Origin: a bacterium
GTDB lineage: Bacteria > Patescibacteriota > Patescibacteriia > Magasanikbacterales > GWA2-37-8
Length of the DNA: 64,000 bases
Reading direction: 5' to 3'
Assembly: GCA_043810165.1 (NCBI GenBank)
Contig: JBDROJ010000027.1
Span: forward strand, 36,974 to 100,973
Shown: piece by piece, positions 1 through 64,000 of the stretch
How the letters are laid out: each line of letters opens with the position of its first letter
How positions within the stretch are numbered: position 1 is the first letter of the stretch
Notes under the pieces: generated by a model
What the model saw: only the letters and a program-made list of their open reading frames with translations
What the model was told of the DNA's origin: nothing
Database searches by the model: none
Translations under genes and position numbers: made by a program

Positions 1-72
1 GATCCCATCCACTGTGATGACCAGTCCATCCGATGTTTTCTCCATGCTCACCCTTTTTTCTGTTTTCATGGG

Positions 73-582
73 TCACTCCTTTTCCTCGTCGTCGTTGTTG
101 TTGAAGTCAGTGCCTCTTGGACGAATGCCGGAATGTTCATTTCCAGACACCTGTTTGTGTTCCTTGGAAGGCGGATCTCCGGCCTTGATCGGCTCCATGT
201 CCTGGGTTGTGGGCAAAGGCATGGAATGCCTGGGTAGGTTGCTGTCACCACGGAACACGAAGTTTGCAGACAGTCTGACCAGCCTCATCTCCTCCAGCAG
301 ATAGAGTCCGTCCGGACCGTCCCACACATGCTCGTGCAGATCTGATGTCATGATCTCTTGGTTGATGATCTCGTACTCCTCCTGGCTAATGGAGATACTG
401 TGTCCGGTTCTGACATCATCTCGGATAGCAACCAGGAACAGGCCGGCCGTGAGCGCATAGGCCATCTCCTTGGATCCTACCTTGAAGATATACTCGCCAA
501 CGATCACGAAGGCCTCATACCTATTTTTGTTTTGTAAGAACACCCTTGGCTGGATCGATCCGTCCTCTTTCTTCTCATCCAT
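73..582 (-). CDS. hypothetical protein encoded in the GC-rich 5' islet (169 aa)
   Basis: Long ORF with an upstream AAAGGAAAAGGA SD-like stretch. Local GC is ~50% versus ~34% for the rest of the window. No recognisable catalytic motif. Confidence 0.4.
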   Translation of the reverse strand: MDEKKEDGSIQPRVFLQNKNRYEAFVIVGEYIFKVGSKEMAYALTAGLFLVAIRDDVRTGHSISISQEEYEIINQEIMTSDLHEHVWDGPDGLYLLEEMRLVRLSANFVFRGDSNLPRHSMPLPTTQDMEPIKAGDPPSKEHKQVSGNEHSGIRPRGTDFNNNDDEEKE

Positions 583-865
583 AATCCTTTTCCTTTCACC
601 TTTTTTAGGTGGTTGTCAATGATTTTGCTTATATATAAGCACATTTTTATTGTTTTGTCAAGAGCTAAAACCTCTAAAATACCTTATTTTAGACAAAAAA
701 AACACCCCAATTTGCATTAGAGTGCTTTATTTAAGATCGGCTCCTTCGTTATAAACACCAGTTTGATGTGTATAACGAGAAGTGGAGCCGATCAATACAG
801 CGAAAAAGGACCACGTTCTCTGGAAATTCGCGCGGATTTGCGCTTTGGTAGGTTGGTCGGTTGCG

Positions 866-1240
866 CTAGAGCTGCACTTCTGACTCTGCTCGGTGCTGGT
901 CCATGTAGAAGGACTCCTGCACGAGTTTGTCCGGCTGGATAACCGGAGTGGTCTGGACGGCTCGGGCTTGTGATGCCTTCCTCGGCTCTCTGGCCGTGAT
1001 GATCACGCCCGGGTCGGCGGGAAGACGTCCCGCAGACCAGCATGTCTTGAGATCTGGGAAAATGATCAGGGCATATCTGACCAGGCGATTGGCATCGTCC
1101 TGGTCAAACCTGCCCATAATTGCCTTGTTCTGGGCTTCCATTACCTCGGAGCTTGTACGTACAGCCCCGAAGGCGAAGAAGTCCCTGACACTGTCGGTTC
1201 CTTGCTCTTTCAGAGCAAACTTCAACATACCCTTTGCCAT
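866..1240 (-). CDS. hypothetical protein (124 aa from the internal Met MAKGMLKF...), GC-rich islet
   Basis: The track ORF 866..1321 was trimmed to the Met preceded by an AAAGGAGAG SD. The stop is followed by an extended imperfect hairpin at 728-790. No recognisable family. Confidence 0.4.
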   Translation of the reverse strand: MAKGMLKFALKEQGTDSVRDFFAFGAVRTSSEVMEAQNKAIMGRFDQDDANRLVRYALIIFPDLKTCWSAGRLPADPGVIITAREPRKASQARAVQTTPVIQPDKLVQESFYMDQHRAESEVQL

Positions 1241-1363
1241 TTTCAGGCTCTCCTTTCCTGTGATACAGCTAGTTGAGGTTGGAATTGAAAACAGTATACA
1301 CAAAAAACAGCATACTGTCAATATGCTGTTGTGCGAGAGTGTTATTTTTTTTTTACAAGTTCT

Positions 1364-2050
1364 CTAAATTTTTTTCATATATGCCAACCAAAAATTTCTC
1401 TTATAACTCCGACCTTTAAATCTGGTATAATTGGTCTTTTTCAATAATTTGATAATTTTAAAATACCTTGAATAAAGATCCATAAAATCTTGGCGCGCAA
1501 AAACTCTTTCAATTAAATTCATATCTTTGTTAATATAAGTGCCTGCTTCCGCGCCAGGACTTTTTTTAAGCAATGCCTTGGCATTCTTATCACCATCCTT
1601 GCACAAGCCTTTGAAGAAAAAATAGCCGTTTTTTTTCAATACTCTATGCGTTTCGGATAAGTATATACCGCACTCTTGTTTATTTAAAGAATTAGAAGAA
1701 GTTATATCCAATACCAAATCAAACATTTCATTATCAAATGGATATCCTGATCCAATATTATGAAATTTATAATCAACTTTGACATTCATTTTTTTAGCCA
1801 AAGACTTGGCTAGATTGATTGCTGTATGAGATATTTCAAGACCAATTACCTTATTACCAAGTTCTGCTAAATAATTAGCATTTCTTCCAGTGCCGGATCC
1901 TAAATCCAAGACTGTTAAATTTCCTAGTTCAATGCCTTCTTGTTTTTTTAAAAATTTTAAAAAGCGGAGCACGTCCTTTTGTGGAGCGTCTCCTTTGGCA
2001 ACTAATTGCGGATTTTGATATTCTTTTTCCCAAGCAGTATTCTGTGGCAT
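1364..2050 (-). CDS. class I SAM-dependent methyltransferase
   Basis: Motif I VLDLGSGTGRNANYL (GxGxG SAM-binding loop). Size (228 aa) is typical of small-molecule or RNA methyltransferases. Confidence 0.75.
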   Translation of the reverse strand: MPQNTAWEKEYQNPQLVAKGDAPQKDVLRFLKFLKKQEGIELGNLTVLDLGSGTGRNANYLAELGNKVIGLEISHTAINLAKSLAKKMNVKVDYKFHNIGSGYPFDNEMFDLVLDITSSNSLNKQECGIYLSETHRVLKKNGYFFFKGLCKDGDKNAKALLKKSPGAEAGTYINKDMNLIERVFARQDFMDLYSRYFKIIKLLKKTNYTRFKGRSYKRNFWLAYMKKI

Positions 2051-2150
2051 ACAATTATTTTAATTGACTTTTAACCAAAAACTAGATAAAATAGGCGAGA
2101 TATTGAACTCATACTGCATTATATCACGAATTTTTTAAATTGCACAAAAT

Positions 2151-3302
2151 ATGAATCTAATCATCCATCCAGACGAATTATTCCTCAAGGGCGCCAACCA
2201 GAAATTTTTTTACGACCAGTTAGTAGAAAATCTGCTGGACTTATTTAAGGGTATAAAAATTAAGAGAGTAGAGGGCGGATTATGGGTGGAAAACTTTGTT
2301 AAAAATGAACTAAAGCGGTTAGCTTTTATTCCAGGCATAGCTAATTTTTCCCAAGCTTGGAAATGCAAAGATGATATTGATTCCATAACTAAATTATTTG
2401 GCTTATCTCTTCGAGACAAGATTGGCAATAACAAAATTAAAACTTTTCGCATAACAGCCAATCGCAATTATAAAAAATACGCCTTAACTTCTTTGCAAAT
2501 AGCTGAAAAACTAGGAGAGCATGTGAGAAAAGAATTTAATTTAAAAGTAGATTTAAAAAATCATGAGCTTAATATTTTTGTTACAATAAATAAGGAACAA
2601 GCCATTGTTTACGCCAACCCAATCACCGGAATAGGAGGCCTTCCAACCGGCACGTCCGGCAAGGTTTTGTGCCTGGTATCCGGAGGAATTGACAGCCCTG
2701 TATCAGCTTATAAAATGATGGGCAGGGGAGCGCAAGTCGGCATTATTCATTTTTTAAACAAAACCGGGGTAAGCCAAGCCATTAGTGAAAAAATAATAGA
2801 TTTATGCAAAACCCTTTCTCAATACCAGCCACAAGTGCAATTATTTGTTGTGGGTTTTAAAGAAATGCAAAGACAAGTGGTTATGAAAATACCGGGCGAT
2901 CACCGCATGTTAGCTACTCGGCGCCTATTTTTCAAAATATCTGAAAAAATTGCAAAAGAAAACCGATATCAAGCCTTGGCAACAGGCGACAGCCTGGGAC
3001 AAGTAGCCTCGCAAACAATTGAAAACATGAATGTAATTTACCAAGCCACAGACATGTTAAAATTTTCTCCTTTGATAGCTCTGAACAAGAGAGAGATTAT
3101 AAAAATAGCCAAGGATATAGGCACGCTAGAAATATCACAAAGGCCATATGAGGACTGTTGTAGCCTATTTGTGGCCAAACATCCGCAAACTAAAGCTAAA
3201 CTAGACCAGGTATTGAAAATGGAAGCTGAAATGGACTTATCCACACTTGACAATTTGGATATAAAATCATACGATATTAGTATGAATACTGCACTAGCCT
3301 AG
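2151..3302 (+). CDS. thiI: tRNA 4-thiouridine(8) synthase ThiI (THUMP + PP-loop ATPase)
   Basis: PP-loop motif LVSGGIDSPVSAYKMM with an N-terminal THUMP-like region. Length 383 aa. Confidence 0.85.
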   Translation: MNLIIHPDELFLKGANQKFFYDQLVENLLDLFKGIKIKRVEGGLWVENFVKNELKRLAFIPGIANFSQAWKCKDDIDSITKLFGLSLRDKIGNNKIKTFRITANRNYKKYALTSLQIAEKLGEHVRKEFNLKVDLKNHELNIFVTINKEQAIVYANPITGIGGLPTGTSGKVLCLVSGGIDSPVSAYKMMGRGAQVGIIHFLNKTGVSQAISEKIIDLCKTLSQYQPQVQLFVVGFKEMQRQVVMKIPGDHRMLATRRLFFKISEKIAKENRYQALATGDSLGQVASQTIENMNVIYQATDMLKFSPLIALNKREIIKIAKDIGTLEISQRPYEDCCSLFVAKHPQTKAKLDQVLKMEAEMDLSTLDNLDIKSYDISMNTALA

Positions 3303-3388
3303 GTTTTCTTAGTTATGCTCATTGAGAAAATAATTAATTTGTGATAAAATTGCAACCATATTATTTATAGGATTAACAATTTTATCTT

Positions 3389-3988
3389 ATGACCAATGAA
3401 ATAGTTTTTGATATCGAGACGCAAAACACTTTTGCTGAAGTGGAAAATGATTTTAAAAAATTCCGCATTTCAGTAGTTTCAATTTATGAATATGCCGACG
3501 ACAAATATACAAGTTTTGCAGAAAACGAATTAGGCGGACTCTGGCCCTTGCTGGAAAAAGCGGATAGAATTATCGGATATAACAGTGAACATTTTGATCT
3601 GCCAATCTTAAATAATTATTATCCAGGGGATTTATTAAGACTGCCTCATTTGGATATAATCAAAATAGTTTTTGACAATCTGGGCAAGCGTTTAAAATTA
3701 AAAGATATTGCTGAAGCCACATTGGATAATATCACTAAAAGCGCTGATGGATTGCAAGCCATTCATTGGTGGAAGCAGGGTGAAATAGATAAAATCAAAG
3801 AATACTGCGAGCAAGATGTCAAAGTTACCAAAGAAATTTATGACTTTGGAAAAGCCAATAAACAATTATTTTATAAATCATTAACCGGCGAGATGTTGCC
3901 GTTTGCCGTAAATTTTGAATTTCAACAAGCGTTTGATCAACAAGGCCGAAGCCATGCACCAAGCATTAATTTAACTTTACCTATCTAA
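3389..3988 (+). CDS. DEDDy-type 3'-5' exonuclease domain protein (RNase D / Pol I exo-like)
   Basis: Exo I motif FDIETQN, Exo II YNSEHFDLPIL and Exo III YCEQDVKVTKEIY (Y-x3-D) in the correct order and spacing in a ~200-aa protein. Confidence 0.6.
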   Translation: MTNEIVFDIETQNTFAEVENDFKKFRISVVSIYEYADDKYTSFAENELGGLWPLLEKADRIIGYNSEHFDLPILNNYYPGDLLRLPHLDIIKIVFDNLGKRLKLKDIAEATLDNITKSADGLQAIHWWKQGEIDKIKEYCEQDVKVTKEIYDFGKANKQLFYKSLTGEMLPFAVNFEFQQAFDQQGRSHAPSINLTLPI

Positions 3989-3989
3989 T

Positions 3990-4382
3990 ATGCTGTCTCT
4001 GCGTAAAGAAACTGACTATGCCATACAATTTATCCAATTTTTAGTGGATAATAAAGATCAATGTTCTGCGCTGAAAACATTTGCCAAACAAAGCGGTATT
4101 TCTTTTTTCTTTATGCAAAAAATAGCGCGCAAGCTGAACAGAGCCGGTATAATTGAAGCCGAACAAGGCATGTGCGGAGGTTATCGCCTAAAAATTAAAC
4201 CGGATAAATTAGATCTGCACCAAATAGTAGAAATTATGGAAGAAGGGATAAGCCTGACCAAGTGCATTAAAAATTTAAGTTGCGGATGCAACAAAGGTGT
4301 AAAAAAATGCAAGGTTAAAGATATAATGAATAAATTAAATAAAGAAATCGTCAAGGCCATGAAAAAAATAAAATTAAATTAG
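3990..4382 (+). CDS. Rrf2-family transcriptional regulator (IscR-like)
   Basis: N-terminal wHTH typical of Rrf2 (SLRKETDYAIQFIQFL...SGISFFFMQKIARKLNRAGIIEAEQGMCGGYRL). A C-terminal Cys cluster (CIKNLSCGCNKGVKKC) fits an Fe-S ligand set. The gene sits directly upstream of iscS. Confidence 0.8.
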   Translation: MLSLRKETDYAIQFIQFLVDNKDQCSALKTFAKQSGISFFFMQKIARKLNRAGIIEAEQGMCGGYRLKIKPDKLDLHQIVEIMEEGISLTKCIKNLSCGCNKGVKKCKVKDIMNKLNKEIVKAMKKIKLN

Positions 4383-4410
4383 ATTAGAACTGAGATTTGA
4401 GTTAATACCT

Positions 4411-5616
4411 ATGCTTCCAAAACCAAAAGAAAAACAAGAAATATACCTGGATCATGCGGCCACCACATATATGTTGCCAGAAGTAGTAAAAGCCATGGAG
4501 CCTTTTTATATTGAAAAATATGGCAATGCCTCATCTCTATATAGCAAAGGCAGGCAGGCCAATAATATATTATTGGATTGTCGCAAAACAATTGCTGGCT
4601 TAATTCATGCTCAGCCTTTGGATATTATTTTTACCGGAGGAGGCACTGAATCTGACAATTTAGCCATTTATGGAATAGCCAAAGCGCATGAACAGAAAGG
4701 AAAGCATATAATCTCCATGGCCATTGAACACCATGCAGTTTTGCATCCATTGGAAGATTTGGAAAAACAGGGCTGGGAAATAACCTATATTAAAACCAAC
4801 AAACATGGCTTGATAGATCCAAAAGAAGTGGCCAAGGCAATTAGAAAAGATACGATTTTGATAACCATTATGTATGCTAATAATGAAATTGGTACCATCG
4901 AACCAATCGCAGATATTGGCCGGCAAGTATTAAAATATCGCAAAGCAAATAATACCAATTACCCATATTTTCATACTGACGCCTGCCAAGCAGGTGGTTA
5001 TTTGGATGTGGATGTGGAAAAATTACACGTTGATTTAATGACCATAAATGGAAGTAAAATGTATGGTCCAAAGGGCGTTGGCATGCTTTACGTGCGCCGT
5101 GGAGTTAAAATTAAGCCAATTATTTTAGGTGGATCTCAAGAAAGAAAATTGCGAGCCGGCACTGAAAATGTGCCTGGGATCGCGGGTTTTTGCAAAGCAT
5201 TTGAACTGGCACAGAAAAACAAAGATGGAGAAACAAAAAGAATAGGGGAATTGCGCAATTATCTTTGGGATCAAATCAAAAAAAGTATTTCTGATGTTAC
5301 GCTCAATGGTCCGGAATTAATTGACGACCTGCGTTTATCAAATAATCTAAACGTCAGCTTTAAAAATATTGAAGGTGAAGCAATGTTATTATATTTGGAC
5401 GAGTACGGCATAATGTGTTCAACCGGATCGGCTTGCACGTCTGATTCATTAGATCCTTCACATGTTTTAACAGCAATTGGTTTACCGGTAGAATTAGCTC
5501 ATGGAAGCCTACGATTTAGCTTCGGACACTGTAATACTAAAAATCAGGTTGATTATATTATGGAACACTTGCCAATGATAGTAAAAAAATTAAGAGAAAT
5601 TTCCGCAATTCAGTAA
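4411..5616 (+). CDS. iscS: cysteine desulfurase (IscS/NifS, PLP-dependent class V aminotransferase)
   Basis: Conserved PLP-lysine region TINGSKMYGPKGVGMLYVRRG and active-site loop CSTGSACTS. Length 401 aa. Confidence 0.9.
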   Translation: MLPKPKEKQEIYLDHAATTYMLPEVVKAMEPFYIEKYGNASSLYSKGRQANNILLDCRKTIAGLIHAQPLDIIFTGGGTESDNLAIYGIAKAHEQKGKHIISMAIEHHAVLHPLEDLEKQGWEITYIKTNKHGLIDPKEVAKAIRKDTILITIMYANNEIGTIEPIADIGRQVLKYRKANNTNYPYFHTDACQAGGYLDVDVEKLHVDLMTINGSKMYGPKGVGMLYVRRGVKIKPIILGGSQERKLRAGTENVPGIAGFCKAFELAQKNKDGETKRIGELRNYLWDQIKKSISDVTLNGPELIDDLRLSNNLNVSFKNIEGEAMLLYLDEYGIMCSTGSACTSDSLDPSHVLTAIGLPVELAHGSLRFSFGHCNTKNQVDYIMEHLPMIVKKLREISAIQ

Positions 5617-5858
5617 ATTATCGGATTATATTAATTATTACGATCCTTGTGTTTGTCCTCTGATTTGGGACAAGCAGTGTCGCATAAATAACTAATATAA
5701 TCCTATAATAAAATACCCTGAATTTTCAGAGTATTTTACAAAATCATCTTCAGATCTCCTTAATTAACCTGTAATTTAAAGATTAGTTAAGGGGATGGAA
5801 GCTGAAGATGGGCAAAAGAACAATCTGCTTCCGTAGATTAGGCACGACGGAGAATCCG

Positions 5859-6071
5859 TCATACACCCCAGACGCGCGGGTTGGGACAGAGGACCTCGAT
5901 CCTCGTAGAACTGAAGGTTCGCAAAAGACTTAAACATTCATTTGAACCACGTTCTTGAACTGGAGGTTTTCTGAACATGGATCGAATACGGCAAATATTT
6001 GCCACGCCTTGACGACACTTCTCGCAGTTGATCGGGAGTAAATCCCGAGGCGGATCGGCGACTTGTTTCAT
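5859..6071 (-). CDS. small Cys-containing hypothetical ORF in an antisense GC-rich islet (possible gene fragment)
   Basis: 70-aa ORF in a ~50% GC segment. Overlaps the upstream small ORF by 4 nt (ATGA). Contains CEKC...C. No family recognised. Confidence 0.25.
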   Translation of the reverse strand: MKQVADPPRDLLPINCEKCRQGVANICRIRSMFRKPPVQERGSNECLSLLRTFSSTRIEVLCPNPRVWGV

Positions 6072-6235
6072 GAATTTGTCTTCTCCTTTTTCCTCTTGTT
6101 GATCCTCAAGTTCACTGGATGATGTAGATCATAACGCCTGGTGTTTGGCAGGATATAGCGCTTAAAGAACCAGACCAGCGCATTCATCATCGCCTTGGTT
6201 GAATCTACCATGAAATCTGGTAGCCTAGGTATCAT
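6068..6235 (-). CDS. small basic hypothetical ORF in an antisense GC-rich islet
   Basis: The start was placed at the Met with ideal SD spacing (AAGGAGGAATGTCCATG) rather than the track start at 6292, which would abut the iscU start codon. Basic C-terminus NLRINKRKKEK. Confidence 0.3.
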   Translation of the reverse strand: MIPRLPDFMVDSTKAMMNALVWFFKRYILPNTRRYDLHHPVNLRINKRKKEKTNS

Positions 6236-6294
6236 GGACATTCCTCCTTTTTTGACAAACACCATTTTAATATATTTTTCAGACAAAGTCAATT

Positions 6295-6768
6295 ATGACT
6301 AAAAAAACAACTAAAAAACAATCAGGAAATAGTTCAGCTGACTTACGTGATCGCCAAGGCAATAGCTGGCTTTATTCTGATATAGTTAAAGAACATTTTT
6401 TCAATCCGCGAAACTTTATGCATCATGACGAAGAAAAAGAACTTGAATACAATGGCCAGGGCCGAGCCGGATCACCGGCTTGCGGTGATGAAATGATTAT
6501 GTGGATCAAAGTTGATACTAAAACAAATAAAATCAAAGATTGCCGTTGGCGTACTTTTGGATGTGGCAGTGCAATTGCTTCTACTTCAGTTTTAAGTGAA
6601 ATGATTACTGAAAATGATGGTATGCATATAGATCAAGCTATTAAAATTAAACCGCAAGATATCCTAGAACGCCTGGGTGGATTACCTGATATCAAAGTTC
6701 ATTGTTCTGTTTTAGGCGATCAAGCTTTACAAAAAGCAATTAAAAACTATCAAAATAAGCATAAGTAA
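6295..6768 (+). CDS. iscU: Fe-S cluster assembly scaffold IscU/NifU-like
   Basis: Three conserved Cys in the context GSPACGD, FGCGSAIASTS and HCSVLG, plus the LPPVK-like region. Length 157 aa. Confidence 0.85.
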   Translation: MTKKTTKKQSGNSSADLRDRQGNSWLYSDIVKEHFFNPRNFMHHDEEKELEYNGQGRAGSPACGDEMIMWIKVDTKTNKIKDCRWRTFGCGSAIASTSVLSEMITENDGMHIDQAIKIKPQDILERLGGLPDIKVHCSVLGDQALQKAIKNYQNKHK

Positions 6769-6831
6769 ACAAGAAGAGTTATATAATTTATTAAAGCGAC
6801 ACTTTCTGTCATATATCTAAGTGCAGGAACA

Positions 6832-7062
6832 ATGGGCATTATAAATTATATAATTCTTCTGAAACAAAATTTAATTTATATGACAATAACAATTGACCAA
6901 GAAAAGTGTATAGGCTGTGGCACTTGTGAAGCTTTGGCCCCTGAAGTTTTTAAATTAACACATGACGGCAAAATACAAGTGTTAAATCAAGACTCTGAAC
7001 AAGATGATATTGTTCAGATGACAGTTGATTCTTGCCCAACTCAAGCCATTATACTTGAATAA
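6832..7062 (+). CDS. small 4Fe-4S/3Fe-4S ferredoxin
   Basis: CIGCGTCEALAP...DSCP motif. The true start may be the internal Met at ~6880 (MTITIDQEKC), since the first 15 aa are hydrophobic and not ferredoxin-like. Confidence 0.7.
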   Translation: MGIINYIILLKQNLIYMTITIDQEKCIGCGTCEALAPEVFKLTHDGKIQVLNQDSEQDDIVQMTVDSCPTQAIILE

Positions 7063-7079
7063 AAGTAATAGTATTGATA

Positions 7080-7106
7080 AAGCTCGGTTCATCCGAGTTT
7101 TTTGTT
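7080..7106 (+). terminator. rho-independent terminator after the ferredoxin gene
   Basis: Hairpin CTCGGttcatCCGAG followed by TTTTTTG. Confidence 0.6.
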
Positions 7107-7143
7107 TGCATTTTTATAGTATTCTTGTTAAAATGTTTATATT

Positions 7144-7821
7144 ATGAATACAGGAAAGTTGTATATTATAGCCACCCCAATTGGTAATTTGGGAGATATT
7201 GGCTTACGCGCTTTGGAAACTTTAAAACAGGCGGATTTAATTTTGTGCGAAGATACTCGAGTAACCAGGAACTTACTCGATCGTTATCAAATTAAAACTC
7301 CGACTTTGAGCTATCATCAGCATAGCGACAGTAAAAAAATCAAAAAAATACAAAGCCTGCTGAATGAAAATAAAAATCTTGCTTTGGTTACAGATGCTGG
7401 CACGCCAGGCATTAGCGATCCGGGAAATCAATTGGTAGCTACTATTGTGGGCGAACAAAATGATCTAGGCATTCTGGTTATTCCCATCCCCGGGCCGTCA
7501 GCAGTAATCACAGCTTTGTCAGTTTCGGGTTTTCCCACTGACAAATTCTTATTTCTAGGCTTTCCTCCTCACAAAAACAAAAGACAAAAATTTTTTAAAG
7601 AACTGGCAGACAGTAAATATACAGTAGCTTTCTATGAATCAAGCCATAGAATAAAAAAATGCCTGCAAGACTTAAATAAATTTTTAGAACCTGACCAGCA
7701 AATAGTTATCTGCAGAGAATTAACTAAAAAATTTGAAAATATCTACCGGGGAACTATTGGTCAATTAATTGGCTTGGACAATATCCCTGCCAAAGGAGAA
7801 TTTGTTATTATTATAAATTAG
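7144..7821 (+). CDS. rsmI: 16S rRNA (cytidine1402-2'-O)-methyltransferase RsmI
   Basis: N-terminus LYIIATPIGNLGDIGLRALETLKQADLILCEDTR is near-identical in pattern to the RsmI tetrapyrrole-methylase-fold family. Confidence 0.85.
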   Translation: MNTGKLYIIATPIGNLGDIGLRALETLKQADLILCEDTRVTRNLLDRYQIKTPTLSYHQHSDSKKIKKIQSLLNENKNLALVTDAGTPGISDPGNQLVATIVGEQNDLGILVIPIPGPSAVITALSVSGFPTDKFLFLGFPPHKNKRQKFFKELADSKYTVAFYESSHRIKKCLQDLNKFLEPDQQIVICRELTKKFENIYRGTIGQLIGLDNIPAKGEFVIIIN

Positions 7822-7829
7822 ACATATTT

Positions 7830-9359
7830 ATGAAAGAAAAATATTATTTAACCACAGCCATCCCTTATGCTAATGCTGATCCACACATTGGATTTGCCTT
7901 GGAATTACTTTATACAGATGTAATGGCCAGATACCAAAGGCTATTGGGCAAAGATGTGTATTTTCTTACTGGCACAGATGAACATGGACAAAAAATGTAT
8001 AAAACTGCTATAGAAAAGGGCAAGGATGTGTATGAATATGCTTCATTAAAATCAGCTGTGTTTCAAAATCTGGCTGATCGGTGGAATATCACTAATAACG
8101 ATTTTATTCGCACCACCGAGGAACGGCACATGAACAAAGCGCAAAAATTTTGGGATATAGCAAATGCTAATGGCGATATTTATCAAAAAGAGTACACCGG
8201 GCATTATTGCGTTGGCTGTGAGGCTTTTAAAACAGAAAAAGACCTGGTTGATGGCAGATGTGTCAACCATAATAAAGAACCTGAAATAATTTCAGAAAAA
8301 AATTATTTTTTTCGCTTATCAAAATACCAACTGCAGATAGAAAAATTATTCAAGGAAAATCCTGATTTTGTTTTCCCAAAATCAAAATATAACGAAATGT
8401 TGCAGGTTTTAAAAGGCGGGCTGGAAGATGTAAGCATTTCTCGTTCCAAAAAAAAAATGCCTTGGGGAGTGCCATTGCCAGGAGATGACAGCCAGGTGAT
8501 GTATGTTTGGTTTGACGCCTTGACTAATTATATTACAGCTTTGGGCTGGCAATCGGATGATGAAACATTATTTAAAAAATATTGGCCTGCTGACGCGCAT
8601 ATAATCGGCAAAGATGTCAGTCGTTTTCATTCGTTATTATGGCCGGCCATGCTTATGTCTGTTGGCTTGGAACTGCCAAAAAAAATAGCTGTGCATGATT
8701 TTATGACTTTAAACGGCCAAAAAATAAGCAAGAGTTTGGGCAATGTGATCAATCCTTTAGATTTAATAGATCAATACCCGTTGGAAGCACTGCGGTATTT
8801 TTTCATGAGAGAGATACCTTTTGATCATGATGGTGATTTTTCTGATGAAAAATTTCAAGAGCGATATAATGCGGATTTAGCCAATGGCATCGGCAATCTA
8901 TGCAATCGCGTCCTGGTAATGATTGAAAAATATTCTGACGGCACTGTGCCCGGAGTAAATCAAATTTACAATGGCATGATTGAAACTTTAAATCAAGAAA
9001 TTTGGTCAAACTATAATCAGGCCATGGAAAATTTTGCTTTTAATCACGCTTTAGAGACTTGCTGGAAATTTGTGTCCTATTGCGATCAATTAATTTCCGA
9101 TAAACAACCCTGGGTGCTTATCAAGCAAGGCAAAGCTGGAGAGGTTAATGACTTATTACATCATTTGGCGGAAGCTCTGCGCCATATAGGCGTAATGATC
9201 TGGCCGATCATGCCTGAAACAGCTGAAAAAATATTTATCCAGCTTGGGTTAAATGCTAAACAAGAACTAGCCAAACCGCTTGATGAATTAAAAAATTGGG
9301 TACAATTAACTGTTGGTAATAAAATTAATAGGGGAGAGGCATTATTCCCAAGAATTTAA
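7830..9359 (+). CDS. metG: methionyl-tRNA synthetase (short form)
   Basis: HIGH-region variant PYANADPHIGFA and the KMSKS motif KISKSLGN. Cys cluster CVGCEAFK...C for the zinc knuckle. Confidence 0.9.
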   Translation: MKEKYYLTTAIPYANADPHIGFALELLYTDVMARYQRLLGKDVYFLTGTDEHGQKMYKTAIEKGKDVYEYASLKSAVFQNLADRWNITNNDFIRTTEERHMNKAQKFWDIANANGDIYQKEYTGHYCVGCEAFKTEKDLVDGRCVNHNKEPEIISEKNYFFRLSKYQLQIEKLFKENPDFVFPKSKYNEMLQVLKGGLEDVSISRSKKKMPWGVPLPGDDSQVMYVWFDALTNYITALGWQSDDETLFKKYWPADAHIIGKDVSRFHSLLWPAMLMSVGLELPKKIAVHDFMTLNGQKISKSLGNVINPLDLIDQYPLEALRYFFMREIPFDHDGDFSDEKFQERYNADLANGIGNLCNRVLVMIEKYSDGTVPGVNQIYNGMIETLNQEIWSNYNQAMENFAFNHALETCWKFVSYCDQLISDKQPWVLIKQGKAGEVNDLLHHLAEALRHIGVMIWPIMPETAEKIFIQLGLNAKQELAKPLDELKNWVQLTVGNKINRGEALFPRI

Positions 9360-9370
9360 TTAAAGATAGT

Positions 9371-9457
9371 TCAGAGTCTTATACTAAGTTTCCGAAACAT
9401 TCCGCAACTCGACGGGAGGAGATGCGAGGACGTTGAAAAGTTAGTATAAGACTCTGA
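9371..9457 (+). other. long perfect 17-bp inverted repeat (TCAGAGTCTTATACTAA / TTAGTATAAGACTCTGA) enclosing a ~53-nt GC-rich structured loop
   Basis: Seen directly in the sequence between metG and cvpA. It is followed by an A-run, not a T-run, so it is not a canonical + strand terminator. Confidence 0.5.
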
Positions 9458-9473
9458 AAAAAAATAAAATTTT

Positions 9474-9998
9474 ATGTCATATTTTGATCTTAGCCTGGTT
9501 GCCATTGTAATCGGCTTTGGGTTATTTGGCCTCTGGTTTGGCTTGGTGCATACATTCGGTTCTTTGTTGGGAACTGCAGTGGGCTTATTTTTAGCCAGCC
9601 GATATTATGAGCCAATGGCCAACTGGCTTGCATCGGTTACGGGTTGGACAGGAAATTTTTCCAAGGTTCTGATGTTTATCATCGCCTTTGTCCTTATTAC
9701 CCGCTTGGTTGGTTTTGTATTTTGGATATTGGAAAAAACTTTGGGCATTTTTACTAAATTGCCGTTTATACGGGGCTTTAATCATTTGTTAGGTGCTTTA
9801 TTCGGCGTTTTTGAAGGAATAATTTTAATTGGCGCAAGTCTATATTTTATTGCACGCTTTCCATTGGGACAAAATTTTATGAATTCTTTAGGCAGTTCCA
9901 ACTTAGCACCTGTTCTAGTTAACCCTGTTAAGATTCTTATGCCAGTAATTCCTGATGCTATTAAATTTTTACAAAGTACAGTGCAGAGTATATTTTAA
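9474..9998 (+). CDS. cvpA: CvpA-family membrane protein
   Basis: Four TM segments. N-terminus DLSLVAIVIGFGLFGLWFGLVHTFGSLLG matches the CvpA (colicin V production) pattern. Confidence 0.65.
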   Translation: MSYFDLSLVAIVIGFGLFGLWFGLVHTFGSLLGTAVGLFLASRYYEPMANWLASVTGWTGNFSKVLMFIIAFVLITRLVGFVFWILEKTLGIFTKLPFIRGFNHLLGALFGVFEGIILIGASLYFIARFPLGQNFMNSLGSSNLAPVLVNPVKILMPVIPDAIKFLQSTVQSIF

Positions 9999-10000
9999 TT

Positions 10001-10840
10001 ATGATTGATTCACATTGCCATATACAGTTCAAAGGATATAAAGATGACTATAAACAAGTCGTAAAACGTTGTTCAGACAAAAACTGCACAATGATTACAG
10101 TGGGTACACAAAAGGATACTAGTCAAAAAGCAATTAAATTTGCTAAAAAATATCAAAATATTTATGCCACGATTGGTCTGCATCCAATACACCTGTTTCC
10201 AACACATGTTGACGAGGAAGAATCTTCTTTTTTATCGCGAGAAGAAAAATTTGATCATGACTATTATAAAAAATTGGCCGAACATCCCAAAGTAGTTGGA
10301 ATAGGCGAGTGTGGAATAGACCTGTTTCATATTCCAAAAAATATTGAACGTAAAATTGTTGTTGAAAAACAAAAACAAGTATTCTTACAACAAATTAATT
10401 TAGCTCAAGAATTAAATCTACCTGTGGCGATCCATATACGCAGTGCTCATGATGAAACCATTAAATTCTTGCAAGACCTTGAACAAAAACCCGCTGGTGT
10501 GGTACACTGTTATTCTAGCAACTGGTTAAATGCGGAAAAGTATTTAAATATGGGGTTATATGTTGGTTTTACTGGCATAATTACTTTTCCAGCAAAAAAA
10601 TCTGACCCGCAGACTCAAGCCGATCTGCTTGAAGTTGTACGAAAATGTCCTTTGGACAAAATATTAATTGAAACCGACGCTCCTTATCTTGCTCCACAAA
10701 CTTATCGCGGACAAAGATGTGAACCATGGATGGTAGAAGAAGTCGCCAAAAAAGTTGCCGAAGTCAAACACCTGCCACTTGAAGAAGTAGTAAAAATAAC
10801 CGAACAAAATACTAAAAAATTGTTTACTAAAATTAACTAA
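10001..10840 (+). CDS. tatD: TatD-family metal-dependent DNase/hydrolase
   Basis: IDSHCHI, GECGIDL, AIHIRSAHDE, HCYSS and ETDAPYL motifs are all present. Confidence 0.85.
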   Translation: MIDSHCHIQFKGYKDDYKQVVKRCSDKNCTMITVGTQKDTSQKAIKFAKKYQNIYATIGLHPIHLFPTHVDEEESSFLSREEKFDHDYYKKLAEHPKVVGIGECGIDLFHIPKNIERKIVVEKQKQVFLQQINLAQELNLPVAIHIRSAHDETIKFLQDLEQKPAGVVHCYSSNWLNAEKYLNMGLYVGFTGIITFPAKKSDPQTQADLLEVVRKCPLDKILIETDAPYLAPQTYRGQRCEPWMVEEVAKKVAEVKHLPLEEVVKITEQNTKKLFTKIN

Positions 10841-10846
10841 TTAATT

Positions 10847-11050
10847 ATGTCTGAAACAGAAAAACCAATAGATTATTTAGAAGAACATCTAAAAAGAGCA
10901 CAAAAAGAAAAAGATGGAGAAAAACTAAAATCTCTCAAACCTCTTCTTGATGAGCCAAGCAATTTAGATTCTAGCAAATTCACAAAAGATATATTATCAA
11001 GAGAAGGTGATTTGCTGGAATTTCCTGAAAAAATTAAAGAGGAAAAATAG
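10847..11050 (+). CDS. small acidic hypothetical protein
   Basis: 67-aa ORF with typical backbone composition, just upstream of the atp promoter. Confidence 0.35.
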   Translation: MSETEKPIDYLEEHLKRAQKEKDGEKLKSLKPLLDEPSNLDSSKFTKDILSREGDLLEFPEKIKEEK

Positions 11051-11086
11051 ATTATTTTCAACAATTAAATTCTCAATTAAATTCTC

Positions 11087-11115
11087 TTGACTAATAGGCC
11101 AATACAATGTATAAT
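11087..11115 (+). promoter_or_regulatory. sigma70-like promoter of the ATP synthase operon
   Basis: TTGACT, a 17-nt spacer, then TATAAT. Confidence 0.55.
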
Positions 11116-11162
11116 ATTGCCTGCCAGACTATAAAACCCTCTCGCGGGCTGGTTGTTAAATT

Positions 11163-11429
11163 ATGACTGAAAAAAAGTCCGAAAAAACTACTGTTAGAGC
11201 TTATCAATTATTCGCTTTGAGAATAATCGGAGACTTTGGTGCTGTAATTGCCTTGCCCATAATAGCATTTATATTAATAGGACAACACCTGGATAATAAA
11301 TATGACAAAAGTCCGCTATTCACCATATTGTCTTTTATCTTAGCATCTTTAATTTCAGCTAAAATAATTCACGGTAAAGCAAAAAAATACGGGAGGGAAT
11401 ATCAAAATATGGTAGATAATGATAAATAA
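11163..11429 (+). CDS. AtpZ/AtpI-like small membrane protein preceding atpB
   Basis: 88 aa with two TM helices. Position immediately upstream of the a-subunit gene. Confidence 0.55.
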   Translation: MTEKKSEKTTVRAYQLFALRIIGDFGAVIALPIIAFILIGQHLDNKYDKSPLFTILSFILASLISAKIIHGKAKKYGREYQNMVDNDK

Positions 11430-11432
11430 TGT

Positions 11433-12203
11433 ATGCATATACCAACACTAGCACCAGAAGTATTATTTAAAGTAGGAGAGTTCCCAATTACAAACACAAT
11501 GGTAAATGCTTGGCTTGCTATTGTAATTTTTTTAATCTTGGGCATTTTTATCAAACGCAATGTAAAATTAATACCCGGTAAATTTCAAAACGCTTGTGAA
11601 TTTTTCTTGGAAAAATTATTAGGCTATTTTGATCAAGTTACAGGCGATAGAAAAAAAACCATCAGCTTTTTGCCTTTGGTGGGATCAATTTTCTTTTTTA
11701 TTTTACTTTCCAATTGGCTTGGATTAATTCCAGGAACCGGAAGTTTAACCATAGGAAACAACCCATTACTGCGCCCGGCCAATACTGACATAAACTTAAC
11801 CGCTTCAATGGCCTTAATAGCAGTGATCTCATCCCACATATTTGGATTGGTAACGGTAGGAGTATTTACACATTTAAATAAATTCATCCAAATCGGAACA
11901 CTGGTATCCAGTTTTAAAAAAGGTCCGGTAGCGATTCTTACAGCTATAATTGAAATGGGTGTGGGACTGATTGAGATAGTAAGCGAGATCGCCAAGGTTT
12001 TATCATTATCATTAAGGTTGTTTGGAAATATATTTGCAGGAGAAGTCCTAATTACAGTAATAGCCAGTTTATTCAGCGTACTTATGCCAACACCATTCAT
12101 GTTGCTGGAATTATTGGTAGGCATAGTGCAGGCTGGTGTATTTGCCATGCTGGCAACGGTTTATCTGACTGTAATGACCACCAAGCCAGAGATTGAACAT
12201 TAA
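11433..12203 (+). CDS. atpB: F0F1 ATP synthase subunit a
   Basis: LSLRLFGNIFAGE motif containing the essential Arg. Multi-TM protein. Confidence 0.9.
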   Translation: MHIPTLAPEVLFKVGEFPITNTMVNAWLAIVIFLILGIFIKRNVKLIPGKFQNACEFFLEKLLGYFDQVTGDRKKTISFLPLVGSIFFFILLSNWLGLIPGTGSLTIGNNPLLRPANTDINLTASMALIAVISSHIFGLVTVGVFTHLNKFIQIGTLVSSFKKGPVAILTAIIEMGVGLIEIVSEIAKVLSLSLRLFGNIFAGEVLITVIASLFSVLMPTPFMLLELLVGIVQAGVFAMLATVYLTVMTTKPEIEH

Positions 12204-12230
12204 AATTAAATTATTTTATTAACTAATTAA

Positions 12231-12464
<234 letters not shown>

Positions 12465-12476
12465 TTTGATTAGTCT

Positions 12477-12510
12477 GATCTAAAAAGTCAGACTTATTTA
12501 AACTATTTTA
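12477..12510 (+). terminator. attenuator/terminator-like hairpin after atpE
   Basis: AGTCTGAtctaaaaaGTCAGACT followed by a T-rich tract. Confidence 0.4.
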
Positions 12511-12520
12511 TAATTTTTAT

Positions 12521-12814
12521 ATGGAGGAAGAAAAAAATATCAAACAAGATACTAAAGAAAATACTGACAAAATCAAAAAAAGCGGTAGACTAAGATTAGT
12601 TTTGATTATAATAGGAATTTTAATAGTATTAAGTTTAATTTATCGTGTAAATAATTATTGGAAATACAAAAAAATAGAGCGGGCTGTTCAAAAACAAACT
12701 GAATTGTTGGAAAAACAAGGCAAAGAAATACAAGCCAATTATCTAAAACAGATAAACGAAGTGCAACAGAATATTTTGGAACAACAACAAAAATTGGAAG
12801 AAGCCCAAAAATAA
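12521..12814 (+). CDS. small TM + coiled-coil protein (possible divergent b'-like stalk subunit or lineage-specific insert)
   Basis: One N-terminal TM (LVLIIIGILIVLSLIY) then a Q/E/K-rich coiled coil. Located between atpE and atpF. Confidence 0.4.
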   Translation: MEEEKNIKQDTKENTDKIKKSGRLRLVLIIIGILIVLSLIYRVNNYWKYKKIERAVQKQTELLEKQGKEIQANYLKQINEVQQNILEQQQKLEEAQK

Positions 12815-12840
12815 TAACTATAAATTATAATAAAATAAAT

Positions 12841-13419
12841 ATGAACTTGATAGATGTAGCCAACGCGACCCAAGAAGTAGTTGCTAAAACCGCAGTACAT
12901 ACTGCTGAACAGAGCTCTGAAGGGGTGTTTGCTTCTTTGGGTATTAACGGTAGCCTTTTTATTGCTCAATTAATAAATTTTGCAGTTGTCGCTCTTATTA
13001 TATGGTATCTGATTCTTAAACCTTTAACCAAAAAGATGACGGAAAGACAGGATAAAATTGATGCCAGCTTAAAAAATGCTGAAGAAATTGAAAAAAAACT
13101 GCAAAAAAGCGACCGGGACTACCAGGAAAAAATTGATCAAGCGAAATCTCAATCCGCCAAAATTATGGAAAAATCACAGCAAGAAGTCAAAGAAATGGGC
13201 GATAAAATGAAAAATAAAACAAAAGAAGAAATAGAATTATTAATTAATCAGGCCAAACGAAATATTCAAATCGAAAAGGACGAGATGATGGTTGAAGTTA
13301 AAACCAAAGTAAGCGAACTTGTAGTGGCGGCTTTAGAAAAAATTATTGAAGAGAAAGTTGATGATGCAAAAGACAAAGACATGATTTTGAAAAGTATAAA
13401 GGGTATAAAAAAAATATAA
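12841..13419 (+). CDS. atpF: F0F1 ATP synthase subunit b
   Basis: Single TM (FIAQLINFAVVALIIWYLILKP) followed by a long charged coiled coil ending in VVAALEKIIEEKVDD. Confidence 0.8.
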   Translation: MNLIDVANATQEVVAKTAVHTAEQSSEGVFASLGINGSLFIAQLINFAVVALIIWYLILKPLTKKMTERQDKIDASLKNAEEIEKKLQKSDRDYQEKIDQAKSQSAKIMEKSQQEVKEMGDKMKNKTKEEIELLINQAKRNIQIEKDEMMVEVKTKVSELVVAALEKIIEEKVDDAKDKDMILKSIKGIKKI

Positions 13420-13423
13420 TGTT

Positions 13424-13810
13424 ATGAAACAAAGCAATAAACAATACGCCATAGCTTTATATCAGGCAACTGAAGGTTTATCTGAACAAGATTTAAAGCA
13501 AGTTCTTAAAGACTTTGTATTGTTGCTATCCAAAAAACACAAACTAAAACAAGCTAATAACATTATTGCTGAATTTATCAAATATGCAAAAAAACAGCAG
13601 GGTATAATTGATATTGAGATTACCACTGCGCGAAAAATGGAAAGTGGACTCATAGAACAAATCAAAAAAATATTCGGCAAACAAACAGAAGCCACGGAAA
13701 AAGTGGACAAAACTCTACTAGGTGGGCTAGTGGTCAAAACCGAAGATGTAATTTTTGATGGCAGTATAAACACGCAATTAAACAAATTAAAATTATCTTT
13801 GAATTCATAA
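13424..13810 (+). CDS. atpH: F0F1 ATP synthase subunit delta (OSCP), short form
   Basis: C-terminal region LLGGLVVKTEDVIFDGSINTQLNKL resembles the conserved delta C-terminus. Genomic position fits. Confidence 0.65.
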   Translation: MKQSNKQYAIALYQATEGLSEQDLKQVLKDFVLLLSKKHKLKQANNIIAEFIKYAKKQQGIIDIEITTARKMESGLIEQIKKIFGKQTEATEKVDKTLLGGLVVKTEDVIFDGSINTQLNKLKLSLNS

Positions 13811-13812
13811 AT

Positions 13813-14331
13813 ATGTTAGAACAACAAGAAAAAGTTAAATTATCTGACCAAGAATTGACGGACTTGATTAAGGAAATCTCTTTTGATGCCGAACGATGCA
13901 TAATGGTCATCAAAAGCGATTTGGGAATACTAAAAGAAATCCTGACAGGAAAATTAGCATCGAGCCGAGAATCTAACAAAGAAAGGGATGCTGAATTTAA
14001 TGATAAAAGAAGGACAAATATCGTAGAAACAGCCAAAAAATTATTAAGTAAAGTACAAGAAAAAGTTAAATACTTAAATAAAAAAACTAACTACGCCGGA
14101 GTTGAAGAAATATTAGAAATAGAAAAAAATATATTAGAATTTTTAACCAAAGCCCTCTCTGATATAGAAATAGAAAACGTGGATATAATTGCAAAAAATT
14201 ATCGCACCGGAAAAGAACAAGATATTTGCCAAGATTTAGATCAGGTAGATGAATTGATTACAGATTTTGAAATAACCAGCCTGCATCAGAGATATTTTGA
14301 ATTACAATCTAAACAAAATAAAAATAAATAA
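13813..14331 (+). CDS. hypothetical protein inserted between atpH and atpA (172 aa)
   Basis: ORF tightly packed in the operon (3-nt gap). Charged, helical composition. No ATP synthase subunit matches. Confidence 0.45.
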   Translation: MLEQQEKVKLSDQELTDLIKEISFDAERCIMVIKSDLGILKEILTGKLASSRESNKERDAEFNDKRRTNIVETAKKLLSKVQEKVKYLNKKTNYAGVEEILEIEKNILEFLTKALSDIEIENVDIIAKNYRTGKEQDICQDLDQVDELITDFEITSLHQRYFELQSKQNKNK

Positions 14332-14341
14332 ATAAAGAACT

Positions 14342-15841
14342 ATGTCTAGCATTAATAAAATAGTTGAAGAATTGAAAAAAAATATTTCCTCTTTTGAAAA
14401 GCAAGTGGAAGTTGAAGAGCTCGGCCAAGTTGTTGAAGTAGGGGATGGTATTGCCCGCATGAGCGGTCTAAACAAATGCCAATATAATGAAATTCTGGAG
14501 TTTCCCGGCGAAACTTTCGGTGTGGCTTTGAATTTGGAAGAAGAAACCATCGGAGCTGTGATTTTAGGTGAATTTAAGCATATTAAAGAAGGCGATGCTG
14601 TTAAGCGCACAGGTCGTATTTTATCTGTGCCGGTGGGCGACCAATTTATAGGCAGGGTTATCAATCCTTTAGGACAAACCGTTGACGGCGGTAAAGAAAT
14701 TAAGACCAAAGAATTTTACCCAATTGAAAAAATTGCTCCCGGCGTTATGAGCCGTGAACCTGTAAGTCAACCTGTGCAAACAGGTATTAAGGCCATTGAT
14801 TCCATGATTCCAATCGGGCGTGGCCAGCGCGAATTGATAATCGGAGACCGCCAGACAGGCAAAACAGCCGTGGCTGTTGATACAATTATAAACCAAAAAG
14901 GACAGGACATGATCTGTATTTATGTTGCCGTGGGGCAGAAAGAATCTAAAGTTGCGCGCACCGTGGCCAAATTAAAAGAATTCGGCGCCATGGAATATAC
15001 AGTAGTAGTCAAAGCCAGCGCTTCAGAGCCGGCTCCGTTATTATACATCGCCCCTTATGCCGGCGTGGCCTTGGCTGAATATTTTATGGACAAGGGCAAA
15101 GATGTTTTGATTATTTATGATGATTTAAGCAAACAAGCTTGGGCGTACCGTGAAATGTCATTGTTGTTGCGCCGTCCGCCAGGCCGTGAAGCTTATCCAG
15201 GCGATGTATTTTACCTGCATTCACGCCTATTAGAACGCGCTTGTCGCAGAAACAAAGAACATGGCGGCGGTTCTATTACTGCTTTGCCAATTATTGAAAC
15301 TCAAGCCAGCGACGTGACAGCTTATATTCCAACCAATGTAATTTCAATTACTGATGGACAAATTTTCTTGGAAAGCGATCTATTCTATCGTGGTATTAGA
15401 CCAGCTTTGAACGTTGGCATTTCCGTATCCCGCGTAGGTGGTTCTGCTCAAATTAAAGGCATGAAAAAAGTGGCCGGCAAATTAAAATTAAATATGGCGC
15501 AGTTCAGAGAATTGGAAGCTTTTGCTCAATTTGCCAGCGACCTGGATCCGGAAACAAAAAAGCAAATTGACTTGGGCCAAAGACTAGTGGAAATTCTAAA
15601 ACAACCTCAGTACCAACCTGTGCCGGTAGCCAATCAAGTGGCCGTGATTTATGCGGTATCCAATAGCTTTGCAAGCGAAGTGGAAGTAAAAAATATGCAG
15701 GAATGGGAAATTAAATTTCATAATTATTTCAACAAGTCCAAATCTCTTTTATTGGATAAAATTGGAAGAGGAGAATGGGATGATAAAATAGAAGATGAAC
15801 TCAAAAGCGCTTGCGAAGAATTTGTTAAACAGAGTAAGTAA
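14342..15841 (+). CDS. atpA: F0F1 ATP synthase subunit alpha
   Basis: Walker [10 protein letters not shown] and other alpha-specific regions ([13 protein letters not shown]). Confidence 0.95.
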
Positions 15842-15843
15842 TT

Positions 15844-16797
15844 ATGCCCGTAAATACAAAAGCAATACAAACCAGAATCAAATCGGTCAAAAATACCCGC
15901 AAGATTACCAAAGCAATGGAAATGGTAGCGGCCGCCAAGATGAGAAAAGCCGTGCAAGTGGCTGTGGACACGCGTACCTATGCTACGCTGGCTTGGAATT
16001 TGCTGGTTAATTTGTCCAAAACCCAAGAGGTGAAAATTCCTTTATTGGATGTGCGCCCGGTTAAACGCCTGTTAGTGGTTTTGATCACATCTAATCGCGG
16101 TTTGTGTGGCAGTTTTAATTCTAATATTATCAAAAAAACAGCTGAACAATTGGCCAATCCAGTTAATATCAGCAAACAAAGAATACAAGGCCATGATGTT
16201 GCTCCAAGTCAAGAATTAGAAGTGGATGTGATTGGTGTTGGCAAAAAAGGAGCAAGTTTTGCAAAAAAAATGGGATATAACCTGATATCATCCTTTGGTG
16301 ATATGACTGATACGCCTAAGATGGAAGACGCTCTATTAATCAGCAAAATTTTAATTGAAGAATATACCAATAAAAAATATGATAAAGTAGTAGTTGCTTA
16401 TACTGATTTTCAATCCAGTATTAATCAGGTGGCCAAATTAAGACAGGTTTTACCTGTTTCTGAAGCTGACTTGGAAAAAATGCTCGGTGAGCTTGGATCT
16501 GACAAAGATCGTGGGGAGTCAGAGAATAAAACAGAACTAGATGATTATTTATTCGAACCAAACAAACTAGAAGTTTTAAAAACTATTCTGCCAAGATTGG
16601 TGGAAACGCAAATTTATCAAACATTATTGGAATCAGCCGCTTCTGAACACAGCTCTCGCATGTTGGCAATGAGAAATGCATCTGACGCGGCAGATGATAT
16701 GATTAAAGAATTAAATCTTAATTTTAATAAAGCGCGGCAGGCCGCCATAACTCAGGAAATTTCCGAGATTGTGGGCGGTGCGGCCGCTTTAGAATAA
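15844..16797 (+). CDS. atpG: F0F1 ATP synthase subunit gamma
   Basis: N-terminus IKSVKNTRKITKAMEMVAAAKMRKA and C-terminus NKARQAAITQEISEIVGGAAAL. Confidence 0.9.
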   Translation: MPVNTKAIQTRIKSVKNTRKITKAMEMVAAAKMRKAVQVAVDTRTYATLAWNLLVNLSKTQEVKIPLLDVRPVKRLLVVLITSNRGLCGSFNSNIIKKTAEQLANPVNISKQRIQGHDVAPSQELEVDVIGVGKKGASFAKKMGYNLISSFGDMTDTPKMEDALLISKILIEEYTNKKYDKVVVAYTDFQSSINQVAKLRQVLPVSEADLEKMLGELGSDKDRGESENKTELDDYLFEPNKLEVLKTILPRLVETQIYQTLLESAASEHSSRMLAMRNASDAADDMIKELNLNFNKARQAAITQEISEIVGGAAALE

Positions 16798-16802
16798 AGC
16801 AT

Positions 16803-18417
<1,615 letters not shown>

Positions 18418-18431
18418 AAATATAATTTTAG

Positions 18432-18522
18432 ACTGTCATCCCGACCGAGCGTAGCGAGTGGAGGGATCTCAGTATAACACTAAGATCCCTGAACTCGGCT
18501 TTGTCCAGCTCAGGATGACAAT
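18432..18522. repeat. GC-rich nested palindromic repeat element (family 2 variant)
   Basis: CTGTCATCCCGACCGAGCGTAGCGAG...GGATGACAAT, with an internal GGGATCT/AGATCCC palindrome. A near-identical half-copy lies at 46392-46437. Confidence 0.75.
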
Positions 18523-18525
18523 AAT

Positions 18526-18963
18526 ATGGAAAAAACCCTTAAATTTAAAATTATAACCCCGGAAAAAATCGTTTATGAAGACGATATTTTTCAGGTTACA
18601 ATTCCTACATCGGATGGTGAAATTACTGTATTGGCTAATCATATTCCTTTAGTATCGGTTTTAAAAGCAGGGGATTTGATTATAAAAGACAAAAATGATC
18701 AACATCACATTGCTATTGCCGGTGGCTTTTTAGAAGTTAAATCCAATAATCAAATCATTATTTTGGCAGATAATGCTGAACGAGCTGAAGAAATTGATTT
18801 GGAACGAGCCGAAGAAGCTAGAAAACGTGCCGAAAAACAAATGAAACAAGCTAAGTCAACTGAAGACATTGACTTTGCCAAACTTCAAGGTATAATAGAT
18901 AGAGAAATGAACAGAATTAGGGTTGGAAAAAAGTATAAAAAATTACCTAAAGCAAGATCATGA
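18526..18963 (+). CDS. atpC: F0F1 ATP synthase subunit epsilon
   Basis: N-terminal beta-sandwich pattern (ITPEKIVYEDDIFQVTIPTSDGEITVLANHIPLVSVL) and a C-terminal helical hairpin. Confidence 0.85.
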   Translation: MEKTLKFKIITPEKIVYEDDIFQVTIPTSDGEITVLANHIPLVSVLKAGDLIIKDKNDQHHIAIAGGFLEVKSNNQIIILADNAERAEEIDLERAEEARKRAEKQMKQAKSTEDIDFAKLQGIIDREMNRIRVGKKYKKLPKARS

Positions 18964-19007
18964 AGTTAGATGCAATTACAAAATATTTAAATATATTACC
19001 ACCAATG

Positions 19008-19083
19008 CAGTCTTGATTGATTGTTTTGTGTTTTTTATACCTTCTTAAAAATAATAAAACAGTCAATCAAGACTGTTTTTTTG
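19008..19083 (+). terminator. rho-independent terminator of the atp operon
   Basis: 13-bp perfect stem CAGTCTTGATTGA / TCAATCAAGACTG followed by TTTTTTTT. Confidence 0.6.
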
Positions 19084-19133
19084 TTCTTTCGCTAACCCAA
19101 CACCATGTGGTGCTGGACAAGGAGGTAGATACA

Positions 19134-19502
19134 ATGGGAACCAACAACGTGCTTATCATAGGTGGAGGAGAAAAGGGGAATGTCATAGCTAGATTGCTGG
19201 CCAGCCAAAATTGGTTGGACAATATTCACCTGGTTGAAGAAACAACTGACTTGGCTTCTAATCTTAGGGCCGAATTAGGACAAACAATCCAAATTCACTC
19301 TAACTGTATAGAAATACCAACCAATATCCGAATAGTTTATGCAATAAGCGAACCAGTGGGCATGGACGCTATTAGACAAAAGATAGCCGAAAAAATTAAC
19401 GGGAAAACATTGATTGTTTGGGTAGCTCAAACTACTAATCTAAAGCTTTTACCACTTTTCCTCAAAAGCCAACTGGCAAATCTCTACGAAAGATCTATCT
19501 AA
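19134..19502 (+). CDS. Rossmann-fold NAD(P)-binding domain protein (TrkA-N/KTN-like), 122 aa
   Basis: The start was moved to the Met preceded by AAGGAGG. GxGxxG motif VLIIGGGEKGNVIARLL. The track ORF start at 19017 lies inside the terminator hairpin. Confidence 0.5.
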   Translation: MGTNNVLIIGGGEKGNVIARLLASQNWLDNIHLVEETTDLASNLRAELGQTIQIHSNCIEIPTNIRIVYAISEPVGMDAIRQKIAEKINGKTLIVWVAQTTNLKLLPLFLKSQLANLYERSI

Positions 19503-19529
19503 ATACTTAGCACTTTGAATTTTCCCACC

Positions 19530-19565
19530 AAGACCTCCGACTAGTCTCGGAGGTCTTCTTTTTTG
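19530..19565 (+). terminator. rho-independent terminator
   Basis: AAGACCTCCGActagtcTCGGAGGTCTT followed by CTTTTTTG. Confidence 0.6.
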
Positions 19566-19694
19566 CACACACTGTAACAAAAAGCCATTTTTCACGTCTA
19601 CTAAAGCAAAGGGGAAGGGCCAAGTCTTTTAATTTCTTGAATTTTCATTAACGAAAGAAGTTGTTCGTACCCGACCCTCCCTTTTTGTTTTTGT

Positions 19695-21461
19695 ATGATT
19701 GAAAAAAATAGAGCCAAACAAACATTAAAAATTTACTGGCAACATACCTGCAAATATAAATTTGTGGGATTTTTTCTTGTTTTTTCAGTAATGGGCGCGT
19801 CTTTGACAAATGTAATCAGGCCGTTATTTTTCAAACAATTTTTTGATATATTATCAAGTCAACAAGACAAAGGTCTGCTATTTGAAGCACTATTTTCAGT
19901 TTTAATGTTGGTTTTAATAACTGAAATTATTGAATGGTGCTTTTGGAGAATGGCTACCTATACAGCAATAAAATTTCAAGCAAAAATAATGGCTGACATA
20001 GCGAATAGGTGCTTTCAATACCTGCACAAACACTCTTTTTCTTATTTTAACAACAATTTCGTAGGATCTTTGGTTAAGAGGGTAAACCGCTTTGTTTATG
20101 CTTTCATGCATATTGCTGATGTTTTTATTTGGAATTTACTTCAGTTGTCAGTTAATATAATATTCATCGGCATAATTTTAACATACAAAAATTGGATTCT
20201 CGGTCTAATTGTTATTGGCTGGATCACATTATTTTTAAGCATTAATTGGTTCTTTACCAAATACAAATTAAAATATGACATCAAAAGGAGCGAGGCCGAT
20301 ACTGCCATTAGTCAAGTATTGGCTGACACCATTACCAATCAAAGCAATGTAAAATTGTTTTGCGGATACCAGCGCGAAGTTAGTCTATTTGAAAGAACCG
20401 TAAAAAAAGCAACAAAATTACGCTGTTTTACTTGGACTTTAGACAACATATTTGAAGCCATACAAGGCGCTTTAATGATAAGCTTGGAAATTGGAATTTT
20501 ATACATGGGCATGATTTTGTGGAGAAAAGGCTTGTTCACAGTGGGTGATTTTGTTTTATTACAATCTTATGCGCTTACAATATTTATGCGAGTTTGGGAC
20601 TTCGGACGAATTATTCGCCGTATTTATGAAAATCTTGCCGATGCTGAAGAGATGTCTGAAATTTTAGATACTCCTCATGAAATCCAAGACCTTAAAAATG
20701 CCAAACAATTGCAAGTCAAAAAAGGCAAGATTCAATTTCAAAATGTGACATTTTGCTACAATAAGACCCGCTGTGTACTGCAAAAATTAAACTTGGCAAT
20801 AAAACCAAAAGAAAAACTGGCATTAATTGGACCGTCAGGCGCCGGTAAAACTACTATGGTTAAGCTACTATTAAGAATGCATGATGTGACCGGCGGTAAA
20901 ATTTTAATTGACGGACAACAAGTCAAAGCTATTACGCAAGAAAGTTTGTGGCAGCATATAAGCATGGTACCTCAAGATCCAATATTATTTCACCGCAGTT
21001 TGATGGAAAATATCCGTTATGGAAAGCCGGAAGCAACAGATGAACAAGTATTTAAAGCCTCTAAATTAGCCCATTGTCATGAATTTATTTCTGAATTTCC
21101 TGATGGCTATGAAACAAAAGTGGGGGAAAGGGGAGTTAAACTATCAGGTGGAGAACGCCAGCGTGTGGCAATTGCCAGAGCAATATTGCGTAATGCGCCA
21201 ATATTAGTTTTGGATGAAGCCACTTCCAGCCTTGATTCTGAATCAGAACATCTAATCCAATCTGCTTTGGATACTTTAATGAAAAATAAGACAGTAATTG
21301 TGATTGCTCACCGCTTATCAACTATTATGAAAGTTGATAGGATCATTGTTGTTGATCAAGGCGGAATTGTAGAGCAGGGGACGCATATTCAGCTACTAAA
21401 GAAAAAAACTGGTATGTACAACAAATTATGGAAAATCCAGGCAGGTGGGTTTGTAGAATAA
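19695..21461 (+). CDS. ABC transporter, fused permease/ATPase exporter (MsbA/type I exporter-like)
   Basis: Six-TM N-terminal domain. Walker A GPSGAGKTT, signature LSGGERQRVAIARA and Walker B LVLDEATSSLD. Confidence 0.85.
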   Translation: MIEKNRAKQTLKIYWQHTCKYKFVGFFLVFSVMGASLTNVIRPLFFKQFFDILSSQQDKGLLFEALFSVLMLVLITEIIEWCFWRMATYTAIKFQAKIMADIANRCFQYLHKHSFSYFNNNFVGSLVKRVNRFVYAFMHIADVFIWNLLQLSVNIIFIGIILTYKNWILGLIVIGWITLFLSINWFFTKYKLKYDIKRSEADTAISQVLADTITNQSNVKLFCGYQREVSLFERTVKKATKLRCFTWTLDNIFEAIQGALMISLEIGILYMGMILWRKGLFTVGDFVLLQSYALTIFMRVWDFGRIIRRIYENLADAEEMSEILDTPHEIQDLKNAKQLQVKKGKIQFQNVTFCYNKTRCVLQKLNLAIKPKEKLALIGPSGAGKTTMVKLLLRMHDVTGGKILIDGQQVKAITQESLWQHISMVPQDPILFHRSLMENIRYGKPEATDEQVFKASKLAHCHEFISEFPDGYETKVGERGVKLSGGERQRVAIARAILRNAPILVLDEATSSLDSESEHLIQSALDTLMKNKTVIVIAHRLSTIMKVDRIIVVDQGGIVEQGTHIQLLKKKTGMYNKLWKIQAGGFVE

Positions 21462-21534
21462 TAGTTTGTAAAACTTCTTACATTCGGCTATAATTAAAAC
21501 ATCTCAAGCAAGAGATGTTTTTGTTAATTTATGT

Positions 21535-22326
21535 ATGGATTTAACTGAAGCCAAACAAAATAATACAATCCAAGCAAGACACCCGTGGGAGCTGGCCCGT
21601 TTTAGAGTGATTCTATTATTGATACAAAACCTTTTAAAATTAAATACGCAAAATCTCAAAATTTTAGATCTGGGTTGCGGTGATCTTTATATATGCAAAA
21701 AACTTTTACAGATATATCCATATCTAAAAATACACGCCGTGGACAAAAATCTATCCGGAAAGCAGATAGACTGGCTAAAAAAATCAAATACATCCGACAG
21801 ATTATTTGCGTACCAATCTATAAAAGACTTTGAGGATATTAATGACAGAGCTGGTTGCGACCTAATTTTACTATTAGATATTGTGGAACACATAGATGGT
21901 GATTCTATTTTTTTACAAAAATTAAGCAATTGTAATTTTGTGAATAAAAATACTTTTTTCCTAATAACCGTTCCGTCGTTCTCATCTTTATTTTCATCAC
22001 ATGACAAATTTTTAAAACACCACAGACGTTATAACAATTACGAATTAAAAAAACTAGTGGCTAATGCCGGATTTAAAATTTATCAATCGGGTTATTTTTT
22101 TTCAAGCTTGTTAATTCCAAGAATTATACAAGCTTTACTTGAAAAAATAGTCGGATCAAAAAATAAAAAACATGGGATCGGCCATTGGAAGCACGGAAAA
22201 ATTACTACCAATTTATTTAAAAACGTTCTTATTTATGATTTTAAATTATCTCTTATACTGCAAAAAATCGGAATCAAATTACCCGGCCTCTCTAACTATG
22301 TAATATGCAAAAAATCTGTATTATAA
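21535..22326 (+). CDS. class I SAM-dependent methyltransferase-like protein
   Basis: ILDLGCGDLYICKKLL motif I and an acidic motif II (DLILLLDIVEHI). Confidence 0.55.
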   Translation: MDLTEAKQNNTIQARHPWELARFRVILLLIQNLLKLNTQNLKILDLGCGDLYICKKLLQIYPYLKIHAVDKNLSGKQIDWLKKSNTSDRLFAYQSIKDFEDINDRAGCDLILLLDIVEHIDGDSIFLQKLSNCNFVNKNTFFLITVPSFSSLFSSHDKFLKHHRRYNNYELKKLVANAGFKIYQSGYFFSSLLIPRIIQALLEKIVGSKNKKHGIGHWKHGKITTNLFKNVLIYDFKLSLILQKIGIKLPGLSNYVICKKSVL

Positions 22327-23042
22327 TTCCATGCTATAACGAGGAAAACAGACTGCCGGTAGAAGAATTTAAAAAATTTTATACTGAAATAACAGATAGT
22401 TTTTATCTGTATTTCGTAAATGACGGCAGTACTGACAAAACTAAAATAATACTTGACGAGCTATGCATGAGCAGAGGAGATAGAATAAAAATTCTAAATC
22501 ATGATTGCAATAAAGGCAAAGCTGAAGCTGTGCGCACAGGCGTATTAAATGCTCTGGATGACAATAAATTTGATATATTTGGATATCTGGATGCAGATCT
22601 TTCAACGCCTCTGTCAGAAATTTATTTATTGCTGGAATCTTTAAATAAGGATGACTGCAATGCCATGGCTTTTGGTTCAAGGATAAAAAAACTGAATAGT
22701 AATATCCGAAGAAATACCAAAAGGCATATTTTTGGCAGATTATTTGCAACGACAACTAACCTGCTTTTAAAATTGCCGACGTATGACAGCCAATGTGGCG
22801 CAAAATTAATTAGAGCCGAATATGCCAGGGGGTTATTTAAAGAAGCATTCATCTCAAAATGGCTTTTTGATATTGAATTATTTTTCCGTTTTAAACGAAT
22901 GAACAGGGGTCTGAACAATAATTACAAAACCATTGAAGTCCCTTTGAATACATGGGATGAAAAGGGTGGCTCAAAAATCACGATGCGCGATTTAACAAAG
23001 ATGCCTCTTGATTTGATCAAAATATATTTTTATTATAAATAA
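22305..23042 (+). CDS. family 2 glycosyltransferase (polyprenyl-phosphate sugar synthase, DPM1/GtrB-like)
   Basis: IIIPCYNEE...VNDGSTDKT...DAD motifs of the GT-A fold. Confidence 0.8.
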   Translation: MQKICIIIPCYNEENRLPVEEFKKFYTEITDSFYLYFVNDGSTDKTKIILDELCMSRGDRIKILNHDCNKGKAEAVRTGVLNALDDNKFDIFGYLDADLSTPLSEIYLLLESLNKDDCNAMAFGSRIKKLNSNIRRNTKRHIFGRLFATTTNLLLKLPTYDSQCGAKLIRAEYARGLFKEAFISKWLFDIELFFRFKRMNRGLNNNYKTIEVPLNTWDEKGGSKITMRDLTKMPLDLIKIYFYYK

Positions 23043-23044
23043 AT

Positions 23045-24724
23045 ATGGCTTATTGCCTCCGGTTTAAAGAAAAAATCATAAAATTATCAGTACCATTTGT
23101 AATAATCATCAGTATACTTTTATTTTTTCATGCCAGTTTTGGATTATCAAGTTTAAATCCTTTAAATACCGAATGGCTTTTAAACAATAAGGATCAAGCC
23201 ACTCATTTTTTGGGATGGCAATTTTTTAGAAACGATGATTGGACATTTCCTTTGGGAACTATTAATAGTTATAATTATCCGATTGGCACCAATATAGGCT
23301 ATACTGATTCTATTCCATTGTTGGCAATCTTTTTTAAACTATTATCGCCAATCCTGCCGTATCCTTTCCAATACACGGGAATATGGCTATTCTCTTGCTT
23401 TCTTTTGCAAGCTTTTTTTGCCTATTTACTAATCAGAAAAAAAACCTCGTTGGTATTGATAAGAATTGTAGCTGTTTTAATTTTGACCCTTACCCCGATC
23501 TTAATAGTGCGCCATATTCACCCAAGCCTGTGCGCGCAATGGTTGATATTAGCTAGTATTTGGATATATCTATCCGAACAAAATACAAGAAAAAAAATTC
23601 TCATTCAATTTTTATTATTGATTTTTAGCGCATTTACACATCCATACTTGTGTATAATGGTATCTTTATTCAGTTTTTCTTTATTTAGTAATTTGATAAT
23701 AAAGAAAAAAATTAAATTAATTAGTTTTATATTAAATACGGTTCTGTCAATTATAGCTGTACTGTTGATATGGCATATCATAGGCTACTTTAGTCTTGGT
23801 CCAAATTGGAACGATTATGGGGCAGGTGGTTACGACTATTTTTCAATAGACTTAAATACTTTTTTCAACCCTTCAACCAGCACCTCTTATTTTATACCAA
23901 CTCTGCCGACAAAATCTACTACTTACGAGTCCTATAATTATCTAGGTTCTGGCGTAATACTTTTATTAATTATAGTAATAATTTTTTCGGTTAAAAATAT
24001 AAAAATAATCATTGAAGATAGAAAAAAATATCTTAAAAAAGCAAGACTATTTATTAAAAATCACATAGTATTAATTATCAGCCTGGCCTCGCTATCATTT
24101 TTTGCATTGGGGAACAATATAAGTTTCAATGGCACGGTCATATTTAGTTACCCACTCAATGAGAATTATGAGAAATTAATCGCCCCATTGCGCGCTAGCT
24201 CAAGATTTATTTGGCCAGCTTATTACATGATGTTGATTTTTATTATATTTGCATTTATTAAAAAATTAATAAATAATCTTTGGCTAATTGGCATATTTAT
24301 AATTGCTCTAAGCCTGCAAATTGGAGGCAAAAATTTTATTTTTCCATACAATATGGAGAAAACACTTCTATTAAACAACACCGAATGGAGTGAATCCATT
24401 GCTCAAGCAGATAAAATTTTGATATTTCCGGCTTATAAAGAATTAATTGAAGATTCAAATGATGATATATCTTTTGCTTATTTAGCTGCAATTAACAAAA
24501 AAGCAATAAATCTGGGTAATCTGGCCCGAAATAATATTAAAAGAAGAGATCGGGAAAGCAAAAAATTAAGACGCGACCTGGTAGATGGACGCATACAGCC
24601 TAAAACACTATACATCACCACTCAGAAGTATGATTCAATCATTAATAAAGAAACTTTCAAGGACAAGCTTGAATGCAAGGTAATATCAGGCTACACTGCT
24701 TGTTTAAGTAAAGATACCAACTAA
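23045..24724 (+). CDS. large polytopic membrane protein, possibly a GT-C-type glycosyltransferase partner of the GT2 enzyme
   Basis: More than 12 predicted TM helices with an aromatic-rich N-terminal loop. The ATG overlaps the GT2 stop. The functional call is by gene context only. Confidence 0.4.
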   Translation: MAYCLRFKEKIIKLSVPFVIIISILLFFHASFGLSSLNPLNTEWLLNNKDQATHFLGWQFFRNDDWTFPLGTINSYNYPIGTNIGYTDSIPLLAIFFKLLSPILPYPFQYTGIWLFSCFLLQAFFAYLLIRKKTSLVLIRIVAVLILTLTPILIVRHIHPSLCAQWLILASIWIYLSEQNTRKKILIQFLLLIFSAFTHPYLCIMVSLFSFSLFSNLIIKKKIKLISFILNTVLSIIAVLLIWHIIGYFSLGPNWNDYGAGGYDYFSIDLNTFFNPSTSTSYFIPTLPTKSTTYESYNYLGSGVILLLIIVIIFSVKNIKIIIEDRKKYLKKARLFIKNHIVLIISLASLSFFALGNNISFNGTVIFSYPLNENYEKLIAPLRASSRFIWPAYYMMLIFIIFAFIKKLINNLWLIGIFIIALSLQIGGKNFIFPYNMEKTLLLNNTEWSESIAQADKILIFPAYKELIEDSNDDISFAYLAAINKKAINLGNLARNNIKRRDRESKKLRRDLVDGRIQPKTLYITTQKYDSIINKETFKDKLECKVISGYTACLSKDTN

Positions 24725-24767
24725 GACCAGTTATTTGCCAATTGAGCGGTAATCAGCTATAATTAAA

Positions 24768-24796
24768 ATATCCCGATTTAATCGGGATATTTTTAG
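24768..24796 (+). terminator. rho-independent terminator
   Basis: ATATCCCGATTtaaTCGGGATAT followed by TTTT. Confidence 0.6.
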
Positions 24797-24804
24797 CATA
24801 AACT

Positions 24805-27726
24805 ATGTACAAACTAAATCAATCTCAACAACAAGCCGTGGAATATAATCAGGGCCCGCTAATTATTGTGGCTGGCGCCGGAACCGGCAAAACCACTGTG
24901 ATAACTCAAAAAATTGTCTATCTGCTACAAAATGAACTGGCCAAGCCCGAACAAATATTAGCTTTAGTTTTTAATGATAAAGCGGCTGATGAAATTCAAG
25001 AACGAGTAGACGAAATTATTGATATAGGATATATTGACATGCAAATATCAACTTTTCATTCTTTTTGTCAGCAAATATTGGAACAATACGGACTTGATAT
25101 TGGTATCCCAAACAATTTTAAAATTTTAACTCAAACAGATGCATGGATATTGATTAAAAAAAAATTGGATAAATTTGGCCTTGATTATTATCGGCCTCTT
25201 GGAAACCCAGGCAAGCATATTCATGAACTTATTAAACATTTTTCCAAATGCAAAGATGAATTAATTGATCCGCAAGCGTATCTTGAATATGCTGAAGACG
25301 TCAAACTGGATAAAGATAATGACAATCAAGATGAACACGACAGATTAACTGAAATTGCCAATGCCTACCATGTATACAACCGGCTTTTACTGGAACATAA
25401 TTCATTGGACTTTGGTGATTTGATTTACTATGCTGTTAAATTATTAAAAAAACGACCTCAAGTCTTAAAACAACTACAGGAACGATTTAAATATATTTTG
25501 GTAGATGAATTTCAAGATGTCAATTGGGCGCAATATGAACTAGTACGAAAACTAGGTGAAAATGGTCAACTGACTGTGGTCGGTGATGATGATCAAAGTA
25601 TTTATGCGTTTCGCGGAGCTTCAGTAGCAAATATTCTACGATTCAAAGATGATTATCAAAAAGTTAAAGAAATTGTATTAACAGAAAACTATCGATCTGG
25701 ACAAAAAATTTTAGACAAAGCATATGAATCTATAAAAAACAACAACCCAGATCGTTTGGAAACAAAATTAAGAATAGATAAGAAATTAAAATCAATGGTT
25801 GATTTCAAAGCAGAGGTAGTTCATGCCCATAAATTCAGCCTGGAAGAAGAAGTAAAATTTGTAATTGATGAGATAATTAAACTTAAAACGCAAGATCAGC
25901 AAGCTAGTTTGGATGATTTTGCCATTTTAGTCAGGGCGAATAATCACGCCGAACCATTTATGGCTGGATTAGAATCACATGGCATAGCTTACGAATTCCT
26001 AGCCTCTAATGGACTATACCGCCAGCCAATTATCCTTGACTGTTTAAACTTTTTCAAATTATTGGATAATTATCACGAATCAACAGCCATTTATCGTTTA
26101 TTGCGCTTGCCCATATGGAGAATCACAGAAAACGACCTGCAAAAAATAACATATACTGCAAAACGCAAGAGCATATCGTATTATGAGGCTTTAAAACGCG
26201 CACAAGAGTTTGCATTATCAGAATCTGGCACAACCATCTGTGGAAAACTCTTAAATTTAATACACGATGGTATGAAACAGGCCAGCATTGAAAAGCCACA
26301 CCGCGTATTGTATGATTTTTTAGAAAGAAGCGGGTATTTAAAATACTTGATGCATGAAGAAGGAGCTAATAATAGGTTGGTAATTAGGCAAATACATCAG
26401 CTAATTCAATTTTTTGAATACTTAACAAGGTATGAAGAAAATATTGCTGATGCGCGCGTTAGTGATTTTATGGATCAATTCAACTACCTGCTTGAATCCG
26501 GCGAGCAGGGCAGTTTATATCAGCCGGCTGATACGCCTGATTCAGTTAATATAATCACAATTCATAAATCTAAAGGACTGGAATTCAAATATGTATTTGT
26601 AGTCAATATGGTCGAAGACCGATTCCCAACGCGCAGGCGCGGAAATGGCATTGAATTGCCCATTGAACTGGTAAAGGAACAACTGCCCGAAGGCGATCCG
26701 CACATACAAGAGGAAAGGCGATTATTTTATGTGGCTTGTACGCGCGCAAAACAAAAACTTTATCTGACCAGCGCCAGTAATTATGGCGGAGTAAGAAAGA
26801 AAAAAATCAGCCGTTTTTTACATGAACTTGACTACCAAGCTCAAGACCAAAAATTAGAGAAAAAATCAAATTTTCCTGAATATCCTAAATCCTTCATAAA
26901 CACAAAGCAAACATCAACATATAAGATACCATCATCTTTCTCTTTTTCACAAATCAAATCATACAACACATGCCCATATCAATATAAATTAGGCAATATA
27001 ATTAAATTACCGATGAAACAAAGCCATTATTTTAGTTTTGGAAATAGCATTCATAATAGCTTGCAAAAATTCTATCAACGTATAATTGATTTGAATCAAA
27101 CAAAACAAGAATCTTTATTTGGCCTGCCTGGCAAAAAAGAAGATCACGACCATGCAATCAAAGTTCCGAGCTTGGATGAACTTATGGAAATCTATAATCA
27201 AAGCTGGATTGAAGATTGGTTTCAAGATAAAAATCAACGAGAAGAATACTTTGTGGATGGCCAAAAAATGTTAAAAGAATATTACAAACAAAATCAAGAC
27301 AATTGGACGATCCCGGCTGGCTTGGAGAGTGGATTTAAAATTAGAATTGACGACTTTATTCTTATGGGCAGAATAGATAGAATTGACCAACTGGCTGACC
27401 AGAGTTTGCATATTATTGATTATAAAACAGGCCAAAGCAAAGAAAAACCTCAATCAGAAGACAAAGAACAATTAATTATTTACCAAATAGCTGTGGAAAG
27501 CCTTCCAGAATATCGAAATTTGGGCAAAGCAAGCAAGTTAACTTTGTATTTTGTGAAAGATGGCGTTCAAGCTTCATTCCTAGCAAGCGACAAAGAGATA
27601 GAAAAACTTAAAGAAAAAATAATCAACACTGTGCAAGAAATCAAAAAAATGAATTTTACGCCCAATCCAAGCCAATACATTTGCAACAACTGTCATTATA
27701 GAGATATTTGTGAATATAAAATATGA
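24805..27726 (+). CDS. UvrD/PcrA-family superfamily 1 DNA helicase fused to a C-terminal PD-(D/E)xK Cas4/RecB-like nuclease domain (AddA-like)
   Basis: Walker A AGAGTGKTTV, motif II DEFQD, motif III VVGDDDQSIY, motif VI VACTRAKQKL. A C-terminal nuclease core IIDYKTGQ carries Cys residues (C...C..C, CEYK at the C-terminus) consistent with an Fe-S-containing nuclease. Confidence 0.8.
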   Translation: MYKLNQSQQQAVEYNQGPLIIVAGAGTGKTTVITQKIVYLLQNELAKPEQILALVFNDKAADEIQERVDEIIDIGYIDMQISTFHSFCQQILEQYGLDIGIPNNFKILTQTDAWILIKKKLDKFGLDYYRPLGNPGKHIHELIKHFSKCKDELIDPQAYLEYAEDVKLDKDNDNQDEHDRLTEIANAYHVYNRLLLEHNSLDFGDLIYYAVKLLKKRPQVLKQLQERFKYILVDEFQDVNWAQYELVRKLGENGQLTVVGDDDQSIYAFRGASVANILRFKDDYQKVKEIVLTENYRSGQKILDKAYESIKNNNPDRLETKLRIDKKLKSMVDFKAEVVHAHKFSLEEEVKFVIDEIIKLKTQDQQASLDDFAILVRANNHAEPFMAGLESHGIAYEFLASNGLYRQPIILDCLNFFKLLDNYHESTAIYRLLRLPIWRITENDLQKITYTAKRKSISYYEALKRAQEFALSESGTTICGKLLNLIHDGMKQASIEKPHRVLYDFLERSGYLKYLMHEEGANNRLVIRQIHQLIQFFEYLTRYEENIADARVSDFMDQFNYLLESGEQGSLYQPADTPDSVNIITIHKSKGLEFKYVFVVNMVEDRFPTRRRGNGIELPIELVKEQLPEGDPHIQEERRLFYVACTRAKQKLYLTSASNYGGVRKKKISRFLHELDYQAQDQKLEKKSNFPEYPKSFINTKQTSTYKIPSSFSFSQIKSYNTCPYQYKLGNIIKLPMKQSHYFSFGNSIHNSLQKFYQRIIDLNQTKQESLFGLPGKKEDHDHAIKVPSLDELMEIYNQSWIEDWFQDKNQREEYFVDGQKMLKEYYKQNQDNWTIPAGLESGFKIRIDDFILMGRIDRIDQLADQSLHIIDYKTGQSKEKPQSEDKEQLIIYQIAVESLPEYRNLGKASKLTLYFVKDGVQASFLASDKEIEKLKEKIINTVQEIKKMNFTPNPSQYICNNCHYRDICEYKI

Positions 27727-28013
27727 AAAATATAGCAGAACTCCTAAAACAAAAACAAAATCTATCTCCAATGTGGAAGAGTGTCAGCGCATCATTGATT
27801 GTTGATCAAGCCAATCAAATACTAATCTATTTATTTGGAGACGAGGTACAAAAACATGTTCAAGCTGTATATTACAAAAATAACACTTTAACAATGGCCT
27901 GTTTAGGTTCAATTATGGCTCAAGAAATTAAATTTAACGAGGCTATAATAATTGAACAAATAAATGCTAAATTCGGCCAAAATACAGTAAAAAAACTGCG
28001 ATATTTAGCTTAA
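27723..28013 (+). CDS. DUF721-type small protein (DciA-like candidate)
   Basis: 96 aa whose start overlaps the helicase stop (ATGA). The pattern W..V......A...L..G.L.V.....WA.EL resembles DUF721. Assigned by resemblance only. Confidence 0.4.
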   Translation: MKNIAELLKQKQNLSPMWKSVSASLIVDQANQILIYLFGDEVQKHVQAVYYKNNTLTMACLGSIMAQEIKFNEAIIIEQINAKFGQNTVKKLRYLA

Positions 28014-28085
28014 AATTACAGCTTGCCAAATACTGAAAAACAGGATAGAATACCAGAACCAATTAAATATTAAAACCATTAAAAT

Positions 28086-28478
28086 ATGACTTTGCGCCAA
28101 TATTTAATTTTGATGTCAATTGGTACAGCCATGTGCTGGGCCATTTGGATTTTAGTTATCATAAATATAGACCCAGTAGAAACAAAGTACCTTGGTTTAG
28201 CTTTCTTCTATGCCAGTTTATTTTTAGCTTTAAGTGGTACTGTGTCTGTAATTGGATTTCTAGTTAGAAAAAAAATAAACAAAAATGATGAGATAGTATT
28301 TCATCATGTCAGGCATACCTTTAGGCAGGGTGTTCTTATATCTTCCCTAATTCTTTTAAGCCTAGCCATGTTGCAGTATAAATTGCTTAATTGGCTTACA
28401 GGCATGCTAATTGTATTATTATTTTTAATTTTAGAAAGCTTAGCTTTTACAAATAGAAGATACAAAAATTTAACCTAA
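28086..28478 (+). CDS. hypothetical membrane protein (4 TM)
   Basis: Hydrophobic 130-aa ORF preceding mreB. Confidence 0.45.
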   Translation: MTLRQYLILMSIGTAMCWAIWILVIINIDPVETKYLGLAFFYASLFLALSGTVSVIGFLVRKKINKNDEIVFHHVRHTFRQGVLISSLILLSLAMLQYKLLNWLTGMLIVLLFLILESLAFTNRRYKNLT

Positions 28479-28479
28479 C

Positions 28480-29523
28480 ATGTTTAATTCATTATTCAAT
28501 AAATTTAGAAAAGACTTAGGTATTGACTTGGGTACGGCCAATAGCCTTATTTATGTTAAAGGCAGGGGAGTAATTATTAACGAACCCAGCGTGGTATCTG
28601 TAAATACCAGAACTGAACAAATTTTGGCGGTTGGCAGTGAGGCCAAAGAAATGCTAGGCAAGACTCCTCCACACATAATAACTACCAGGCCATTAATAAA
28701 TGGGATAATTTCTGATTTTGAAGTTACGGAAAAAATGTTAGGATTTTTCTTTGATAAAATAAATGAAGGCCGAGGATCTTCATTATCACGCCCAAAAGTA
28801 GTAATTGGAGCCCCGCTAGATATTACCGAAGTAGAAAGAAAGGCTATTAGCGATGCGGCTGTAAACGCAGGCGCTAGAGAAGTTTGGATTGTGGAAGAAC
28901 CCATGGCCGCAGCCATTGGCTCACGCATGCCAATAAGGGAGCCCGTAGGTAACTTTATTGTTGAGATGGGTGGTGGTACTTGTGAAATAGCTGTAATATC
29001 ATTGGGTGGAATAGTGGTCTGGAAGTCTCTGCCGATTGCAGGAGATGAACTTAATCGTAATATTATACAATATGCCAGAGATGTATTTAATTTATTACTT
29101 GGAGAAAGACAGGCCGAAGAAATTAAAATTAAAATTGGTTCAGCAATAGAATTAAATGAATCTAGGCAATTTCCAATGCGCGGACGCGACTTAATTTCCG
29201 GACTTCCAAAAGAAATAATGATTAACGACTCTCAAGTGCGAGAGGCCATGAGCAAGTCTTTAAAGATGATTGTAGACAATATAAAAGAAACTTTAGAAAC
29301 CACTCCGCCGGAATTAGTGGCTGACATACACGAAAGAGGGATATTAATTTCAGGCGGAGGCGCTTTATTGCGAGGTATTGATAAATTAATCTACAGAGCT
29401 ACGGAAATACCAGTTCGCTTGGCCGACGACCCTCTTACATCGGTTGTCAGAGGCACGGGCATATTACTGGATGAACCCGAACTTTTAAAAGAGATCGTTG
29501 TCAAACCAGAAGACAAAAATTAG
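28480..29523 (+). CDS. mreB: rod shape-determining actin homologue MreB
   Basis: DLGTANSLIYVKGRGVIINEPSVV phosphate-1 motif. Length 347 aa. Confidence 0.9.
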   Translation: MFNSLFNKFRKDLGIDLGTANSLIYVKGRGVIINEPSVVSVNTRTEQILAVGSEAKEMLGKTPPHIITTRPLINGIISDFEVTEKMLGFFFDKINEGRGSSLSRPKVVIGAPLDITEVERKAISDAAVNAGAREVWIVEEPMAAAIGSRMPIREPVGNFIVEMGGGTCEIAVISLGGIVVWKSLPIAGDELNRNIIQYARDVFNLLLGERQAEEIKIKIGSAIELNESRQFPMRGRDLISGLPKEIMINDSQVREAMSKSLKMIVDNIKETLETTPPELVADIHERGILISGGGALLRGIDKLIYRATEIPVRLADDPLTSVVRGTGILLDEPELLKEIVVKPEDKN

Positions 29524-30337
29524 TATGCTTTATCTAAATCATAAAAAAAAGTATGTACTTTTTGGAGCAATTTTACTGCTCATTTTTTTTCATTATCTGG
29601 GCTGGCTGGGCTACATAGAAAATTCTCTGCGCTCTTTATTAATTCCAATATCATCAAGCATTTATAATGCTAAAAATAAAATCCATGATCAATATGAATT
29701 ATATAAAAAAGAGCAAGAAATTAATCAGCTATATCAGCAATGTCAAGTAGAAGTTGAGTCAAATGAATTTCTAAAAACAAAAATACAAAATTTAGAAGAA
29801 GAAAATCTTGGGTTGAAAGAAATGACCAACTTTAAAAATAATACAAATTTTAAATTAATCACTGCCAAAATAGTCGGTCAAGATACTAATAGAATTGAAA
29901 AAATGTTTATAATAGATGCCGGCAGTAAACAAGGCGTTGCCCAAGGGCAGGCAGTTATTGTCGGCCAAGGAATTTTAGTAGGAAAAATTGCCAGAGTAGA
30001 AAAAGATGTCTCAATGGTTAGAACAATAAATGATAATCAGAGCAAAATAGCGGCCACGCTTTCTAATAAAGATAGAAGTCTTGGTATAGTAGAAGGCGGT
30101 TATGGATTAAGCATACGCATGAATTTAATACCAAGAGACGAAATAGTCATGATTGGAGATAAAGTAATGAGTTCGGGATTGGATAAAACCATACCGCGCG
30201 GCCTATTAATTGGTGAAGTAACTGTTTCTGAAAATGAAGCTTACCAACCGTTTCAGCAAGCTATTATCACCCCAGCAACAAACTTGTCAAAACTAAGCTT
30301 GGTTGGAATATTGATACTTGACGAGTTAAAAAAATAA
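29498..30337 (+). CDS. mreC: rod shape-determining protein MreC
   Basis: N-terminal TM, a coiled coil, then the beta-rich domain with a GQGILVGKI...VGEV pattern. Position follows mreB. Confidence 0.75.
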   Translation: MSNQKTKISMLYLNHKKKYVLFGAILLLIFFHYLGWLGYIENSLRSLLIPISSSIYNAKNKIHDQYELYKKEQEINQLYQQCQVEVESNEFLKTKIQNLEEENLGLKEMTNFKNNTNFKLITAKIVGQDTNRIEKMFIIDAGSKQGVAQGQAVIVGQGILVGKIARVEKDVSMVRTINDNQSKIAATLSNKDRSLGIVEGGYGLSIRMNLIPRDEIVMIGDKVMSSGLDKTIPRGLLIGEVTVSENEAYQPFQQAIITPATNLSKLSLVGILILDELKK

Positions 30338-30339
30338 TT

Positions 30340-30855
30340 ATGAAATACATTAAAAAAATTATTTTGATTTTATCAATCTTGGCAGGACATCTATTCTTTA
30401 CAAATTTTTTAGTTTATCCTTTCAATAATATAAACATAGTGTTGTTATTTTTAGTCTGGATAATAATATTATCAAACGACACAGACACGAGCATGATCTG
30501 GCTTATATTATTATTAAGTTTTTCTATTGAATTGTTGAGTAATTCTCCTTTTGGTAGCAATATACTGTCCATATCTATTACCTTACTTATATTAATATGG
30601 ATTTTGCGAAACGTTCTAACGAGCAACTCTATATATATGGTATTTCTGGCAACTTTAACAGGCGTGATAGTTTATAGGATAGTTTATTTTACCATGTTGT
30701 TTACGGCTAATATATTATTGAATAAAAATTATACCAATTTGAACAAAGAAACCATAATTGATATCGGTTGGGAAACGTTATTCACTTCTATATTATCATT
30801 ATTAATCTACATAGTAATGCGCGCTACTATGAAAAAAATCGGTTCAATGGCCTAA
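30340..30855 (+). CDS. mreD: MreD-like membrane protein
   Basis: 171-aa polytopic membrane protein immediately after mreC. Confidence 0.5.
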   Translation: MKYIKKIILILSILAGHLFFTNFLVYPFNNINIVLLFLVWIIILSNDTDTSMIWLILLLSFSIELLSNSPFGSNILSISITLLILIWILRNVLTSNSIYMVFLATLTGVIVYRIVYFTMLFTANILLNKNYTNLNKETIIDIGWETLFTSILSLLIYIVMRATMKKIGSMA

Positions 30856-30859
30856 AAAC

Positions 30860-32842
30860 ATGCCTAAAAAATCATCGGACAAACAAAAAAAAATAAAATT
30901 AAAAGGCAAGTATGCCCATGTTTGGCTTGAAAATTCTTTTGAAATAAAAAATCCAAAAAATAATCCCGTAAATAAGAATGAAGAATCTAATTATCTAGGC
31001 ACAAGCATTAACAATAAAAAAATAATCTTGTTGATATTAGCTTCCTCATTAAGTGTTTTGATTATTATCATTCAAGTTTTTTTCCTACAAATAATTAAAG
31101 GGGATCATTACCGCGCGCTGGCAGAGAGTAACAGGGTGCGTATAAAACCAATAATTTCCGAACGAGGAATAATATACGATAAAAACAAAATTGAGCTGAC
31201 TCAGAATATACCTAATTTTTCTCTGATATTAGTTCCTCAAGATCTGCCTTCGTCAAAAACATTGGAAGGCAAGCTTCAAAGAAAAAAAATTATTAAAAAA
31301 ATTGTAGAAATAGCCGAACTAGATGAAAAAAAAATTGAAGAGCTTTTAGATAAATATGGAGATTATAGCCTAAACTCATTAATAATTAAAGAAGATCTTG
31401 ATTATGAGGTGGCCTTACGAACATATCTAGCCAGCGATGATATCCCAGGAATTTCAATTTTAAAAGGCAGCAAGAGAAAGTATCTGATGAATGAACAAAT
31501 CAATTCGGCCACAAGCAGTTTGAGCCTATCGCACATACTAGGATACTTAGGCAAATTAAATGAACAGGAATACAATGAATTTAAAGATCAGGGATATCTG
31601 ATGTTTGACAACACTGGAAAAACAGGTCTTGAAAAAATTTATCAATCCGAATTGCGAGGATATTATGGTAGTAAAAAAAATGAGGTGGATGCTAATGGCC
31701 GTGAAAAAAATATTATATCAGAAATTAATCCAGTGGCCGGAAAAAATTTGATTCTGACATTGGATATTCAAGCCCAAATAAAGATGGAGGAACTGCTTAA
31801 AAAAGCCTTGAAAAAATATGAGAAAAAAAAGGCAATTGGAATAGCCATGGATCCAAGAGACGGCTCTATTCTGGCAATGGTTAGCTGGCCATCTTTTAAT
31901 AATAATGACTTTTCCGGAGGAATTTCCCAAAAAGAATATGAAAAATATATTAATAATCCTGATCAACCATTGTTTAATCGGGCTATCAGTGGCACTTACC
32001 CTTCGGGTTCAATCATAAAAACCGTGATGGTTGTAGCGGCTCTGCAAGAAAGAATTATAAATTATAATACTAGCTTCTTTAGCAAAGGTGGCCTGCAGGT
32101 GGATCGGTGGTTCTTTCCTGATTGGTTGCAGGGTGGACACGGCTTGACCAACGCAACCAGAGCTATTGCATGGTCAGTAAATACTTTTTTCTATTATATT
32201 GGAGGCGGTTATGGCGACTTTGATGGATTAGGCGTAGAAAAAATTAAGTCATACATGCAATTATTTAATTTAGGAAAAATTACGGGCATAGATCTTCCGG
32301 AAGAAGAAGACGGGCTCATACCTGATAAAAATTGGAAACAAAAAACCAAGCAAGAAATGTGGTATATAGGAGATACGTATAATTTATCTATTGGACAGGG
32401 CGACCTTTTAGTGACCCCTTTGCAGGCCACTGTTTGGACTTCGGCTATTGCTAATGGAGGGTATTTAGTACAACCTCATTTTCTGCATAAAATTGAAGAT
32501 TCATCAACCCAGGAGACACAATTGGTAAAATACAATAAGGAAAAAATAGATGTTGATCCAAATTATATAAATATCGCTAAAATAGGCATGCGGGAATGTG
32601 TTACATATGGCAGTTGTCCTGCATTGCAAACGCTTAATTTTATGTCTGGCGGTAAAACCGGGACGGCACAGTGGAATAATAATAACAAACAAAATCATGC
32701 CTGGTTCACAAGCTTTGCTCCATACAACAACCCTGAAATAGTAGTAACGATTTTAATAGAAGAAGGCGAGGGTGGAGCCACCACAGCACAACCCGTGGCT
32801 CGAGATTTTCTAGAATGGTGGGGGAAACGTTACTTAAAGTAA
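30860..32842 (+). CDS. mrdA: penicillin-binding protein 2 (elongasome transpeptidase)
   Basis: SxxK (SGSIIK), SxN-like and KTGTA motifs with an N-terminal TM. Located in the mre operon. Confidence 0.85.
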   Translation: MPKKSSDKQKKIKLKGKYAHVWLENSFEIKNPKNNPVNKNEESNYLGTSINNKKIILLILASSLSVLIIIIQVFFLQIIKGDHYRALAESNRVRIKPIISERGIIYDKNKIELTQNIPNFSLILVPQDLPSSKTLEGKLQRKKIIKKIVEIAELDEKKIEELLDKYGDYSLNSLIIKEDLDYEVALRTYLASDDIPGISILKGSKRKYLMNEQINSATSSLSLSHILGYLGKLNEQEYNEFKDQGYLMFDNTGKTGLEKIYQSELRGYYGSKKNEVDANGREKNIISEINPVAGKNLILTLDIQAQIKMEELLKKALKKYEKKKAIGIAMDPRDGSILAMVSWPSFNNNDFSGGISQKEYEKYINNPDQPLFNRAISGTYPSGSIIKTVMVVAALQERIINYNTSFFSKGGLQVDRWFFPDWLQGGHGLTNATRAIAWSVNTFFYYIGGGYGDFDGLGVEKIKSYMQLFNLGKITGIDLPEEEDGLIPDKNWKQKTKQEMWYIGDTYNLSIGQGDLLVTPLQATVWTSAIANGGYLVQPHFLHKIEDSSTQETQLVKYNKEKIDVDPNYINIAKIGMRECVTYGSCPALQTLNFMSGGKTGTAQWNNNNKQNHAWFTSFAPYNNPEIVVTILIEEGEGGATTAQPVARDFLEWWGKRYLK

Positions 32843-32908
32843 ATCTAATTTGACACTAAATGAAAATGTGTTATACTTTTTATTATCCTTATACTAAATT
32901 TTTAAATT

Positions 32909-33376
32909 ATGAATGACAATATTCAATATCTTACTCAAAAAGGTTACGATGAATTAAATAAAGAAAGAGATAATTTGAAAGACTATAAAATTCCAGAAAT
33001 TGCCACTAAAATTGATGAGGCAAAACAACAAGGTGACTTATCAGAAAATGCCGAATATCACCAAGCCAAAGAAGACATGGCTTGGGCACAAGGACGCTTG
33101 CTGGAACTTAACCATATTTTAGAAAATGCGCAAATAATGCAAACCACTACTGGTAGCAGTAAAATAATAGTTGGATCAAGCGTAAAATTCAAAAATCCAC
33201 AAGGTCAAGAAAAAGAGTACACCATTGTGGGACCAACCGAGGCTGACCCAATAAGCGGTCGGATATCTAATGAATCCCCAATTGGACAAGCTTTTCTGGA
33301 TGCTGAAGCAGGAGACAAAATAAAGGTAAAAACTCCGGCAGGCGAACAAGAATATCAAATTATTGAGATAAAATAG
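32909..33376 (+). CDS. greA: transcription elongation factor GreA
   Basis: N-terminal coiled coil with acidic tip DLSENAEY and a C-terminal FKBP-like domain. Confidence 0.85.
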   Translation: MNDNIQYLTQKGYDELNKERDNLKDYKIPEIATKIDEAKQQGDLSENAEYHQAKEDMAWAQGRLLELNHILENAQIMQTTTGSSKIIVGSSVKFKNPQGQEKEYTIVGPTEADPISGRISNESPIGQAFLDAEAGDKIKVKTPAGEQEYQIIEIK

Positions 33377-33424
33377 CCTATTTTGACAAAATTAATTAAA
33401 CTTCCTTATACACAGGAGGTTTTT

Positions 33425-33453
33425 TTGACGCTAAACCAAATATAAGCTATAAT
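33425..33453 (+). promoter_or_regulatory. sigma70-like promoter upstream of lysS
   Basis: TTGACG, a 17-nt spacer, then TATAAT. Confidence 0.45.
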
Positions 33454-33506
33454 AAGAGTCATAAGCTAATCTTTTAGCGAATTTTTAAGTTATTTATAAT
33501 TTTTCT

Positions 33507-34958
33507 ATGGACATCAAACAAAGCGAAGAACAAGATAGGCTAAAAAAACTGGAGTATCTATACAAACAAGGTATTAATCCATACCCAGCTCAAAGTAATA
33601 AAAAACAAAGCTGTGAACAAGCAAAAGCATCAAAAGAAGGTGCCCAAGTATGTGTGGCCGGCCGCATAATGTCTAAACGAATAATGGGAAAGTTGTCTTT
33701 CTGTCATCTCCAAGATCAAAGCGGGCGCGTACAAGTAGCAATTAGCGACAAAGAACTTGGAAAAGATGACTATAAATTATTTATCAAATTTTTTGACATG
33801 GGCGATTTTGTAGAACTTACGGGTAACATGTTTATTACTCACAAAGGGGAAAACACAGTTCTGGTAAAAAAATACCGGTTATTGTCAAAAGCTCTGCGTC
33901 CTTTGCCTGAGAAATTTCATGGGCTACAAGATCAAGAAGAGCAATTTAGAAAAAGATATCTGGATATTTTATTAGATCCAGAATTAAAGGAATTATTTTT
34001 CAAAAAAACTCGCTTTTGGAATAGTATGCGGGAATTTTTGGTTAAACAAGGATTTTTAGAAGTGGAGACTCCTATTTTAGAAACCACAGCCGGCGGGGCT
34101 GACGCAAATCCTTTTGTGACCCATCACGATGCGCTAGATATGGATGTTTACTTGCGTATTTCAATGGGCGAACTATGGCAAAAACGATTAATGGTGGCCG
34201 GGCTGGAAAAAACCTTTGAAATTGGCAGGCAATTCCGCAATGAAGGCCTAAGCCGCGAACACCTACAAGATTACACCCAAATGGAATTTTATTGGGCTTA
34301 TGCCGACTACACCAAAGGCATGAAATTGGTGGAAGATATGTATAAGTATGTTATTAAACAAAGTTTTGGCAGTTTAAAATTTGATATTGATAAATACAAA
34401 GACATTGATCTAGAACAAAAATGGGGAAAAATATCTTATGCTGAAGAAATAAAAAAGCAAACAGGAATTAATATATTAAAAGCCAACGACCAAGAAATGT
34501 TAGATAAAATTAAAGAATTGCATATTGAAGCAAAAAATTTAAGTTCTCGCGGACGCATTATGGATACTTTATGGAAATACTGCCGCAAAAATATCAAAGG
34601 ACCTGTATTTTTAATGGATCATCCGGTTGATGTATCTCCATTGGCTAAAAGAAAGCAAGATGATCCAAAACTTACTGAACGATACCAGATTATAATTGCC
34701 GGTAGCGAACTTGGCAACGGATATTCAGAGTTAAATGATCCTGTGGATCAGGCTCAAAGATTCAATGAACAAGCCAAGATGCGTGAACAAGGAGATAGCG
34801 AAGCACAGATGCATGATAGTGATTTTGTGGAAGCTCTTGAGCATGGCATGCCACCTACAACTGGATTCGGATTGTCTGAAAGGCTGTTTTCATTTTTAGC
34901 CAATCGTCCAATACGTGAATGTGTATTGTTCCCTTTAATGAAACCAGATGAAAAATAA
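33507..34958 (+). CDS. lysS: lysyl-tRNA synthetase, class II
   Basis: Class II motifs 1, 2 and 3: FLEVETPIL, the FRNEG region and AGSELGNGYSELNDP. Confidence 0.9.
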   Translation: MDIKQSEEQDRLKKLEYLYKQGINPYPAQSNKKQSCEQAKASKEGAQVCVAGRIMSKRIMGKLSFCHLQDQSGRVQVAISDKELGKDDYKLFIKFFDMGDFVELTGNMFITHKGENTVLVKKYRLLSKALRPLPEKFHGLQDQEEQFRKRYLDILLDPELKELFFKKTRFWNSMREFLVKQGFLEVETPILETTAGGADANPFVTHHDALDMDVYLRISMGELWQKRLMVAGLEKTFEIGRQFRNEGLSREHLQDYTQMEFYWAYADYTKGMKLVEDMYKYVIKQSFGSLKFDIDKYKDIDLEQKWGKISYAEEIKKQTGINILKANDQEMLDKIKELHIEAKNLSSRGRIMDTLWKYCRKNIKGPVFLMDHPVDVSPLAKRKQDDPKLTERYQIIIAGSELGNGYSELNDPVDQAQRFNEQAKMREQGDSEAQMHDSDFVEALEHGMPPTTGFGLSERLFSFLANRPIRECVLFPLMKPDEK

Positions 34959-34994
34959 CTAACAAAGGAGGCTGGAAATGTATAAAGAGCAACC

Positions 34995-35228
34995 ATGGAA
35001 GTAAGCTGTGAAATCCTGAAGTGGGATGAACTGAACACTCAGGATAAGGAACTAATTGCGCAGGCGCTGGAGGTAAGAAAAAAAGCCTATGCCAAATACT
35101 CCTCGTTCATGGTGGGTTGTGTGATTATAGACACAACCGGAACCTCTCATATCGGTCGCAACGTGGAACGAGCATCCTACTCTGAAACCACACTTTGGCA
35201 TCAGTCACTAACAAAACCGGGAGACTGA
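34995..35228 (+). pseudogene. cdd: truncated cytidine deaminase (cdd) remnant in a GC-rich islet
   Basis: ELIAQALEVRKKAYAKYSSFMVGCVIIDTTGTSHIGRNVERASYS matches the Cdd N-terminal half. The zinc-ligand CAER motif region is replaced by divergent sequence, and the ORF stops at 77 aa where ~130 is expected. Local GC is ~48%. Confidence 0.5.
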
Positions 35229-35279
35229 TGTCTCCCGCCTTTTGCCCATAAACTATTATGGGTTAAAGACAGGAAATTT

Positions 35280-35669
35280 ATGAAAAAAGTAATAGTATTT
35301 GGCACATTTGATTTGATTCATCCCGGACATTTGCATATGTTCAAGCAGGCTAAAGAATATGGTGATTTTTTAGTGATAGTAATTTCTCGCGATAAGATAA
35401 CCTGCCAGATAAAAGGCAAACTGCCTATAAATAATGAAGAGGTGCGATTAGCCAATATCAAAAAATTAAATGTGGCTGACAGAGTAAGATTGGGATGTCT
35501 AGATGATCATTATCGTGTAATAAAAGAAGAAAAACCTGATATTGTAGCACTAGGATATGATCAGAAAGCTTTTGTTGATAGCCTGTCAGAAATTATAGAA
35601 GATCATTGCCAAATAGTAAGACTAAGTCCATACAAGCCTGAAATTTATAAAAGCTCAAAATTAAAATGA
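35280..35669 (+). CDS. cytidylyltransferase-family nucleotidyltransferase (TagD/RibL-like)
   Basis: MKKVIVFGTFDLIHPGHLHMFKQAKEYGDFLVIVIS is closely similar to the glycerol-3-phosphate cytidylyltransferase N-terminus, including the HxGH motif. Length 129 aa. Confidence 0.7.
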   Translation: MKKVIVFGTFDLIHPGHLHMFKQAKEYGDFLVIVISRDKITCQIKGKLPINNEEVRLANIKKLNVADRVRLGCLDDHYRVIKEEKPDIVALGYDQKAFVDSLSEIIEDHCQIVRLSPYKPEIYKSSKLK

Positions 35670-36685
35670 AAAAAATATTAATTGCGACAAGCAACCAAGG
35701 TAAATTTAAAGAAATCACCAGCGAGATGTCTGATATGCCTTTTGATTTTATATCATTGCAAGACTTGCCAAAAAAAATCAAAGAGCCTGTTGAGGATCAA
35801 CCTACAATTGAAGAAAACGCGATCTTGAAAGCTAAATATTATGCTAAAAAAACAGGCTTACCAAGCCTGGCTGATGATTGCGGTTTATTTATAGATGCTT
35901 TAAATGGCTGGCCAGGGGTTATTAGCGCGCGTATTGGCACCAATGATGATGAAAGACGAGCCAATGTTTTATCTAAGATGAATGGCAAAACCAACCGAAA
36001 AGCAAAATTTAAAGCAGTTTTGGCTTTATTTGATCCAAATGACCAAAATATGTATTTATCTTATGGAGAATGTCAAGGTCAATTGCTTGAAAAAGAAAAT
36101 CTACAAGGAAAAAACGGATTTGGCTATGATCCAATATTCTATGTGACTGAAAAAGGCAAGACATATTCAGAAATGCCTATAGTTGAAAAAAATCTTATCA
36201 GCCATCGAGGCAGGGCCCTGGCTAATATAAAATTCTACCTGATTAAACAATACTCTTTTAAACAATATATAGTGCCTTTAGGAATACTTGTTAAAGATAG
36301 AAAAATGCTAATGACCAAACGACGCGACCATCGCCTGGAATATAATAATAAATGGGAGTTTCCTGGCGGGGGAGTGGACAATGGCGAATCCATAAAAGAT
36401 AATTTATTAAGAGAAGTCCGAGAGGAAACCGGTTACAGTGTTGATGTGGTTGAACAACTGCCGGAAATTTTAACTGAAACTAGGAAAAAATATGACTACC
36501 AAGTATTTTTATTACCATACATTTGTAAAATAAAATCAGGCAAACTCAAGACTTCAGACAATGAAACTTACGGTCATGGATGGTTTACAATGGCAGAAGC
36601 TTTAAAAAAATCGCTTCTACCGTTGAACAAAAAATGTATTCAAGATAAAAACAACTGGGCAATGCTTAAAAAATATATTGATTAA
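35666..36685 (+). CDS. fusion protein: RdgB/HAM1 non-canonical purine NTP pyrophosphatase (N-terminal) + NUDIX hydrolase (C-terminal)
   Basis: N-terminus KILIATSNQGKFKEI...FGYDPIF...SHRGRAL is Ham1/RdgB. The C-terminus carries the Nudix box GGGVDNGESIKDNLLREVREETGY. Confidence 0.75.
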   Translation: MKKILIATSNQGKFKEITSEMSDMPFDFISLQDLPKKIKEPVEDQPTIEENAILKAKYYAKKTGLPSLADDCGLFIDALNGWPGVISARIGTNDDERRANVLSKMNGKTNRKAKFKAVLALFDPNDQNMYLSYGECQGQLLEKENLQGKNGFGYDPIFYVTEKGKTYSEMPIVEKNLISHRGRALANIKFYLIKQYSFKQYIVPLGILVKDRKMLMTKRRDHRLEYNNKWEFPGGGVDNGESIKDNLLREVREETGYSVDVVEQLPEILTETRKKYDYQVFLLPYICKIKSGKLKTSDNETYGHGWFTMAEALKKSLLPLNKKCIQDKNNWAMLKKYID

Positions 36686-36696
36686 CAAACACACAT

Positions 36697-37950
36697 ATGT
36701 TAGATATAAAATATATATTAGAGAATAAAGAATTAATCCAAGAAAACTGTAAAAATCGCGGTACTCGTGCTAATCTGGAAGAATTAATGGCTTTGGATGA
36801 AGAAAGAAAAGGGCTGTTAAAAAAAATAGAAGATCTGCGCAGTAAACGCAATCAAATTTCAAAAGAAAAACCCAGGGATGAAGATATTCTATTAATGCGA
36901 AAACTTGGACAAGAAGTTAAGCAATTAGAAAATATTTTAATCAATATTGAAGATAAATTAAAAGATGTTCTGTATCAGATACCAAACATCACGCATCCTG
37001 ATAGTCCAATTGGAGATGAGGATCAATTCAAAGTTTTATACACAAACAAAGAACCATCTAAATTTGATTTTGAACCTAAAAATCACGAGGAATTGATGCT
37101 GGATTTAGATCTAATTGATTTTGAACGCGGTGCAAAAGTTGCCGGTTCTAAATTTTATTTTTATAAGAATCAAGCAGTGCGCCTTAATCAAGCTTTAATC
37201 AATTATGGATTGGATATTACTGCCAAATACGGCTATCAGATGATGGAAACGCCTGACCTGGTTAAATCAGAAATCTTGACCGGCAGTGGTTTCAATCCAC
37301 GTGGCGAAGAAAAACAAACCTATGAAATTAAAAACACTGACTTAGACCTGGTTGGCACAGCTGAAATAACAATGCTTGGTTATCATGCAGACGAAATTTT
37401 GGACTTGAGCCAAGGACCTAAAAAATACGTGGCTTTGTCACATTGTTTTCGTGTTGAAGCCGGATCCTACGGCAGAACCAGCAAAGGACTATATCGCGTC
37501 CATCAATTCACTAAGCTGGAAATGTTCATTTTCTGCAAACCAGAAGAAAGTGAACAATATCATCAAGAATTACTCAACATAGAAAAAGAAATTGTAGACG
37601 GCTTGGAACTGCCTTATGAGGTAATTGATATAGCTACTGGCGATTTGGGAGCACCGGCTTATCGTAAATTTGATATTGAAGCTTGGATGACCATGAAAGG
37701 CGATGATAAAAAACAAGGCGGATACGGAGAAATCACCAGCACCAGCAATTGTACTGACTATCAAGCTCGCCGTTTAAATATTAGATATCAAGGCAAGCAA
37801 GAGAAAAAATTTGTACATACATTAAATGGCACAGCCGTTGTTTTAAGCCGTTTTCCAATAGCTTTGTTAGAAAATCATCAACAGGCTGATGGCAGTATAT
37901 CCATTCCTGAAGTTTTAAGAAAATATTGCGGATTTGATGAAATAAAATAA
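36697..37950 (+). CDS. serS: seryl-tRNA synthetase
   Basis: N-terminal coiled-coil arm. Class II motifs 2 and 3: FRVEAGSYGRTSKGLYRVHQF and the GTAV region. Confidence 0.9.
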   Translation: MLDIKYILENKELIQENCKNRGTRANLEELMALDEERKGLLKKIEDLRSKRNQISKEKPRDEDILLMRKLGQEVKQLENILINIEDKLKDVLYQIPNITHPDSPIGDEDQFKVLYTNKEPSKFDFEPKNHEELMLDLDLIDFERGAKVAGSKFYFYKNQAVRLNQALINYGLDITAKYGYQMMETPDLVKSEILTGSGFNPRGEEKQTYEIKNTDLDLVGTAEITMLGYHADEILDLSQGPKKYVALSHCFRVEAGSYGRTSKGLYRVHQFTKLEMFIFCKPEESEQYHQELLNIEKEIVDGLELPYEVIDIATGDLGAPAYRKFDIEAWMTMKGDDKKQGGYGEITSTSNCTDYQARRLNIRYQGKQEKKFVHTLNGTAVVLSRFPIALLENHQQADGSISIPEVLRKYCGFDEIK

Positions 37951-37957
37951 TATTCTT

Positions 37958-39067
37958 ATGCAAACCTGGATTGAGGTAAATAAAAAGGCCATAGAATATA
38001 ATTTAAAACAGATTCGCCAGAAAATCGGTCGCGATGTTTTATTGATGCCTGTTATAAAAGCTAACGCATATGGACATGGTTTCTTAGAAACCGCCAAAAT
38101 TTGCAATCAAAACAAAGAAGTAGACAGAATCTGTGTTGCCAATTCTGATGAGGCCTTAAGATTGATTGAATTAACAAAAAAACCAATTCAAATACTTAGT
38201 TTTTATGATCTGGACAAGAAAATTTTGCTAAAACTAGCTAAAAACGCAATGATTTTTCCGGTTTATGACCAAAGACAAGCTAAAATTCTAGACAAGGTAG
38301 GGGACAATGTCAGAAAAAAAATTAAAATACACCTCAAAATAGATACTGGCACTTCTCGGCTAGGTATTCTACCAAATAACCTAGTAAACTTTACTAATGA
38401 CATCAAGAACTTTAAAAATCTAAACATCGAGGGGGTATTTAGCCATTTTTCTTCTAGCGAAGAAGACAGGGAAGTAACAATTCAACAATTAGAAATTTTT
38501 AACAAAGCAACAAATTTATTAAGTCAACAAGGAATAAATCCTGCTATAAGACACATAACGTGTTCTGCGGCCACGATATTATATCCAGAATCTCATTTTG
38601 ATGCAGTCAGGATAGGAATAAGTTTGTATGGCTTGCACCCGTCCGACCAAGCAAATATAGCCATTAAATTAAAACCAGTATTATCTTGGCATACCAAAAT
38701 AATACAAGTCAAAAAGGTGCCAAGTCAAACTAAAATTAGTTATGACTGTACTTATACCACCAATAGGCCGACAAAATTAGCAATTTTGCCCATTGGTTAT
38801 TGGGATGGTTTTGATAGAGGATTGTCAAACAAGGGTCTAGTATTGATAAAGGGCATCAAGTGCCCTATTTTAGGCCGTGTATGCATGAATTTAAGCATTG
38901 TGGATATAACTAATATTCCAGAAGTTAATGCAGGGGAACAGGCCACCTTGATAGGTACTCAAGGCCACCAAACCATTACTGCCCAAGACATGGCCAAATG
39001 GGCTGGTACTATTAATTACGAAATTATAGATAGAATAAACCCATTACTGCCGAGAATCATAAAATAA
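37958..39067 (+). CDS. alr: alanine racemase
   Basis: PLP-lysine motif VIKANAYGHG and C-terminal beta domain. Confidence 0.85.
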   Translation: MQTWIEVNKKAIEYNLKQIRQKIGRDVLLMPVIKANAYGHGFLETAKICNQNKEVDRICVANSDEALRLIELTKKPIQILSFYDLDKKILLKLAKNAMIFPVYDQRQAKILDKVGDNVRKKIKIHLKIDTGTSRLGILPNNLVNFTNDIKNFKNLNIEGVFSHFSSSEEDREVTIQQLEIFNKATNLLSQQGINPAIRHITCSAATILYPESHFDAVRIGISLYGLHPSDQANIAIKLKPVLSWHTKIIQVKKVPSQTKISYDCTYTTNRPTKLAILPIGYWDGFDRGLSNKGLVLIKGIKCPILGRVCMNLSIVDITNIPEVNAGEQATLIGTQGHQTITAQDMAKWAGTINYEIIDRINPLLPRIIK

Positions 39068-39068
39068 T

Positions 39069-40097
39069 ATGATAAAACGCTTTCACTCCCAACAAGCGCA
39101 TACAAAGTACCGCCCCTACCAATCTCGCTGGAGGCGTTTTTTGAATTATCGTAAAAAAATTAAAAAACAAAAATATACAATCAAAAAACAAGAGAAGTTA
39201 AGTCAGCAAAATCCGTATAAAGCCAGAAGAATGGAAAAAAGAAAGCTTCCTTTGACAAAAATTAAAATACTTTTACTATTACTATTTATAATTGCATGGA
39301 TTATTTTGTTGCTATATTTACCATTCTTCCAAATTAACCAGATAACTTATAATGGGCTGGAAAATATAAAAGAGGCTGAAATACAAGATACTATAAATAA
39401 TAAATTCCTAAAAGATAGTAATAAAATACCTTACAAAAACTTTTTTATAATAAAACCGACAAAAATATCCGAAGAGCTTGAAAAAAACTTCCCCATTCAA
39501 AGTATTGAAATCAAAAAAATATTTCCTAATAAACTAGAGATAAACATAAAAGAAAAATACACTTCTTTAATATATGATAATGGATCTGATTATTTTTTGA
39601 TGGACAATACAGGCAAGCTAATAAAATACCTAGCCAAAATAGGTGATAATGAATTTTTGACCAAGATTATTACAAGCACCAGCACTTCTAGCACATATCC
39701 AGGAGAAATTATAACCACTACTACTAGCACTACTAAGCTACATCGACCAAACTATATACAAATTCAACAACAATTTGGCAAATATCCAATTCTGTATGAT
39801 ATCAGAAATAAGCAAGTAAGTGTAGGCGATCCGAATTTATTGCCAGACAATTTTATATCAGCCATTATTGAAATCAATAACAAGCTCTCCGGGCTTGGAA
39901 TAGGGGATATTAATTATTACGTACTGGAAAATGTCAATTCTGGTGTAGAAATTAAAACTTCTAATATTTGGAGTATCTTTATGCAACCAACTCAGAATAT
40001 TGATACCCAGCTAAATAATTTAAAAATTATATTAGCTGAGAATCAACCCGCTCTGTACATAGATTTACGGCAACAGAGCAGGGTATACTGGAAATAA
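39069..40097 (+). CDS. FtsQ/DivIB-like cell division protein (basic N-terminal tail, TM, POTRA)
   Basis: Lys/Arg-rich cytoplasmic tail, one TM, then a POTRA-like segment FQINQITYNGLENIKEAEIQDTI. Confidence 0.45.
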   Translation: MIKRFHSQQAHTKYRPYQSRWRRFLNYRKKIKKQKYTIKKQEKLSQQNPYKARRMEKRKLPLTKIKILLLLLFIIAWIILLLYLPFFQINQITYNGLENIKEAEIQDTINNKFLKDSNKIPYKNFFIIKPTKISEELEKNFPIQSIEIKKIFPNKLEINIKEKYTSLIYDNGSDYFLMDNTGKLIKYLAKIGDNEFLTKIITSTSTSSTYPGEIITTTTSTTKLHRPNYIQIQQQFGKYPILYDIRNKQVSVGDPNLLPDNFISAIIEINNKLSGLGIGDINYYVLENVNSGVEIKTSNIWSIFMQPTQNIDTQLNNLKIILAENQPALYIDLRQQSRVYWK

Positions 40098-40098
40098 T

Positions 40099-40127
40099 TT
40101 GACATATTTTTTGTTTATTTGTATAAT
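40099..40127 (+). promoter_or_regulatory. sigma70-like promoter upstream of the xer gene
   Basis: TTGACA, a 17-nt spacer, then TATAAT. Followed by direct repeats CGTCGTATAATA / CGTCGTAATAAG. Confidence 0.5.
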
Positions 40128-40179
40128 ATATTCAACGTCGTATAATATAGATTAACCGTCGTAATAAGCTTATAATTGT

Positions 40180-41166
40180 ATGGAGAAATCAAATATACCA
40201 TTAATTAACCATATTCCTGACTTTCTGGAATATTGCGAGGTGGAAAAAGGGTTGTCGCCTATAACCACCCGTAATTATCATAATTTTTTAAAAACATTTG
40301 TTTCATGGTTAAAAATTTCCAAAAAAAAGGATACTAGACCCCACCAAATTACAGAAAAAGACATATGGAATTACAGGCTGTTTTTATCTAGAAAAAAGGA
40401 TGCTACTGGTCAGATATATATAAAAAAAACCACACAGAACTATTATTTGATTGCTCTTAGAAATCTTTTTAATTATCTTGCCATACGAAATATCAGCGCT
40501 ATTAATTCTGAAAAAATAAATTTACCAAAATTAACCGAAAAAGATAAAAAAATAAAATTTTTAAAATTTGAACAAATTGAAAAATTATTATCAATGCCCG
40601 ACATTGAAAAACATGATGGATTGCGAGATAGAGCTATTTTGGAAGTACTATACTCCACTGGTATGAGAGTATCAGAACTAACGTCGCTTAATATAGAACA
40701 GTTTGACACCCAAAATATTATCAAAGAGAAAACCAAAGATATGGAATTAAGCATTGCTGGCAAGGGTGGCTCAGTACGGGCAGTATATTTTTCCTCTCGT
40801 GCATTAAAATGGTTGGGAAGATACATGAATACTCGCAAAGACATGCTCTCTCCCCTATTTACAAATTACAAACAATCTTCTAATCCTGATGACGAACACC
40901 GTTTAAGCCCGCGTTCGGTTGAACGTATAGTGCGTAAATATACCATTATGGCCGGCCTACCAGTAAGTGCTACTCCACATACTCTAAGACATAGCTTTGC
41001 TACCGACTTGTTAGAGCAAGGCGCTGATTTACGCTCTGTGCAAGAACTTTTGGGACATAAAAATATTGTGACTACTCAAATTTATACCCATGTGACTAAT
41101 AAACAACTTCGTTCGGTACATAACAAATTTCATAGTGGAGGAAATAAAAAAACATTAAAAAAATGA
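40180..41166 (+). CDS. tyrosine site-specific recombinase XerC/XerD-like
   Basis: C-terminal catalytic region HTLRHSFATDLLEQGADLRSVQELLGHKNIVTTQIYTHV with the R..H..R..Y residues. Confidence 0.85.
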   Translation: MEKSNIPLINHIPDFLEYCEVEKGLSPITTRNYHNFLKTFVSWLKISKKKDTRPHQITEKDIWNYRLFLSRKKDATGQIYIKKTTQNYYLIALRNLFNYLAIRNISAINSEKINLPKLTEKDKKIKFLKFEQIEKLLSMPDIEKHDGLRDRAILEVLYSTGMRVSELTSLNIEQFDTQNIIKEKTKDMELSIAGKGGSVRAVYFSSRALKWLGRYMNTRKDMLSPLFTNYKQSSNPDDEHRLSPRSVERIVRKYTIMAGLPVSATPHTLRHSFATDLLEQGADLRSVQELLGHKNIVTTQIYTHVTNKQLRSVHNKFHSGGNKKTLKK

Positions 41167-41201
41167 TTTTAAATCTCTAAATAGTACTAAAATATTTATT
41201 T

Positions 41202-42230
41202 TTATGAATCAATAATTAAATCTAGCATATCAGAAAAACCAATACCCATCTGGCTAGCCGATTCCGGCAATAGGCTGGTTGGCGTCATGCCAGGAATAGT
41301 GTTGGTTTCAATTACATAAATTCTTTCATCTTTGGCAACAAATACATCCGTGCGCGACATGCCTTTACAATCTAAAATTTTATGAGCTTTCAGAGCTATT
41401 TCTTGGATTCTTTTATTAATCTCTTTAGAAAAATCAGCCGGACAAATATGAGTTGAACCGCCATCGTCATATTTAGAAGCTAAGTCGTAAAAATCACCCT
41501 TATTGGCAATGATATGAGTAGTTGGTGTGGCAAATGGCTTGCCGTCTCTTTCTAAAATTCCACAAGTTCCCTCTTGTCCTTCAATATATTGTTGAGCCAT
41601 TATCCAATCTGAAGTTAAAAACGAACTAATTATCGTGTCTTCTAATTTTTGTTCTTGTTTTACCAGAAACGTACCCACACTACTGCCTTGATCCACTGGT
41701 TTAATTACAACTGGAAATCCCAGTTGTTTTTTAATTTCTTCTACTAGCTCTCCCCTGTTTTGCTCCCAGTTTTGTTTTTTGAAATCAATATGATCAGGCA
41801 CTAATAAACCGTTTTGTCTGTAAATTTCAGCGGTCTTTGCCTTGTTCATGGCTAATGCACTGGCTAGTACGCCTGATCCGGTATATTTAATCCCCAAAGT
41901 CTCTAGCATACCCTGAACACACCCATCTTCACCATATGTACCATGCATAGCTATAAAAATCTTGTCTATCTGGCTATTAACTTTATTCAAAACGTGGTCT
42001 AATTTGATTAATTCTTTTGTATATGATCTGGTCTTATTAGAACTAGATCCATTTAATTGAAAATAATACTGGCCATCTAAAAAAAGCTGGCCTTGTTTAG
42101 ACATTTCAATTGGCAAAACTTCGTATTTTTCTTTATTCAAATTATCACAAATCGCTTTTCCAGTAACCAAAGAAATCTCTCGTTCTGCTGAAGGCCCTCC
42201 CATTAAAACGCCAATACATTTTTTAGGCAT
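41202..42230 (-). CDS. ddl: D-alanine--D-alanine ligase
   Basis: N-terminus IGVLMGGPSAEREISL and the ATP-grasp region. Length 342 aa. Confidence 0.9.
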   Translation of the reverse strand: MPKKCIGVLMGGPSAEREISLVTGKAICDNLNKEKYEVLPIEMSKQGQLFLDGQYYFQLNGSSSNKTRSYTKELIKLDHVLNKVNSQIDKIFIAMHGTYGEDGCVQGMLETLGIKYTGSGVLASALAMNKAKTAEIYRQNGLLVPDHIDFKKQNWEQNRGELVEEIKKQLGFPVVIKPVDQGSSVGTFLVKQEQKLEDTIISSFLTSDWIMAQQYIEGQEGTCGILERDGKPFATPTTHIIANKGDFYDLASKYDDGGSTHICPADFSKEINKRIQEIALKAHKILDCKGMSRTDVFVAKDERIYVIETNTIPGMTPTSLLPESASQMGIGFSDMLDLIIDS

Positions 42231-42232
42231 AT

Positions 42233-43474
42233 TTATTTAAGATAATTAAGAGGATTTACAGGAATTCCATTTGAGCGAACTTCAAAATGAAGATGCGGAC
42301 CAGTAACGAATGGGCCTGCACCAACTGTGCCAGGAGTTCCTCCAGAATAGCCAATAAGATCACCTTTATTTACAAACTGATCTGGTACAACGGTGATTTT
42401 GCTCATATGTCCGTATAGAGTTGAAAGACTACCTGTATGGACCAACAATACATAGCTATAACATGAAGCACTATAGCAAAGTCTTGCATGGGCCACATAT
42501 CCTGATGAAGCTGCATACAACGGCGTCCCCTGTCCTATCCCAATATCAATACCACTATGTTCAAATACATGTCGGTACGGATAATCAGGATCGTGAAAAT
42601 ATGAGGTAATATATCTACTATTTGTCGGCCAATTAAACGAGGTATCTCCCCCGCCTTGAGAAATTTTATTTTGAGCCGCTAATTTCTTCTGAATTTCTCT
42701 TTCATAAGAACTAACTTCATCCTCAATGGCTTGATATTCTGTCTTCAAATTAGCCAACAAAGTCTGGTACTGTGACTCTGACCACTGTGTTTTAGCCAAT
42801 AAGCCATTTTTATAATTAGACTGATCCTGTTGATCTTGGCGCTGTAAAACAAGTTTTTTCTTTAATTCTTCTTGATCACTCTGATATTTTTCCGACTCTT
42901 TTTTCTTGGCATCTAATTCTTCTTTGCTTAAACGCAAGCTCTTTACGGTCCTTCCAAGATCTTGATAAACTGTTTCTAAATTTTGAATTTGATCATAAAA
43001 TTCAGAGAAGCTGTTGTTAGTTAACAAAATTTCCAAATAAGACTTATTCTGCTCGCGATTTATGTTGCGCAACATATTGCCTATTATACTCTTTTGCTTG
43101 GTAATCAACTTTTCTTTACCATCTATACTTATTTTCAAAGCGTCTATTTCCAATTGCGCCTTTTGAATTTTTTCATCAGTAAGATCGATGTCAGCTTGTA
43201 TTCTGGCAACATGATTCTCTATTATACTCAATTGATTTTTAAGTGAAACTGCTTCAAGCTGTTTTTCCTTGACATTTTCTTTGTACACGGCAATACTGTC
43301 TTCTAATTGTTTAATTTTCTCTTTTCTTTCGCTAATCTTTTTATTCAATTCACCGATCTCTTGTTCTGCAGTTTGAGCAAAAGAATTTTGTACTACAAAA
43401 ACTGGTTGTGCCAACAAGCTAAAAATTAAAATTGAAATTAATATTAATATTATGCGTTTCATGTTTATTGGCAA
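42233..43474 (-). CDS. M23/LytM-family peptidase with N-terminal signal/TM and long coiled coil (EnvC-like)
   Basis: C-terminal HxxxD...HxH motif region (GIDIGIG...HLHFEVR) preceded by ~250 aa of coiled coil. Confidence 0.8.
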   Translation of the reverse strand: MPINMKRIILILISILIFSLLAQPVFVVQNSFAQTAEQEIGELNKKISERKEKIKQLEDSIAVYKENVKEKQLEAVSLKNQLSIIENHVARIQADIDLTDEKIQKAQLEIDALKISIDGKEKLITKQKSIIGNMLRNINREQNKSYLEILLTNNSFSEFYDQIQNLETVYQDLGRTVKSLRLSKEELDAKKKESEKYQSDQEELKKKLVLQRQDQQDQSNYKNGLLAKTQWSESQYQTLLANLKTEYQAIEDEVSSYEREIQKKLAAQNKISQGGGDTSFNWPTNSRYITSYFHDPDYPYRHVFEHSGIDIGIGQGTPLYAASSGYVAHARLCYSASCYSYVLLVHTGSLSTLYGHMSKITVVPDQFVNKGDLIGYSGGTPGTVGAGPFVTGPHLHFEVRSNGIPVNPLNYLK

Positions 43475-43492
43475 TATTAAGTTAGTATTATT

Positions 43493-43650
43493 CTGCCGTT
43501 GCGAGGAGTCAGGGTGTTATTGTCATTGCAAGCCTAAGCGACCCGCCTGCCAACGCCTGAAGTCAGAGGGCAATGACGGGCAGGAGCAATCTCATACTTA
43601 CTGTAGCAACGAGACTGCTCCGTCGCTACGCTCCTCGCAATGACGATGCT
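43493..43650. repeat. compound GC-rich palindromic repeat element (family 1, nested inverted repeats)
   Basis: Outer arms CGTTGCGAGGAG / CTCCTCGCAATGACG, with inner arms GTCATTGCAAGCC / GGGCAATGAC. Contains the 63-codon ORF 43452..43643, typical of repeat-derived pseudo-ORFs. Confidence 0.75.
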
Positions 43651-43679
43651 AATTTAAAAAGATTGGTATGATTTCAATA

Positions 43680-45152
43680 CTATACTACAATTCTTATGGC
43701 TTCCTCAATTCTTTGTAAAACTTTTTCTTTACCCAAAACACCAGCGATCTCAAATGGCCCTGGGGAATTCTTGCGCCCTGACAAAGCCACACGCATGGGC
43801 CAAAGCACTTCGCCATTAGTCAATTCATTTGTTTTGACCCATTCTACTATCCCCTGCTCTAGTTTTTCTTTGTCCCAGTCTTGAACACTAAATGTACTCA
43901 AATAATCTTTCAGGATTTCCAGATTTTTTTTGGTGGTTTGCTTATCGGATTTCTTCCAAATCAATAGTTCACTATCATACTCAAGCTTGCCAGCAAATAT
44001 AAAACCAACCGCTTCGGGCAAATCACTCAACTTATTCATACGCTCTTTTTCCAAAGCTACTACTTGTTCTAAATCTATATCTGTATGTCCAATATCTAGA
44101 CCTGCATTAACCAAAAATGGTTTACAGGCCTCTACCAAATCATCCAAATCCATACTGCGAATATACTGCTGGTTATACCAATCTAATTTATCTAAATTAA
44201 ATACGGCCGGAGCTTTAGAAACCTTATTAAAATCAAATTCTTTAATTAATTGCTCAAGACTAAATATTTCCCGTTCATCACCAGGATTCCAGCCCAAAAA
44301 AGCGATGAAATTAACCATGGCTTCAGGCAGATACCCGGCATCAATATAATCACGCACGCTTACATGCCCATGTCGCTTACTTAATTTTTGTTTCTTTTCA
44401 TTAACTAACAAAGATAAATGAGCATATTGAGGTAAATCCCAGCCAAACATTTTATAAAGCTGAATATGCTTTGGGGTTGATGGCAACCACTCTTCTCCTC
44501 TAATTATATGAGTAACTTCCATCAAATGGTCGTCAATTATGACTGCCAAATGATAAGTGGGAAAACCATCTGCCTTTAACAGCACCTGGTCATCAACTAA
44601 TTGATTTTTAAATTCTATTTCTCCCCTAACAATGTCCTTAATCACAGTCACCCCATCTTTTGGCATTTTCATGCGCACAATATACTCTTCTCCGGCCTCT
44701 ACTCTTTTTTTAGCCTCTTCTAGAGGTATCTCGCGACAATGGCCATCATAACCAGGAGCCATCTTGTTGACTTGTTGATATTCACGTAATTCATCCAGAC
44801 GTTCTTTGGTGCAAAAACAATGATAAGCATGGCCTTGATCTAACAATTGATCCAGATATTTTTTATAAATATCCAGGCGTTCTGATTGGATATATGGGCC
44901 ATTTTCGCCAGTTTGTGCAATATTATAGTCTTCTAATATAACTCCTTCATCAGGTTCTATACCTGCCCAAGCCAAAGAATATAACATATTTTCTACTCCG
45001 CCTTCAACATATCGTTCACGATCAGTATCTTCTACACGTAATAAAAATTTGCCATTTTGATTTTTAGCAAATAAATATTCAAACAAAGCAGTTCTCAAAC
45101 TGCCTACATGCAAAAATCCGGTTGGAGAGGGTGCAAATCGTGTTTTAATCAT
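43680..45152 (-). CDS. gltX: glutamyl-tRNA synthetase
   Basis: HIGH-region variant RFAPSPTGFLHVGSLRTAL and the KLSKR motif. Confidence 0.9.
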   Translation of the reverse strand: MIKTRFAPSPTGFLHVGSLRTALFEYLFAKNQNGKFLLRVEDTDRERYVEGGVENMLYSLAWAGIEPDEGVILEDYNIAQTGENGPYIQSERLDIYKKYLDQLLDQGHAYHCFCTKERLDELREYQQVNKMAPGYDGHCREIPLEEAKKRVEAGEEYIVRMKMPKDGVTVIKDIVRGEIEFKNQLVDDQVLLKADGFPTYHLAVIIDDHLMEVTHIIRGEEWLPSTPKHIQLYKMFGWDLPQYAHLSLLVNEKKQKLSKRHGHVSVRDYIDAGYLPEAMVNFIAFLGWNPGDEREIFSLEQLIKEFDFNKVSKAPAVFNLDKLDWYNQQYIRSMDLDDLVEACKPFLVNAGLDIGHTDIDLEQVVALEKERMNKLSDLPEAVGFIFAGKLEYDSELLIWKKSDKQTTKKNLEILKDYLSTFSVQDWDKEKLEQGIVEWVKTNELTNGEVLWPMRVALSGRKNSPGPFEIAGVLGKEKVLQRIEEAIRIVV

Positions 45153-45903
45153 GTAATTTAGATAACAAAATTCCGGCAGTTATGGCCACATTTAAAGATT
45201 CGGCTGAACCGCTTCCTTTTATAGTATACCGCTTATCCAGTAGTTTTTCAACTTGTGGATTAATTCCATGCGATTCTGAACCTAAAATATAAGCGGTCTT
45301 GATTTTTTTGTTTATTTTTAGCTCTTTTCCATTCATGGTCAAACCGGATATCTGATAACCTTTTTTCTTTAAACTAGCTAGGGTTTTGGCCAAGTCTTTA
45401 CTCTGAAATACTTTAACGCGAAAAATTGAACCCATGGTGGCGCGTACTGTCTTGGGATTGTATAAATCTACACAATCTTCAGACAAAACCACGCTATTAA
45501 CTCCAAACCAATCAGCTGTGCGAATAATAGCGCCGAGATTGCCCGGATCTTTAATACAATCTAAACAAATAATTGAATTACCGCCAATCTCATCTAACTC
45601 ATATCCAATCTGTTTTACTATAGCTAATACTCCCGGAAAAGTATCGGTATCTTTTATCTTGCCCACATCATTATCATTGCAAAAGTCTACTACTATGTGT
45701 TTTTTGTGAGCTAGATCTATTATTTTTATAAATTCTGGCTCTTGTTTCTTATTATTCTGCACAATCACTCGTTGTACCTGTGCACTCGATTCTATTGCCT
45801 CCACCATTCCTTTTACTCCCTCAACCACAAATTCACTATGCTCGCGTCGGTATTTTTTTTGTTGTAGTTTATTTATGTGCTTTAAAATTTTTGTTTGAAG
45901 CAT
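45145..45903 (-). CDS. SpoU/TrmH-family RNA 2'-O-methyltransferase (RlmB-like)
   Basis: SPOUT motifs: GNLGAIIRTADWFGV, LGSESHG and LNVAITAGILLSKL. Confidence 0.8.
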   Translation of the reverse strand: MLQTKILKHINKLQQKKYRREHSEFVVEGVKGMVEAIESSAQVQRVIVQNNKKQEPEFIKIIDLAHKKHIVVDFCNDNDVGKIKDTDTFPGVLAIVKQIGYELDEIGGNSIICLDCIKDPGNLGAIIRTADWFGVNSVVLSEDCVDLYNPKTVRATMGSIFRVKVFQSKDLAKTLASLKKKGYQISGLTMNGKELKINKKIKTAYILGSESHGINPQVEKLLDKRYTIKGSGSAESLNVAITAGILLSKLHD

Positions 45904-46655
45904 AATACTAGGTATAAAAATAAAAAAGTAGCTTTGAAAATTCTTTTTATACGTTTGGGTTGTTTAATTAAGCGATATAGCCACTCTAGACCTACTTTTT
46001 GCATCCACCTGGGAGCGCGTTTGGTTTTGCCAGAAATATAATCAAAAGCCCCGCCCACGCCCATGGCTAATTTAATACTTGATAATTTAGACAAGTTCTC
46101 ATATATCCATTTTTCTTGCTTACCATGACCAAAGGCAACAAATATAATATCCGGTTTGGTTGTGTTTATTCTTTTAATTAAGTCTTGATTTTGCTCTGAA
46201 GTTACATTCTTCAAATCCGGTCCTTTGTCATAACCAGCAATTTTTAAATTAGAGTATTTTCCATTCAATTTTTGGGTAGTTTTTTCTATCACCCGATCGT
46301 CACCAGAACCTAATAGATACACGCTTCTCCCCTGCTCTGAAGCTATTTGGCAAATATCTTGCATAAAATCTACTCCGGGAACACGTTCAAGAGATCCCTC
46401 CAATCGCTTCGCTCGGTCGGTCTGCAGGGATGACAATTTATATTTCAACCACAATCCAAACCCATCGCAAATATTCAAATCACCACTATTTAATACTTTT
46501 TTAAAATACTCGTCTTTTTGCGCATCAACCAGCATTTCCGGATTGGGCGTAAAAACCTTATGTTGTTTATCAGAATTCAAAAAACCTTCCGCCTTTTCCA
46601 AGGCTTGTTTTTTATTTACACGATCTATTCTTATTCCCATTACTTGTAGATGCAT
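45882..46655 (-). CDS. WecB/TagA/CpsF-family (GT26) glycosyltransferase carrying an in-frame half-copy of the palindromic repeat
   Basis: GT26 pattern (ICDGFGLWL...RVPGVDFM...IFVAFGHGKQEKWI). The start was trimmed to MHLQVMGIR. Residues LSSLQTDRAKRLEG are encoded by the repeat copy at 46392-46437. Confidence 0.7.
   Translation of the reverse strand: MHLQVMGIRIDRVNKKQALEKAEGFLNSDKQHKVFTPNPEMLVDAQKDEYFKKVLNSGDLNICDGFGLWLKYKLSSLQTDRAKRLEGSLERVPGVDFMQDICQIASEQGRSVYLLGSGDDRVIEKTTQKLNGKYSNLKIAGYDKGPDLKNVTSEQNQDLIKRINTTKPDIIFVAFGHGKQEKWIYENLSKLSSIKLAMGVGGAFDYISGKTKRAPRWMQKVGLEWLYRLIKQPKRIKRIFKATFLFLYLVLCFKQKF
46392..46437 (-). repeat. partial (single-arm) copy of the family-2 palindromic element inside the TagA-like CDS
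   Basis: The reverse complement TGTCATCCCTGCAGACCGACCGAGCGAAGCGATTGGAGGGATCTC aligns over ~45 nt with the 18432-18522 element. Confidence 0.7.
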
Positions 46656-46790
46656 ACTTATGATACATAATAACACAACTTGACAGGTTTTGACAATATA
46701 TGCTATTATCACTCTATAAGCAAGAGTGATAATAATCTCTTAATGATTAATACAATAATATAAATTATATTCTAAATATTTTATAAAAAT

Positions 46791-49427
46791 ATGATTCCAC
46801 AAAATTTCACTAATAAATCTCAAGAAATGTTGCAGAATGCCGCTTTAATAGCCGGCAGAAACGGCCAGCCACAGGTAGAACCCCCTCATCTGTTCTTTGC
46901 CTTGCTTGAAGACGAAGAAAGCATAGTTAATTCAACTCTGGCCAAGCTTAATATCAATACCATTGCATTAAAAGCTGAAATACAGGCCATGATTGATCAA
47001 CTTCAAAAACAAACTGGCCCGCTCACCCAGCAAGGCCCGATCAGCCAAATTATGCTTGGCCAATCAATGATATACATATTGCAAAACGCGGCTGAACAAT
47101 CTAAAAAAATGGGAGATGAATATGTGAGTGTAGAACATTTATTTTTATCTTTTTTAACAGGTAAAAATCCGGTCAGCCAAAGCTTGGAAAAGCAGGGGGT
47201 AAACCATGAGACAGTATTAAAAACTTTGGCTGAAATTCGCGGAACGCAAAAAGTGGACAACCTTGAACCGGAAACCAAATACAATGTACTAGAAAAATAC
47301 GGGCAAGATTTAACAGCCATGGCCGGTAAAGAAGAACTTGATCCAATCATCGGCAGAGATAGCGAAATCAGGCGCGTAATGCAAATTTTATCCCGCAGGA
47401 CAAAAAATAATCCTGTTTTGATCGGCGAGCCAGGCACTGGTAAAACCGCCATAGCCGAAGGATTGGCTCAAAGGATTGTGAATGGGGATGTGCCTGAATC
47501 ACTAAAAGACAAAAAAATAATTGCTCTTGACCTTGGCGCGCTTTTAGCCGGCACTAAATTCCGCGGTGAATTTGAAGACCGCCTTAAAGCAGTGCTCAAA
47601 GAAATAGAAAAATCTGCCGGTAAAATCATTCTTTTTATAGATGAACTTCATGCTATTGTCGGCGCAGGCTCTTCAGAAGGATCTGTTGATGCTTCCAATA
47701 TGCTTAAACCGGCTCTTGCCAGAGGCAAATTAAGAACCATAGGCGCAACTACCATTAAAGAGTATCAAAAACATGTGGAAAAAGATGCGGCCTTGGAGCG
47801 CCGATTCCAACCCGTGATGGTTAACGAGCCATCTAATGAAGATACTGTGGCCATTTTGCGCGGTATAAAGGAAAAATATGAAGTGCATCATGGCGTGCGC
47901 ATTACTGATTCAGCAATTATGTCAGCGGTTGAACTTTCCCAAAGATATATATCAGACCGCTTTCTGCCGGATAAAGCCATTGACTTGATTGATGAAGCAA
48001 CTTCTGCTTTGCGTATGCAGATTGATTCAATGCCGGATGAATTAGATAGTATGAAGCGCCGAATGATCAAACTGGAAATTGAAAAACGCGCTCTGCAAAA
48101 AGAAAAAGACCAAGATTCAAAAGACCGGCTAAAAAAATTAGAAAAAGAACTGGCTGAATTAAAAGAAAAAAGTTCAGAGCTGGAAGCGCGCTGGAAAAAT
48201 GAAAAAGAAGTGATAAGCCGGATTCATAGCCATAAAAAAGAAATTGACAGACTGCGCCAAGAAGCTGAGATTCAAGAACGCAAAGGCGACCTTCAAAAAG
48301 TTGCGGAAATCCGTTATGGTAAAATTCCAAATTTAACCGGAAGCATTAAAAAAGACGAGGAAAAACTGGTCAAACTGCAGAAAGATAAGGGAATTTTAAA
48401 AGAAGAAGTATCCGAAGAAGATATTGCAGGCGTGGTTTCACGATGGACAGGCATTCCCGTGGCTAAAATGTTACGGGATGAAGCCAGTAAATTGGCCAAT
48501 ATGGAAGCCGAACTTGAAAAAAGAGTGATTGGCCAGCAAGAAGCTGTCAAAGCCATCTCAAACGCCATAAGACGCTCACGCGCCGGAATATCCGAACCAA
48601 ATAGGCCTATTGGCTCATTCATGTTCTTAGGCCCAACCGGCGTGGGAAAAACAGAACTGGCCAAATCTTTGGCTGAATTTATGTTTGATACTGAAGAGTC
48701 GCTGGTGCGCGTGGATATGAGTGAATATATGGAAAAACATTCTGTCTCTAAAATAGTTGGCTCTCCCCCAGGATATATTGGGTTTGAAGAAGGCGGACAG
48801 CTAACTGAAATAATACGCCGTAAGCCATATTCAGTTATATTATTTGATGAAATTGAAAAAGCTCATCCGGATGTGTTTAATATTCTTTTGCAAATTCTTG
48901 ATGAAGGACATGTTACTGATTCAAAAGGACGGATTATAAACTTCAAAAATACAATTATAATAATGACCAGCAATCTTGGCAGTGACTTAATACTTGATTT
49001 TCACAAAAAAGGCGGGTTTGGCTTTGAAGACGGAAAGAAAAAATTCAAACACAATGAAAAAGAAATTGAAAAAACAATAATGGACAAGCTTCAAGAACAT
49101 TTCAAACCGGAATTCTTAAATCGCATTGATGAGATAACTATTTTCCATTCTTTAAATCAGCAACAAATCGCCAAAATTGTTGACTTGCAGATAGAACGCG
49201 TACAAACCAGATTAGAAGAAAAGAAAATATATTTAGAATTAGATGATACAGCAAAAAAATACCTGGCCAAAAAAGGGTATGATCCAGATTATGGCGCAAG
49301 GCCGTTGAAACGAGTAATCCAAAATGAATTAATGGATGAATTGGCTATGATGATAATTGAAAATAAAATTAAACCCGGAGAAAAAATAAAAGTAAGCGCT
49401 AAAAAAGACAAACTTGAAATCAGGTAA
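46791..49427 (+). CDS. clpB: ClpB disaggregase chaperone (two AAA+ modules plus middle coiled-coil domain)
   Basis: Two Walker A motifs (GEPGTGKT and GPTGVGKT), a middle coiled coil, and C-terminal sensor-2 region GARPLKR. Confidence 0.9.
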
Positions 49428-49437
49428 ATAATCACAA

Positions 49438-49466
49438 TTAAAAACCCCGGTTCATGGACCGGGGTT
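49438..49466. terminator. bidirectional rho-independent terminator (clpB and the convergent minus-strand gene)
   Basis: AAAACCCCGGTtcatggACCGGGGTTTT. Confidence 0.65.
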
Positions 49467-49470
49467 TTGA

Positions 49471-51807
49471 TTATATTTTTTCTTTTTGCAGATCATCTAT
49501 TATATCCTTGGATTCTTCCGGGGTTAGCTTCCAACCAGGCGGGCTATCTTGATCTAGAATCTGCCTAAGTAATCTTCCTCCGTTTTTTTGATCAAGTGGC
49601 TTGGGCGCTAATCCATAACCGCTTAGCATTTTTTTTACTTCATCGCCTGTTCTCTGCCTTCTTTTTTTGACAGTTCCTTTCTTTTTAATTTTACCAGAGT
49701 GCGCAACTACTTCAGGCGCAAATACGAGTTTTGATTTTTGATCTGGCCTAACATCAGTCTTTGTTTTTGCCTTTAAATCAACCATATCCTTGCCCGCTGT
49801 TTTTGCCTTGGATAATATTTTTTTATATACCTCTTTTTTTCTAGCTTGTTCAGCCTTAAAATCAATTCTCTTAATAGCTTTAGCCTTTTCCTCTTCTGGC
49901 TGTTCCACATCATTTTGAAAAGCTTCATAAGCAAGCCCGCCTGCGACTGCGCCAATACCGGCAACTGCGATTGCTTTTTTCCAATGTTTTTTTGCAAAAT
50001 TTGGTTCTTCATTATACCTTCTAACTCTTGGTTCAGCAACTTGAGTAAATAATTCCGCACCTCTTACCGGATCATACATTCCTTCAGGTTTTATTTTAGC
50101 TTTACCAGCTGTGAGAGACTTAATTGCATCCAAAGTCACACGCATTAAAGCCATACCTCCCACGAACTGACCTTTTTTAATGGTTTTCAGCCATGCTATA
50201 TCAACATTTTTACCGTATAACAATTTATCAAAGAAACCAACTTTTGTCTTATATGACCGCTCCAATACTCCATTAAACAACGCTAACGTCATATCTCTGG
50301 CTATTTTGTCAGCTTCTCTCTCCAAATCCGCATGCACATCCGTGGAAAAATTTTCATAGACTTGTTCTAGAGTGGGCTTTATGATATTTACAGCCAATAT
50401 TCTTTGTATTTCTGATTTATCTTTTCTGATCAAGGCGCTTTTAATTTCTTCCCATCTTATTGTAAATCTGGCTTTTAAATTTTCTTCCAAAGTAGCAAAT
50501 TCTTGGGCATCAATCATAGCAGGGTCCAGGTTTTCTATTGACTCATTATCAACAAACGGCGATTCGGCCGGTTTTTCAAAATCATCCTCTGTTTCTTTTT
50601 CTTGTACAATTTCATGGCCCTGTTTTTTTATAAACTCATTCAAAGGAACCCTAATCATTTTTCCCTGACTTTTTATTTCTTCCCATTCTTCGTCAGTAGC
50701 TAAGACAGCCTCTTTTTCGTTAGATACAAATGGTGATTCGGCCGGTTTTTCATAAACAGTCTTAGAATCTAAATAATTCTCCCTGGTCATTTTCACTTGT
50801 TTTTCAAAATTTTTAGCTACCTGGACTGGTAAATTTTCTATATCTTCTTCATAATGAGAAATTATCTCTCCTATGGTGGAAATATACATTTCTTCTCCGC
50901 CTTGCTCAATATCTTCAGGTTCAACATCTTGCAACATCTTTGCATATTGTGATATTTCAGATTTCAAAGATTGTGCTTCTTTAGTAATTAACAAACTTGT
51001 GGGCAATTCTTTGATTTTTTTCAGCAAGATTGTAAGCCTGTCTCTCAATCGCTTAAGACCAAATTTCAAATTGGGTGGTTCTCCTTCTCCGCCACCACCG
51101 CCTGCTTTGGCTGAATTCTCTTCAACTTGAGTGGATTGCGAAAACGAACCGGGCTGGCTATTATCACCGGATACATTGTCCACGGACGCGGTTCCAACCA
51201 CGGTTTCTGACTTGTGAAGGCTCTCAAGAATTTGAGTGAATTTTTTAATCTCTTCCAAACTATAATTTTTGGCCTTTTTTACCAATTTCCACATCTTTTC
51301 GGCAGTTGCTTGATCCTTTATTTTTCCTATCATTTGAGCTGCTAAAACATATTCAACTGCCCTTTCAGTTTTTTCTAAATCATGGTGGCTCAAATGTTCC
51401 GGATCTACGGAAGCAAAAACTTTGGCGTATTTATCCCTTAAATCAGAATTCTGTATTTGCTCGGCCCTTTGTTCAATTTCTGTCAACTTATTTTCTATAA
51501 ATTCACGTTCTTGCTTTTTCAATTGCGCTACCCGATCTTTTAATCTGGCCAAATCTTGATTGACCGTATCATCTTCAAAGCCACCTTCTCTAATCATCAT
51601 GTCAGTAATATTTAAATCTGATTCAAGATCTTGATAATCTGATTTTTTTTGTATTTTAATATCAGCCAAATCTTTTCTTAAAGATTCAACCAATTTCAAA
51701 CGAGATTCTTTTAACTTTGGAGTAAACTGAAGAACTTCGGCGCCTTGTCTTTGTGTTTCTCTATTGTCTTCGCCAAACGAATGAGTATTTTTAGCAAAGT
51801 CAATCAT
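49471..51807 (-). CDS. large coiled-coil hypothetical protein (778 aa) with an internal direct repeat
   Basis: Long charged helical protein. Repeated peptide (Y/F)EKPAESPFV(S/D)NE is encoded by a ~30-nt direct DNA repeat at ~50553 and ~50725. Glycine-rich patch AGGGGGEGEPP and one hydrophobic segment near the C-terminus. Confidence 0.5.
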   Translation of the reverse strand: MIDFAKNTHSFGEDNRETQRQGAEVLQFTPKLKESRLKLVESLRKDLADIKIQKKSDYQDLESDLNITDMMIREGGFEDDTVNQDLARLKDRVAQLKKQEREFIENKLTEIEQRAEQIQNSDLRDKYAKVFASVDPEHLSHHDLEKTERAVEYVLAAQMIGKIKDQATAEKMWKLVKKAKNYSLEEIKKFTQILESLHKSETVVGTASVDNVSGDNSQPGSFSQSTQVEENSAKAGGGGGEGEPPNLKFGLKRLRDRLTILLKKIKELPTSLLITKEAQSLKSEISQYAKMLQDVEPEDIEQGGEEMYISTIGEIISHYEEDIENLPVQVAKNFEKQVKMTRENYLDSKTVYEKPAESPFVSNEKEAVLATDEEWEEIKSQGKMIRVPLNEFIKKQGHEIVQEKETEDDFEKPAESPFVDNESIENLDPAMIDAQEFATLEENLKARFTIRWEEIKSALIRKDKSEIQRILAVNIIKPTLEQVYENFSTDVHADLEREADKIARDMTLALFNGVLERSYKTKVGFFDKLLYGKNVDIAWLKTIKKGQFVGGMALMRVTLDAIKSLTAGKAKIKPEGMYDPVRGAELFTQVAEPRVRRYNEEPNFAKKHWKKAIAVAGIGAVAGGLAYEAFQNDVEQPEEEKAKAIKRIDFKAEQARKKEVYKKILSKAKTAGKDMVDLKAKTKTDVRPDQKSKLVFAPEVVAHSGKIKKKGTVKKRRQRTGDEVKKMLSGYGLAPKPLDQKNGGRLLRQILDQDSPPGWKLTPEESKDIIDDLQKEKI

Positions 51808-51816
51808 AAAATTTAA

Positions 51817-52476
51817 TTAGGTAAACAAGTAGCGTTTTTTATATTTAACCACCCATGATCCGGAAAGCAATACGCCTAATACAAAGCCCGCTAATATATT
51901 TAAGACAAAACTAGGACGGGCAGGAAAACTCGGGTATATTGGGGCGCTTACCACTTTTATAATCACATTTCCACCAACATATTCCCAACCCTGGCTTGAT
52001 AAAGTTTTTGCAACAGCATTAGCCAAATTAACCGCATCACCCTTGCTGTAACTGTAGGCTTTAATATTCATAATTCCGGCGCCATAAACCATGCTAGACT
52101 GAATATCTTTAGCCCATTTTTTTCTTTTCTTTTTTTCAGTTAAATTATCCCACTGATTTCTATCAAACTTCTGCAGGCTATTGTCCATAACGCGCTTGTA
52201 AAAATCACTGGTTTTCATTATTTGCCCCAAATTTTCACCGATTTTTTCAGCTGATCTGGACTGCGTATATGGATCAACTCCGCTATTGTCGCGGGAAATA
52301 ATCAATATTTGAGATTCAGCGCTGTATTGTCTTGGCAAAAGTACAGAGATAAGAGTTGAACAAAAAATAAAAAACAAACCCCAAGCTAAAACTAGTTGGT
52401 AATTTTTTAATAGAACTTTAAGCATATTCTTTAAATTAATTCTAAAGGGATAAGCCCTTAAAGAAAATTCCCCCAA
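51817..52476 (-). CDS. Wzz/CapA-like polysaccharide co-polymerase (chain-length determinant)-like bitopic membrane protein
   Basis: N-terminal TM followed by PRQYSAESQILI (compare PKYQA..QILV of CapA/Wzz) and a C-terminal TM after a P-rich segment (PARPSFVLNILAGFVLGVLL). Confidence 0.5.
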   Translation of the reverse strand: MGEFSLRAYPFRINLKNMLKVLLKNYQLVLAWGLFFIFCSTLISVLLPRQYSAESQILIISRDNSGVDPYTQSRSAEKIGENLGQIMKTSDFYKRVMDNSLQKFDRNQWDNLTEKKKRKKWAKDIQSSMVYGAGIMNIKAYSYSKGDAVNLANAVAKTLSSQGWEYVGGNVIIKVVSAPIYPSFPARPSFVLNILAGFVLGVLLSGSWVVKYKKRYLFT

Positions 52477-52515
52477 AGAGCAAGCATTAAACTGGCAAGC
52501 TCTGAAAGAATAATT

Positions 52516-53631
52516 TTAATTATCAATGGTTTTTTTAACCACCGGCAATTCAAGCTCTAAGAGTTTGCCATTGCGCAATAATTTTATTTTAACTTTTTGA
52601 TTATTACTAAGAGTATACCATAGATTTGCCTCGTCAACAAGCAATCCGTTAATTTCTGTTATAAAATCGCCAACGCGCAACAGACTTTTTTCCTGCCAAA
52701 CGCCATCTATAACAAATCCATCTTCTCTTAAGCCATTAATAATTACAGGCTGTCCCTGACTGAACCAACCATTCACACCCAATGAAGGATATTCCAAACT
52801 TTTTTTATTTAAAAATTCAGACAGCATCCTGGTGATATAAGTATTGGGAAGCATTTTACCCTGGCCCATGCTAATCCCCACTACTCTGCCCTGCCCATTC
52901 ACAACTATCTTTCCCTGGCCGAAAGAACCACTTAAAAAATAACTGGAAGCCGGCGCCGTATCCAAGCGCAATTTTTGTTTGGTCAAATACGACCTCTGAC
53001 CGATTAAACTGTAATTCCAATCGCCTCCATCATAAACAAAAACTTCATCGCCATTTTTAATTGTCTCGCTAAAATTAACCACTTTAAATTGTCCTGATTT
53101 TATTTTTAAATAAACCAATCCTGAATTTTTGTCATTAACTTGCTTTTCTATTTCATAAACTCGATCATCTTGGCTCAAAGCCATCATTTTATTGTTCTTG
53201 CCAGGTAGCACAAAATCAGGCTTATACATAACTACCCAACCGTCTGAACTAACTAAAATGGCCTCGCCTAATTTTAATTGGTCATCCAGATAAATTGATT
53301 TGGAAGGTTCGGATAAATTAGAAGCCGATTGATAAACATATATGATTCGACTGGCTATCTCGCTATGAACCCTGTCTTCCAGCTGATTACGCGATATGGC
53401 CGGACGCTGATAAGAGGTTATCCAAATATCACCGGCTCCAACACTTGGCCATATCCAGCCCAAGACCATGGCCGCGCCAGACATACTTACAGCCAAACTA
53501 AAAAAAGCAACAAACAACAAAAATTTAAGTCTTTGCCAAAGACGATGGTTATACAAATTACATGAAGGCACGGGTAAATGCGGTGATATTTTTTTCATAA
53601 TTGTTATGTTCAGTTTAGATGTTATTTCCAA
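52516..53631 (-). CDS. membrane-anchored trypsin-like (HtrA-like, probably catalytically degenerate) domain + PDZ protein
   Basis: N-terminal TM. SGSFGQGKIVVNGQGRVVGI resembles the GNSGGPL...G.V.GI segment, but the His/Asp positions are not conserved. C-terminal PDZ-like GDFITEINGLLVDEANLWYTLSNNQKVKIKLLRNGK. Confidence 0.4.
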   Translation of the reverse strand: MEITSKLNITIMKKISPHLPVPSCNLYNHRLWQRLKFLLFVAFFSLAVSMSGAAMVLGWIWPSVGAGDIWITSYQRPAISRNQLEDRVHSEIASRIIYVYQSASNLSEPSKSIYLDDQLKLGEAILVSSDGWVVMYKPDFVLPGKNNKMMALSQDDRVYEIEKQVNDKNSGLVYLKIKSGQFKVVNFSETIKNGDEVFVYDGGDWNYSLIGQRSYLTKQKLRLDTAPASSYFLSGSFGQGKIVVNGQGRVVGISMGQGKMLPNTYITRMLSEFLNKKSLEYPSLGVNGWFSQGQPVIINGLREDGFVIDGVWQEKSLLRVGDFITEINGLLVDEANLWYTLSNNQKVKIKLLRNGKLLELELPVVKKTIDN

Positions 53632-54434
53632 CGAACCGCGAAAATTAAAAATAATAAAAATAAAATAAAATTTGCTCCTAAAAATTTAATTTGTCTTGCC
53701 CATTTGATTCCTTCAACAGTCAGGTTAAAACGCATTAACAGCCATAGAATATACCAAATCCAAATTAATATCAAACTGCCAACCATATGCCCAAAAGGCA
53801 GTTTTGATACTACCCAAATCAATTGCAATATTAAAATAAAAAACAATACTAAAGAAATTAAAAACTGCTTGCCGTATTTTAAACCATATTCCCACCACCA
53901 CCACCCGGCTAAAACCGTGCTGATTATGGCGGACATTATATACCAGACCCAATTATTAATTTGATATGCTATTTGAAATGAAATTAAGGCCTGTACGCCT
54001 GCGAAAATTCCGCTTAAGCCAACGGCCGTCATAATAAAACGCCATCTCATATGAGGCTTCATGGAAACAATCAAACTTATTTTAGAAGTCGGTAAAAACC
54101 AAAAGCTTAAAAAAGTCATTAGCAAAAATACAAGAGATAAAAGATACCAGCTTAAATTAGCTAAATGATCAACCGAATCTCTGTCTGTAAAGAGCAGTAG
54201 TAATACCAGCCCCAAACTCAATATTAACAAAGCCAAATAATGACGCCATCGTATTGCTTCCAATGGGTAATACATAAATCTGATAAAAATTAACCAGAGA
54301 GATTGCCTGCAGATCAAAATTATAACCAAAAACCACCAAGTCGGGGTTATTGTTAAAGAATATAAAAATAACGCACTCAAAAACAGATCAAAAATGGCTA
54401 CTAAACGAGGATGTAAAGAAATGGATTTTAGCAT
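53622..54434 (-). CDS. polytopic membrane protein, Trp-rich, hypothetical
   Basis: 7-8 predicted TM helices. Overlaps the downstream gene by 10 nt. Confidence 0.45.
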   Translation of the reverse strand: MLKSISLHPRLVAIFDLFLSALFLYSLTITPTWWFLVIILICRQSLWLIFIRFMYYPLEAIRWRHYLALLILSLGLVLLLLFTDRDSVDHLANLSWYLLSLVFLLMTFLSFWFLPTSKISLIVSMKPHMRWRFIMTAVGLSGIFAGVQALISFQIAYQINNWVWYIMSAIISTVLAGWWWWEYGLKYGKQFLISLVLFFILILQLIWVVSKLPFGHMVGSLILIWIWYILWLLMRFNLTVEGIKWARQIKFLGANFILFLLFLIFAVRWK

Positions 54435-54551
54435 AAATTTATCTTATTATACACTAAAATTGCTAAAAAGTCAAGTTTTGGCCATTGCTATCCAAATTAA
54501 ATTGTGCTATTCTAATATCTATTAAAGCCATACCAAGTTTTTTAAATTAAT

Positions 54552-54679
54552 CCTGTCATTGCGAGCGTAAGTGTTACTGTCATTGCGAGCGTAGCGAAGC
54601 AATCTCGTCGGTTCTAGTAATAACGAGATTGCTTCGCTACGCTCGCAATGACAAAAAAAACACGGCTCGCAATGACAGA
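54552..54679. repeat. GC-rich nested palindromic repeat element (family 1, full compound copy)
   Basis: Inner perfect 31-bp inverted repeat TGTCATTGCGAGCGTAGCGAAGCAATCTCGT / ACGAGATTGCTTCGCTACGCTCGCAATGACA, flanked by outer arms CTGTCATTGCGAGCG / GGCTCGCAATGACAG. Confidence 0.8.
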
Positions 54680-54714
54680 ATTAATACACCAAATCATCTG
54701 GTATAGAAAAAAAT

Positions 54715-55170
54715 ATGACTGGCAAATTACTTGCGAAAAACAAAAAAGCCTATTTTGATTATGAAATTCTGGAAACTCTAGAGGCTGGTTTAAAATTGCT
54801 TGGACATGAGGTAAAGTCAGCTAAAAATAGCAGTCTTAATCTAAAAGGCAGTTATATCACTTTCCATAAAGACAAGCCTGGCGTCAGTAATATGCATATT
54901 TCCAAATACAAGCCAGCCGGAGCCTTGCCAGACCACGATCCTGAACGCTGGAGAGATGTTTTATTGAAAAAAAAACAAATAGCTTATATAAAAGAAAAAT
55001 CAACTGAAAAGGGCTTGACAATCATACCACTTAAGGTGTATACTAGCGGACGTCTAATTAAATTAGAAATAGGCATTTGCAAAGGCAAAAAAACCTATGA
55101 TAAACGTGAAATAATCAAGAAACGTGACTTGGATAGAGAAATTAAACGTGATTTAAAAGGACAATATTAA
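54715..55170 (+). CDS. smpB: SsrA-binding protein SmpB
   Basis: N-terminus IAKNKKAYFDYEILETLEAGLKLLGHEVKS. Length 151 aa. Confidence 0.9.
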   Translation: MTGKLLAKNKKAYFDYEILETLEAGLKLLGHEVKSAKNSSLNLKGSYITFHKDKPGVSNMHISKYKPAGALPDHDPERWRDVLLKKKQIAYIKEKSTEKGLTIIPLKVYTSGRLIKLEIGICKGKKTYDKREIIKKRDLDREIKRDLKGQY

Positions 55171-55354
55171 GGCTATACCGCTAAATACGCTTTCGTAGCG
55201 AAATTGATAAATTATGAGACAAAATTATTGAACAAATTTTGAGGCCTAGCTTTAGCTAAGCCAAAAAATTTTGAAATGATTTTGACCATAATTTATCAAT
55301 TGCAGTAGAAATGGTATTTGGCGACAGGGCCTATAACCACAATCCCCCAAAATA

Positions 55355-55749
55355 GGGGGTGTCGGGCTTCGACAGGAATATTTGTTATCACCGGCATATT
55401 GAGCTGGCTCCATGCTCATAAATCTCTGGGGCGCAAACACAAATGCAAATTTGTACACAAAAGCAAAAACAGCTGTTGCACAAATGTTCAATAGCTACAA
55501 CTTTGCTCCGGCAATGGCTTAATTGCCTATGCCCATCGCGCTGGCCATACCTAGTAACCAGTTGCGGTGCCACTTACCAGGCGTAGGTTAAAAATCGTTC
55601 TGATAGATTTTTAACTGAAAGCAAATATTAGATAGCTATTTAAGTTTTGGTTCTCTTCCTACTTAATTAGCAAATTAAACAAGAGAACTAAATATGTAGA
55701 AGGTATTAACAAAATTATCTGCACGCGGGTTCAACTCCCGCCACCTCCA
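55355..55749 (+). ncRNA. ssrA: tmRNA (ssrA)
   Basis: The 5' end GGGGGUGUCGGGCUUCGACAGG matches the tmRNA 5' consensus (GGGGCUGAUUCUGGAUUCGACGGG). The 3' end GCGGGUUCAACUCCCGCC-ACCUCCA-C forms the T-arm and acceptor stem. The 7-bp acceptor pairing (5' GGGGGUG with 3' CACCUCC) includes one G-U pair, as in E. coli. An internal reading frame ends ...NFAPAMA-UAA. Located immediately downstream of smpB. Confidence 0.75.
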
Positions 55750-55768
55750 CTAAAGGTATAAACATTAT

Positions 55769-56314
55769 ATGCGCATTTCACGCAAAAAGAAAAAGGCTGT
55801 AATAAAAAGAGTATATTATTACAATGAGAGAATAACTGCACCTGAAGTTATTATTTTAGATTCGGAAGGCAATAATATAGGGGTAATGAATACGGCCGAG
55901 GCAATTCGCAAAGCCAAAGAAGAAGAAATGGATTTGATTTTAATCAATCCTAAATCCGATCCTCCCGTGGCTAAAATAGCGGACTATGGACAATTCCGAT
56001 ACCAGAAAGAAAAAGAGGAAAGAAAGAAAATAGCCAGACAGCATGTAACTGATATTAAGGGTATTAGGTTGTCTTTACGCATCGGACCTCATGATTTGGA
56101 GATAAGACGCAAGAGGTCATTAAAATTTTTAAATCAAGGCGACAAAGTTAAAATTGAAATAATTTTAAGAGGCCGTGAAAACAAACAAAAAGCAATCGGC
56201 TTTGAAATTATGGACAAATTTATCAAATCGATTGATGAAGCCGAGCCAGTGCGCAGAGAACAAGATATAGAATCACAATTTAATAAAATTACCAGCATAA
56301 TCGCTAAAAAATAA
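55769..56314 (+). CDS. infC: translation initiation factor IF-3
   Basis: INERITAPEVIILDSEGNNIGVM...DLILINPKSDPPVAKIADYGQFRYQ and the C-domain IKGIRLSLRIGPHDL. Confidence 0.85.
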   Translation: MRISRKKKKAVIKRVYYYNERITAPEVIILDSEGNNIGVMNTAEAIRKAKEEEMDLILINPKSDPPVAKIADYGQFRYQKEKEERKKIARQHVTDIKGIRLSLRIGPHDLEIRRKRSLKFLNQGDKVKIEIILRGRENKQKAIGFEIMDKFIKSIDEAEPVRREQDIESQFNKITSIIAKK

Positions 56315-56323
56315 TATACTAAT

Positions 56324-56521
56324 ATGAAGTTAAAAACAAATAAGGCAATTTCCGGAAGATTTAAAAAAACCGGTTCTGGCAAGCTTAAAAAAATAACTTG
56401 CGGGCAAGGCCATTTCAACACTCGTGAAACAGGCAAAGTTGGCCGTAATAAAAAGTCTGATAAGGTTGATAGTTGTGGAAAAAAAGTGATTAAAACAATT
56501 AATACCTATTTAGCCAAATAA
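56324..56521 (+). CDS. rpmI: 50S ribosomal protein L35
   Basis: MKLKTNKAISGRFKKTGSGKLKK pattern. Position between infC and rplT. Confidence 0.75.
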   Translation: MKLKTNKAISGRFKKTGSGKLKKITCGQGHFNTRETGKVGRNKKSDKVDSCGKKVIKTINTYLAK

Positions 56522-56556
56522 TTATAATACTAAATCAATAATAAACAAATTTCAAT

Positions 56557-56901
56557 ATGCCTAGAGTTAAAGGTGGAAAAGTGCATGCCAAGCGCAGGCG
56601 CGGTATCCTGAAACGCACAAAGGGGTTTAAATGGGGGCGAAAAAACAAAATAAAATTAGCTAAAATTGCTGATAAAAAAGCCGGCCAGCATGCTTACCGC
56701 GATCGCAAGGTCAAAAAAAGGACTAATCGTGGCTTGTGGCTGATCAGAATTAATGCAGCCGTGCGTGTATTTGGTTTAAGTTATAGCAAATTTATGGATG
56801 CCTTGAAAAAGAAAGAAATCGGATTAAATCGCAAAGTTTTATCGGAAATTGCCCATCAACAGCCTGAAATTTTCGCTAAAATAGTGGAGTCTGTTAAATA
56901 A
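56557..56901 (+). CDS. rplT: 50S ribosomal protein L20
   Basis: MPRVKGGKVHAKRRRGILKRTKGF...NRGLWLIRINAAVR. Confidence 0.9.
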   Translation: MPRVKGGKVHAKRRRGILKRTKGFKWGRKNKIKLAKIADKKAGQHAYRDRKVKKRTNRGLWLIRINAAVRVFGLSYSKFMDALKKKEIGLNRKVLSEIAHQQPEIFAKIVESVK

Positions 56902-56960
56902 TTGATTATCCACAACCGCTAAGACTTGACAAAAAGGTCAAAATGTGCTAGGATAAATTT

Positions 56961-57062
56961 ACTATATTAAAACAAGACCCTGAAGCTGTTTGGTATTAGG
57001 AGAAGCGTCCCCTCCTTCGCTTCCTACCTATTACCAAACACCGTCAGGGTCTTTTTTGTTTT
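56961..57062. terminator. very long near-perfect hairpin (~35 bp stem) followed by a T-tract; bidirectional terminator between rplT and the convergent guaB
   Basis: AAGACCCTGAAGCTGTTTGGTATTAGGAGAAGCG / CGCTTCCTACCTATTACCAAACACCGTCAGGGTCTT followed by TTTTTTGTTTTTTT. Confidence 0.55.
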
Positions 57063-57063
57063 T

Positions 57064-58542
57064 TTATTCGTATTTACTATAATTAGGCGCCGAATCAACT
57101 TGTTGCAGGTCATGGGGATGGTTTTCTTTAAGACTGGCCGAAGTGGTTCTAACAAACACGGCTTTATCTTGCAGTTCTTGAATAGTTTTAGCACCACAAT
57201 AACCCATTCCACTGCGTAAACCGCCAGCTAATTGATATAATATTCGTTCTACCGGGCCTTTGTATAAAACCTTGCCACTGACACCTTCAGGAACAAATTT
57301 CTTTTTTTCTTGAATATGTCCTTGGCCATAACGATCTTTACTCCCCTGCTCCATGGCTTCAATACTGCCCATACCACGATAAACCTTAAACATCTTACCG
57401 CCTACATATTCTACCCTGCCTGGTGTCTCGTCTGTTCCAGCTAGCATATTACCCACCATAATGGCTTGAGCACCAATGGCCAGAGCTTTTACCACATCAC
57501 CTGAACTTTTGATACCACCATCAGCAATCACTGATATTTTTTTGCCTGGCATTGATTTAACCGCATCCACCACTTCTTTTAAAGCAGATAATTGTGGCAC
57601 GCCAACACCTGAAATAACTCTTGTGGTACAAATTGATCCTGGGCCGATACCTACTTTCACTGCATCAGCTCCGGCTTCCACCAAATCCCTGGCCGCTTCG
57701 GCCGTGGCAATATTACCGGCAATAATGGGCAAGCCAATATAATTTTGTTTAATTTGTCTAAGAGTATCAATTACCCCGGATGAATGTCCATGGGCAGTAT
57801 CAATTACTATCACATCCACTCCTGCCTTGACCAAAGCCTGCACCCGATCCACGGCCGGCTGGCCAACGCTTACAGCTGCACCAACGCGCAACTGTTTGGA
57901 TCCGTTTTTGCAAGCATAAGGATATATTTCATTTTTTTCCAAATCACGCCTGGTTACCAAATTAGTTAACTTGCCCTGTCCATCAACCACGCATAAAGTT
58001 TTTACTCTTTTTTCATGAATCATTTTATTGGCATCATCCAGACTAATCCCCTGCCTGGCCACAACCATTTCTGACAATGGAAGCATGCGATCCTTTACCA
58101 GTAAACTATCATCTTGAGGATGAAAATAATCAATATCTCTAATAATTCCAACCAATACGCCTTGATTATCAACAACCGGCACTTTTTTAAAACCAAATCT
58201 ATTTTTAATCTCTGCCACTTTGCTGATTTGGTCATCCGGAAGAATAGTGATCGGATCTTCTATAAAACCATTTTCAAAACGCTTGACCAGGCTTACTTCA
58301 TCGGCCTGTTCTTGCACGCTTAGATTTTTATGGATAATGCCGATACCGCCAGTTAAGGCCATGGCAATGGCCATCTTGTGTTCAGTGACTGTATCCATGG
58401 ACGCGCTTAAAAATGGCGTGTTTAATTTTATGTCAGCAGTCAAATAAGTTTTTAATTCTGCATCTTTTGGCAAAATAAAAGACTTCTGCGGGACAAGCAA
58501 AACATCGTCAAAAGTTAGGGTTTGTTGGAAATTTTGAAACAT
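57064..58542 (-). CDS. guaB: IMP dehydrogenase (with CBS pair)
   Basis: Catalytic loop GIGPGSICTTR and NAD/IMP motifs (GGIKSSGDVVKALAIGA). CBS domains are inserted. Confidence 0.9.
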   Translation of the reverse strand: MFQNFQQTLTFDDVLLVPQKSFILPKDAELKTYLTADIKLNTPFLSASMDTVTEHKMAIAMALTGGIGIIHKNLSVQEQADEVSLVKRFENGFIEDPITILPDDQISKVAEIKNRFGFKKVPVVDNQGVLVGIIRDIDYFHPQDDSLLVKDRMLPLSEMVVARQGISLDDANKMIHEKRVKTLCVVDGQGKLTNLVTRRDLEKNEIYPYACKNGSKQLRVGAAVSVGQPAVDRVQALVKAGVDVIVIDTAHGHSSGVIDTLRQIKQNYIGLPIIAGNIATAEAARDLVEAGADAVKVGIGPGSICTTRVISGVGVPQLSALKEVVDAVKSMPGKKISVIADGGIKSSGDVVKALAIGAQAIMVGNMLAGTDETPGRVEYVGGKMFKVYRGMGSIEAMEQGSKDRYGQGHIQEKKKFVPEGVSGKVLYKGPVERILYQLAGGLRSGMGYCGAKTIQELQDKAVFVRTTSASLKENHPHDLQQVDSAPNYSKYE

Positions 58543-58588
58543 ATGTCTAATATGATATATTATATAGAATCCTTAGCAAAAAGCAAGC

Positions 58589-60469
58589 ATGAATAACGAA
58601 CATGAAATAGTTATATTGGATTTTGGCTCCCAATATACACATCTTATTGCCCGTCGTATTCGCGAATTGGGCTTGGTTTCGCATATTTATGATAATGATA
58701 CGCCTGTAAGCCAATTAGATAATGCAGTTGGCATAATACTATCCGGAGGACCTAAAAGCGTGCTGAACCAACAGCGACTTGATTATGATCCAAGACTTTT
58801 TGATTTAAATCTGCCAATTTTGGGAATGTGCTATGGACATCAATTAATTACTCAACATTTTGGCGGACAAGTTGTGTCCGGAAAAAGCAGAGAATACGGC
58901 CTGGCCAAAATAAAAACAAAGCCCTGCTCCCTGTTTGAACAAGTGGACTCGCAAACTCAAGTATGGATGAGCCATGGAGATCATGTAGCCGAACTGCCTC
59001 CGGGATTTGAATCTATTGCTATTACTAATAACGATGCCAACACGGCCATGGCCAATACGGATAAAAATATCTACAGCCTGCAATTTCATCCGGAAGTAAC
59101 TCATACAACTCAAGGCAAACAGATGCTGTCCAATTTCATATTTAACATCTGTAAAGCTGAAAGAAATTGGACTACAAATAAAATGTTGGAACAAATTCAA
59201 TCTGAAATTAAACAACAAGCTGGATATAAAAATATTTTTCTCTTAATTAGCGGTGGAGTTGATTCCACGGTTTGTTTTGCTTTATTAGAAAAAACCTTGG
59301 GCAAAAAACGAGTCTATGGCCTGCATATTGATCATGGTTTGATGCGTTTAAATGAATCGGCACAAGTTAATCAAGCTTTGAAAAATATCGGATTAGATGA
59401 CCTTCATATTTACAATGCTGAAAAGCAATATTTGCATGCTCTTGACGGCGTGGCCGATCCTGAACAAAAGCGAAAAATTATTGGAGATTTGTTTTTAGAC
59501 ATAGCTGGCCAGGTTATGGTTAAAAATGGCATGGATGACGGGCAATGGCTATTGGGCCAAGGCACAATTTATCCGGACACCGTTGAATCTGGCGGTACCA
59601 AACAAGCTGATTTAATCAAAACTCATCATAATCGTGTTCCTCGAGTGCAAGAAATGATTGCTCAAGGAAAAATCATTGAACCAATCAGAGAATTGTACAA
59701 AGACGAAGTGCGTCAAATCGGCCTTAAACTAGGATTGCCAAAAAATCTGCTTTATCGCCATCCTTTTCCTGGCCCTGGTTTGGGGATTAGATGTTTGTGT
59801 TCAGATGGCTTATCATTGTCAGCCCGAAGGGCGATGCAATCCCGTCTTATCCCTGTCATTGCGAGCGTAAGCGAAGCAAGCCCGTTATTACAGAACCAAC
59901 AGGATTGCTTCGCTTACGCTCGCAATGACAAAGAAAAACAGACTCTCAATAACAAATTTTACAAACTACCTATTAAATCAGTGGGTGTGCAAGGTGATGA
60001 GCGTTCTTATGCTTATCCGGCGTTAATAAATAAACTTGATTGGGAAGAACTGCGCGTTATTGCACCGCAAATTACCAATCAGCATCAAGACATTAATCGC
60101 GTTTTAGTTTTGGTTTCAGGTAATCCAGATAAAATTGCACAATCAGATTTAAAGCCTGCATATATAACAAAACAAAGGCTTGAACTTTTGCGCCAAATTG
60201 ATCACATAGTGAATAAGAATATTCTTAACAATCCCGATTGTTCTCACATATGGCAATTGCCCGTAGTAATGATTCCTTTTGGTTATAATAAGAAAGAAAC
60301 CGTCGTCTTAAGACCGGTTGAATCAGAAGAAGCCATGACTGTATCTTGGGCGCAAATTTCCGATGGTATTTTAAATGAAATTATACAGGAGATTAACCGG
60401 CTTGAAGCAGTTGATTTTATCATGTATGATATTACCAATAAACCACCAGGTACAATTGAGTGGGAATGA
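58589..60469 (+). CDS. guaA: GMP synthase (glutamine-hydrolysing) carrying an in-frame palindromic-element insertion
   Basis: GATase domain (GMCYGHQL). PP-loop SGGVDSTV. C-terminal dimerisation region (KSVGVQGDERSY). At 626 aa it is ~100 aa longer than typical, and includes the repeat-encoded segment PVIASVSEASPLLQNQQDCFAYARNDKEKQ. Confidence 0.9.
   Translation: MNNEHEIVILDFGSQYTHLIARRIRELGLVSHIYDNDTPVSQLDNAVGIILSGGPKSVLNQQRLDYDPRLFDLNLPILGMCYGHQLITQHFGGQVVSGKSREYGLAKIKTKPCSLFEQVDSQTQVWMSHGDHVAELPPGFESIAITNNDANTAMANTDKNIYSLQFHPEVTHTTQGKQMLSNFIFNICKAERNWTTNKMLEQIQSEIKQQAGYKNIFLLISGGVDSTVCFALLEKTLGKKRVYGLHIDHGLMRLNESAQVNQALKNIGLDDLHIYNAEKQYLHALDGVADPEQKRKIIGDLFLDIAGQVMVKNGMDDGQWLLGQGTIYPDTVESGGTKQADLIKTHHNRVPRVQEMIAQGKIIEPIRELYKDEVRQIGLKLGLPKNLLYRHPFPGPGLGIRCLCSDGLSLSARRAMQSRLIPVIASVSEASPLLQNQQDCFAYARNDKEKQTLNNKFYKLPIKSVGVQGDERSYAYPALINKLDWEELRVIAPQITNQHQDINRVLVLVSGNPDKIAQSDLKPAYITKQRLELLRQIDHIVNKNILNNPDCSHIWQLPVVMIPFGYNKKETVVLRPVESEEAMTVSWAQISDGILNEIIQEINRLEAVDFIMYDITNKPPGTIEWE
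59852..59931. repeat. palindromic repeat element (family 1) inserted in frame within guaA
   Basis: CTGTCATTGCGAGCGTAAGCGAAGCAA ... TTGCTTCGCTTACGCTCGCAATGACAA with a 25-nt loop. The guaA ORF reads through without a stop. Confidence 0.8.
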
Positions 60470-60545
60470 TTTATGCTATATGCAAAATCTAGAAGAAACA
60501 AAAAAAGAATAATTAAACCTTTACAGAAACTTAGAGTTTGTAATT

Positions 60546-60577
60546 AAAACATCCCGATTGATTCGGGATGTTTTTTT
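60546..60577. terminator. bidirectional rho-independent terminator
   Basis: AAAACATCCCGATTgATTCGGGATGTTTTTTT. Confidence 0.65.
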
Positions 60578-60587
60578 AATTTTTCTC

Positions 60588-61235
60588 TTACTTCTTCTTT
60601 TTGGCTGAAGCTTTTTTAGGTGCGACTTTTTTAGAAGCAACTTTTTTCGCGACTTTTTTTGGCTCTGCCTTTTTTACAGTTTTTGCCTTTTTCTCTTTTA
60701 CAAGTTTTCCAATCTTTGCTTGCTTGTTAATTCCCGGCTTCTCTATGTTATTTACAGCGTCATTTGGGCTTAATATTTTTATAAGCTTATCCATTTTAGC
60801 GTTTAACATCTTAATTTGATCCATAACCTCTCCAGAATCCTTACTGCCGGTTCCGCCCTTTTCAAAACAATTATTGCAATAAATAGGCTTGCTGGTCATT
60901 GGTCTAAAAGGTATTTGGCAGTCATTTCCGCACTTAGCGCAAACTGCATTATACATTTGCTTGTCTTCAAAACGAGGCCTCTGGCGTCTTTCTTGGCTGA
61001 AACTATTGGATCTACCACTGCCACCGCCTTGTTTTTCAAAACAATCACTGCAAAATACTGGCCTGCTTCCGGTTGGCTTGAAAGGGATTTCACAACTATT
61101 GCCACAGTCGCTACAAGTAGCTCTGTGCATGGCAGGTCTGCCACCACTGTCTCTTCCACCATACCTATTTCCGCCACTAGATCCACGGCTAAAGCCATTA
61201 CTTGATCTTTTATTATCTCGATTAAAACTTCCCAT
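60588..61235 (-). CDS. putative nucleic-acid-binding protein: N-terminal RGG/Gly-Arg-rich region, two tandem CxxC...CxxC zinc ribbons, C-terminal lysine-rich histone H1-like tail
   Basis: Two repeats of C..CG..C.IPF.P....P.(F/Y)C..CFEK. N-terminus SNGFSRGSSGGNRYGGRDSGGR. C-terminus KKAKTVKKAEPKKVAKKVASKKVAPKKASAKKKK. Confidence 0.55.
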   Translation of the reverse strand: MGSFNRDNKRSSNGFSRGSSGGNRYGGRDSGGRPAMHRATCSDCGNSCEIPFKPTGSRPVFCSDCFEKQGGGSGRSNSFSQERRQRPRFEDKQMYNAVCAKCGNDCQIPFRPMTSKPIYCNNCFEKGGTGSKDSGEVMDQIKMLNAKMDKLIKILSPNDAVNNIEKPGINKQAKIGKLVKEKKAKTVKKAEPKKVAKKVASKKVAPKKASAKKKK

Positions 61236-61318
61236 ACATTAATATTTAAATTACTTAAAATGTAATTTGACTAATTTTAGCACAATTTTAAATAAAAAGC
61301 AATAGCAAAGTCGGATTA

Positions 61319-62323
61319 TTAATTTTTACCGGCTAATTGTCCGCAAGCCGCATTTATATCTATGCCAAAGCCATGGCGCTGAGTTACCTTAATTCCCTTA
61401 TTTAATAAGGTATTTTTAAAAACATTCATGGCATACGCAGATGACGGCTTGTATTTCCCAGTTGGATTATAACGAATTAGATTAACCATATAGAGCGGAT
61501 GGCTCATAAGTTCGCCCAATTCCACGGCATGGCACTCGCTATCATTTATATCATCTATCATCAAGTACTCAAACATAACTTGCCTTGATCTATTGTTTAC
61601 ATAATTCTCTATAGCGGACATCAATTTTTTTAATGGATACTGATTATTTACGGGCATAAGCTCTGAACGAAGCTTGTCGTTTGGAGCATGCAATGAAATG
61701 GCCAAATTAATCTGCATTTTCTCCTTGGCAAATTTATTTATTTCATTAATCAAACCACATGTAGAAATTGAGATACGACGCGCGCCAATATTAAAGCCGT
61801 CATTGTCATTAATTAATTTGGCTGATTCCATCACATTGTCATAATTCAAAAACGGCTCCCCCATTCCCATATATACCACATTTGTAACTCTGCTCGGGCC
61901 ATTTTTGTCATCATGCAGGTATCGTTGCCAAAATAAAACCTGCTCCGCGATTTCACTGGCTTGTAAATTTCTTTTATAGCCCATTTTGCCGGTAGCGCAA
62001 AAATCACATCCCATTGGACAGCCCACTTGAGATGAGATGCAGACAGTGGCTCTGCCATCTTCATGCTTCATTAAAACTGTTTCAACTTTTAGTCCATCTT
62101 GGAAGGTTATCAAAGCTTTTACAGTTTCACTATTTTTTGAACCGATTATCTCTGACTTTATTTCCAGCGGACATTCAAGATTCAAAACCTCGCGCAAAGA
62201 CAATGACAAAGTTGTATTATCATTCCAATCAGAAATAAGGTCCACAAAAATCGCTTTAAAAACTTGTTTAAAACGAAACTTTGGCTGATCTGCCAATATA
62301 TTTTTTATGTCTTTTAAATTCAT
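61319..62323 (-). CDS. rlmN: radical SAM 23S rRNA/tRNA adenine C2-methyltransferase RlmN/Cfr family
   Basis: CxxxCxxC motif GCPMGCDFCATG, the GMGEP SAM motif, and the C-terminal Cys (NAACGQL). Confidence 0.85.
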   Translation of the reverse strand: MNLKDIKNILADQPKFRFKQVFKAIFVDLISDWNDNTTLSLSLREVLNLECPLEIKSEIIGSKNSETVKALITFQDGLKVETVLMKHEDGRATVCISSQVGCPMGCDFCATGKMGYKRNLQASEIAEQVLFWQRYLHDDKNGPSRVTNVVYMGMGEPFLNYDNVMESAKLINDNDGFNIGARRISISTCGLINEINKFAKEKMQINLAISLHAPNDKLRSELMPVNNQYPLKKLMSAIENYVNNRSRQVMFEYLMIDDINDSECHAVELGELMSHPLYMVNLIRYNPTGKYKPSSAYAMNVFKNTLLNKGIKVTQRHGFGIDINAACGQLAGKN

Positions 62324-62393
62324 AATTATTATTTTAAAAATGGCTGTTAGAGAACTAGTTTAGCACAGGATCAAACAGATATCAAACATATTA

Positions 62394-62432
62394 AAAACAC
62401 CCCGATATACATCGCGGTGTTCTTAATATTGT
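62394..62432 (-). terminator. rho-independent terminator of cspA (minus strand)
   Basis: On the minus strand: ACACCGCGATgtaTATCGGGGTGT followed by TTTTT. Confidence 0.6.
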
Positions 62433-62442
62433 GTGATAACAA

Positions 62443-62646
62443 TTAGGCGATTCTCTTAACTTTCACTGCGCTAAGCCCTTTTGGACCTTCTTCAACTTCA
62501 AATTCTACTTTGTCGCCTTCTCGAAGATCATTGTATGTTACGTCTACAAGCTCGTTTGAGTGAAAGAAAAGATCTTTTTCTTCACCTTCGCGAGTGATGA
62601 AACCAAACCCCTTATCGGTAAGTCTGGCAATTACACCTTGTTGCAT
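62443..62646 (-). CDS. cspA: cold-shock protein (CspA family)
   Basis: MQQGVIARLTDKGFGFI RNP1 motif. 67 aa. Confidence 0.9.
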   Translation of the reverse strand: MQQGVIARLTDKGFGFITREGEEKDLFFHSNELVDVTYNDLREGDKVEFEVEEGPKGLSAVKVKRIA

Positions 62647-62851
62647 ATTTTGTAAAACAAATGAATAACTTGTCCGCTTGTGGCGGAGCTATCAAATCCA
62701 GTATGGTTCCAAACTCGACTTTGCTTGTTCTACAAAACTGATTTTGACATTAATATTATAGCATATTTAAGCTGATTTGTCAAGTATAAACCCATTTTGG
62801 GTACTAAAAAGCCGAGTTATAAACAAAAACAGGCAATTTAACTAGTATAAT

Positions 62852-63121
62852 TTACTTATCCCAGAACTCTTCTGCCTCTTTCTCTAATTTCTCTAATCTA
62901 TCATAATAGTCTGGAAATTCATTCAAATGCGCCAGAGCTATCTTGCCGGTCATAAGCGGTTCGTCTCCGGTAACATCTGTTTTTGGATCCCTGGTGCCAT
63001 GCTCTAACTCAACATTTACCCCCATCCAAAATTGGTTGAGATCAAATTTTTCATTATTAAAATCCATTTCCAATTTCTTGGATATTTCTTCTGCTTCTTG
63101 CAAACTAAACTTTTCCTTCAT
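62852..63121 (-). CDS. small acidic hypothetical protein
   Basis: 89-aa ORF (FWMGVNVELEHG...). No family recognised. Confidence 0.4.
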   Translation of the reverse strand: MKEKFSLQEAEEISKKLEMDFNNEKFDLNQFWMGVNVELEHGTRDPKTDVTGDEPLMTGKIALAHLNEFPDYYDRLEKLEKEAEEFWDK

Positions 63122-63244
63122 ATATATTGTATTAAATTAAATATTAAAATATTGCTTAGATCCTTTAATCATTATACACCTCTTAAACAAATAAAAGAAA
63201 TAAAGAAGCCGTATAACCCAAAAATAAATCAGGTTATACGGCAA

Positions 63245-63535
63245 TGTGGGCTTTAATCTGAGTTCGCGATGCGTCGCTGGGCTACTTTTCACCATGTGAT
63301 AAATGCAACTAGGACCGAAGTCCTTGGTTGCAAGTAAAGACTCGCACGGATCTAACGCATTGGCTAGCGCAGACTCTGCCCGGCTCAGCGGACCTAAAGG
63401 CCAGTTGGCCACCACCCCACAGGTGACTTACTGAGTACTGGGCTCCACGTATGGAGCCTAGTCAGGATTGTACCCGAGCCCACGAGTACTTTTCTCTTGA
63501 CTCCAAGAGTCAAAGAGATTCCAGAGGGGTCAATA
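63245..63535 (+). other. GC-rich (~55%) non-coding segment densely packed with hairpins; candidate structured ncRNA or clustered palindromic repeats
   Basis: No ORF of 60 aa or longer on the + strand. The single 92-aa ORF on the - strand has low-complexity composition. Consecutive stems: GGACCGAAGUCC, GGCCAGUUGGCC, GGCUCCACGUAUGGAGCC, the long-range UACUGGGCUC...GAGCCCA pair, and a preceding 11-bp hairpin GCCGTATAACC/GGTTATACGGC at 63209-63243. Confidence 0.45.
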
Positions 63536-63669
63536 TATATAATGGCACTTATTAGCAATATTTGTCAATTATTATAATTATATTTTAATAATTTTATCCT
63601 GAAAAATAAGCCTAGATCTTGACTTTATCATAGTTCTGTGATTAACTTAAGACTCAAAGGAGGAACAGG

Positions 63670-63879
63670 ATGTTTGATAATCAATCACTGAATCAGGCCG
63701 TGATCTTCGGGATCATGGGCGAGCACTTTGTCAGCCGTAAGATAGTGCTGGCAGTCAATCTCTTTGAGCGTGTGATCTTCTGCATACCCAACTGGTTGAG
63801 AGAAGATCTCCGCAGGAGGGAAATTCTCACCAATATGGTGGCTGAAAAAATGAAGAAGCCAATCGAGTTCAAACACTGA
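63670..63879 (+). CDS. small hypothetical ORF with strong SD (AAAGGAGGAACAGGATG)
   Basis: 69-aa ORF in a moderately GC-rich segment. Followed by two hairpins at ~63905-63935 and ~63948-63975. Confidence 0.3.
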   Translation: MFDNQSLNQAVIFGIMGEHFVSRKIVLAVNLFERVIFCIPNWLREDLRRREILTNMVAEKMKKPIEFKH

Positions 63880-64000
63880 GGTCGTGAAAAGCGACTGACC
63901 ATACCTGCCCCGGTAATCATCGGGGCAGGTGTATCTATACTAAATTCTAAAACCCCCCGATATAAATCGAGGGGTTAATATTTTTAATTATTTTTTCTTT

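Follow-up and report, generated by a model that had tools for sequence, protein, structure and literature searches.

A GC-rich segment beside thiI in a Patescibacteria genome as a candidate variable slot for moron-like transcription units

Introduction

Phage morons are reportedly autonomous promoter-gene-terminator units that lie between prophage genes and have a composition unlike that of their surroundings. The segment described here, at the left end of a 64-kb window (the whole stretch of DNA that was analysed), resembles them in several respects. In sequence predictions its units have their own sigma-70-type promoter (TTGACA-17-TATACT), a ribosome-binding site (RBS), a small ORF and intrinsic-terminator-like hairpins, their base composition is unlike that of the flanks, and the occupant ORF differs among related genomes. 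Unlike morons, they belong to a bacterial chromosome, at a site next to thiI that shows no surrounding prophage, and they match no phage family: nearby lie a methyltransferase gene and thiI, and in two relatives (L004 and L039) a penicillin-binding-protein gene. They also differ from morons in what is kept: from one lineage to another the ORFs change, and the expression signals and a long hairpin are retained.

Genomic islands of 2.7-45 kb, at hot spots of recombination, have been reported from Patescibacteria MAGs (Gios et al. 2025, PMC12455944). Such islands and islets share with this locus the compositional anomaly, the variable content between conserved flanks and the mostly hypothetical genes. 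They differ from it in size and equipment, as the visible part here is 0.4-1.3 kb with no mobility gene, tRNA or direct repeats to be seen, and the anomaly here is a higher GC that several lineages have in common at one site. Of the signs used by IslandPath-type methods, compositional bias is present in GC, tetranucleotides and GC3. No mobility gene was recognised, ORFs B and C matching no Pfam, NCBIfam, PHROGs or PADLOC family, and neither a tRNA in the window nor a convincing repeat at the visible boundary was seen.

Integron cassettes are similar in carrying small, mostly orphan ORFs followed by an imperfect, bulged hairpin of about 60 nt, with the hairpin conserved and the ORFs variable. 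They are dissimilar in that each unit here has its own promoter and such a hairpin is not seen in the visible part of the second unit. The long hairpin was considered as an attC site and rejected: its ends are GATCGGCTCC...GGAGCCGATC, with no RYYYAAC or GTTRRRY core sites. No IntI integrase is encoded among the ORFs of the window.

Pneumococcal capsule loci, in naturally competent bacteria, are variable loci that are replaced through recombination in conserved flanks. The likeness to them is non-homologous content between conserved flanks, here thiI and the penicillin-binding-protein gene (in L004 and L039, and further away in L001); the difference is that the cassettes here are single small genes and that the exchange is presumed. 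Natural competence has been shown for Saccharibacteria (PMC10633639).

Results

Composition of the segment

Bases 1-1300 of the window have a GC content of 0.492, against 0.360 for the rest (1300-bp windows: mean 0.360, sd 0.028, max 0.445). Their tetranucleotide L1 distance to the backbone is 0.58, about 9 sd out, where the other 1300-bp windows lie at 0.267±0.033 (max 0.398). A preliminary description of this DNA had called the start of the window GC-rich and compositionally foreign to the backbone, and had proposed a GC and tetranucleotide scan as a check. The scan bears this out, with GC 0.49 against 36.0±2.8% elsewhere and bases 1-1300 outside the range of all other 1300-bp windows; GC3 differs as well, and so do the translation signals. 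The GC is uneven within the segment, 0.50-0.58 across both coding parts and 0.36 in the intergenic stretch 583-865, and it drops to backbone level between about 1260 and 1340.

By codon position (1/2/3), GC is 0.55/0.34/0.66 in ORF B and 0.59/0.42/0.67 in ORF C. GC3 of the 53 backbone genes is 0.309±0.037 (max 0.374), which puts the two ORFs about 9.7 sd away. The percentages also agree with the amino-acid shift described earlier: comparing segment with backbone, Lys (5.5 vs 9.4%), Ile (5.8 vs 9.1%) and Asn (3.8 vs 5.2%) go down, and Arg (6.8 vs 4.0%), Ala (7.5 vs 5.7%) and Pro (5.1 vs 3.4%) go up.

Native genes that are expected to be highly expressed have GC3 values of 0.32 (csp), 0.45 (atpE), 0.37 (atpA) and 0.35 (atpD), all without a Shine-Dalgarno (SD) sequence. 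These genes come nowhere near the bias of the segment, and expression-linked codon bias was rejected as its sole cause. Structured RNA in place of genes was rejected too, as GC by codon position is that of normal coding sequence in the called frames, and a search of Rfam over 1-1500 at E ≤ 1 gave no family.

Genes and expression signals

The features of the segment, the neighbouring genes, the further patches and the corresponding ORFs of relatives are collected in Table 1. Both minus-strand ORFs with SD sequences that had been described exist, and a third gene, ORF A, begins at 69. The NCBI version of ORF C is 120 aa long, from the ATG at 1228. SD cores stand ahead of ORF A and ORF C, and the purine-rich GAAAGGAAAAGGA ahead of ORF B. 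The RBS of ORF A is AAGGAG at 76-81, just before the stop codon of ORF B (TGA, 73-75); from this arrangement the two genes look translationally coupled. An SD core ahead of any candidate start within the first 40 codons was found for at most 3/53 backbone genes, and core genes of relatives mostly have none (1/23 with SD in L001, 0/21 in L005). On the two strands of the window together, the motif GAAAGGAA occurs only three times, one of them being the RBS of ORF B. It is also found at the unit RBS in L001, L004 and L039, and the purine-rich style of the ORF B site recurs at the thiI-side units of the same three.

Table 1. Features of the GC-rich segment and its surroundings, other GC-rich patches in the window, and ORFs at the corresponding place in relatives. 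Promoters, terminators and hairpins are predictions.
Feature	Position	Strand	Remarks
ORF A, first 23 codons	1..69	-	MKTEKRVSMEKTSDGLVITVDGI...; runs out of window
ORF B	73..582	-	169 aa; ABIH87_02655, MFH1292073.1; GC3 0.66
RBS of ORF B	585..597	-	GAAAGGAAAAGGA; 2 bases ahead of ATG
Putative promoter of ORF B	627..661	-	TTGACA (661-656), 17 nt, TGcTTATAT (-10 at 638-633); read from sequence
Intrinsic-terminator-like hairpin	691..728	-	hairpin 699-728, then T-run 691-698; fold prediction
Long interrupted hairpin	735..793	-	10-bp G+C-rich outer stem, 5' bulge, inner stem
ORF C	866..1240	-	124 aa; ABIH87_02660, MFH1292074.1; GC3 0.67
RBS of ORF C	1248..1258	-	GGAAAGGAGAG; 7 nt from ATG at 1240
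Putative promoter of ORF C	1293..1321	-	TTGACA, 17 nt, TATACT; 11/12 consensus positions
Palindrome, then T-run (minus strand)	1306..1330	-	AACAGCATA-N7-TATGCTGTT; covers -35 of ORF C promoter
Switch from GC-rich unit to backbone	1331..1363	.	contains T10 run 1345-1354
Class I SAM-dependent methyltransferase-like gene	1364..2050	-	first backbone gene; GC 0.32, GC3 0.28; without SD
thiI	2151..3302	+	conserved anchor; synteny with relatives kept rightwards, broken leftwards
GC-rich patch between nifS and nifU	5770..6262	-	two SD-led, ATGA-coupled small ORFs
ORF E (nifS-nifU patch)	5859-6071	-	
ORF D (nifS-nifU patch)	6068-6235	-	
GC-richer patch with truncated cytidine deaminase fragment	34959..35245	+	fragment 34995-35213; terminator hairpin 35213-35242; weaker case
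ORF F patch	63640..63935	+	ORF F 63670-63879, 69 aa, ABIH87_03000, GC3 0.63
Slot ORF of L001/L002/L003			82 aa; GC3 0.55
Slot ORF of L004			89 aa; GC3 0.62
Slot ORF of L039			74 aa; GC3 0.73
Slot ORF of L009/L010			213 aa; GC3 0.57

The palindrome just upstream of ORF C looks like the terminator of the methyltransferase gene and, as it covers the -35 box of the ORF C promoter, may also be an operator. A second, perfect palindrome, GCTTATATATAAGC (627-640), overlaps the putative promoter of ORF B over its -10 box. The consensus promoter scan, which reported 8 candidate sites where shuffled sequence gave 4.7±2.1, did not list this promoter; the promoters and terminators are known solely as matches to a consensus, and their activity is presumed. 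The long hairpin and the terminator hairpin, folded jointly, reach -47.2 kcal/mol (z = -9.3 against shuffles). The extended hairpin that had been placed at 728-790 is real, and its actual position is 735-793. In IMG/VR the hairpin patterns had no match, and the terminator pattern had 28, about the chance estimate for 17 specified bases.

In an exhaustive HMMER search of 1.84 billion representative proteins, ORF B found only itself, and a word-indexed search of 5.8 billion protein clusters returned nothing for ORF B and ORF C except themselves. Peptide scans gave no match for ORF B in GTDB representative genomes or for either ORF in JGI metagenomes and IMG/VR, and the C-family profile had none in IMG/VR or PDB. 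As had been described, neither ORF has a recognisable function: Pfam, PHROGs (searched at E ≤ 1), NCBIfam, PADLOC and PDB sequences were empty for both. Their single-sequence AlphaFold models are poor (pLDDT 41 and 45 for B and C). The word orphan, also used earlier, suits ORF B, which has no relative, and does not strictly apply to ORF C, which has a homologue in L001. The coupled pairs B-A and D-E were considered as type II toxin-antitoxin systems, and no toxin or antitoxin family in Pfam, NCBIfam or PADLOC was matched.

The backbone and the same place in relatives

On the right of thiI, the AT-rich part has the gene order of other Patescibacteria, including Fe-S cluster genes, metG and ATP synthase genes. 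L001, L005, L006 and L008 keep this order on the right side of thiI, and on the left side every lineage has a different one. Judged by this synteny and by its ThiI matches, the backbone is a Patescibacteria chromosome, and the alternative once raised, that the AT-rich part is the island, is ruled out: that part is syntenic core chromosome. The best ThiI matches are 55-61% identical and are named Magasanikbacteria, Parcubacteria or Patescibacteria. No close relative came up when GTDB genomes were scanned with a ThiI peptide, and the nearest relatives compared here have ThiI only 59-61% identical. The methyltransferase gene, which lies between the units and thiI in the window, has no counterpart at that position in the relatives' gene tables. 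The only tmRNA of the window is at 55355-55752.

In four other lineages a GC-rich ORF lies directly 5' of thiI and points away from it, in the same orientation as in the window (the slot ORFs of Table 1); each has a TTGACA -35 box and an SD-type RBS. With L039 left out, thiI itself has a GC3 of 0.24-0.38 in the relatives that carry such an ORF. The slot was seen in five lineages only; L005, L006 and L008 do not clearly show it. ORF C is homologous to the 82-aa ORF of L001 (L001:9648-9896(-); 34% identity over 79 aa, pairwise E 1e-12), and the homologue is also in L002 and L003. This match was first spotted by eye and confirmed by BLASTP; tblastn missed it. The 213-aa, 74/89-aa and C-family ORFs have no similarity to each other.

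The noncoding parts also have counterparts. The hairpin and terminator match L004:3044-3144, at the syntenic place, with nhmmer E 3.1e-4, the only match in the 6 relative loci searched; local alignment of the two scores 41 against 14.5±2.2 for shuffles. A further match is L039:550-622 (E 8.3e-5). The hairpins of the window, L004 and L039 have the same fold and the same relative position. The long hairpin of 25 pairs is preserved, and 2 pairs are altered on both sides, which is compensatory, this being covariation from three sequences. L001 and L009 lack the long hairpin. The terminator 3' of the ORF C homologue in L001 (cACTCT ... GGGGTGTTTTT) resembles that at 691..728, and related ones are present in L004 and L039. 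The promoter region of ORF B, 583-698, matches the promoter of the L009 unit (L009:1522-1577) with nhmmer E 0.0089. Through this modest match and the short RBS motif, ORF B appears to be tied to the clade. Overall, ORF B and ORF A were found nowhere else; for ORF C, the hairpin and the promoter, relatives carry a counterpart at this locus.

These counterparts bear directly on whether the segment is an assembly chimera, with all or part of 1-1330, most credibly 1 to about 620, coming from a GC-richer organism. ORF C, the hairpin with its terminator and the ORF B promoter recur beside thiI in L001/L002/L003, L004, L039 and L009, which are independent assemblies (contigs from JGI, ENA and Logan assemblies of different runs), and similar patches are found inside the contig with backbone on both sides. 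The composition changes within a 43-nt intergenic space in which the methyltransferase stop codon and the whole ORF C promoter are intact; a random join would rarely spare both. On the other side, composition and SD use shift to an extreme degree, the segment reaches the edge of the window, where the 120,616-bp contig may also end, and ORFs B and A have no relative to tie them to Patescibacteria. We consider a chimera, which the preliminary description had offered as one explanation, to be very improbable. A sharp compositional break at the edge of a MAG contig or window is usually taken as contamination, and here the comparison with relatives argues that it is real; filters on GC or SD use would wrongly discard the segment.

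The other explanation offered at that time was the edge of a larger mobile element, such as a prophage or integrative element, extending beyond the left end of the window. Such an element could also be an island, and ORFs B and A would be its outermost genes. GC-rich DNA does still continue at position 1, ORF B is a complete orphan like many mobile-element genes, the palindromes that overlap both promoters are possible operators, and Patescibacteria MAGs often contain genomic islands and prophages (PMC12455944). However, PHROGs, PADLOC, Pfam and NCBIfam were empty. The proposed check, homology of the two proteins to phage and plasmid databases, came out negative: neither DNA nor protein searches of 50,697 phage records, 72,556 plasmid records and IMG/VR gave a significant match; blastn, megablast and tblastn gave nothing or chance-level matches at E about 1. 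The junction carries neither a tRNA nor a tmRNA, and no tRNA or recombinase is in view. The stretch from 690 to 1330, moreover, corresponds in L004 and L039 to a small unit that directly precedes an ordinary penicillin-binding-protein gene; in L001 the same gene is further away. An element edge thus seems quite unlikely to us.

A proposed variable slot of autonomous units

With some caution, we lean to the view that the segment is genuine chromosomal DNA of an AT-rich, ultra-small Patescibacteria (CPR) bacterium, part of a clade-conserved variable slot 5' of thiI that holds autonomous, moron-like units with exchangeable GC-rich payloads. The slot would carry at least two such minus-strand transcription units. 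The first consists, in order, of a putative promoter with a palindrome over its -35 box, an RBS, ORF C, the conserved long hairpin and a terminator. The second consists of a putative promoter with a palindrome over its -10 box, an RBS, ORF B and the coupled ORF A, which leaves the window. The presumed expression parts (sigma-70-type promoter, GAAAGGA-type RBS, hairpin with terminator) are common, piece by piece, to the units at the same place in relatives, and the slot ORFs are GC-rich and mostly unrelated to each other.

Under this slot model the payloads would be accessory genes from a GC-richer gene pool that are exchanged or replaced at the slot. The replacement would most plausibly take place by recombination in the conserved flanks or signals, because Saccharibacteria, another Patescibacteria lineage, are naturally competent (PMC10633639). 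Expression of a small protein from each unit would then be strong and insulated, in a genome whose other genes go without SD sites, and the long hairpin and terminator would block read-through into the next gene. No recombinase, repeats or other exchange machinery is visible in the window, and no donor was found.

The units may instead be native, vertically inherited small-protein genes, lineage-specific and fast-evolving, in which selection maintains the promoter, RBS and GC-rich codons, for instance for very high or specially regulated expression. The ORFs would then appear unrelated only through their rapid divergence. The conservation of locus, orientation to thiI, RBS style, hairpin and terminator across 59-61% ThiI identity agrees with this, as does the absence of a mobility gene in view, and ORF C, only 34% identical to its L001 homologue, shows fast divergence. 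The GC-rich, SD-led character of the locus is common to lineages at this distance, which makes the earlier claim of recent acquisition doubtful and which fits native genes maintained by selection about as well as repeated import. Several findings go against native genes. The csp, atpE, atpA and atpD genes have low GC3 (0.32-0.45) and no SD. GC1 is raised along with GC3, and therefore amino-acid usage differs too. The 213-aa, 74/89-aa and C-family ORFs are not similar to each other, and GC-rich patches are also present where relatives have nothing (for example the nifS-nifU gap), one of them being a truncated cytidine deaminase fragment. We regard native genes as an unlikely explanation.

Patescibacteria are host-dependent bacteria with very small genomes, in which the majority of lineage-specific genes lack an explanation. 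The locus beside thiI is a fixed place where related lineages retain a strongly signalled small gene and alter the encoded product, with codon usage and ribosome-binding sites unlike those of the remaining genome. If the payloads of the slot are imported, it would record the source of the DNA, possibly the hosts, and a route to expression in an otherwise SD-less genome. If they are native, they would form a distinct expression class.

Further GC-rich patches in the window

The window contains at least two further GC-rich, SD-led patches, each bordered by backbone left and right, and one weaker case (Table 1). They have no common sequence, and the idea that they are copies of one element was rejected. 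They have a place in another, improbable reading, an undescribed Patescibacteria cassette system in which unrelated GC-rich payloads are swapped in a conserved frame for expression and recombination, made of the promoter, the GAAAGGA-type RBS and the long bulged hairpin with terminator. The hairpin would then be an attC-like recombination site, the payloads would come from a GC-richer pool (a host bacterium or an element), and the other patches, the truncated cytidine deaminase fragment among them, would represent earlier or failed insertions of this kind.

The gap between nifS and nifU is 678 bp in the window against 6-52 nt in L001 and L005, and the N-terminus of NifU is intact. ORFs D, E and F match no PHROGs family at E ≤ 0.1, and in Pfam at E ≤ 1 only DUF5651 was returned, for ORF E, with an E of 0.014 that falls below the cut-off. 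ORF F has the RBS AAAGGAGG and a terminator hairpin at 63903-63930. Upstream of the cytidine deaminase fragment is a GGAGG whose spacing suits an 8-codon ORF and not the fragment's own ATG.

Composition and genes of the segment

The first 1330 bases of the window, which the preliminary description took for GC-rich foreign DNA with two orphan minus-strand ORFs, do stand apart in composition. GC is 0.492 in bases 1-1300 against 0.360 in the AT-rich remainder (the backbone), where 1300-bp windows have a mean of 0.360 (sd 0.028, maximum 0.445). By tetranucleotide usage the segment lies at a distance of 0.58 from the backbone; other 1300-bp windows lie at 0.267±0.033 (maximum 0.398). In 300-bp windows, GC is 0.50-0.58 across two coding blocks and 0.36 in the dip separating them, and it drops to the backbone value at about 1260-1340. 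Both reported ORFs, here B and C, are real, and a third gene, ORF A, is also there. The amino-acid usage of the segment's ORFs departs from the backbone as first described, toward Arg, Ala and Pro. ORF B has a GC of 0.55/0.34/0.66 at codon positions 1/2/3 and ORF C one of 0.59/0.42/0.67, the normal coding pattern of a GC-richer genome, seen in the called frames only; across 53 backbone genes GC3 averages 0.309±0.037 and peaks at 0.374.

As had been claimed, B and C have no recognisable function: neither matched anything in Pfam, PHROGs, NCBIfam, PADLOC or the PDB sequences. An exhaustive HMMER search with ORF B against 1.84 billion representative proteins found itself alone, and for B and C a word-indexed search among 5.8 billion clusters gave nothing beyond their own NCBI entries (ABIH87_02655, ABIH87_02660). 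The segment had also been proposed to be the edge of a prophage or integrative element, with phage and plasmid homology as the check. Scans of phage, plasmid, IMG/VR, JGI and GTDB data with the segment sequences were empty or at chance level; there is no positive evidence for such an edge, and we consider it unlikely.

Features of the segment, of other GC-rich patches in the window, and of thiI-side ORFs in related contigs (L numbers)
Feature	Position	Strand	Details
Unit 1 promoter-like site	1321-1293	-	TTGACA-17-TATACT; 11/12 consensus positions (consensus scan)
25-nt palindrome	1306-1330	-	overlaps unit 1 promoter
ORF C (unit 1)	866-1240	-	124 aa; RBS GGAAAGGAGAG
Long hairpin (unit 1)	735-793	-	3' of ORF C
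Second hairpin with T-run	699-728	-	after long hairpin
Putative unit 2 promoter	661-633	-	TTGACA-17-TGcTTATAT; read from sequence, unlisted by consensus scan
ORF B (unit 2)	73-582	-	169 aa; RBS GAAAGGAAAAGGA
ORF A (unit 2)	starts at 69	-	runs out of window; RBS AAGGAG
nifS-nifU gap	5617-6294		678 bp; GC-rich core ~5770-6262, GC up to 0.54; nifS 4411-5616, nifU 6295-6768
ORF D	6068-6235	-	RBS AAAAAGGAGG
ORF E	5859-6071	-	RBS AAAAGGAGAAG
Cytidine deaminase fragment	34995-35213	+	patch 34959-35245; GC3 0.49; between lysS and cytidylyltransferase-like gene
ORF F (ABIH87_03000)	63670-63879	+	patch 63640-63935; 69 aa; RBS AAAGGAGG; GC3 0.63
L001 (JGI) thiI-side ORF			82 aa; GC3 0.55; same ORFs in L002 (Logan) and L003 (ENA)
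L004 (Logan) thiI-side ORF			89 aa; GC3 0.62; preceded by TTGACA-17-TATAAT and GAAAGGAAAGGA
L039 (Logan) thiI-side ORF			74 aa; GC3 0.73; sequence similar to L004's, promoter/RBS style as L004
L009 (ENA) thiI-side ORF			213 aa; GC3 0.57; also in L010 (Logan); preceded by TTGACA-17-TTAAAT

Two units and their predicted expression signals

The three genes fall into two units, whose promoters, RBSs, palindromes and terminators are sequence predictions. In unit 1, the promoter is followed by an RBS, ORF C, a 72 nt spacer, the long hairpin and a terminator. The palindrome over this promoter is followed by a T-run on the minus strand and may therefore also be the terminator for the methyltransferase gene upstream. 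The extended hairpin reported at 728-790 exists, with its position corrected to 735-793, and folded together with the second hairpin it reaches -47.2 kcal/mol (z = -9.3). In unit 2, the putative promoter, overlapped by a perfect palindrome (GCTTATATATAAGC), is followed by an RBS, ORF B and ORF A. The RBS of ORF A directly precedes the stop codon of ORF B, with 3 nt between the genes.

The Shine-Dalgarno (SD) sequences reported for the segment are found before C, B and also A. In the backbone, a 5-nt SD core lies ahead of any candidate start in the first 40 codons in only 3 of 53 genes. None precedes the tightly coupled backbone genes, for which the start is almost certain, and the csp and ATP synthase subunit genes, native and expected to be highly expressed, are without SD at a GC3 of 0.32-0.45. 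The scarcity extends to core genes of relatives (1/23 in contig L001 and 0/21 in L005, with at most 3/53 in the window backbone). Backbone genes and the relatives' core genes have A/T-rich upstream regions, frequently with ...AAT or ...AATT right before the ATG. One backbone ORF (19017-19502, GC3 0.38) contains, ahead of an ATG at 19134 that lies 39 codons inside the longest ORF, a perfect AAGGAGGT; this ATG may be its true start, which would make it a rare SD-led native gene.

A proposed slot beside thiI in related contigs

The nearest relatives of the window's ThiI are 55-61% identical, and the named ones are from Magasanikbacteria, Parcubacteria or Patescibacteria. Right of thiI, related contigs keep the gene order (RNase H-like, Rrf2, NifS, NifU, ferredoxin, methylase, MetRS, CvpA, TatD, ATP synthase genes), and left of it the order differs in every lineage compared. 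The AT-rich part therefore belongs to the core chromosome, with the segment at a synteny break.

Several differences among these contigs were seen in passing. The window's NifU (157 aa) is shorter than the 225-aa NifU of L001:13586-14263 and L005:11656-12333; it is without their C-terminal domain of ~68 residues, and its N-terminal IscU-like part is 66-67% identical. Between metG and cvpA, L005:15660-16028 is a bAvd / 23S-rRNA-IVP family gene missing from the window; this family goes along with diversity-generating retroelements. In L001, the stretch from a penicillin-binding-protein gene to the thiI-side units contains a copper-resistance cluster (4573-8840: CsoR-like repressor, HMA/cupredoxin protein, P-type ATPase), which adds to the variable cargo at this synteny break. 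Contig L008 (JGI Ga0376277_0055132) ends 384 nt upstream of thiI (L008:1-384), and breaks in assemblies may be frequent on this side, as would fit a variable locus.

GC-rich units occur at this thiI-side site, the slot, in five lineages only. GC3 of the thiI genes is 0.24-0.38 in the loci computed (L039's excluded), and the patch around the L001 ORF has a GC of 0.48-0.54 against 0.36 for its locus. The units have parts in common in a mosaic fashion. ORF C and the L001 ORF are homologous, with a pairwise E of 1e-12 and 34% identity across 79 aa. For the hairpin and terminator, nhmmer gave a single match among six loci of relatives, L004:3044-3144 (E 3.1e-4), at the syntenic position and with a local alignment score of 41 against 14.5±2.2 for shuffles; L039:550-622 matches them too (E 8.3e-5). 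The three hairpins share one fold, in which the 25 pairs are retained and 2 are altered on both sides, covariation drawn from three sequences. The ORF B promoter region matches the promoter of the L009 unit (E 0.0089). The motif GAAAGGAA is rare, with three copies in the window when both strands are counted; one forms the ORF B RBS, and the L001, L004 and L039 units have it at their RBS as well. No similarity links the ORFs of the C family, the 74/89-aa family and the 213-aa protein. Altogether we think it somewhat probable that this is a conserved slot of autonomous moron-like units, with expression parts common to the clade and differing GC-rich payloads.

Other GC-rich patches and the possible origin of the payloads

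Three more patches of similar style lie inside the window and share no sequence with each other or with the first segment. The nifS-nifU gap is 52 nt in L001 and 6 nt in L005, against 678 bp here, and the N-terminus of NifU is intact. Its ORFs D and E are SD-led, coupled through an ATGA overlap and opposite in strand to nifS and nifU; both are absent from the NCBI protein set and have no family match. ORF F, a singleton of its 90%-identity cluster with no family, phage or plasmid match, lies between a promoter-like TTGACT on its upstream side and a G+C-rich terminator hairpin (63903-63930). In the third patch, a tetrameric-type cytidine deaminase is truncated to its N-terminal ~50 residues (it matches TIGR01354 at positions 2-49 of 126, E 9e-13, and among PDB sequences Bacillus CDA matches best); a terminator hairpin lies downstream (35213-35242). 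The fragment has the look of a foreign gene remnant left stranded. Because the spacing of the upstream GGAGG suits a short 8-codon ORF and not the ATG of the fragment, this case is weaker than the other two.

Such patches embedded within the contig argue against a chimeric assembly join, the other origin first proposed for the segment. A chimera would not recreate elements that independently assembled contigs of related organisms have at the corresponding locus, and the composition switch is confined to a 43-nt intergenic space with the signals of both neighbours intact. We therefore regard a join as very improbable overall, unlikely for 620-1330 and with the balance leaning against it for 1-620.

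The payloads could instead be native, fast-evolving genes under selection, a doubtful reading which stays in consideration because the odd composition is shared by anciently diverged lineages. We favour the view that payloads would have been exchanged or replaced from a GC-richer gene pool, because they are non-homologous, no native gene approaches their bias, the shift extends to GC1 and amino-acid usage, and similar DNA occupies positions that relatives leave empty. Both this exchange and the promoter and terminator activity of the units are what we infer. In Patescibacteria, genomic islands and horizontal transfer are reportedly common (PMC12455944), and Saccharibacteria have been demonstrated to be naturally competent (PMC10633639).

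Two further GC-rich stretches were observed. One, of ~310 nt (63220-63530, peak 0.545 in 200-bp windows), is without a convincing ORF, and Rfam gave nothing for it at E ≤ 1; it may encode a structured RNA that is absent from Rfam or too divergent to be recognised there. The other (43490-43650, GC up to 0.57) is an intergenic element between convergent genes with repeated ...CATTGC... / ...GCAATGAC... motifs, and presumably resembles the palindromic repeats behind the spurious '...ARNDG'-type ORFs of many environmental genomes.

Follow-up and report, generated by a model that had tools for sequence, protein, structure and literature searches.

A putative clade-specific small-protein gene, antisense to its neighbours, between iscS and iscU in Patescibacteria

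In most relatives of the bacterium studied here, iscU directly follows iscS. Why are the two genes separated in this genome by 678 bp of DNA with open reading frames on the opposite strand, and what does that DNA encode? The window, by which we mean the whole 64-kb stretch that was analysed, comes from a Patescibacteria genome of 36% GC whose nearest named relatives are Candidatus Magasanikbacteria MAGs. Its gene order is thiI, an RNase-H-like exonuclease gene, iscR (Rrf2; 3990-4382), iscS, the spacer, iscU, a ferredoxin gene, a TP-methylase gene and metRS, where "spacer" denotes the DNA between iscS and iscU. Relatives share this order, and most add a glutaredoxin gene between thiI and the exonuclease gene. 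The upstream neighbour of the spacer is iscS, encoding a cysteine desulfurase (4411-5616, plus strand; Pfam Aminotran_5, E 2.4e-79), and the downstream neighbour is iscU, encoding a NifU_N scaffold protein (6295-6768, plus strand; Pfam NifU_N, E 3.1e-40). An earlier sequence-only reading of this locus had placed the end of iscS at 5616 and the start of iscU at 6295, and both coordinates were verified.

That reading saw the spacer as foreign DNA inserted into a conserved operon, and offered a toxin-antitoxin cassette, an IS remnant or a frameshifted gene relic as its origin. Its description was right and its explanation was wrong. The feature is real, conserved and lineage-restricted. Within the Magasanikbacteria-like Patescibacteria, a small sub-clade has kept the unit, whose most likely product is an orphan small protein that evolves fast. 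The full reading that we favour, with a probability of roughly 0.55, is that the spacer is a gene for such a protein, peculiar to the clade and divergently transcribed, with two cistrons in the window, and that it breaks the co-transcription of iscS and iscU.

The spacer in the window and in related genomes

The locus was compared with 160 iscS loci from GTDB representatives and JGI metagenomes, and with 11 loci around the closest IscS proteins. The closest non-carriers (L167, L168, L171 and L172, with 72-75% IscS identity) have gaps of 1-4 bp between the two genes; other close non-carriers have a gap of 97 bp (L165) or a short AT-rich spacer (L084). Given the 1-4 bp gaps, the claim of an insertion into a conserved operon stands, in that the short gap is the ancestral state. 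Besides the window, four loci carry the arrangement, with gaps of 400-460 bp and IscS identities to the window of 78% (L081), 75% (L082), 73% (L163) and 70% (L170). L170 and L163 are closer to each other, at 85% IscS identity. L164, which comes from another sample than L163, is identical to it over the 315 bp of spacer covered. None of the remaining large-gap loci in the set has the carrier arrangement.

When the window spacer was searched with BLASTN and nhmmer against 80 + 80 related iscS loci, no similarity was found, and BLAST found none to the gaps of the other carriers. The five carriers nevertheless have a common anatomy, consisting of a hairpin after iscS, a two-tier hairpin, a GC-rich body, an SD sequence and a minus-strand promoter. 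On an IscS neighbour-joining tree, which is not strongly resolved, they fall together with only L172 nested inside, and this grouping fits one ancestral gain and one loss. The sequence-only reading had set against its own account a picture in which relatives share the spacer, its ORFs are under purifying selection and its composition resembles the genomic backbone. Relatives do have a spacer of this kind and, in L163 and L170, an ORF under purifying selection, but backbone-like composition was found in none.

The earlier claim of foreign composition is borne out in so far as the GC content is atypical. In windows of 400 nt, GC averages 36.2% (sd 4.5), and the spacer core lies about 2.6 sd above this mean, at rank 5 in the window. 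A value of about 50% GC had been given for the whole segment, and this suits the core (47.8% over 5841-6240) and not the full 5640-6294 (41.7%). The window holds other GC-rich stretches. Positions 70-1321, at 52-57% GC, maybe form another foreign or orphan island, with two minus-strand ORFs (73-582, 169 aa; 866-1321, 151 aa) for which neither Pfam nor Rfam returned a match. In a 45% GC gap, a plus-strand ORF of 77 aa (34995-35228) matches only the N-terminal half of cytidine/deoxycytidylate deaminase (PF00383 positions 2-52 of 102) and is likely a truncated gene fragment.

Two further differences among these loci concern the neighbourhood of the spacer. In L083 (70% IscS identity) the place of the antisense unit is taken by a plus-strand ORF of about 140 aa that is unrelated to it (1690-2130 of that locus), so the iscS-iscU junction seems to have received insertions repeatedly in the clade. 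IscU itself is 224-225 aa long in L081, L163, L165, L167, L168, L170 and L171, 164 aa in L082 and 157 aa in the window. A C-terminal extension of about 70 aa, widespread in the clade, is thus missing from the window protein.

Anatomy of the minus-strand unit

The unit has a predicted sigma-70-type promoter on the minus strand, TTGACT-17-TAAAAT (6264-6292), which matches the consensus at 10/12 positions and has its -35 element 2 nt from the iscU ATG. The equivalent site scores 12/12 in L163 and L170, 11/12 in L082 and 10/12 in L081. In the carriers, the minus-strand pattern TTGAC(A/T)-17-TAnnnT is the best promoter-like site of each region, with the -35 element 2-8 nt from the iscU ATG. On the plus strand, the AT-rich stretch of 60-80 nt before iscU has no good promoter site, the exception being a 9/12 site in L170. 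Transcription in the antisense orientation, as proposed in the sequence-only reading, very probably occurs, given this predicted promoter (6292-6264) and its retention in all carriers.

Two minus-strand ORFs follow in the window. ORF1 (6068-6235) has 55 codons, or 57 if it starts at 6241, and ORF2 (5859-6071) encodes a basic protein of 70 aa with the cysteine pair C16-x2-C19 and further cysteines at C27, C46 and C62. The ORF1 stop and the ORF2 start overlap in a common ATGA at 6071-6068, as had been noted, and the CxxC pair described for the second ORF is likewise present. The SD sequence of ORF1, which had been called perfect, is GGAGG at 6247-6243. Its distance to the ATG at 6235 is 7 nt, and to that at 6241 only 1 nt, which is why ORF1 is most likely 55 aa. 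The earlier sizes of about 56 and 70 aa are exact for ORF2 and need this slight correction for ORF1. ORF2 has its own SD sequence, AAGGAG at 6088-6083, 11 nt 5′ of its start.

Among the carriers, ORF1 occurs in the window only. L081, L082, L163 and L170 each have a single ORF and no ORF pair, with an SD sequence followed by 67-72 codons and an end 20-47 nt before the two-tier hairpin. ORF2 occupies the slot of this ORF.

Folding of the whole spacer gives z-scores of -4.6 (plus strand) and -5.5 (minus strand). This excess is due to three hairpins on the iscS side (5617-5709, 5709-5738 and 5745-5810), which account for the several local hairpins described earlier. With the hairpins left out, the GC-rich body folds with z of about 0. 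A structured non-coding RNA in the GC-rich core of the window was rejected on the same value, which holds for both strands once the terminal hairpins are removed.

The first of the three is a palindromic element of about 90 bp (5617-5709) directly after the iscS stop codon, an inverted repeat with AT-rich arms of 23 nt and a centre of 47 nt. It is not present in L081, L082, L163 or L170. A related, inverted copy lies at 6772-6860, in the iscU-fdx spacer. The pair has AT-rich arms of 20-23 nt and centres of 47-49 nt, and both centres contain GCGACACTnnnTGTC. The two palindromes may belong to a small MITE- or REP-like family, or may be terminator modules. The spacer insert (5640-6294) has no terminal inverted repeats at its ends, and the palindromes, which are window-specific, bracket iscU as well. 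A different fold was seen at 43480-43660 of the window, a GC-rich (about 47%) intergenic segment of 180 nt with a 13-bp closing stem (CGTTGCGAGGAGT / GCTCCTCGCAATG) and a fold z of -3.9. It matches no Rfam family and is a candidate structured RNA or palindromic repeat.

The second hairpin (5709-5738) is a short, A/T-flanked inverted repeat with 14-nt arms that are 93% complementary. A terminator scan over 5400-6500 returned no terminator-like site, and this hairpin fails the scan. The hairpin at the equal position in the relatives is called as a minus-strand terminator in four of four, and as a plus-strand terminator in L170 only. By analogy with these, the window hairpin is likely a bidirectional intrinsic terminator for iscS and the minus-strand unit. 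The earlier proposal that the insert cuts iscU off from iscS agrees with these terminator hairpins, the role of the one in the window being argued by analogy. A group IIC intron was also considered, since the insert follows a terminator, and was rejected with no intron match in Rfam.

The third hairpin is a two-tier structure of 66 nt (5745-5810) at the 3′ end of the minus-strand unit, made of an outer stem, a pyrimidine-rich 5′ bulge (CUUCC) and an inner stem. Its predicted folding energy is -22.5 kcal/mol (z -4.4) for the minus strand and -28.1 kcal/mol for the plus strand, where it is the more stable. The two-tier shape recurs in L081, L082, L163 and L170 with z-scores of -6.8 to -9.1; in L081, L082 and L163 the minus-strand fold is the stronger one. 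The 5′ bulges of the carriers, read on the minus strand, are CUUCC, CCGUUCAU, CAUU and UCCCU. The outer CAGC(U)/(A)GCUG pairing and the C-rich/G-rich inner pairs are kept, and the other inner-stem sequence differs completely while remaining paired. Between L163 and L170, one C-G pair has become A-U by a double, compensatory change. An integron attC site was considered for this bulged hairpin and rejected, as there are no core motifs and no integrase.

Coding capacity and origin

Neither ORF1 nor ORF2 has a significant match in Pfam, NCBIfam, PHROGs or PADLOC, and a PDB sequence search for homologs returned no match. The conceptual fusion of the two ORFs across 6068-6071, which the sequence-only reading had proposed as a query, found no homolog at E<=0.1 in a word-indexed search of 5.8 billion proteins, and none at E<=0.001 in a full HMMER search of 1.84 billion cluster representatives. 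The spacer DNA has no second copy in the 64-kb window by BLASTN, and its only matches in 162 related loci, plasmids and phages are to itself or at chance level. A mobile-element origin was rejected because nothing in the phage or plasmid collections matched. A literature search found nothing relevant.

With no family, homolog or copy found, the toxin-antitoxin, IS-remnant and frameshifted-relic readings are left with no positive support. The window resembles a type II toxin-antitoxin locus in having two small co-directional ORFs that overlap by ATGA, and in its foreign composition. It differs in that there is no detectable toxin or antitoxin domain and no autoregulatory DNA-binding domain, and that relatives carry a single ORF. 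An IS remnant would be expected to show transposase similarity, a second copy in the window or a plasmid or phage match, none of which was found. A frameshifted relic would be expected to match a longer protein family once its parts are fused, and the fusion searches returned no such match. More broadly, the spacer could be a decaying remnant of foreign DNA, of any of these three kinds, with no present function. Its atypical GC, the two overlapping ORFs of the window and the adjoining palindromic element all fit such decay. However, lineages with almost saturated synonymous sites in IscS (pS 0.66) still have the consensus promoter, SD sequence, ORF length and hairpin, neither transposase nor repeated copies were found, and we regard a functionless remnant as highly improbable.

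The case for a gene comes mainly from L163 and L170, the only pair at a useful distance for a selection test, and the coding signal holds for this pair only. Their ORFs have 69% amino acid identity, a pN/pS of 0.34 (Fisher p 5.6e-5) and no stops, and they differ by an in-frame indel of 3 nt. In four of the five other frames pN/pS is 0.83-0.98. The antisense frame that has its wobble position in common with the ORF gives 0.30, but it contains 4 and 2 stops. This frame-specific purifying selection, together with the absence of stops and the in-frame indel, indicates that the L163/L170 ORF is a real gene.

ORF length adds less. Dinucleotide shuffles of the window produce a same-strand ORF pair of at least 70 and at least 56 codons in 4.6% of cases (P = 0.046). 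Across the carriers, the shuffle P of ORF length is 0.03-0.2 per locus, or about 0.005 when combined by hand with Fisher's method. ORF length by itself is weak evidence for coding. The window ORFs are also not host-like in codon usage: their GC3 is 46-58%, against 32% in host genes, and their codon-usage score lies about 4 sd below that of in-frame windows of host genes.

A C17xxC20-P...C36...C47 pattern is common to L082, L163 and L170; window ORF2 has C16xxC19, C27 and C46 against it, and L081 keeps one of the four cysteines. Window ORF2 has no significant similarity to the ORFs of L081, L082 and L163 by BLASTP or hhalign, and permutation z is below 2. The islands DPP, GS[ND]..C and RVW, picked out by eye between lineages, were within chance in permutation tests and were discarded. 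As no similarity across lineages is statistically supported, window ORF2 can be matched to the relatives' ORFs by its slot only. A profile of three of the relatives' ORFs had no match in 5.8 billion proteins, and searches of Pfam, PHROGs, NCBIfam and PADLOC with these ORFs were empty. The empty profile search is consistent with the fact that gene callers skipped these ORFs in every relative's contig.

Structure models of the window proteins are of low confidence. The AF2 single-sequence model of ORF2 has a pLDDT of 61, which is low, and a Foldseek search with it against the PDB gave no match below E=1. That of ORF1 has an overall pLDDT of 68, with residues 7-27 modelled as a helix at pLDDT 80-88, and ORF1 is predicted to consist of an N-terminal helix and a basic tail.

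The coding signal has to be weighed against the possibility that what functions here is a minus-strand RNA that is not translated, or antisense transcription as such. Promoter and hairpin would then serve as an insulator or interference device and uncouple iscU-fdx from iscRS, with the ORFs incidental or coding in only some lineages. Only the promoter and the 3′ hairpin are recognisably conserved across lineages, in which the ORF sequences cannot be recognised. Between L163 and L170, the 3′ UTR and hairpin are 86% identical, whereas the ORF reaches 75%. The GC content has remained high although the unit seems to be inherited vertically, and the bulge of the two-tier hairpin is conserved as pyrimidine-rich though it is unpaired. 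A functional RNA would not by itself account for the frame-specific selection and in-frame indel in L163/L170, for an SD sequence and start codon correctly spaced at every locus, or for an ORF length held at 67-72 codons. The RNA body of the unit is no more structured than shuffled sequence in four of the five loci, and this argues against a structured non-coding RNA.

Known RNA families were excluded with Rfam. With Rfam 15 at E<=1 the spacer has a single chance-level match at the iscS 3′ end (E 0.14, far under the gathering score), the relatives' spacers have none, and at the gathering threshold the whole window yields only a tmRNA elsewhere. The latter is an ordinary tmRNA gene on the plus strand (55355-55752; Rfam 134 bits; tag peptide ANLYTKAKTAVAQMFNSYNFAPAMA by ARAGORN). 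Given the coding evidence and the empty Rfam searches of the spacers, a non-coding product is unlikely.

A further puzzle is how fast the ORF has changed. Judged by the 69% ORF identity of a pair with 85% IscS identity, the ORF bodies have diverged far more than expected, while the promoter and the hairpin can still be recognised. ORF GC ranges from 43% to 68% across lineages in genomes of 35-40% GC, and the mRNA body is not unusually structured. One explanation is a conserved frame, made of promoter and hairpin, whose ORF body is replaced or turns over quickly, by cassette-like exchange or repeated de novo ORF birth, and this would explain the lineage-specific sequences and GC contents. The window, L081, L082 and L163 have IscS identities of 73-79%, yet their ORFs share nothing; the 69% kept in L163/L170 and the GC range fit as well, and a bulged, imperfect hairpin 3′ of a variable ORF loosely recalls a recombination site. 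But the relatives' gene tables list no recombinase or integrase nearby, and the hairpins of the window, L081, L082 and L163, read by eye, do not contain attC R′/R′′ core motifs. The ORF length is nearly constant and a CxxC lies at residues 16-20 in three lineages, neither of which suits replacement, and similar DNA was found nowhere else in the window or in the plasmid or phage collections.

We consider such turnover very unlikely as an account of the spacer. If ORFs were replaced rapidly in a conserved frame, the locus would be a hotspot of small-gene birth or exchange, set against the direction of an essential Fe-S assembly operon in streamlined CPR genomes and possibly tuning iscU expression; we think this a rather improbable prospect. 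The high GC of the ORFs, their divergence relative to the flanks and the stability of the two-tier hairpin on the plus strand are what keep the non-coding and the turnover explanations alive.

A probable small-protein gene within the isc operon

In the reading that we prefer, a single fast-evolving small-protein gene, the minus-strand unit would be transcribed independently from a strong sigma-70 promoter set back-to-back with the iscU start, and its short leader would carry the SD sequence. It would encode a small basic protein of about 70 codons, usually containing cysteine. In the window, ORF1 and ORF2 would be translationally coupled, and we infer that both are translated. The unit would end at the large two-tier hairpin, followed by the hairpin read as a bidirectional terminator common to it and iscS. 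The window lineage would have gained the extra upstream cistron, ORF1, and the 90-bp palindromic element.

Among known kinds of genes, the unit is most like lineage-specific sORF genes. It shares with them a size of 55-72 codons, an SD sequence, a strong sigma-70 promoter and a terminator hairpin, and, as with them, gene callers overlook it, no homologs are found and purifying selection shows between close relatives only. It differs in lying antisense inside the tightly coupled iscS-iscU pair, in a GC content far above that of its host, and in flanking signals that are more conserved than the coding body.

Our best guess is that the protein is a small metal- or nucleic-acid-binding Cys protein. 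Cys4 zinc-ribbon proteins, such as zinc-type ribosomal and rubredoxin-like proteins, are also basic, about 70 aa long and equipped with a CxxC and two more cysteines within about 30 residues, as in L082, L163, L170 and partly in ORF2. Unlike them, the proteins here have no second CxxC knuckle, no Pfam or PDB match and no confident fold, and L081 has lost three of the cysteines.

There are two ways in which the unit could affect the isc genes. First, iscS transcription would end at the common terminator, which would leave iscU-fdx dependent on read-through or on a promoter of its own that is weak or non-canonical. Second, RNA polymerase at an antisense promoter that abuts the iscU start could compete with iscU transcription. 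Cis-antisense regulation or interference is known in iron and Fe-S operons, with IsrR acting against isiA and RyhB on the iscRSUA mRNA. The predicted transcript here would likewise have opposite polarity within an Fe-S/iron cluster and could modulate downstream cistrons. It differs in that it would overlap no isc coding region and would carry translatable ORFs.

The finding opens no long-standing question. If it is real, a CPR lineage whose genomes are regarded as reduced to the bare necessities has one more unannotated small-protein gene, or two in the case of this genome. The finding would also mean that an antisense module can divide iscS and iscU, which are normally coupled, between separate transcription units. 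In that case it bears on the annotation of small ORFs in metagenome-assembled genomes and on the regulation of Fe-S genes in Patescibacteria.

Follow-up and report, generated by a model that had tools for sequence, protein, structure and literature searches.

TGTC-tagged hairpin repeats in a patescibacterial genome: CGTC-type REP elements whose relatives enclose ssn genes

What kind of repeat are the palindromic elements scattered through the DNA of this patescibacterium, a Magasanikbacteria-like MAG, and which enzyme might have moved them? Analysis of a 64-kb stretch of one contig (hereafter the window) reveals hairpin-forming units with a TGTC tag at five loci, three of them intergenic (between atpD and atpC, between gltX and an M23 peptidase gene, and upstream of smpB) and two intragenic and in frame (in guaA and in a tagA/wecG-like gene). 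The five copies listed in the original prediction are all present, at coordinates that were exact or a few bases off, and their placement both at operon boundaries (atpD/atpC, upstream of smpB) and inside genes is likewise borne out. In the window the string GTCATTGCGAGC has nine matches with up to two mismatches (2.76 expected; none of 100 shuffles gets to nine), CGAGCGTAGCGA has six at the same tolerance (0.84 expected), and GCGAAGCAATC has five with at most one mismatch (0.99 expected). The elements do exceed their background in GC content (0.44-0.57 for whole elements, 0.362 for the window), but the proposed figure of 55-60% is reached by no whole element measured. The proposed common core is variable in its CGAGCGTAGCGA part, which reads GTAAGCGA in guaA and GAAGCGA in the tagA-like gene. 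As noted earlier, no target-site duplication is evident, nor did we find a conserved target for the window elements; a Pfam scan of about 50 window ORFs likewise found no transposase, and the sole recombinase among these ORFs is an XerC/D-like gene (40180-41166).

Each unit consists of four parts in order: an unpaired Y-GTC tag, a stem opening with A-T, a long loop, and a C-rich tail. The stems are 5-7 bp long and comprise ATTGC/GCAAT in family 1 and ATCCC/GGGAT with its relatives in family 2; a conserved GAGCG(N)AGCGA lies within the loops, which span 12-28 nt. An alignment of 11 units, taken from the window and from relatives, shows the pattern TGTCAT...CGA in every one. The units are arranged as head-to-head pairs around a short spacer, with one singleton and composite forms in addition.

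In 123 fetched loci, units with a GTC tag number 342, whereas control tags give 12-60. The GTC is preceded by C in 252 and by T in 64 of these units, CCA follows in 232 and CTC in 25, and families of the canonical form (stems of 8-9 bp, loops of 4-5 nt) are found beside them. These features match the definition of the CGTC REPs (families CGTC-1 to CGTC-4; Di Nocera, De Gregorio & Rocco 2013, BMC Genomics 14:522; PMC3733652), a class that includes dRS3 of Neisseria and RPE-4 and RPE-6 of Rickettsia. The shared features comprise the unpaired 5' CGTC/TGTC tag, A and T as the first two residues of the stem, the short C-rich 3' tail, the predominance of head-to-head dimers with spacers, the lack of an adjacent transposase, and a mainly intergenic location between co-directional genes with some in-frame intragenic copies. 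The window units nevertheless lie outside the limits set for the CGTC families in stem length (5-7 bp vs 8-9 bp) and loop length (12-28 nt with GAGCG(N)AGCGA vs 4-5 nt), end in CTC, CCC or CTT instead of CCA, include two composite copies extended on both sides by a partial unit, and occur in Patescibacteria, which a text search of the 2013 paper does not find mentioned. The elements represent a long-loop variant of an already described class of bacterial repeats, in a host lineage new to it. With a probability of roughly three in four, we interpret them as ORF-less copies of CGTC/TGTC-tagged REPs, now called Ssn-related motifs, with the nuclease Ssn as their partner. The original classification as non-autonomous MITE/REP/RPE-like elements was therefore essentially right and can be narrowed to the CGTC/TGTC-tagged REP hairpins (PMC3733652); the relation of the window units to RPE-4 and RPE-6 in particular goes only through the published equivalence of these with CGTC-4 and CGTC-1.

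The enzyme class suggested at the outset, a TnpA(REP)/IS200-like tyrosine transposase, is probably wrong. GTAG-type REPs and REPINs mobilised by such a Y1 enzyme (RAYT) share with the Ssn system the concept of inverted hairpin dimers and of a partner nuclease, encoded by a single-copy gene between such units, that recognises them on single-stranded DNA. Their likeness to the window elements is real: both form short hairpins whose 5' tag is unpaired and occur as inverted dimers, and some of the window copies even contain the string GTAG within the loop (CGAGCGTAGCGA). This internal string, however, becomes GAAG or GCAG in other copies, the tag at the hairpin foot is TGTC, no Y1_Tnp match was found in about 50 window ORFs, and the CGTC units studied by Di Nocera et al. 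never flanked a tyrosine transposase (PMC3733652). With a TGTC tag and a putative GIY-YIG partner in place of a GTAG tag and an HUH Y1 transposase, we regard a RAYT origin as highly improbable.

Three of the elements are composites. The one in the gap between the M23 peptidase gene (start at 43474, minus strand) and gltX (stop at 43680, minus strand) spans 43493-43646 and is partly degenerate (fold -60.2 kcal/mol, z = -3.7); its right unit, on the minus strand, reads CGTC-ATTGC-GAGGAGCGTAGCGACGGA-GCAGT-CTC, while the tag of the left unit is degenerate and an extra short GTCATTGC...GCAATGAC palindrome splits this unit, and no terminator-like site was found at this element. The second lies between divergent genes at 54546-54685, 30 nt 5' of smpB (54715-55170, plus strand), which is followed by a one-piece tmRNA gene (55355-55752, plus strand), and folds with -90.4 kcal/mol (z = -16.1). 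Its core is a perfect head-to-head homodimer with 31-nt arms (54578-54608 and 54623-54653), in which each unit reads TGTC-ATTGC-GAGCGTAGCGAA-GCAAT-CTC, and partial units flank it on the outside (54552-54571 and 54660-54679). The third, in guaA (58589-60469, plus strand), spans 59811-59955 (z = -10.6); its inner head-to-head dimer (59853-59930) is enclosed by two degenerate parts, a plus-strand unit at 59811-59843 and an outer arm at 59941-59955. This element is longer than the copy first delimited at 59852-59931. The smpB and guaA copies align end to end and have the same order of parts, a spacer between two full units with a partial unit outside each of these, over about 130-145 nt, which makes them two copies of one composite, so that the nested palindromes originally described are real as regards the perfect 31-nt inner arms, but not as independent nestings.

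The two intragenic copies reveal that insertions of this kind are tolerated in frame. The guaA element encodes residues ~408-456, including VIASVSEASPLLQNQQDCFAYARND, which appear as an insertion relative to homologues; in the AlphaFold model residues 413-418 and 423-453 are coil with pLDDT below 50, flanked by confidently predicted domains. In the nearest relative (L241) the corresponding loop is empty, 25 aa long and AT-rich. Of eight related guaA genes, six have TGTC-tagged units in this loop, read through in frame and differing from gene to gene in stem family, reading frame and unit number, and a seventh (L123) has units at a different site. The loop copies may go back to separate insertions or to a single old one followed by divergence. 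The copy at 46391-46437 (minus strand), in the tagA/wecG-like glycosyltransferase gene (45882-46712, minus strand; Pfam Glyco_tran_WecG, E = 8.9e-54), had been taken for a half copy (46392-46437), but proves to be one whole unit, TTGTC-ATCCC-(long loop with CGAGCGAAGCGA)-GGGAT-CTC. Alone it folds no better than shuffles (z = -0.1). It encodes roughly LSSLQTDRAKRLEGS, and comparison of the protein with the solved TagA structure 7mpk places a net 9-residue insertion exactly at the unit. RPEs, reportedly described by Ogata et al. in 2000 and 2002, are said to be palindromic repeats lying in frame in housekeeping protein genes of Rickettsia at fold-compatible positions. They resemble the elements studied here in this respect, and their bearers too are host-dependent bacteria with small AT-rich genomes, though of a different phylum; a comparison with RPE-1 through NCBIfam gave no match for the peptides encoded by the window elements.

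The atp operon provides a second comparison with empty sites. The 108-nt spacer between atpD (17023-18417) and atpC (18526-18963), both on the plus strand and identified by Pfam, holds a head-to-head heterodimer recognised from sequence and fold (18433-18521, z = -4.3), with a left unit at 18434-18470 (plus strand; TGTC-ATCCC, a 20-nt loop GACCGAGCGTAGCGAGTGGA, GGGAT-CTC) and a right unit at 18482-18520 (minus strand; TGTC-ATCCTGA...TTCAGGGAT-CTT). In the closest relatives the two genes overlap or are separated by 2-20 nt, so that here, as in the guaA loop, the syntenic comparison proposed earlier identifies an insertion; related dimers occupy the same junction in L149 and in L213, the latter with ssn inside. 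Once fixed, such a long RNA hairpin might influence mRNA stability or atpC translation. A rival possibility is that selection keeps the hairpins in place mainly for a function of the RNA or DNA structure (as translation attenuators, processing sites or stabilisers of intercistronic mRNA) and that their repetition is secondary. Structured inserts of 83-200 nt are found in the atpD-atpC spacer of 8 of 15 close relatives, and most of them are unrelated in sequence yet strongly folding (z from -3.4 to -11.2); such unrelated long hairpins at the same junction lend some indirect support to the original idea that the window copy may affect transcript processing. The window element would be co-transcribed, since no terminator-like site overlaps it (the operon terminator is at 19056-19079), and its right end brings a Shine-Dalgarno-like AGGA to ~10 nt ahead of the atpC ATG; Di Nocera et al. 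have moreover argued that numerous REPs function at the RNA level (PMC3733652). Against such a primary role, the same sequence recurs in contexts as different as two ORFs and a divergent promoter region, spacers of 2-20 nt suffice in the nearest relatives, and near-identical arms with variable centres recur over many phyla, unlike in a locally selected hairpin. We consider the functional explanation possible, on balance rather improbable, and only partly exclusive, because a mobile repeat can be co-opted secondarily.

The repeats are not unique to the window. Family-1 termini occur in at least 120 loci in genome contigs of many phyla, the matches listed including Bradyrhizobium, sphingomonads, Coxiellaceae, Zixibacteria, Planctomycetota, Bacteroidota, Anaerolineae, Elusimicrobiota and others, with host GC contents of 34-72%, and 24 further loci are in viral contigs. 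A search of Rfam yielded only generic hairpin noise and thus no known structured RNA family.

Chenal et al. (2025, Nat Commun 16:2388; PMC11893778) linked this repeat class to Ssn (cd10448), a GIY-YIG nuclease of ~94 aa that cuts single-stranded DNA, and described the NTS-ssnA-NTS architecture and its biochemistry: the cognate Neisseria and Wolbachia homologues bind the hairpin on the tagged strand only, and cleavage takes place slightly 5' of the tag, at a distance of a few nucleotides. In Neisseria the role described for Ssn is to restrict single-stranded DNA that enters by transformation. The window units share the logic of tag, hairpin and tail with NTS, and in related candidate-phyla contigs units of the window type enclose ssn. 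In the atpD-atpC spacer of L213 a GIY-YIG ORF lies within a head-to-head pair of ATCTC-type units, and L198 has a row of three ATTGC/ATCGC heterodimers, of which only the middle one contains ssn. Both ORFs match PF01541 and encode single-domain proteins of ~95 aa, 41-44% identical to the Neisseria 94-aa protein (L213: 44%, to an N. gonorrhoeae ORF located in an NTS array). Among eight homologous plasmid or chromid loci, seven are flanked by CGTC/TGTC-tagged units according to a tag-and-stem scan or reading of the flanks, and the eighth, from Novosphingobium, has mirror-image CGTC-tagged hairpins whose stems do not start with A-T. The differences are that the degenerate SRM search sequence has no match among the window units or the candidate-phyla units flanking ssn, that two of the five window copies are intragenic, vs ~2% of NTS in N. 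meningitidis, and that the main text of Chenal et al. does not mention Patescibacteria (PMC11893778). No ssn gene was found in the window or within ~4 kb of 144 family-1 dimers elsewhere, and the link to Ssn in this genome thus comes from the relatives; this accords with the original suggestion that the mobilising enzyme is elsewhere.

We infer that the dimers owe their mobility to Ssn. Autonomous versions have ssn within the spacer; whenever the DNA became single-stranded (e.g. in replication, repair or DNA uptake) each unit would fold into a hairpin, and a head-to-head dimer would present one Ssn cut per outer boundary, on opposite strands, so that the dimer, with or without ssn, would be the unit copied or moved. 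For ORF-less dimers Ssn would be supplied in trans by a gene elsewhere in the genome, or one since lost, and copies would persist where harm is small, as in operon spacers and in disordered surface loops read through in frame.

Alternatively, the dimers could have spread by another route, with ssn a selfish homing gene for their spacers, i.e. a parasite and not the mobiliser. The filled dimer of L198 between two empty ones of the same type would fit this scenario, as would the conserved arms, which could offer homology for repair-mediated copying, the location of ssn in spacers of housekeeping operons (sufB-sufC, gltA-lpxB), always inside or beside units, and the published cleavage next to the hairpin instead of in a distinct target (PMC11893778). 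We consider it unlikely: it leaves the origin of the dimers and their spread across phyla unexplained. In 50-kb control regions of S. meliloti and A. lipoferum all genuine units lie within ~350 nt of ssn, which fits a self-contained cassette better than the invasion of a field of repeats.

The elements studied here are genuine dispersed repeats and represent a variant, in an additional host lineage, of a class of repeats for which a partner nuclease became known in 2025. Reading of the DNA revealed the same CTGTCAT... start and CGAGCG(T/A)AGCGA core, with small variations, at five places, which according to the Pfam assignments of their neighbors lie between atpD and atpC (18433..18521), between gltX and a gene for an M23 peptidase (43493..43646), inside a tagA/wecG-like gene (46391..46437, minus strand), 30 nt ahead of smpB (54546..54685), a gene with a one-piece tmRNA downstream of it, and inside guaA (59811..59955). 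With up to two mismatches, GTCATTGCGAGC matches the window nine times against 2.76 expected, a count reached in none of 100 shuffles, while CGAGCGTAGCGA and GCGAAGCAATC give six matches (0.84 expected) and five matches (0.99 expected), respectively. Nested inverted repeats were recovered by repeat detection, including 31-nt perfect arms at 54578-54608 and 54623-54653, and the single-strand folds of the four dimeric copies beat those of shuffled sequences (z = -16.1, -10.6, -4.3 and -3.7). The repeats of the original prediction are therefore real, but some details change. The elements are richer in GC than the window, as had been stated, but at 0.44-0.57 for whole elements (0.362 for the window) rather than at 55-60%; and the supposed half-copy at 46392-46437 proves to be a complete unit, lying singly on the minus strand. 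Four of the five loci carry head-to-head dimers or composites, and the copies upstream of smpB and in guaA align end to end as two copies of one composite of ~130-145 nt. Within the window the density amounts to five loci per 64 kb.

Each arm of a dimer holds its own small hairpin, whose stem varies by family (ATTGC/GCAAT, ATTCC/GGAAT, ATCCC/GGGAT, ATCTC/GAGAT), while the core of the loop is kept. This architecture can be compared with that of the CGTC-tagged REP superfamily, in which the tag CGTC (variants TGTC, CCTC) stays unpaired at the 5' foot of a hairpin with an 8-9-bp stem beginning A, T, a 4-5-nt loop and a short unpaired 3' tail of consensus CCA (PMC3733652). Members of this superfamily, which takes in dRS3 of Neisseria and RPE-4/-6 of R. 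conorii, occur mostly as head-to-head dimers in many dispersed copies, some of them intragenic, and have no dedicated transposase (PMC3733652). In 123 loci we counted 342 GTC-tagged units, versus 12-60 for control tags; of these, 252 have C and 64 have T immediately before GTC, and the tails are CCA in 232 cases and CTC in 25. The tag and the A-T start of the stem thus match the superfamily (PMC3733652), as do the dispersed dimers and composites of the window, whose units carry TGTC, with C or T before it. The window units depart from it in their stems, which start with A-T but comprise 5-7 bp (ATTGC, ATCCC, ATCCTGA) instead of 8-9, and in their loops of 12-28 nt instead of 4-5. Their tails read CTC, CTT and CCT; in the larger sample of loci, CCA and CTC both occur within the one family. 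Canonical 8-bp stems are present in three related candidate-phyla loci (L121, L194 and L239), and the type with an ATTGC stem and a 12-nt loop is also the one that we met in Bradyrhizobium, where aberrant loops have been noted in CGTC-1 (PMC3733652).

The description of the elements as non-autonomous and MITE-, REP- or RPE-like was right in general terms, but the suggested partner, a TnpA(REP)/IS200-like transposase, probably does not fit. REPs and REPINs served by a RAYT are recognized by a GTAG (or GTGG) tag 0-2 nt from the foot of the hairpin and an associated Y1 transposase; here the tag is TGTC, GTAG occurs inside the loop and differs between copies, and the window contains no Y1 transposase. 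A classical MITE derived from an insertion sequence is recognized by terminal inverted repeats, a target-site duplication and a related transposase-bearing IS; the inverted termini are present, but no IS transposase was found and, in agreement with the original prediction, no target-site duplication is evident at four insertion sites. None can be defined from the filled and empty atpD|atpC sites either, and the ATTAAT that brackets the smpB copy, being a palindrome itself, carries no information. The Pfam scan detected no transposase of any kind among the ~50 ORFs of the window, as had also been predicted, and the sole recombinase is a XerC/D-like gene at 40180-41166. Intrinsic terminators, i.e. 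GC-rich hairpins followed by a T tract, were considered as well; no terminator-like site overlaps any element, and the terminator of the atp operon (19056-19079) is separate from the atpD|atpC copy. A promoter scan on the smpB side found no prominent promoter-like site. Correspondence to a known structured RNA family had been named as fatal to the repeat reading, and Rfam gives no sign of it: across the whole window tmRNA alone passes the gathering threshold, and a relaxed scan of the smpB-upstream copy returned only models of miRNA precursors from plants and animals, scoring far below threshold, as generic hairpins do by noise. As to the likeness to RPEs, i.e. palindromic repeats lying in frame in protein genes with the ORF kept, it holds for the copies in guaA and in the tagA-like gene, while the putative link at the level of sequence goes through the published equivalence of RPE-4/-6 with CGTC-4/-1 (PMC3733652). 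A search with four insert-encoded peptides against NCBIfam, a library presumed to include RPE-domain models, returned no family at E-values up to 10.

The repeats are not confined to the window, a restriction that would have spoken against mobile elements according to the original prediction. A scan of one genome per species with the pattern GTCATTGCGAGC-N35-65-GCTCGCAATGAC found family 1, the family with the ATTGC stem, at no fewer than 120 loci, and 24 further loci were found in viral contigs. Hosts among the matches listed include Bradyrhizobium (dozens of loci), sphingomonads, Bosea, Coxiellaceae, Zixibacteria, Planctomycetota, Bacteroidota, Anaerolineae, Elusimicrobiota, Aminicenantes and Eubacteriales, with a GC content of 34-72%, and the consensus of the listed loci reads GTCATTGCGAGCG(N)AGCGAAGCAATCCAG, followed by a variable center and the mirror image. 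Other unit families, with 8-9-bp stems and 4-5-nt loops, adjoin in those loci. In a blastn search of plasmids with the 74-nt inner dimer, two Novosphingobium replicons alone passed E = 1e-3, as the query is too short to yield more. A literature search for the literal sequence strings retrieved only chance primer matches.

Two related loci connect the window's unit types with a small nuclease. At the atpD|atpC junction of locus L213, a head-to-head pair of ATCTC type surrounds an ORF of ~100 aa encoding a GIY-YIG protein, and locus L198 contains three consecutive ATTGC/ATCGC heterodimers, of which the first and third have spacers of 14 and 18 nt, while the middle one encloses a 95-aa GIY-YIG ORF. 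Both proteins match PF01541, and the one from L213 is 44% identical to a 94-aa N. gonorrhoeae ORF situated in an NTS array. By tblastn against plasmids and chromids we found homologs in Rhizobium, Sinorhizobium, Shinella, Sphingobium, Novosphingobium, Azospirillum, Neisseria, Planktothrix and Spirosoma. CGTC- or TGTC-tagged units flank the ssn homolog in seven of eight fetched loci (detected by a tag-and-stem scan, and in Sphingobium by reading the flanks); in the eighth, from Novosphingobium, the flanking CGTC-tagged hairpins are mirror images with a stem that does not start with A-T. In 50-kb control regions of S. meliloti and A. lipoferum all genuine units lie within ~350 nt of the ssn homolog, so that background density does not explain the association. 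Some ssn cassettes sit in spacers of housekeeping operons (sufB|sufC in A. lipoferum, L228; gltA|lpxB in S. meliloti, L231) and one sits between the defense genes MmeI and DrmA (Planktothrix, L234); in their choice of site they resemble the window's dimers that lack an ORF.

Searches with HMMs built from two and from ten sequences found no ssn in the 64-kb window or near 144 family-1 dimers elsewhere, which makes the link to ssn indirect for this genome; such an absence is expected if the dimers are far more numerous than the gene. When the ORFs lying up to 1.5 kb from the 144 dimers were clustered without bias, no neighbor recurred consistently; the clusters reflected spurious ORFs of high GC content or else shared regions, either prophage or orthologous. 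A pattern scan for ssn relatives in viral contigs yielded chance matches, none of them confirmed. A DUF559/Vsr-like endonuclease, which is fused upstream of guaA in the GuaA homolog P0011 and present in L121, was considered as a partner and rejected, since its flanks form a different palindrome, CCTCTCCCC.../...GGGGAGAGG, and not TGTC units. In L121 the DUF559/MTES_1575 endonuclease gene (3540-4050) is flanked by a GC-rich palindrome of the CCTCTCCCC...GGGGAGAGG type. In P0011 the endonuclease part spans residues 1-130, and the peptide PFTRGGLGRG at a second site (~623-650) looks derived from the same type of palindrome; this endonuclease and its palindrome may constitute a second, separate palindrome-nuclease pairing in these genomes.

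The link between ssn and the repeats as such is already published: Chenal et al. (2025) defined NTS as CGTCATTCCCGCGMAVGCGGGAATCYRG, along with a degenerate motif, SRM, searched as HGTCWYN(0-2)YYVSBRHN(0-5)WNVSBRGN(0-2)RNCYNB, both flanking ssnA, which encodes a 94-aa single-domain GIY-YIG protein (cd10448), and likened the NTS-ssnA-NTS architecture to an insertion sequence (PMC11893778). Binding of SsnA to the hairpin was demonstrated exclusively for single-stranded DNA and for just one of the two strands, and the cut falls a few nt upstream (PMC11893778). Units of the window's types flank ssn in L198 and L213; the window itself has no ssn. The SRM motif matches canonical units in L121, L228, L231 and L232, but has no match in the window (0.1 on average in shuffles), in L149, a relative with a family-2 dimer, or in L198 and L213, including the units that flank ssn. 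The long-loop form thus falls outside the current operational definition, and surveys based on the SRM motif will undercount both the repeats and their link to ssn. The main texts of the two papers (PMC3733652, PMC11893778) do not mention Patescibacteria. Two of the five window copies are intragenic and in frame, compared with ~2% of NTS in N. meningitidis (PMC11893778).

The atpD|atpC junction provides filled and empty sites. An AtpC-based fetch gave 80 related candidate-phyla loci, in 70 of which the spacer was located. It measures 2, 4, 8 or 20 nt in the closest relatives, or the genes overlap, versus 108 nt in the window, 89 nt of which are element; in L149 this junction is occupied by a related dimer of family 2. 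Among 15 close relatives, eight have a structured insert of 83-200 nt (z from -3.4 to -11.2), mostly of unrelated sequence. A putative regulatory role of the atpD|atpC copy, such as the effect on transcript processing or stability envisaged in the original prediction, is possible; the nearest relatives do without any insert.

We also observed hairpins of 67-114 nt in the atpD|atpC spacers of L151, L152, L154, L155, L159, L160, L162, L174/L175, L211 and L226, which are mutually unrelated in sequence and mostly AT-rich (GC 0.22-0.37; ~0.5 in L155 and L174), several consisting of mirrored short tandem motifs, e.g. GCCTCGTAA five times in L155; their folds have z-scores of -3.4 to -11.2. It seems that hairpins are either drawn to this junction or required there. 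Other spacers contain a small extra ORF (L179, L217, L220 and L221, with spacers of ~490-510 nt; L168, L171 and L172); by eye, some of these ORFs resemble four-helix-bundle proteins, which are known from intervening sequences of 23S rRNA, and others look like a conserved ORF of ~50 aa.

The guaA copy leaves an intact ORF of 626 aa with all domains, and the insert, which encodes a peptide with VIASVSEASPLLQNQQDCFAYAR, occupies a variable, disordered loop. In an AlphaFold model of the protein (pTM 0.80), residues 413-418 and 423-453 are predicted as coil with pLDDT below 50, with confident domains on either side. The window belongs to a Patescibacteria genome; its GuaA is 100% identical to a protein of an NCBI MAG, and the relatives next in similarity carry the annotation Candidatus Magasanikbacteria. 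When GuaA homologs are aligned, the conserved CLCS motif is followed by additional residues, with tell-tale peptides in several relatives. TGTC-tagged units lie in frame in this loop in six of eight related guaA genes: ATTGC composites in the window and L121, an ATTGT/ATTGC dimer in L122, an ATCCC singleton in L238, three units in L239 (gene nt 1240-1361, approximately residues 414-454), namely one long-loop ATCCT unit and a canonical NTS-like head-to-head dimer with 8-bp stems and 4-nt loops, and an ATCCT singleton in L240, which has a second unit at another site. A seventh gene, L123, has units at another site only, and the nearest relative, L241, has an empty AT-rich loop of 25 aa. The differences in unit family, reading frame and number of units argue that this tolerant loop was struck repeatedly by insertions. 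In the tagA-like protein, alignment to a solved structure (7mpk) places a net insertion of nine residues at the unit. When proteins of these genomes are annotated, peptides that stem from inserts (VIASV..., HCERSEAI... and ...ARNDK, for instance) are to be expected and should not be taken for frameshifts or novel domains.

As to mechanism, we infer that the two tagged strands of a head-to-head dimer would put the Ssn cuts at its two outer boundaries, so that the dimer, with or without ssn, would be the unit copied; the window copies would be relics or else miniature derivatives on which Ssn acts in trans. The chief alternative reverses the direction and has ssn homing into pre-existing dimers. 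In a more far-reaching reading, to which we assign a probability of roughly one in three, the long-loop TGTC units and the ssn cassette would be two forms, the former non-autonomous and the latter autonomous, of a single active mobile element of candidate phyla, which would recur at the permissive atpD|atpC junction and in the guaA loop after CLCS and could be read as protein. Filled and empty dimers, which occur side by side in L198 and at one and the same junction in relatives, are the type of evidence needed for an origin of miniature dimers from Ssn cassettes. If a single element with two forms is indeed involved, the recognition sequences of Ssn would range wider than the published motif, and these very small genomes would offer a minimal system for the spread of CGTC REPs and of RPE-type protein-coding palindromes, a question dating from 2000.

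What began as an odd GC-rich palindrome is now placed in a defined class with a known partner enzyme. The class will not surprise a specialist; the leads are the long-loop variant, the repeated in-frame insertions in GuaA and the filled and empty dimers, all of which bear on how these repeats spread. Four points were not found in the literature searched: Patescibacteria as a host; the long-loop form outside the motif (ATTGC or ATCCC stem, GAGCG(N)AGCGA loop), which is widespread, including Bradyrhizobium and many phyla, and is associated with ssn in candidate-phyla relatives; units read through in frame, as in Rickettsia, within enzymes that are essential in a reduced genome, one loop of GuaA having probably been hit more than once; and the occurrence of filled next to empty dimers.

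The window contains further structured or unusual regions. The tmRNA at 55355-55752 is of the standard one-piece type, and ARAGORN predicts for it a long tag peptide of 25 residues, ANLYTKAKTAVAQMFNSYNFAPAMA. A stretch of 570 nt (5720-6290) between the cysteine desulfurase gene (4411-5616) and nifU (6295-6768) has a GC content above that of the surroundings, no ORF of at least 90 aa and no Rfam match; inspection by eye suggests two short ORFs, possibly present on its minus strand and overlapping each other. Positions 1-1360 are unusually GC-rich (0.43 overall, with islands up to 0.70), and ORFs without a Pfam match overlap there on both strands (73-582, 866-1321). Two small hairpins at 62394-62430 and 63949-63985, 78% identical with the consensus AAAAC(N)CCCCGATATA(N)ATCG(N)GGGGTT, may be a second short repeat or a shared type of terminator. 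Finally, unique long AT-rich inverted repeats with arms of 20-40 nt lie at gene ends (5617-5709, 6772-6860, 9370-9458, 19008-19075, 55202-55301 and 56970-57057), and only the one after atpC is classed as terminator-like; this genome seems to favor long hairpins where genes end, irrespective of its TGTC repeats.

Follow-up and report, generated by a model that had tools for sequence, protein, structure and literature searches.

The window analyzed here, a 64-kb stretch of DNA, encodes a 339-aa protein in which an RdgB/HAM1-type pyrophosphatase is followed in the same reading frame by a Nudix hydrolase domain (Table 1). This fusion is genuine and not an artifact, and it recurs in independent assemblies. 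The protein looks like a lineage-specific variant of known enzymes and not like a new mechanism: each half resembles an ordinary representative of a well-studied superfamily, so that no mechanistic novelty needs to be invoked. It is probably a bifunctional house-cleaning pyrophosphatase whose two modules are independent in catalysis and were joined for the sake of co-expression; what it acts on and why the halves were fused are inferred.

Table 1. Coordinates of the fusion gene, its parts and its conserved neighbors in the window
Feature	Position	Strand	Basis
lysS, conserved upstream neighbor	33507..34958	+	In 77/80 related loci; Pfam context
RibL-like (archaeal-type FAD synthase-like) nucleotidyltransferase gene, 129 aa, upstream	35280..35669	+	PF01467, PDB 3glv
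Complete RdgB-Nudix fusion ORF, 339 aa	35666..36685 (stop codon included)	+	ATG start, TAA stop
RdgB/HAM1 (d)ITP/XTP diphosphatase domain, residues 1-196	35666..36253	+	Pfam, NCBIfam, PDB matches, Foldseek
Linker S197-F198, two residues, last RdgB helix to first Nudix strand	36254..36259	+	DSSP on AF2 model
Minimal MutT-clade Nudix hydrolase domain, residues 199-339	36260..36682	+	Pfam, PDB profile, Foldseek, hhalign
Nudix box G235..Y257 (GX5EX7REUXEEXGU)	36368..36436	+	Direct sequence reading
N321 codon, aligned to E. coli MutT N119	36626..36628	+	hhalign
serS, conserved downstream neighbor, 11 bp past the fusion stop	36697..37950	+	In 76/80 related loci

Integrity and domain boundary of the fusion

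The initial annotation of this DNA had proposed a single polypeptide carrying both domains and had advised searching it against domain profiles and looking for a stop codon or frameshift near position 36250. Direct reading of the sequence revealed one continuous frame without interruption, and neither a stop nor a frameshift was found near that position. The domain search placed both halves above the Pfam cut-offs, with PF01725 (Ham1p_like) spanning residues 4-189 (E 5.2e-56, 189.9 bits vs a cut-off of 22.5) and PF00293 (NUDIX) spanning residues 206-326 (E 1.3e-17, 64.5 bits vs 21.1), so that the proposal of a single two-domain polypeptide was borne out. A 100% identical protein (P0001) is held by NCBI under the title 'MAG: RdgB/HAM1 family non-canonical purine NTP pyrophosphatase [bacterium]'. 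Since public records name only 'RdgB/HAM1 family' or 'XTP/dITP diphosphohydrolase', their annotation gives no hint of the second catalytic domain. A tblastn search of the 64-kb window for a further Nudix or RdgB copy found none.

The boundary had been placed at about residues 195/200, which agrees with the AF2 model of the fusion protein, where DSSP assigned a helix to residues 180-196 and a strand to residues 199-210. The block 191-200 spanning the linker had a mean pLDDT of 83, and the model as a whole reached a pLDDT of 92.6 with a pTM of only 0.69. With a linker of just two residues and this pTM, the inter-domain geometry may be fixed in a way that could bear on function, a point against the reading as two independent modules.

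The RdgB half

The identification of the N-terminal half as an RdgB, already made in the initial annotation, is well supported by sequence comparison and by the predicted structure. This half passed the NCBIfam equivalog TIGR00042 (RdgB/HAM1; 168.9 bits vs 145.35) and matched the PDB sequences 3tqu (E 2e-34) and 1k7k (E 2e-32). Moreover, the corresponding part of the AF2 model was superimposed by Foldseek on 3tqu and 2q16 with E ~1e-19, TM(target) of 0.90-0.91 and rmsd of 1.7-1.8 A, and it was 37-40% identical to RdgB structures over the structural superposition. The motifs quoted from the sequence at the outset are all present as written, namely KILIATSNQGKFKEI at residues 3-17, FGYDPIF at 152-158 and SHRGRAL at 179-185, as well as, in the other half, the complete Nudix box within GGGVDNGESIKDNLLREVREETGY at residues 234-257.

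The alignment to 1k7k/2pyu paired T8, N10, K13, E43, K55, D70/D71, F152-F158 and S179-G182 of the window protein with T8, N10, K13, E41, K53, D68/D69, FGYDPIF and SHRG of the E. coli enzyme, respectively. Residues T8, N10, K13, E43, K55, D71, F158, K175, S179 and R181 were retained in 119-120 of the 120 homologues over which all per-residue counts were taken, and the whole set of aligned active-site and substrate positions was retained in 109-120/120, with the exception of D70, where either D or E occurs. In the ITP complex 2q16, the sequence shows A in place of the D that corresponds to D71. Fold and catalytic and substrate residues are therefore common to this half and the RdgB/HAM1/ITPA enzymes (E. 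coli 1k7k/2q16, Coxiella 3tqu). Known RdgB proteins, however, are single-domain proteins of ~200 aa, whereas here the C-terminal helix enters a Nudix domain after two residues.

The Nudix half and its candidate substrates

The C-terminal half belongs to the MutT/NudG/MutT2/BdRppH clade of Nudix enzymes. Its box reads G235-x5-E241-x7-R249-E250-V-R-E253-E254-T-G256-Y257, and E241 was retained in 117/120 homologues, R249 in 110/120 and E250/E253/E254 in 119-120/120. It resembles MutT and the minimal MutT-like clade (Bartonella MutT 3hhj, 5x1x) in the ~140-aa fold, the 'RR...WEFPGG' lead-in and the complete box. Profile searches against PDB retrieved 3gwy (6.6e-15) and 3hhj (8.2e-15), in addition to 5x1x and 3ees. 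A Nudix fold was also indicated by Foldseek, with TM(target) of 0.79-0.88 across MutT2 5zro, BdRppH 3ees and NudG 2rrk, and of 0.85-0.88 to the first two. The best matches of the domain were M. smegmatis MutT2 (5zrc-5zrp; TM 0.86) and, by profile, the Bacteroides CTP pyrophosphohydrolase 3gwy; E. coli NudG/ORF135 (2rrk), which like these two is a pyrimidine-NTP Nudix enzyme, and the RNA pyrophosphohydrolase BdRppH were also among its top structural neighbors. The CoA-type Nudix signature LLTxR[SA]x3Rx3Gx3FPGG was considered and rejected, as by direct reading the lead-in LMTKRRDHRLEYNNKWEFPGG does not match it.

The initial annotation had further described this half as MutT-like and directed at oxidised nucleotides, a claim that is plausible but not established. 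The hhalign comparison with E. coli MutT, whose query sequence was verified to be identical to 1mut, gave a probability of 98.2% and paired R219 with R23, E241 with E44, R249 with R52, E250 with E53, E253/E254 with E56/E57, E300 with E98 and N321 with N119; these positions were retained in 110-120/120 homologues. In MutT, R23 and N119 serve base recognition, N119 being the residue that recognises 8-oxoguanine, roles seen in the MutT-8-oxo-dGMP structures 3a6s/3a6t. R219 was invariant (120/120), and position 321 was N in 111/120 and D in 7/120 homologues. N321 is not diagnostic of MutT, because BdRppH likewise carries N at the N119 position.

Against the MutT assignment, the Nudix half missed every NCBIfam equivalog cut-off, including those of the MutT models (TIGR00586, 45.2 vs 97.9 bits; PRK10776, 39.9 vs 148), the NudG-type NF007834 (38.4 vs 156 bits) and the RppH-type models (PRK00714, 39.7 vs 118; TIGR02705, 29.8 vs 154.4). 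Lys39 of MutT, which directly follows the GG in the Nudix box, has a role in MutT enzymology. It is absent here: G236 stands opposite to it, and G, S or I replaces it in 97/120 homologues, the six commonest residues being G (68), S (22), I (7), K (7), A (4) and T (4). The half is only ~20% identical to E. coli MutT and, unlike it, is fused to another enzyme. The CTP pyrophosphohydrolase 3gwy differs in turn, with GGK and, in the alignment, D where the fusion has N321, features that NudG shares. Specificity for 8-oxo-G is not established, because the structurally closest enzymes include those for dCTP/5-methyl-dCTP, CTP and RNA 5' ends; a MutT acting on oxidised nucleotides is no more than a plausible guess.

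Distribution, gene neighborhood and modular variants

The same RdgB-Nudix architecture was observed in 164 retrieved homologues (45-62% identity), the best 120 database matches were all proteins of ~340 aa with PF01725 and PF00293, and a relative of the fusion is encoded in 208 GTDB species genomes. It formed a single continuous ORF of 318-375 aa in 77 of the 80 GTDB loci fetched, which also served for all synteny counts, and Magasanikbacteria (Patescibacteria/CPR) accounted for the majority of the named loci. Across the 120 homologues, the two domains are equally conserved, with mean pairwise identities of 48% and 47%. The fusion, whose phylogenetic distribution the initial annotation had singled out for checking, thus recurs; the remark that its architecture is not common holds globally, but in Magasanikbacteria-type CPR it is the normal state. 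In the literature searched, no description of an RdgB/HAM1-Nudix fusion came up. The Nudix half covers only positions 8-125 of PRK08999, a 315-position Nudix family hydrolase model, and the RdgB half only positions 129-315 of PRK02491, a 328-position nucleoside-triphosphate diphosphatase model, which implies a precedent for an extra domain in either family, although neither joins RdgB to Nudix.

The fusion lies in the conserved order greA-lysS-ribL-like-[rdgB-nudix]-serS, among housekeeping genes (mreC, pbp2, greA, lysS, serS, alr, ftsQ-like and xerD-like). The TGA stop of the RibL-like gene overlaps the ATG of the fusion (ATGA at 35666-35669); the two genes were adjacent in 78/80 related loci, with the 4-bp overlap in 24, and serS mostly followed at 1-10 bp. 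The RibL-like protein matched PF01467 (E 2e-15) and, over its full length, PDB 3glv (E 1.3e-24), and its homologues are named FAD synthetase. Nudix or Ham1 neighbors of RibL-like genes were sought in unrelated lineages and were absent at two archaeal examples, one of which sits inside a riboflavin operon. This context supports the FAD-synthase identity of the RibL-like gene, and a link between RibL and Nudix gains no independent support from it. Elsewhere in the window, an IMP dehydrogenase gene was found at 57064-58542; this enzyme uses IMP, the product of RdgB.

Other arrangements were found at the same locus. In 20 proteins (e.g. P0124 and P0127), a RibL-like domain is fused to a Nudix domain of the same clade without RdgB, and these fusions occupy the same lysS-x-serS slot as RdgB-Nudix; the Magasanikbacteria genome GCA_030650025.1 carries this form. 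They are scattered over at least five positions in an NJ tree of the Nudix domain, which, being built on 140 aa, is only indicative and was used just for repeated RdgB loss; it suggests that RdgB was lost on more than one occasion. In L088, a CPR genome that is less closely related, RdgB stands alone in the slot and still adjoins the RibL-like gene, and in another locus (L079) the Nudix box is deleted, leaving a decayed Nudix domain. With these variants at one slot, the halves behave as separable modules, and the earlier suggestion that the fusion would couple the sanitation of two classes of nucleotides is unsupported. The locus is a natural experiment in domain modularity, with four arrangements at one syntenic slot. 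A precedent for joining an HxGH nucleotidyltransferase to Nudix, as in P0124 and P0127, is NadM-Nudix (NMN adenylyltransferase/ADP-ribose pyrophosphatase, 2qjt); unlike it, the window protein is RdgB-Nudix, the transferase of the sister variant is RibL/TagD-like and not NadM, and the match to 2qjt is weak.

Proposed function

In the bifunctional reading, residues 1-196 would act as an orthodox RdgB/HAM1, converting (d)ITP and XTP to the monophosphate and pyrophosphate, and residues 199-339, with their own intact metal-binding Nudix box, would most likely hydrolyse aberrant (d)NTPs of another class. The first guess for the latter is 8-oxo-guanine nucleotides, with modified or pyrimidine NTPs, as for NudG and MutT2, as the alternative. 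The fusion would have had a single origin in Magasanikbacteria-type CPR bacteria, by the appending of a Nudix domain to an RdgB gene lying between the RibL-like nucleotidyltransferase gene and serS. For an organism with a streamlined genome that scavenges its nucleotides, the probable gain would be that the two activities are always expressed together and that coding space is saved; substrate channelling between the two domains is unlikely. The dependence on scavenged nucleotides supposed in the initial annotation fits the host, as CPR bacteria of its kind lack nucleotide biosynthesis (PMC4508563). Since CPR/Patescibacteria are unable to make nucleotides and rely on scavenged pools, pool sanitation should matter to them, and a conserved protein in which two sanitising activities are permanently joined offers an inexpensive way of testing which kinds of nucleotide damage count in these uncultured organisms.

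Alternative explanations

The conserved neighborhood raises the question of whether the Nudix domain is instead tied functionally to the RibL-like enzyme, as a dinucleotide or cofactor pyrophosphatase comparable to NadM-Nudix (with FAD, ADP-ribose or a wrongly made deamino-dinucleotide as examples of its substrate). RdgB would then complete a three-member cassette for cofactor quality control. The near-constant RibL-like gene with its overlap in 24 loci, the 20 proteins that join the same Nudix clade straight to a RibL-like domain, the RibL-like/RdgB adjacency kept in the distant CPR genome and the profile match to NadM-Nudix 2qjt (E 3.7e-7) are consistent with such a tie, and in eukaryotes there are FAD synthases that carry an FAD pyrophosphatase domain as a fusion (PMC9678776). 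Nevertheless, the RibL-like-Nudix proteins sit exactly where removal of RdgB would leave them, so that an in-frame deletion suffices and a functional link is not needed; all of the synteny comes from one lineage, and gene order may be inherited and not selected; and the neighbors of the archaeal RibL homologue are riboflavin genes, not Nudix or Ham1. In addition, Nudix enzymes for ADP-ribose, NADH or FAD usually carry an extra N-terminal domain, whereas this half is a minimal ~140-aa MutT-type fold that in sequence and in structure most resembles NTP enzymes. The functional tie is thus considered unlikely. A broader version, in which RibL-like, RdgB and Nudix would form a coupled cofactor-quality-control unit, is improbable as well: RdgB would shield the adenylyltransferase making FAD (or another cofactor) from ITP/XTP, and Nudix would hydrolyse mis-made (deamino- or aberrant) dinucleotides or surplus cofactor. 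Such a unit would explain why Nudix was repeatedly retained, fused to the transferase, on loss of RdgB, and, if true, it would point to the FAD synthase that Parcubacteria reportedly lack (PMC4508563).

Two other readings assign a different substrate to the Nudix half. It might be an RNA 5'-pyrophosphohydrolase of the RppH/BdRppH type that triggers mRNA decay, fused to RdgB for expression only, as BdRppH (3ees/3eeu/3ffu) was among the top matches (E 3e-14, TM 0.86-0.88), shares the N at the MutT-N119 position with the fusion family, and is accompanied by weak NCBIfam RppH and YtkD matches. Yet the RppH models scored far under their cut-offs and only in the region of the Nudix box, MutT and CTP-pyrophosphohydrolase structures matched equally well, and BdRppH and all other close relatives have GGK where the fusion family has GGG or GGS, so that this role is doubtful. 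It is very unlikely that the Nudix half extends the RdgB pathway, for example through an activity on (d)IDP/(d)XDP such as human NUDT16 has, with deaminated purine di- and triphosphates cleared together. N321 would suit a 6-oxopurine, and a Pfam Nudt16-like match (E 7.5e-4) was obtained, also in homologues; this match, however, was under the gathering score (19.9 vs 27 bits) and overlapped the generic Nudix core, and the retention of Nudix where RdgB was lost argues against strict dependence on RdgB. Finally, the fusion could be suspected of being an assembly chimera, a frameshift or a mis-called gene, since the window derives from a metagenome-assembled genome, or a part of an anti-phage system, given that the PADLOC candidate PDC-S07 matched the Nudix half (E 6.5e-20) and that the HAM1-like KomB gave weak structure matches to the RdgB half. 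These possibilities are effectively refuted by the comparative data: the frame is continuous across independent loci and proteins, and the GC content is even along the gene (35% and 34% in the two halves). Similarly, the generic Pfam NUDIX model matched at least as strongly as PDC-S07, the E-value was 2e-34 for RdgB proper vs 7e-9 for KomB, and the reading as a defence system was dropped because its sole PADLOC match is a single-gene candidate and the neighbors, in conserved order, are the core genes lysS, serS, greA, alr, mreC and pbp2.

The RdgB-Nudix gene and its distribution

The RdgB-Nudix fusion is a lineage-specific architecture, both domains of which are ordinary members of well-known superfamilies. 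The single polypeptide described in the initial annotation was borne out: the gene is one ORF of 339 codons from ATG to TAA, the domain junction near position 36250 is free of stops and frameshifts, and all quoted motifs were recovered letter for letter. Both domains of the 339-aa protein scored above the Pfam cut-offs, Ham1p_like at residues 4–189 (E = 5.2e-56, 189.9 vs 22.5 bits) and NUDIX at residues 206–326 (E = 1.3e-17, 64.5 vs 21.1 bits). The GC content of the two halves of the gene was 35% and 34%, and their mean pairwise identities of 48% and 47% indicate equal conservation.

A search of 5.8 billion proteins revealed an identical NCBI protein from a 120.6-kb MAG contig, whose public name, 'RdgB/HAM1 family non-canonical purine NTP pyrophosphatase', refers to the RdgB half only; the best 120 matches were all about 340 aa long, carried PF01725 and PF00293, and were 45–62% identical. 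Concerning distribution, with each GTDB species represented by a single genome, 208 of the genomes scanned encoded a relative, and 80 loci from these were kept for ORF and synteny counts. One continuous ORF of 318–375 aa was present in 77 of them; two others end at contig ends and the third, L079, is a deletion variant. The loci were titled Magasanikbacteria/Magasanikiibacteriota, a candidate phylum belonging to the Parcubacteria group within Patescibacteria (38/80), Patescibacteria, Parcubacteria or Paceibacter (8/80), 'bacterium' (1/80) and Candidatus Udaeobacter (1/80), while 32/80 belonged to bulk third-party assemblies titled 'uncultured Gammaproteobacteria', read as placeholders because the gene order is common to 73–78 of the 80 loci. 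An assembly or gene-calling artefact, or a defence-system role, was effectively excluded.

A literature search found no paper describing an RdgB/HAM1-Nudix fusion, and no solved structure spanning both domains was among the structural matches to the fusion model. The window's domains covered only part of the longer NCBIfam models PRK08999 and PRK02491, a sign that an additional domain is not unprecedented in either family.

Identity of the two halves

The N-terminal half is established as an RdgB family member at the sequence and modelled fold levels. It passed the RdgB/HAM1 equivalog TIGR00042 (168.9 vs 145.35 bits), and its best-matching structure was Coxiella HAM1 (3tqu, E = 2e-34). When the half was aligned with 3tqu and E. 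coli RdgB (1k7k/2pyu), T8, N10, K13, E43, K55, D70/D71, FGYDPIF and SHRG fell opposite the equivalent enzyme residues, the D71 position being the one changed from D to A in the E. coli ITP complex 2q16; these active residues were kept in 109–120 of 120 homologues, with D or E at position 70. In an AlphaFold2 model of the fusion built on a 40-sequence alignment (pLDDT 92.6), the N-domain matched RdgB structures with TM(target) of 0.90–0.91 and rmsd of 1.7–1.8 Å. By analogy with its family, this half would hydrolyze ITP/XTP.

The C-terminal half is a minimal Nudix fold of about 140 aa with a complete GX5EX7REUXEEXGU box (G235, E241, R249-E250-V251, E253-E254, G256-Y257). Its profile matched 3gwy, a putative CTP pyrophosphohydrolase (6.6e-15), Bartonella MutT 3hhj (8.2e-15), MutT 5x1x and BdRppH 3ees about equally, and the closest structures to the model were M. 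smegmatis MutT2 with 5-methyl-dCTP, dCTP or CMP, followed by BdRppH and E. coli ORF135/NudG (TM(target) 0.79–0.88). None of the NCBIfam equivalog cut-offs was reached by this half (MutT 45 vs 98, NudG-type 38 vs 156, RppH 40 vs 118 bits). Profile-profile alignment with E. coli MutT, in a sequence identical to 1mut, gave a probability of 98.2% and paired R219 with R23, E241 with E44, R249 with R52, E250 with E53, E253/254 with E56/57, E300 with E98 and N321 with N119, positions kept in 110–120 of 120 homologues. Since N119 and R23 are base-recognition residues in MutT-8-oxo-dGMP structures, their conservation would favor a MutT-like purine substrate, and 8-oxo-guanine nucleotides would be a first guess. 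However, the same Asn is present in BdRppH, and MutT Lys39 is replaced by G/S/I in 97/120 homologues, whereas the four closest solved relatives among the alignments listed all have GGK. The earlier description of a MutT-like hydrolase for oxidized nucleotides holds for the MutT-clade fold and the R23, E98 and N119 equivalents; given the missed MutT cut-off and the lost Lys39 equivalent, this half is a MutT-clade protein whose substrate specificity is left unassigned, oxidized nucleotides being plausible.

Genomic context and natural variants

The gene order is mreC, mreD-like, pbp2, greA, lysS, a cdd remnant, the 129-aa gene, RdgB-Nudix, serS, alr, ftsQ-like and xerD-like, and across the 80 loci greA (73), lysS (77), the 129-aa gene (78) and serS (76) were kept. 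The TGA stop of the 129-aa gene overlaps the ATG of the fusion (ATGA), a 4-bp arrangement found in 24/80 loci. This upstream gene encodes a cytidylyltransferase-like HxGH enzyme (PF01467) considered RibL-like because the solved structure nearest to it was 3glv (full-length match, E = 1.3e-24), with TagD scoring lower, its standalone homologues bear the JGI/NCBI name FAD synthetase or FAD synthase, and an archaeal homologue in a riboflavin operon has the DHBP synthase gene on one side and two DMRL-synthase genes on the other. Parcubacteria were reported to lack ribK/ribL/ribF, yet to retain the FAD-dependent MurB and TrxB (Nelson & Stegen 2015, PMC4508563), and the 129-aa gene is a candidate for their missing FAD synthase. 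The cdd remnant, with 45% GC vs 33–37% in adjoining genes and present in none of the 80 loci, resembles a foreign or decayed insert separating lysS from the RibL-like gene.

Features of the window and of related loci
Feature	Position	Strand	Remarks
ORF	73-582	-	no Pfam match
ORF	866-1321	-	no Pfam match
UvrD-helicase/PD-(D/E)XK nuclease fusion (AddA-like)	24805-27726	+	973 aa
Cytidine deaminase (cdd) remnant	34995-35279	+	77 aa, N-terminal half only; TIGR01354 48.5 vs 113.65 bits
Terminator-like hairpin	35218-35237		CGGGAGAC-TGAT-GTCTCCCG, 3′ of cdd remnant
RibL-like (archaeal-type FAD synthase-like) nucleotidyltransferase	35280-35669	+	129 aa; translationally coupled to fusion
RdgB-Nudix	35666-36685	+	339 aa
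Possible replication terminus region	~38000-41200
xerD-like recombinase gene	40180-41166
ORF	49471-51807	-	778 aa; no Pfam family at E <= 1e-5
tmRNA	55355-55752	+	Rfam 134 bits; sole structured RNA found in window
IMP dehydrogenase with CBS domains	57064-58542	-
RdgB-Nudix variant with Nudix-box deletion	L079 6001-6861
RibL-like-Nudix	L081 and L082 6001-6840		lysS-x-serS slot
Standalone RdgB	L088 4474-5097		207 aa; between RibL-like gene and serS

A Nudix-only query against 1.84 billion representatives gave just 6 matches at E <= 1e-30 and 230 at E <= 1e-10, the closest being RdgB-Nudix proteins of about 340 aa or their fragments. Among the closest representatives, at E <= 1e-17, seven were instead proteins of 274–285 aa. 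In these, represented by P0124 and P0127, this Nudix clade comes immediately after a RibL-like domain, and 20 such fusions of about 270–285 aa were retrieved (including P0270–P0280). In two genomes, L081 and L082, such a fusion fills precisely the slot between lysS and serS; the RdgB module is cleanly missing, while [SA]F[KR]Q[FY][IV]VP, the motif of the linker, is kept. A neighbour-joining tree built on the Nudix domains scattered the RibL-like-Nudix proteins over at least five separate places among RdgB-Nudix, which suggests repeated in-frame loss of RdgB. Conversely, a more distant CPR genome (L088) has RdgB alone (36% identical) and no Nudix in the slot; its motifs are degenerate (FPFREILF for FGYDPIF, NQRVEAL for SHRG), so this enzyme may be inactive or functionally diverged. 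In L079, an in-frame internal deletion removes the catalytic REx2EE of the Nudix box, leaving the RdgB half intact.

Possible functions of the fusion

The simplest account would be a single chain carrying two house-cleaning pyrophosphatases that work independently, the RdgB half clearing deaminated purine NTPs and the Nudix half another class of aberrant NTP. Fusing both would assure co-expression from a compact operon in an organism dependent on scavenged nucleotides; Parcubacteria were described as lacking nucleotide biosynthesis (PMC4508563). The RdgB products IMP and XMP could re-enter metabolism, and the IMP dehydrogenase gene in the window indicates that purine interconversion is retained. 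The initial annotation had also proposed that the fusion would couple both activities, but the natural separability of the halves, seen in RdgB-less, Nudix-less and Nudix-broken variants, speaks against channelling or obligatory coupling.

The direct RibL-like-Nudix fusions bring to mind a Nudix half that acts as dinucleotide pyrophosphatase for the RibL-like enzyme, which is considered unlikely; that the three modules constitute a cofactor-quality-control cassette is likewise rather doubtful. An RppH-like RNA pyrophosphohydrolase would agree with the position of BdRppH among the best profile and structure matches, but the RppH score fell far below its cut-off, and this reading is quite improbable. 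An extension of the RdgB pathway to diphosphates, as performed by NUDT16, seems very unlikely. Two independent pyrophosphatases remain the preferred reading.

Other features of the window

The cumulative GC skew peaked at about 38–39 kb, and gene orientation changed from plus to minus after the xerD-like gene; this may be a replication terminus region. The first 1000 nt (positions 1–1000) had a GC content of 48.6% vs a window mean of 36%. The tmRNA has a long predicted tag peptide, ANLYTKAKTAVAQMFNSYNFAPAMA.
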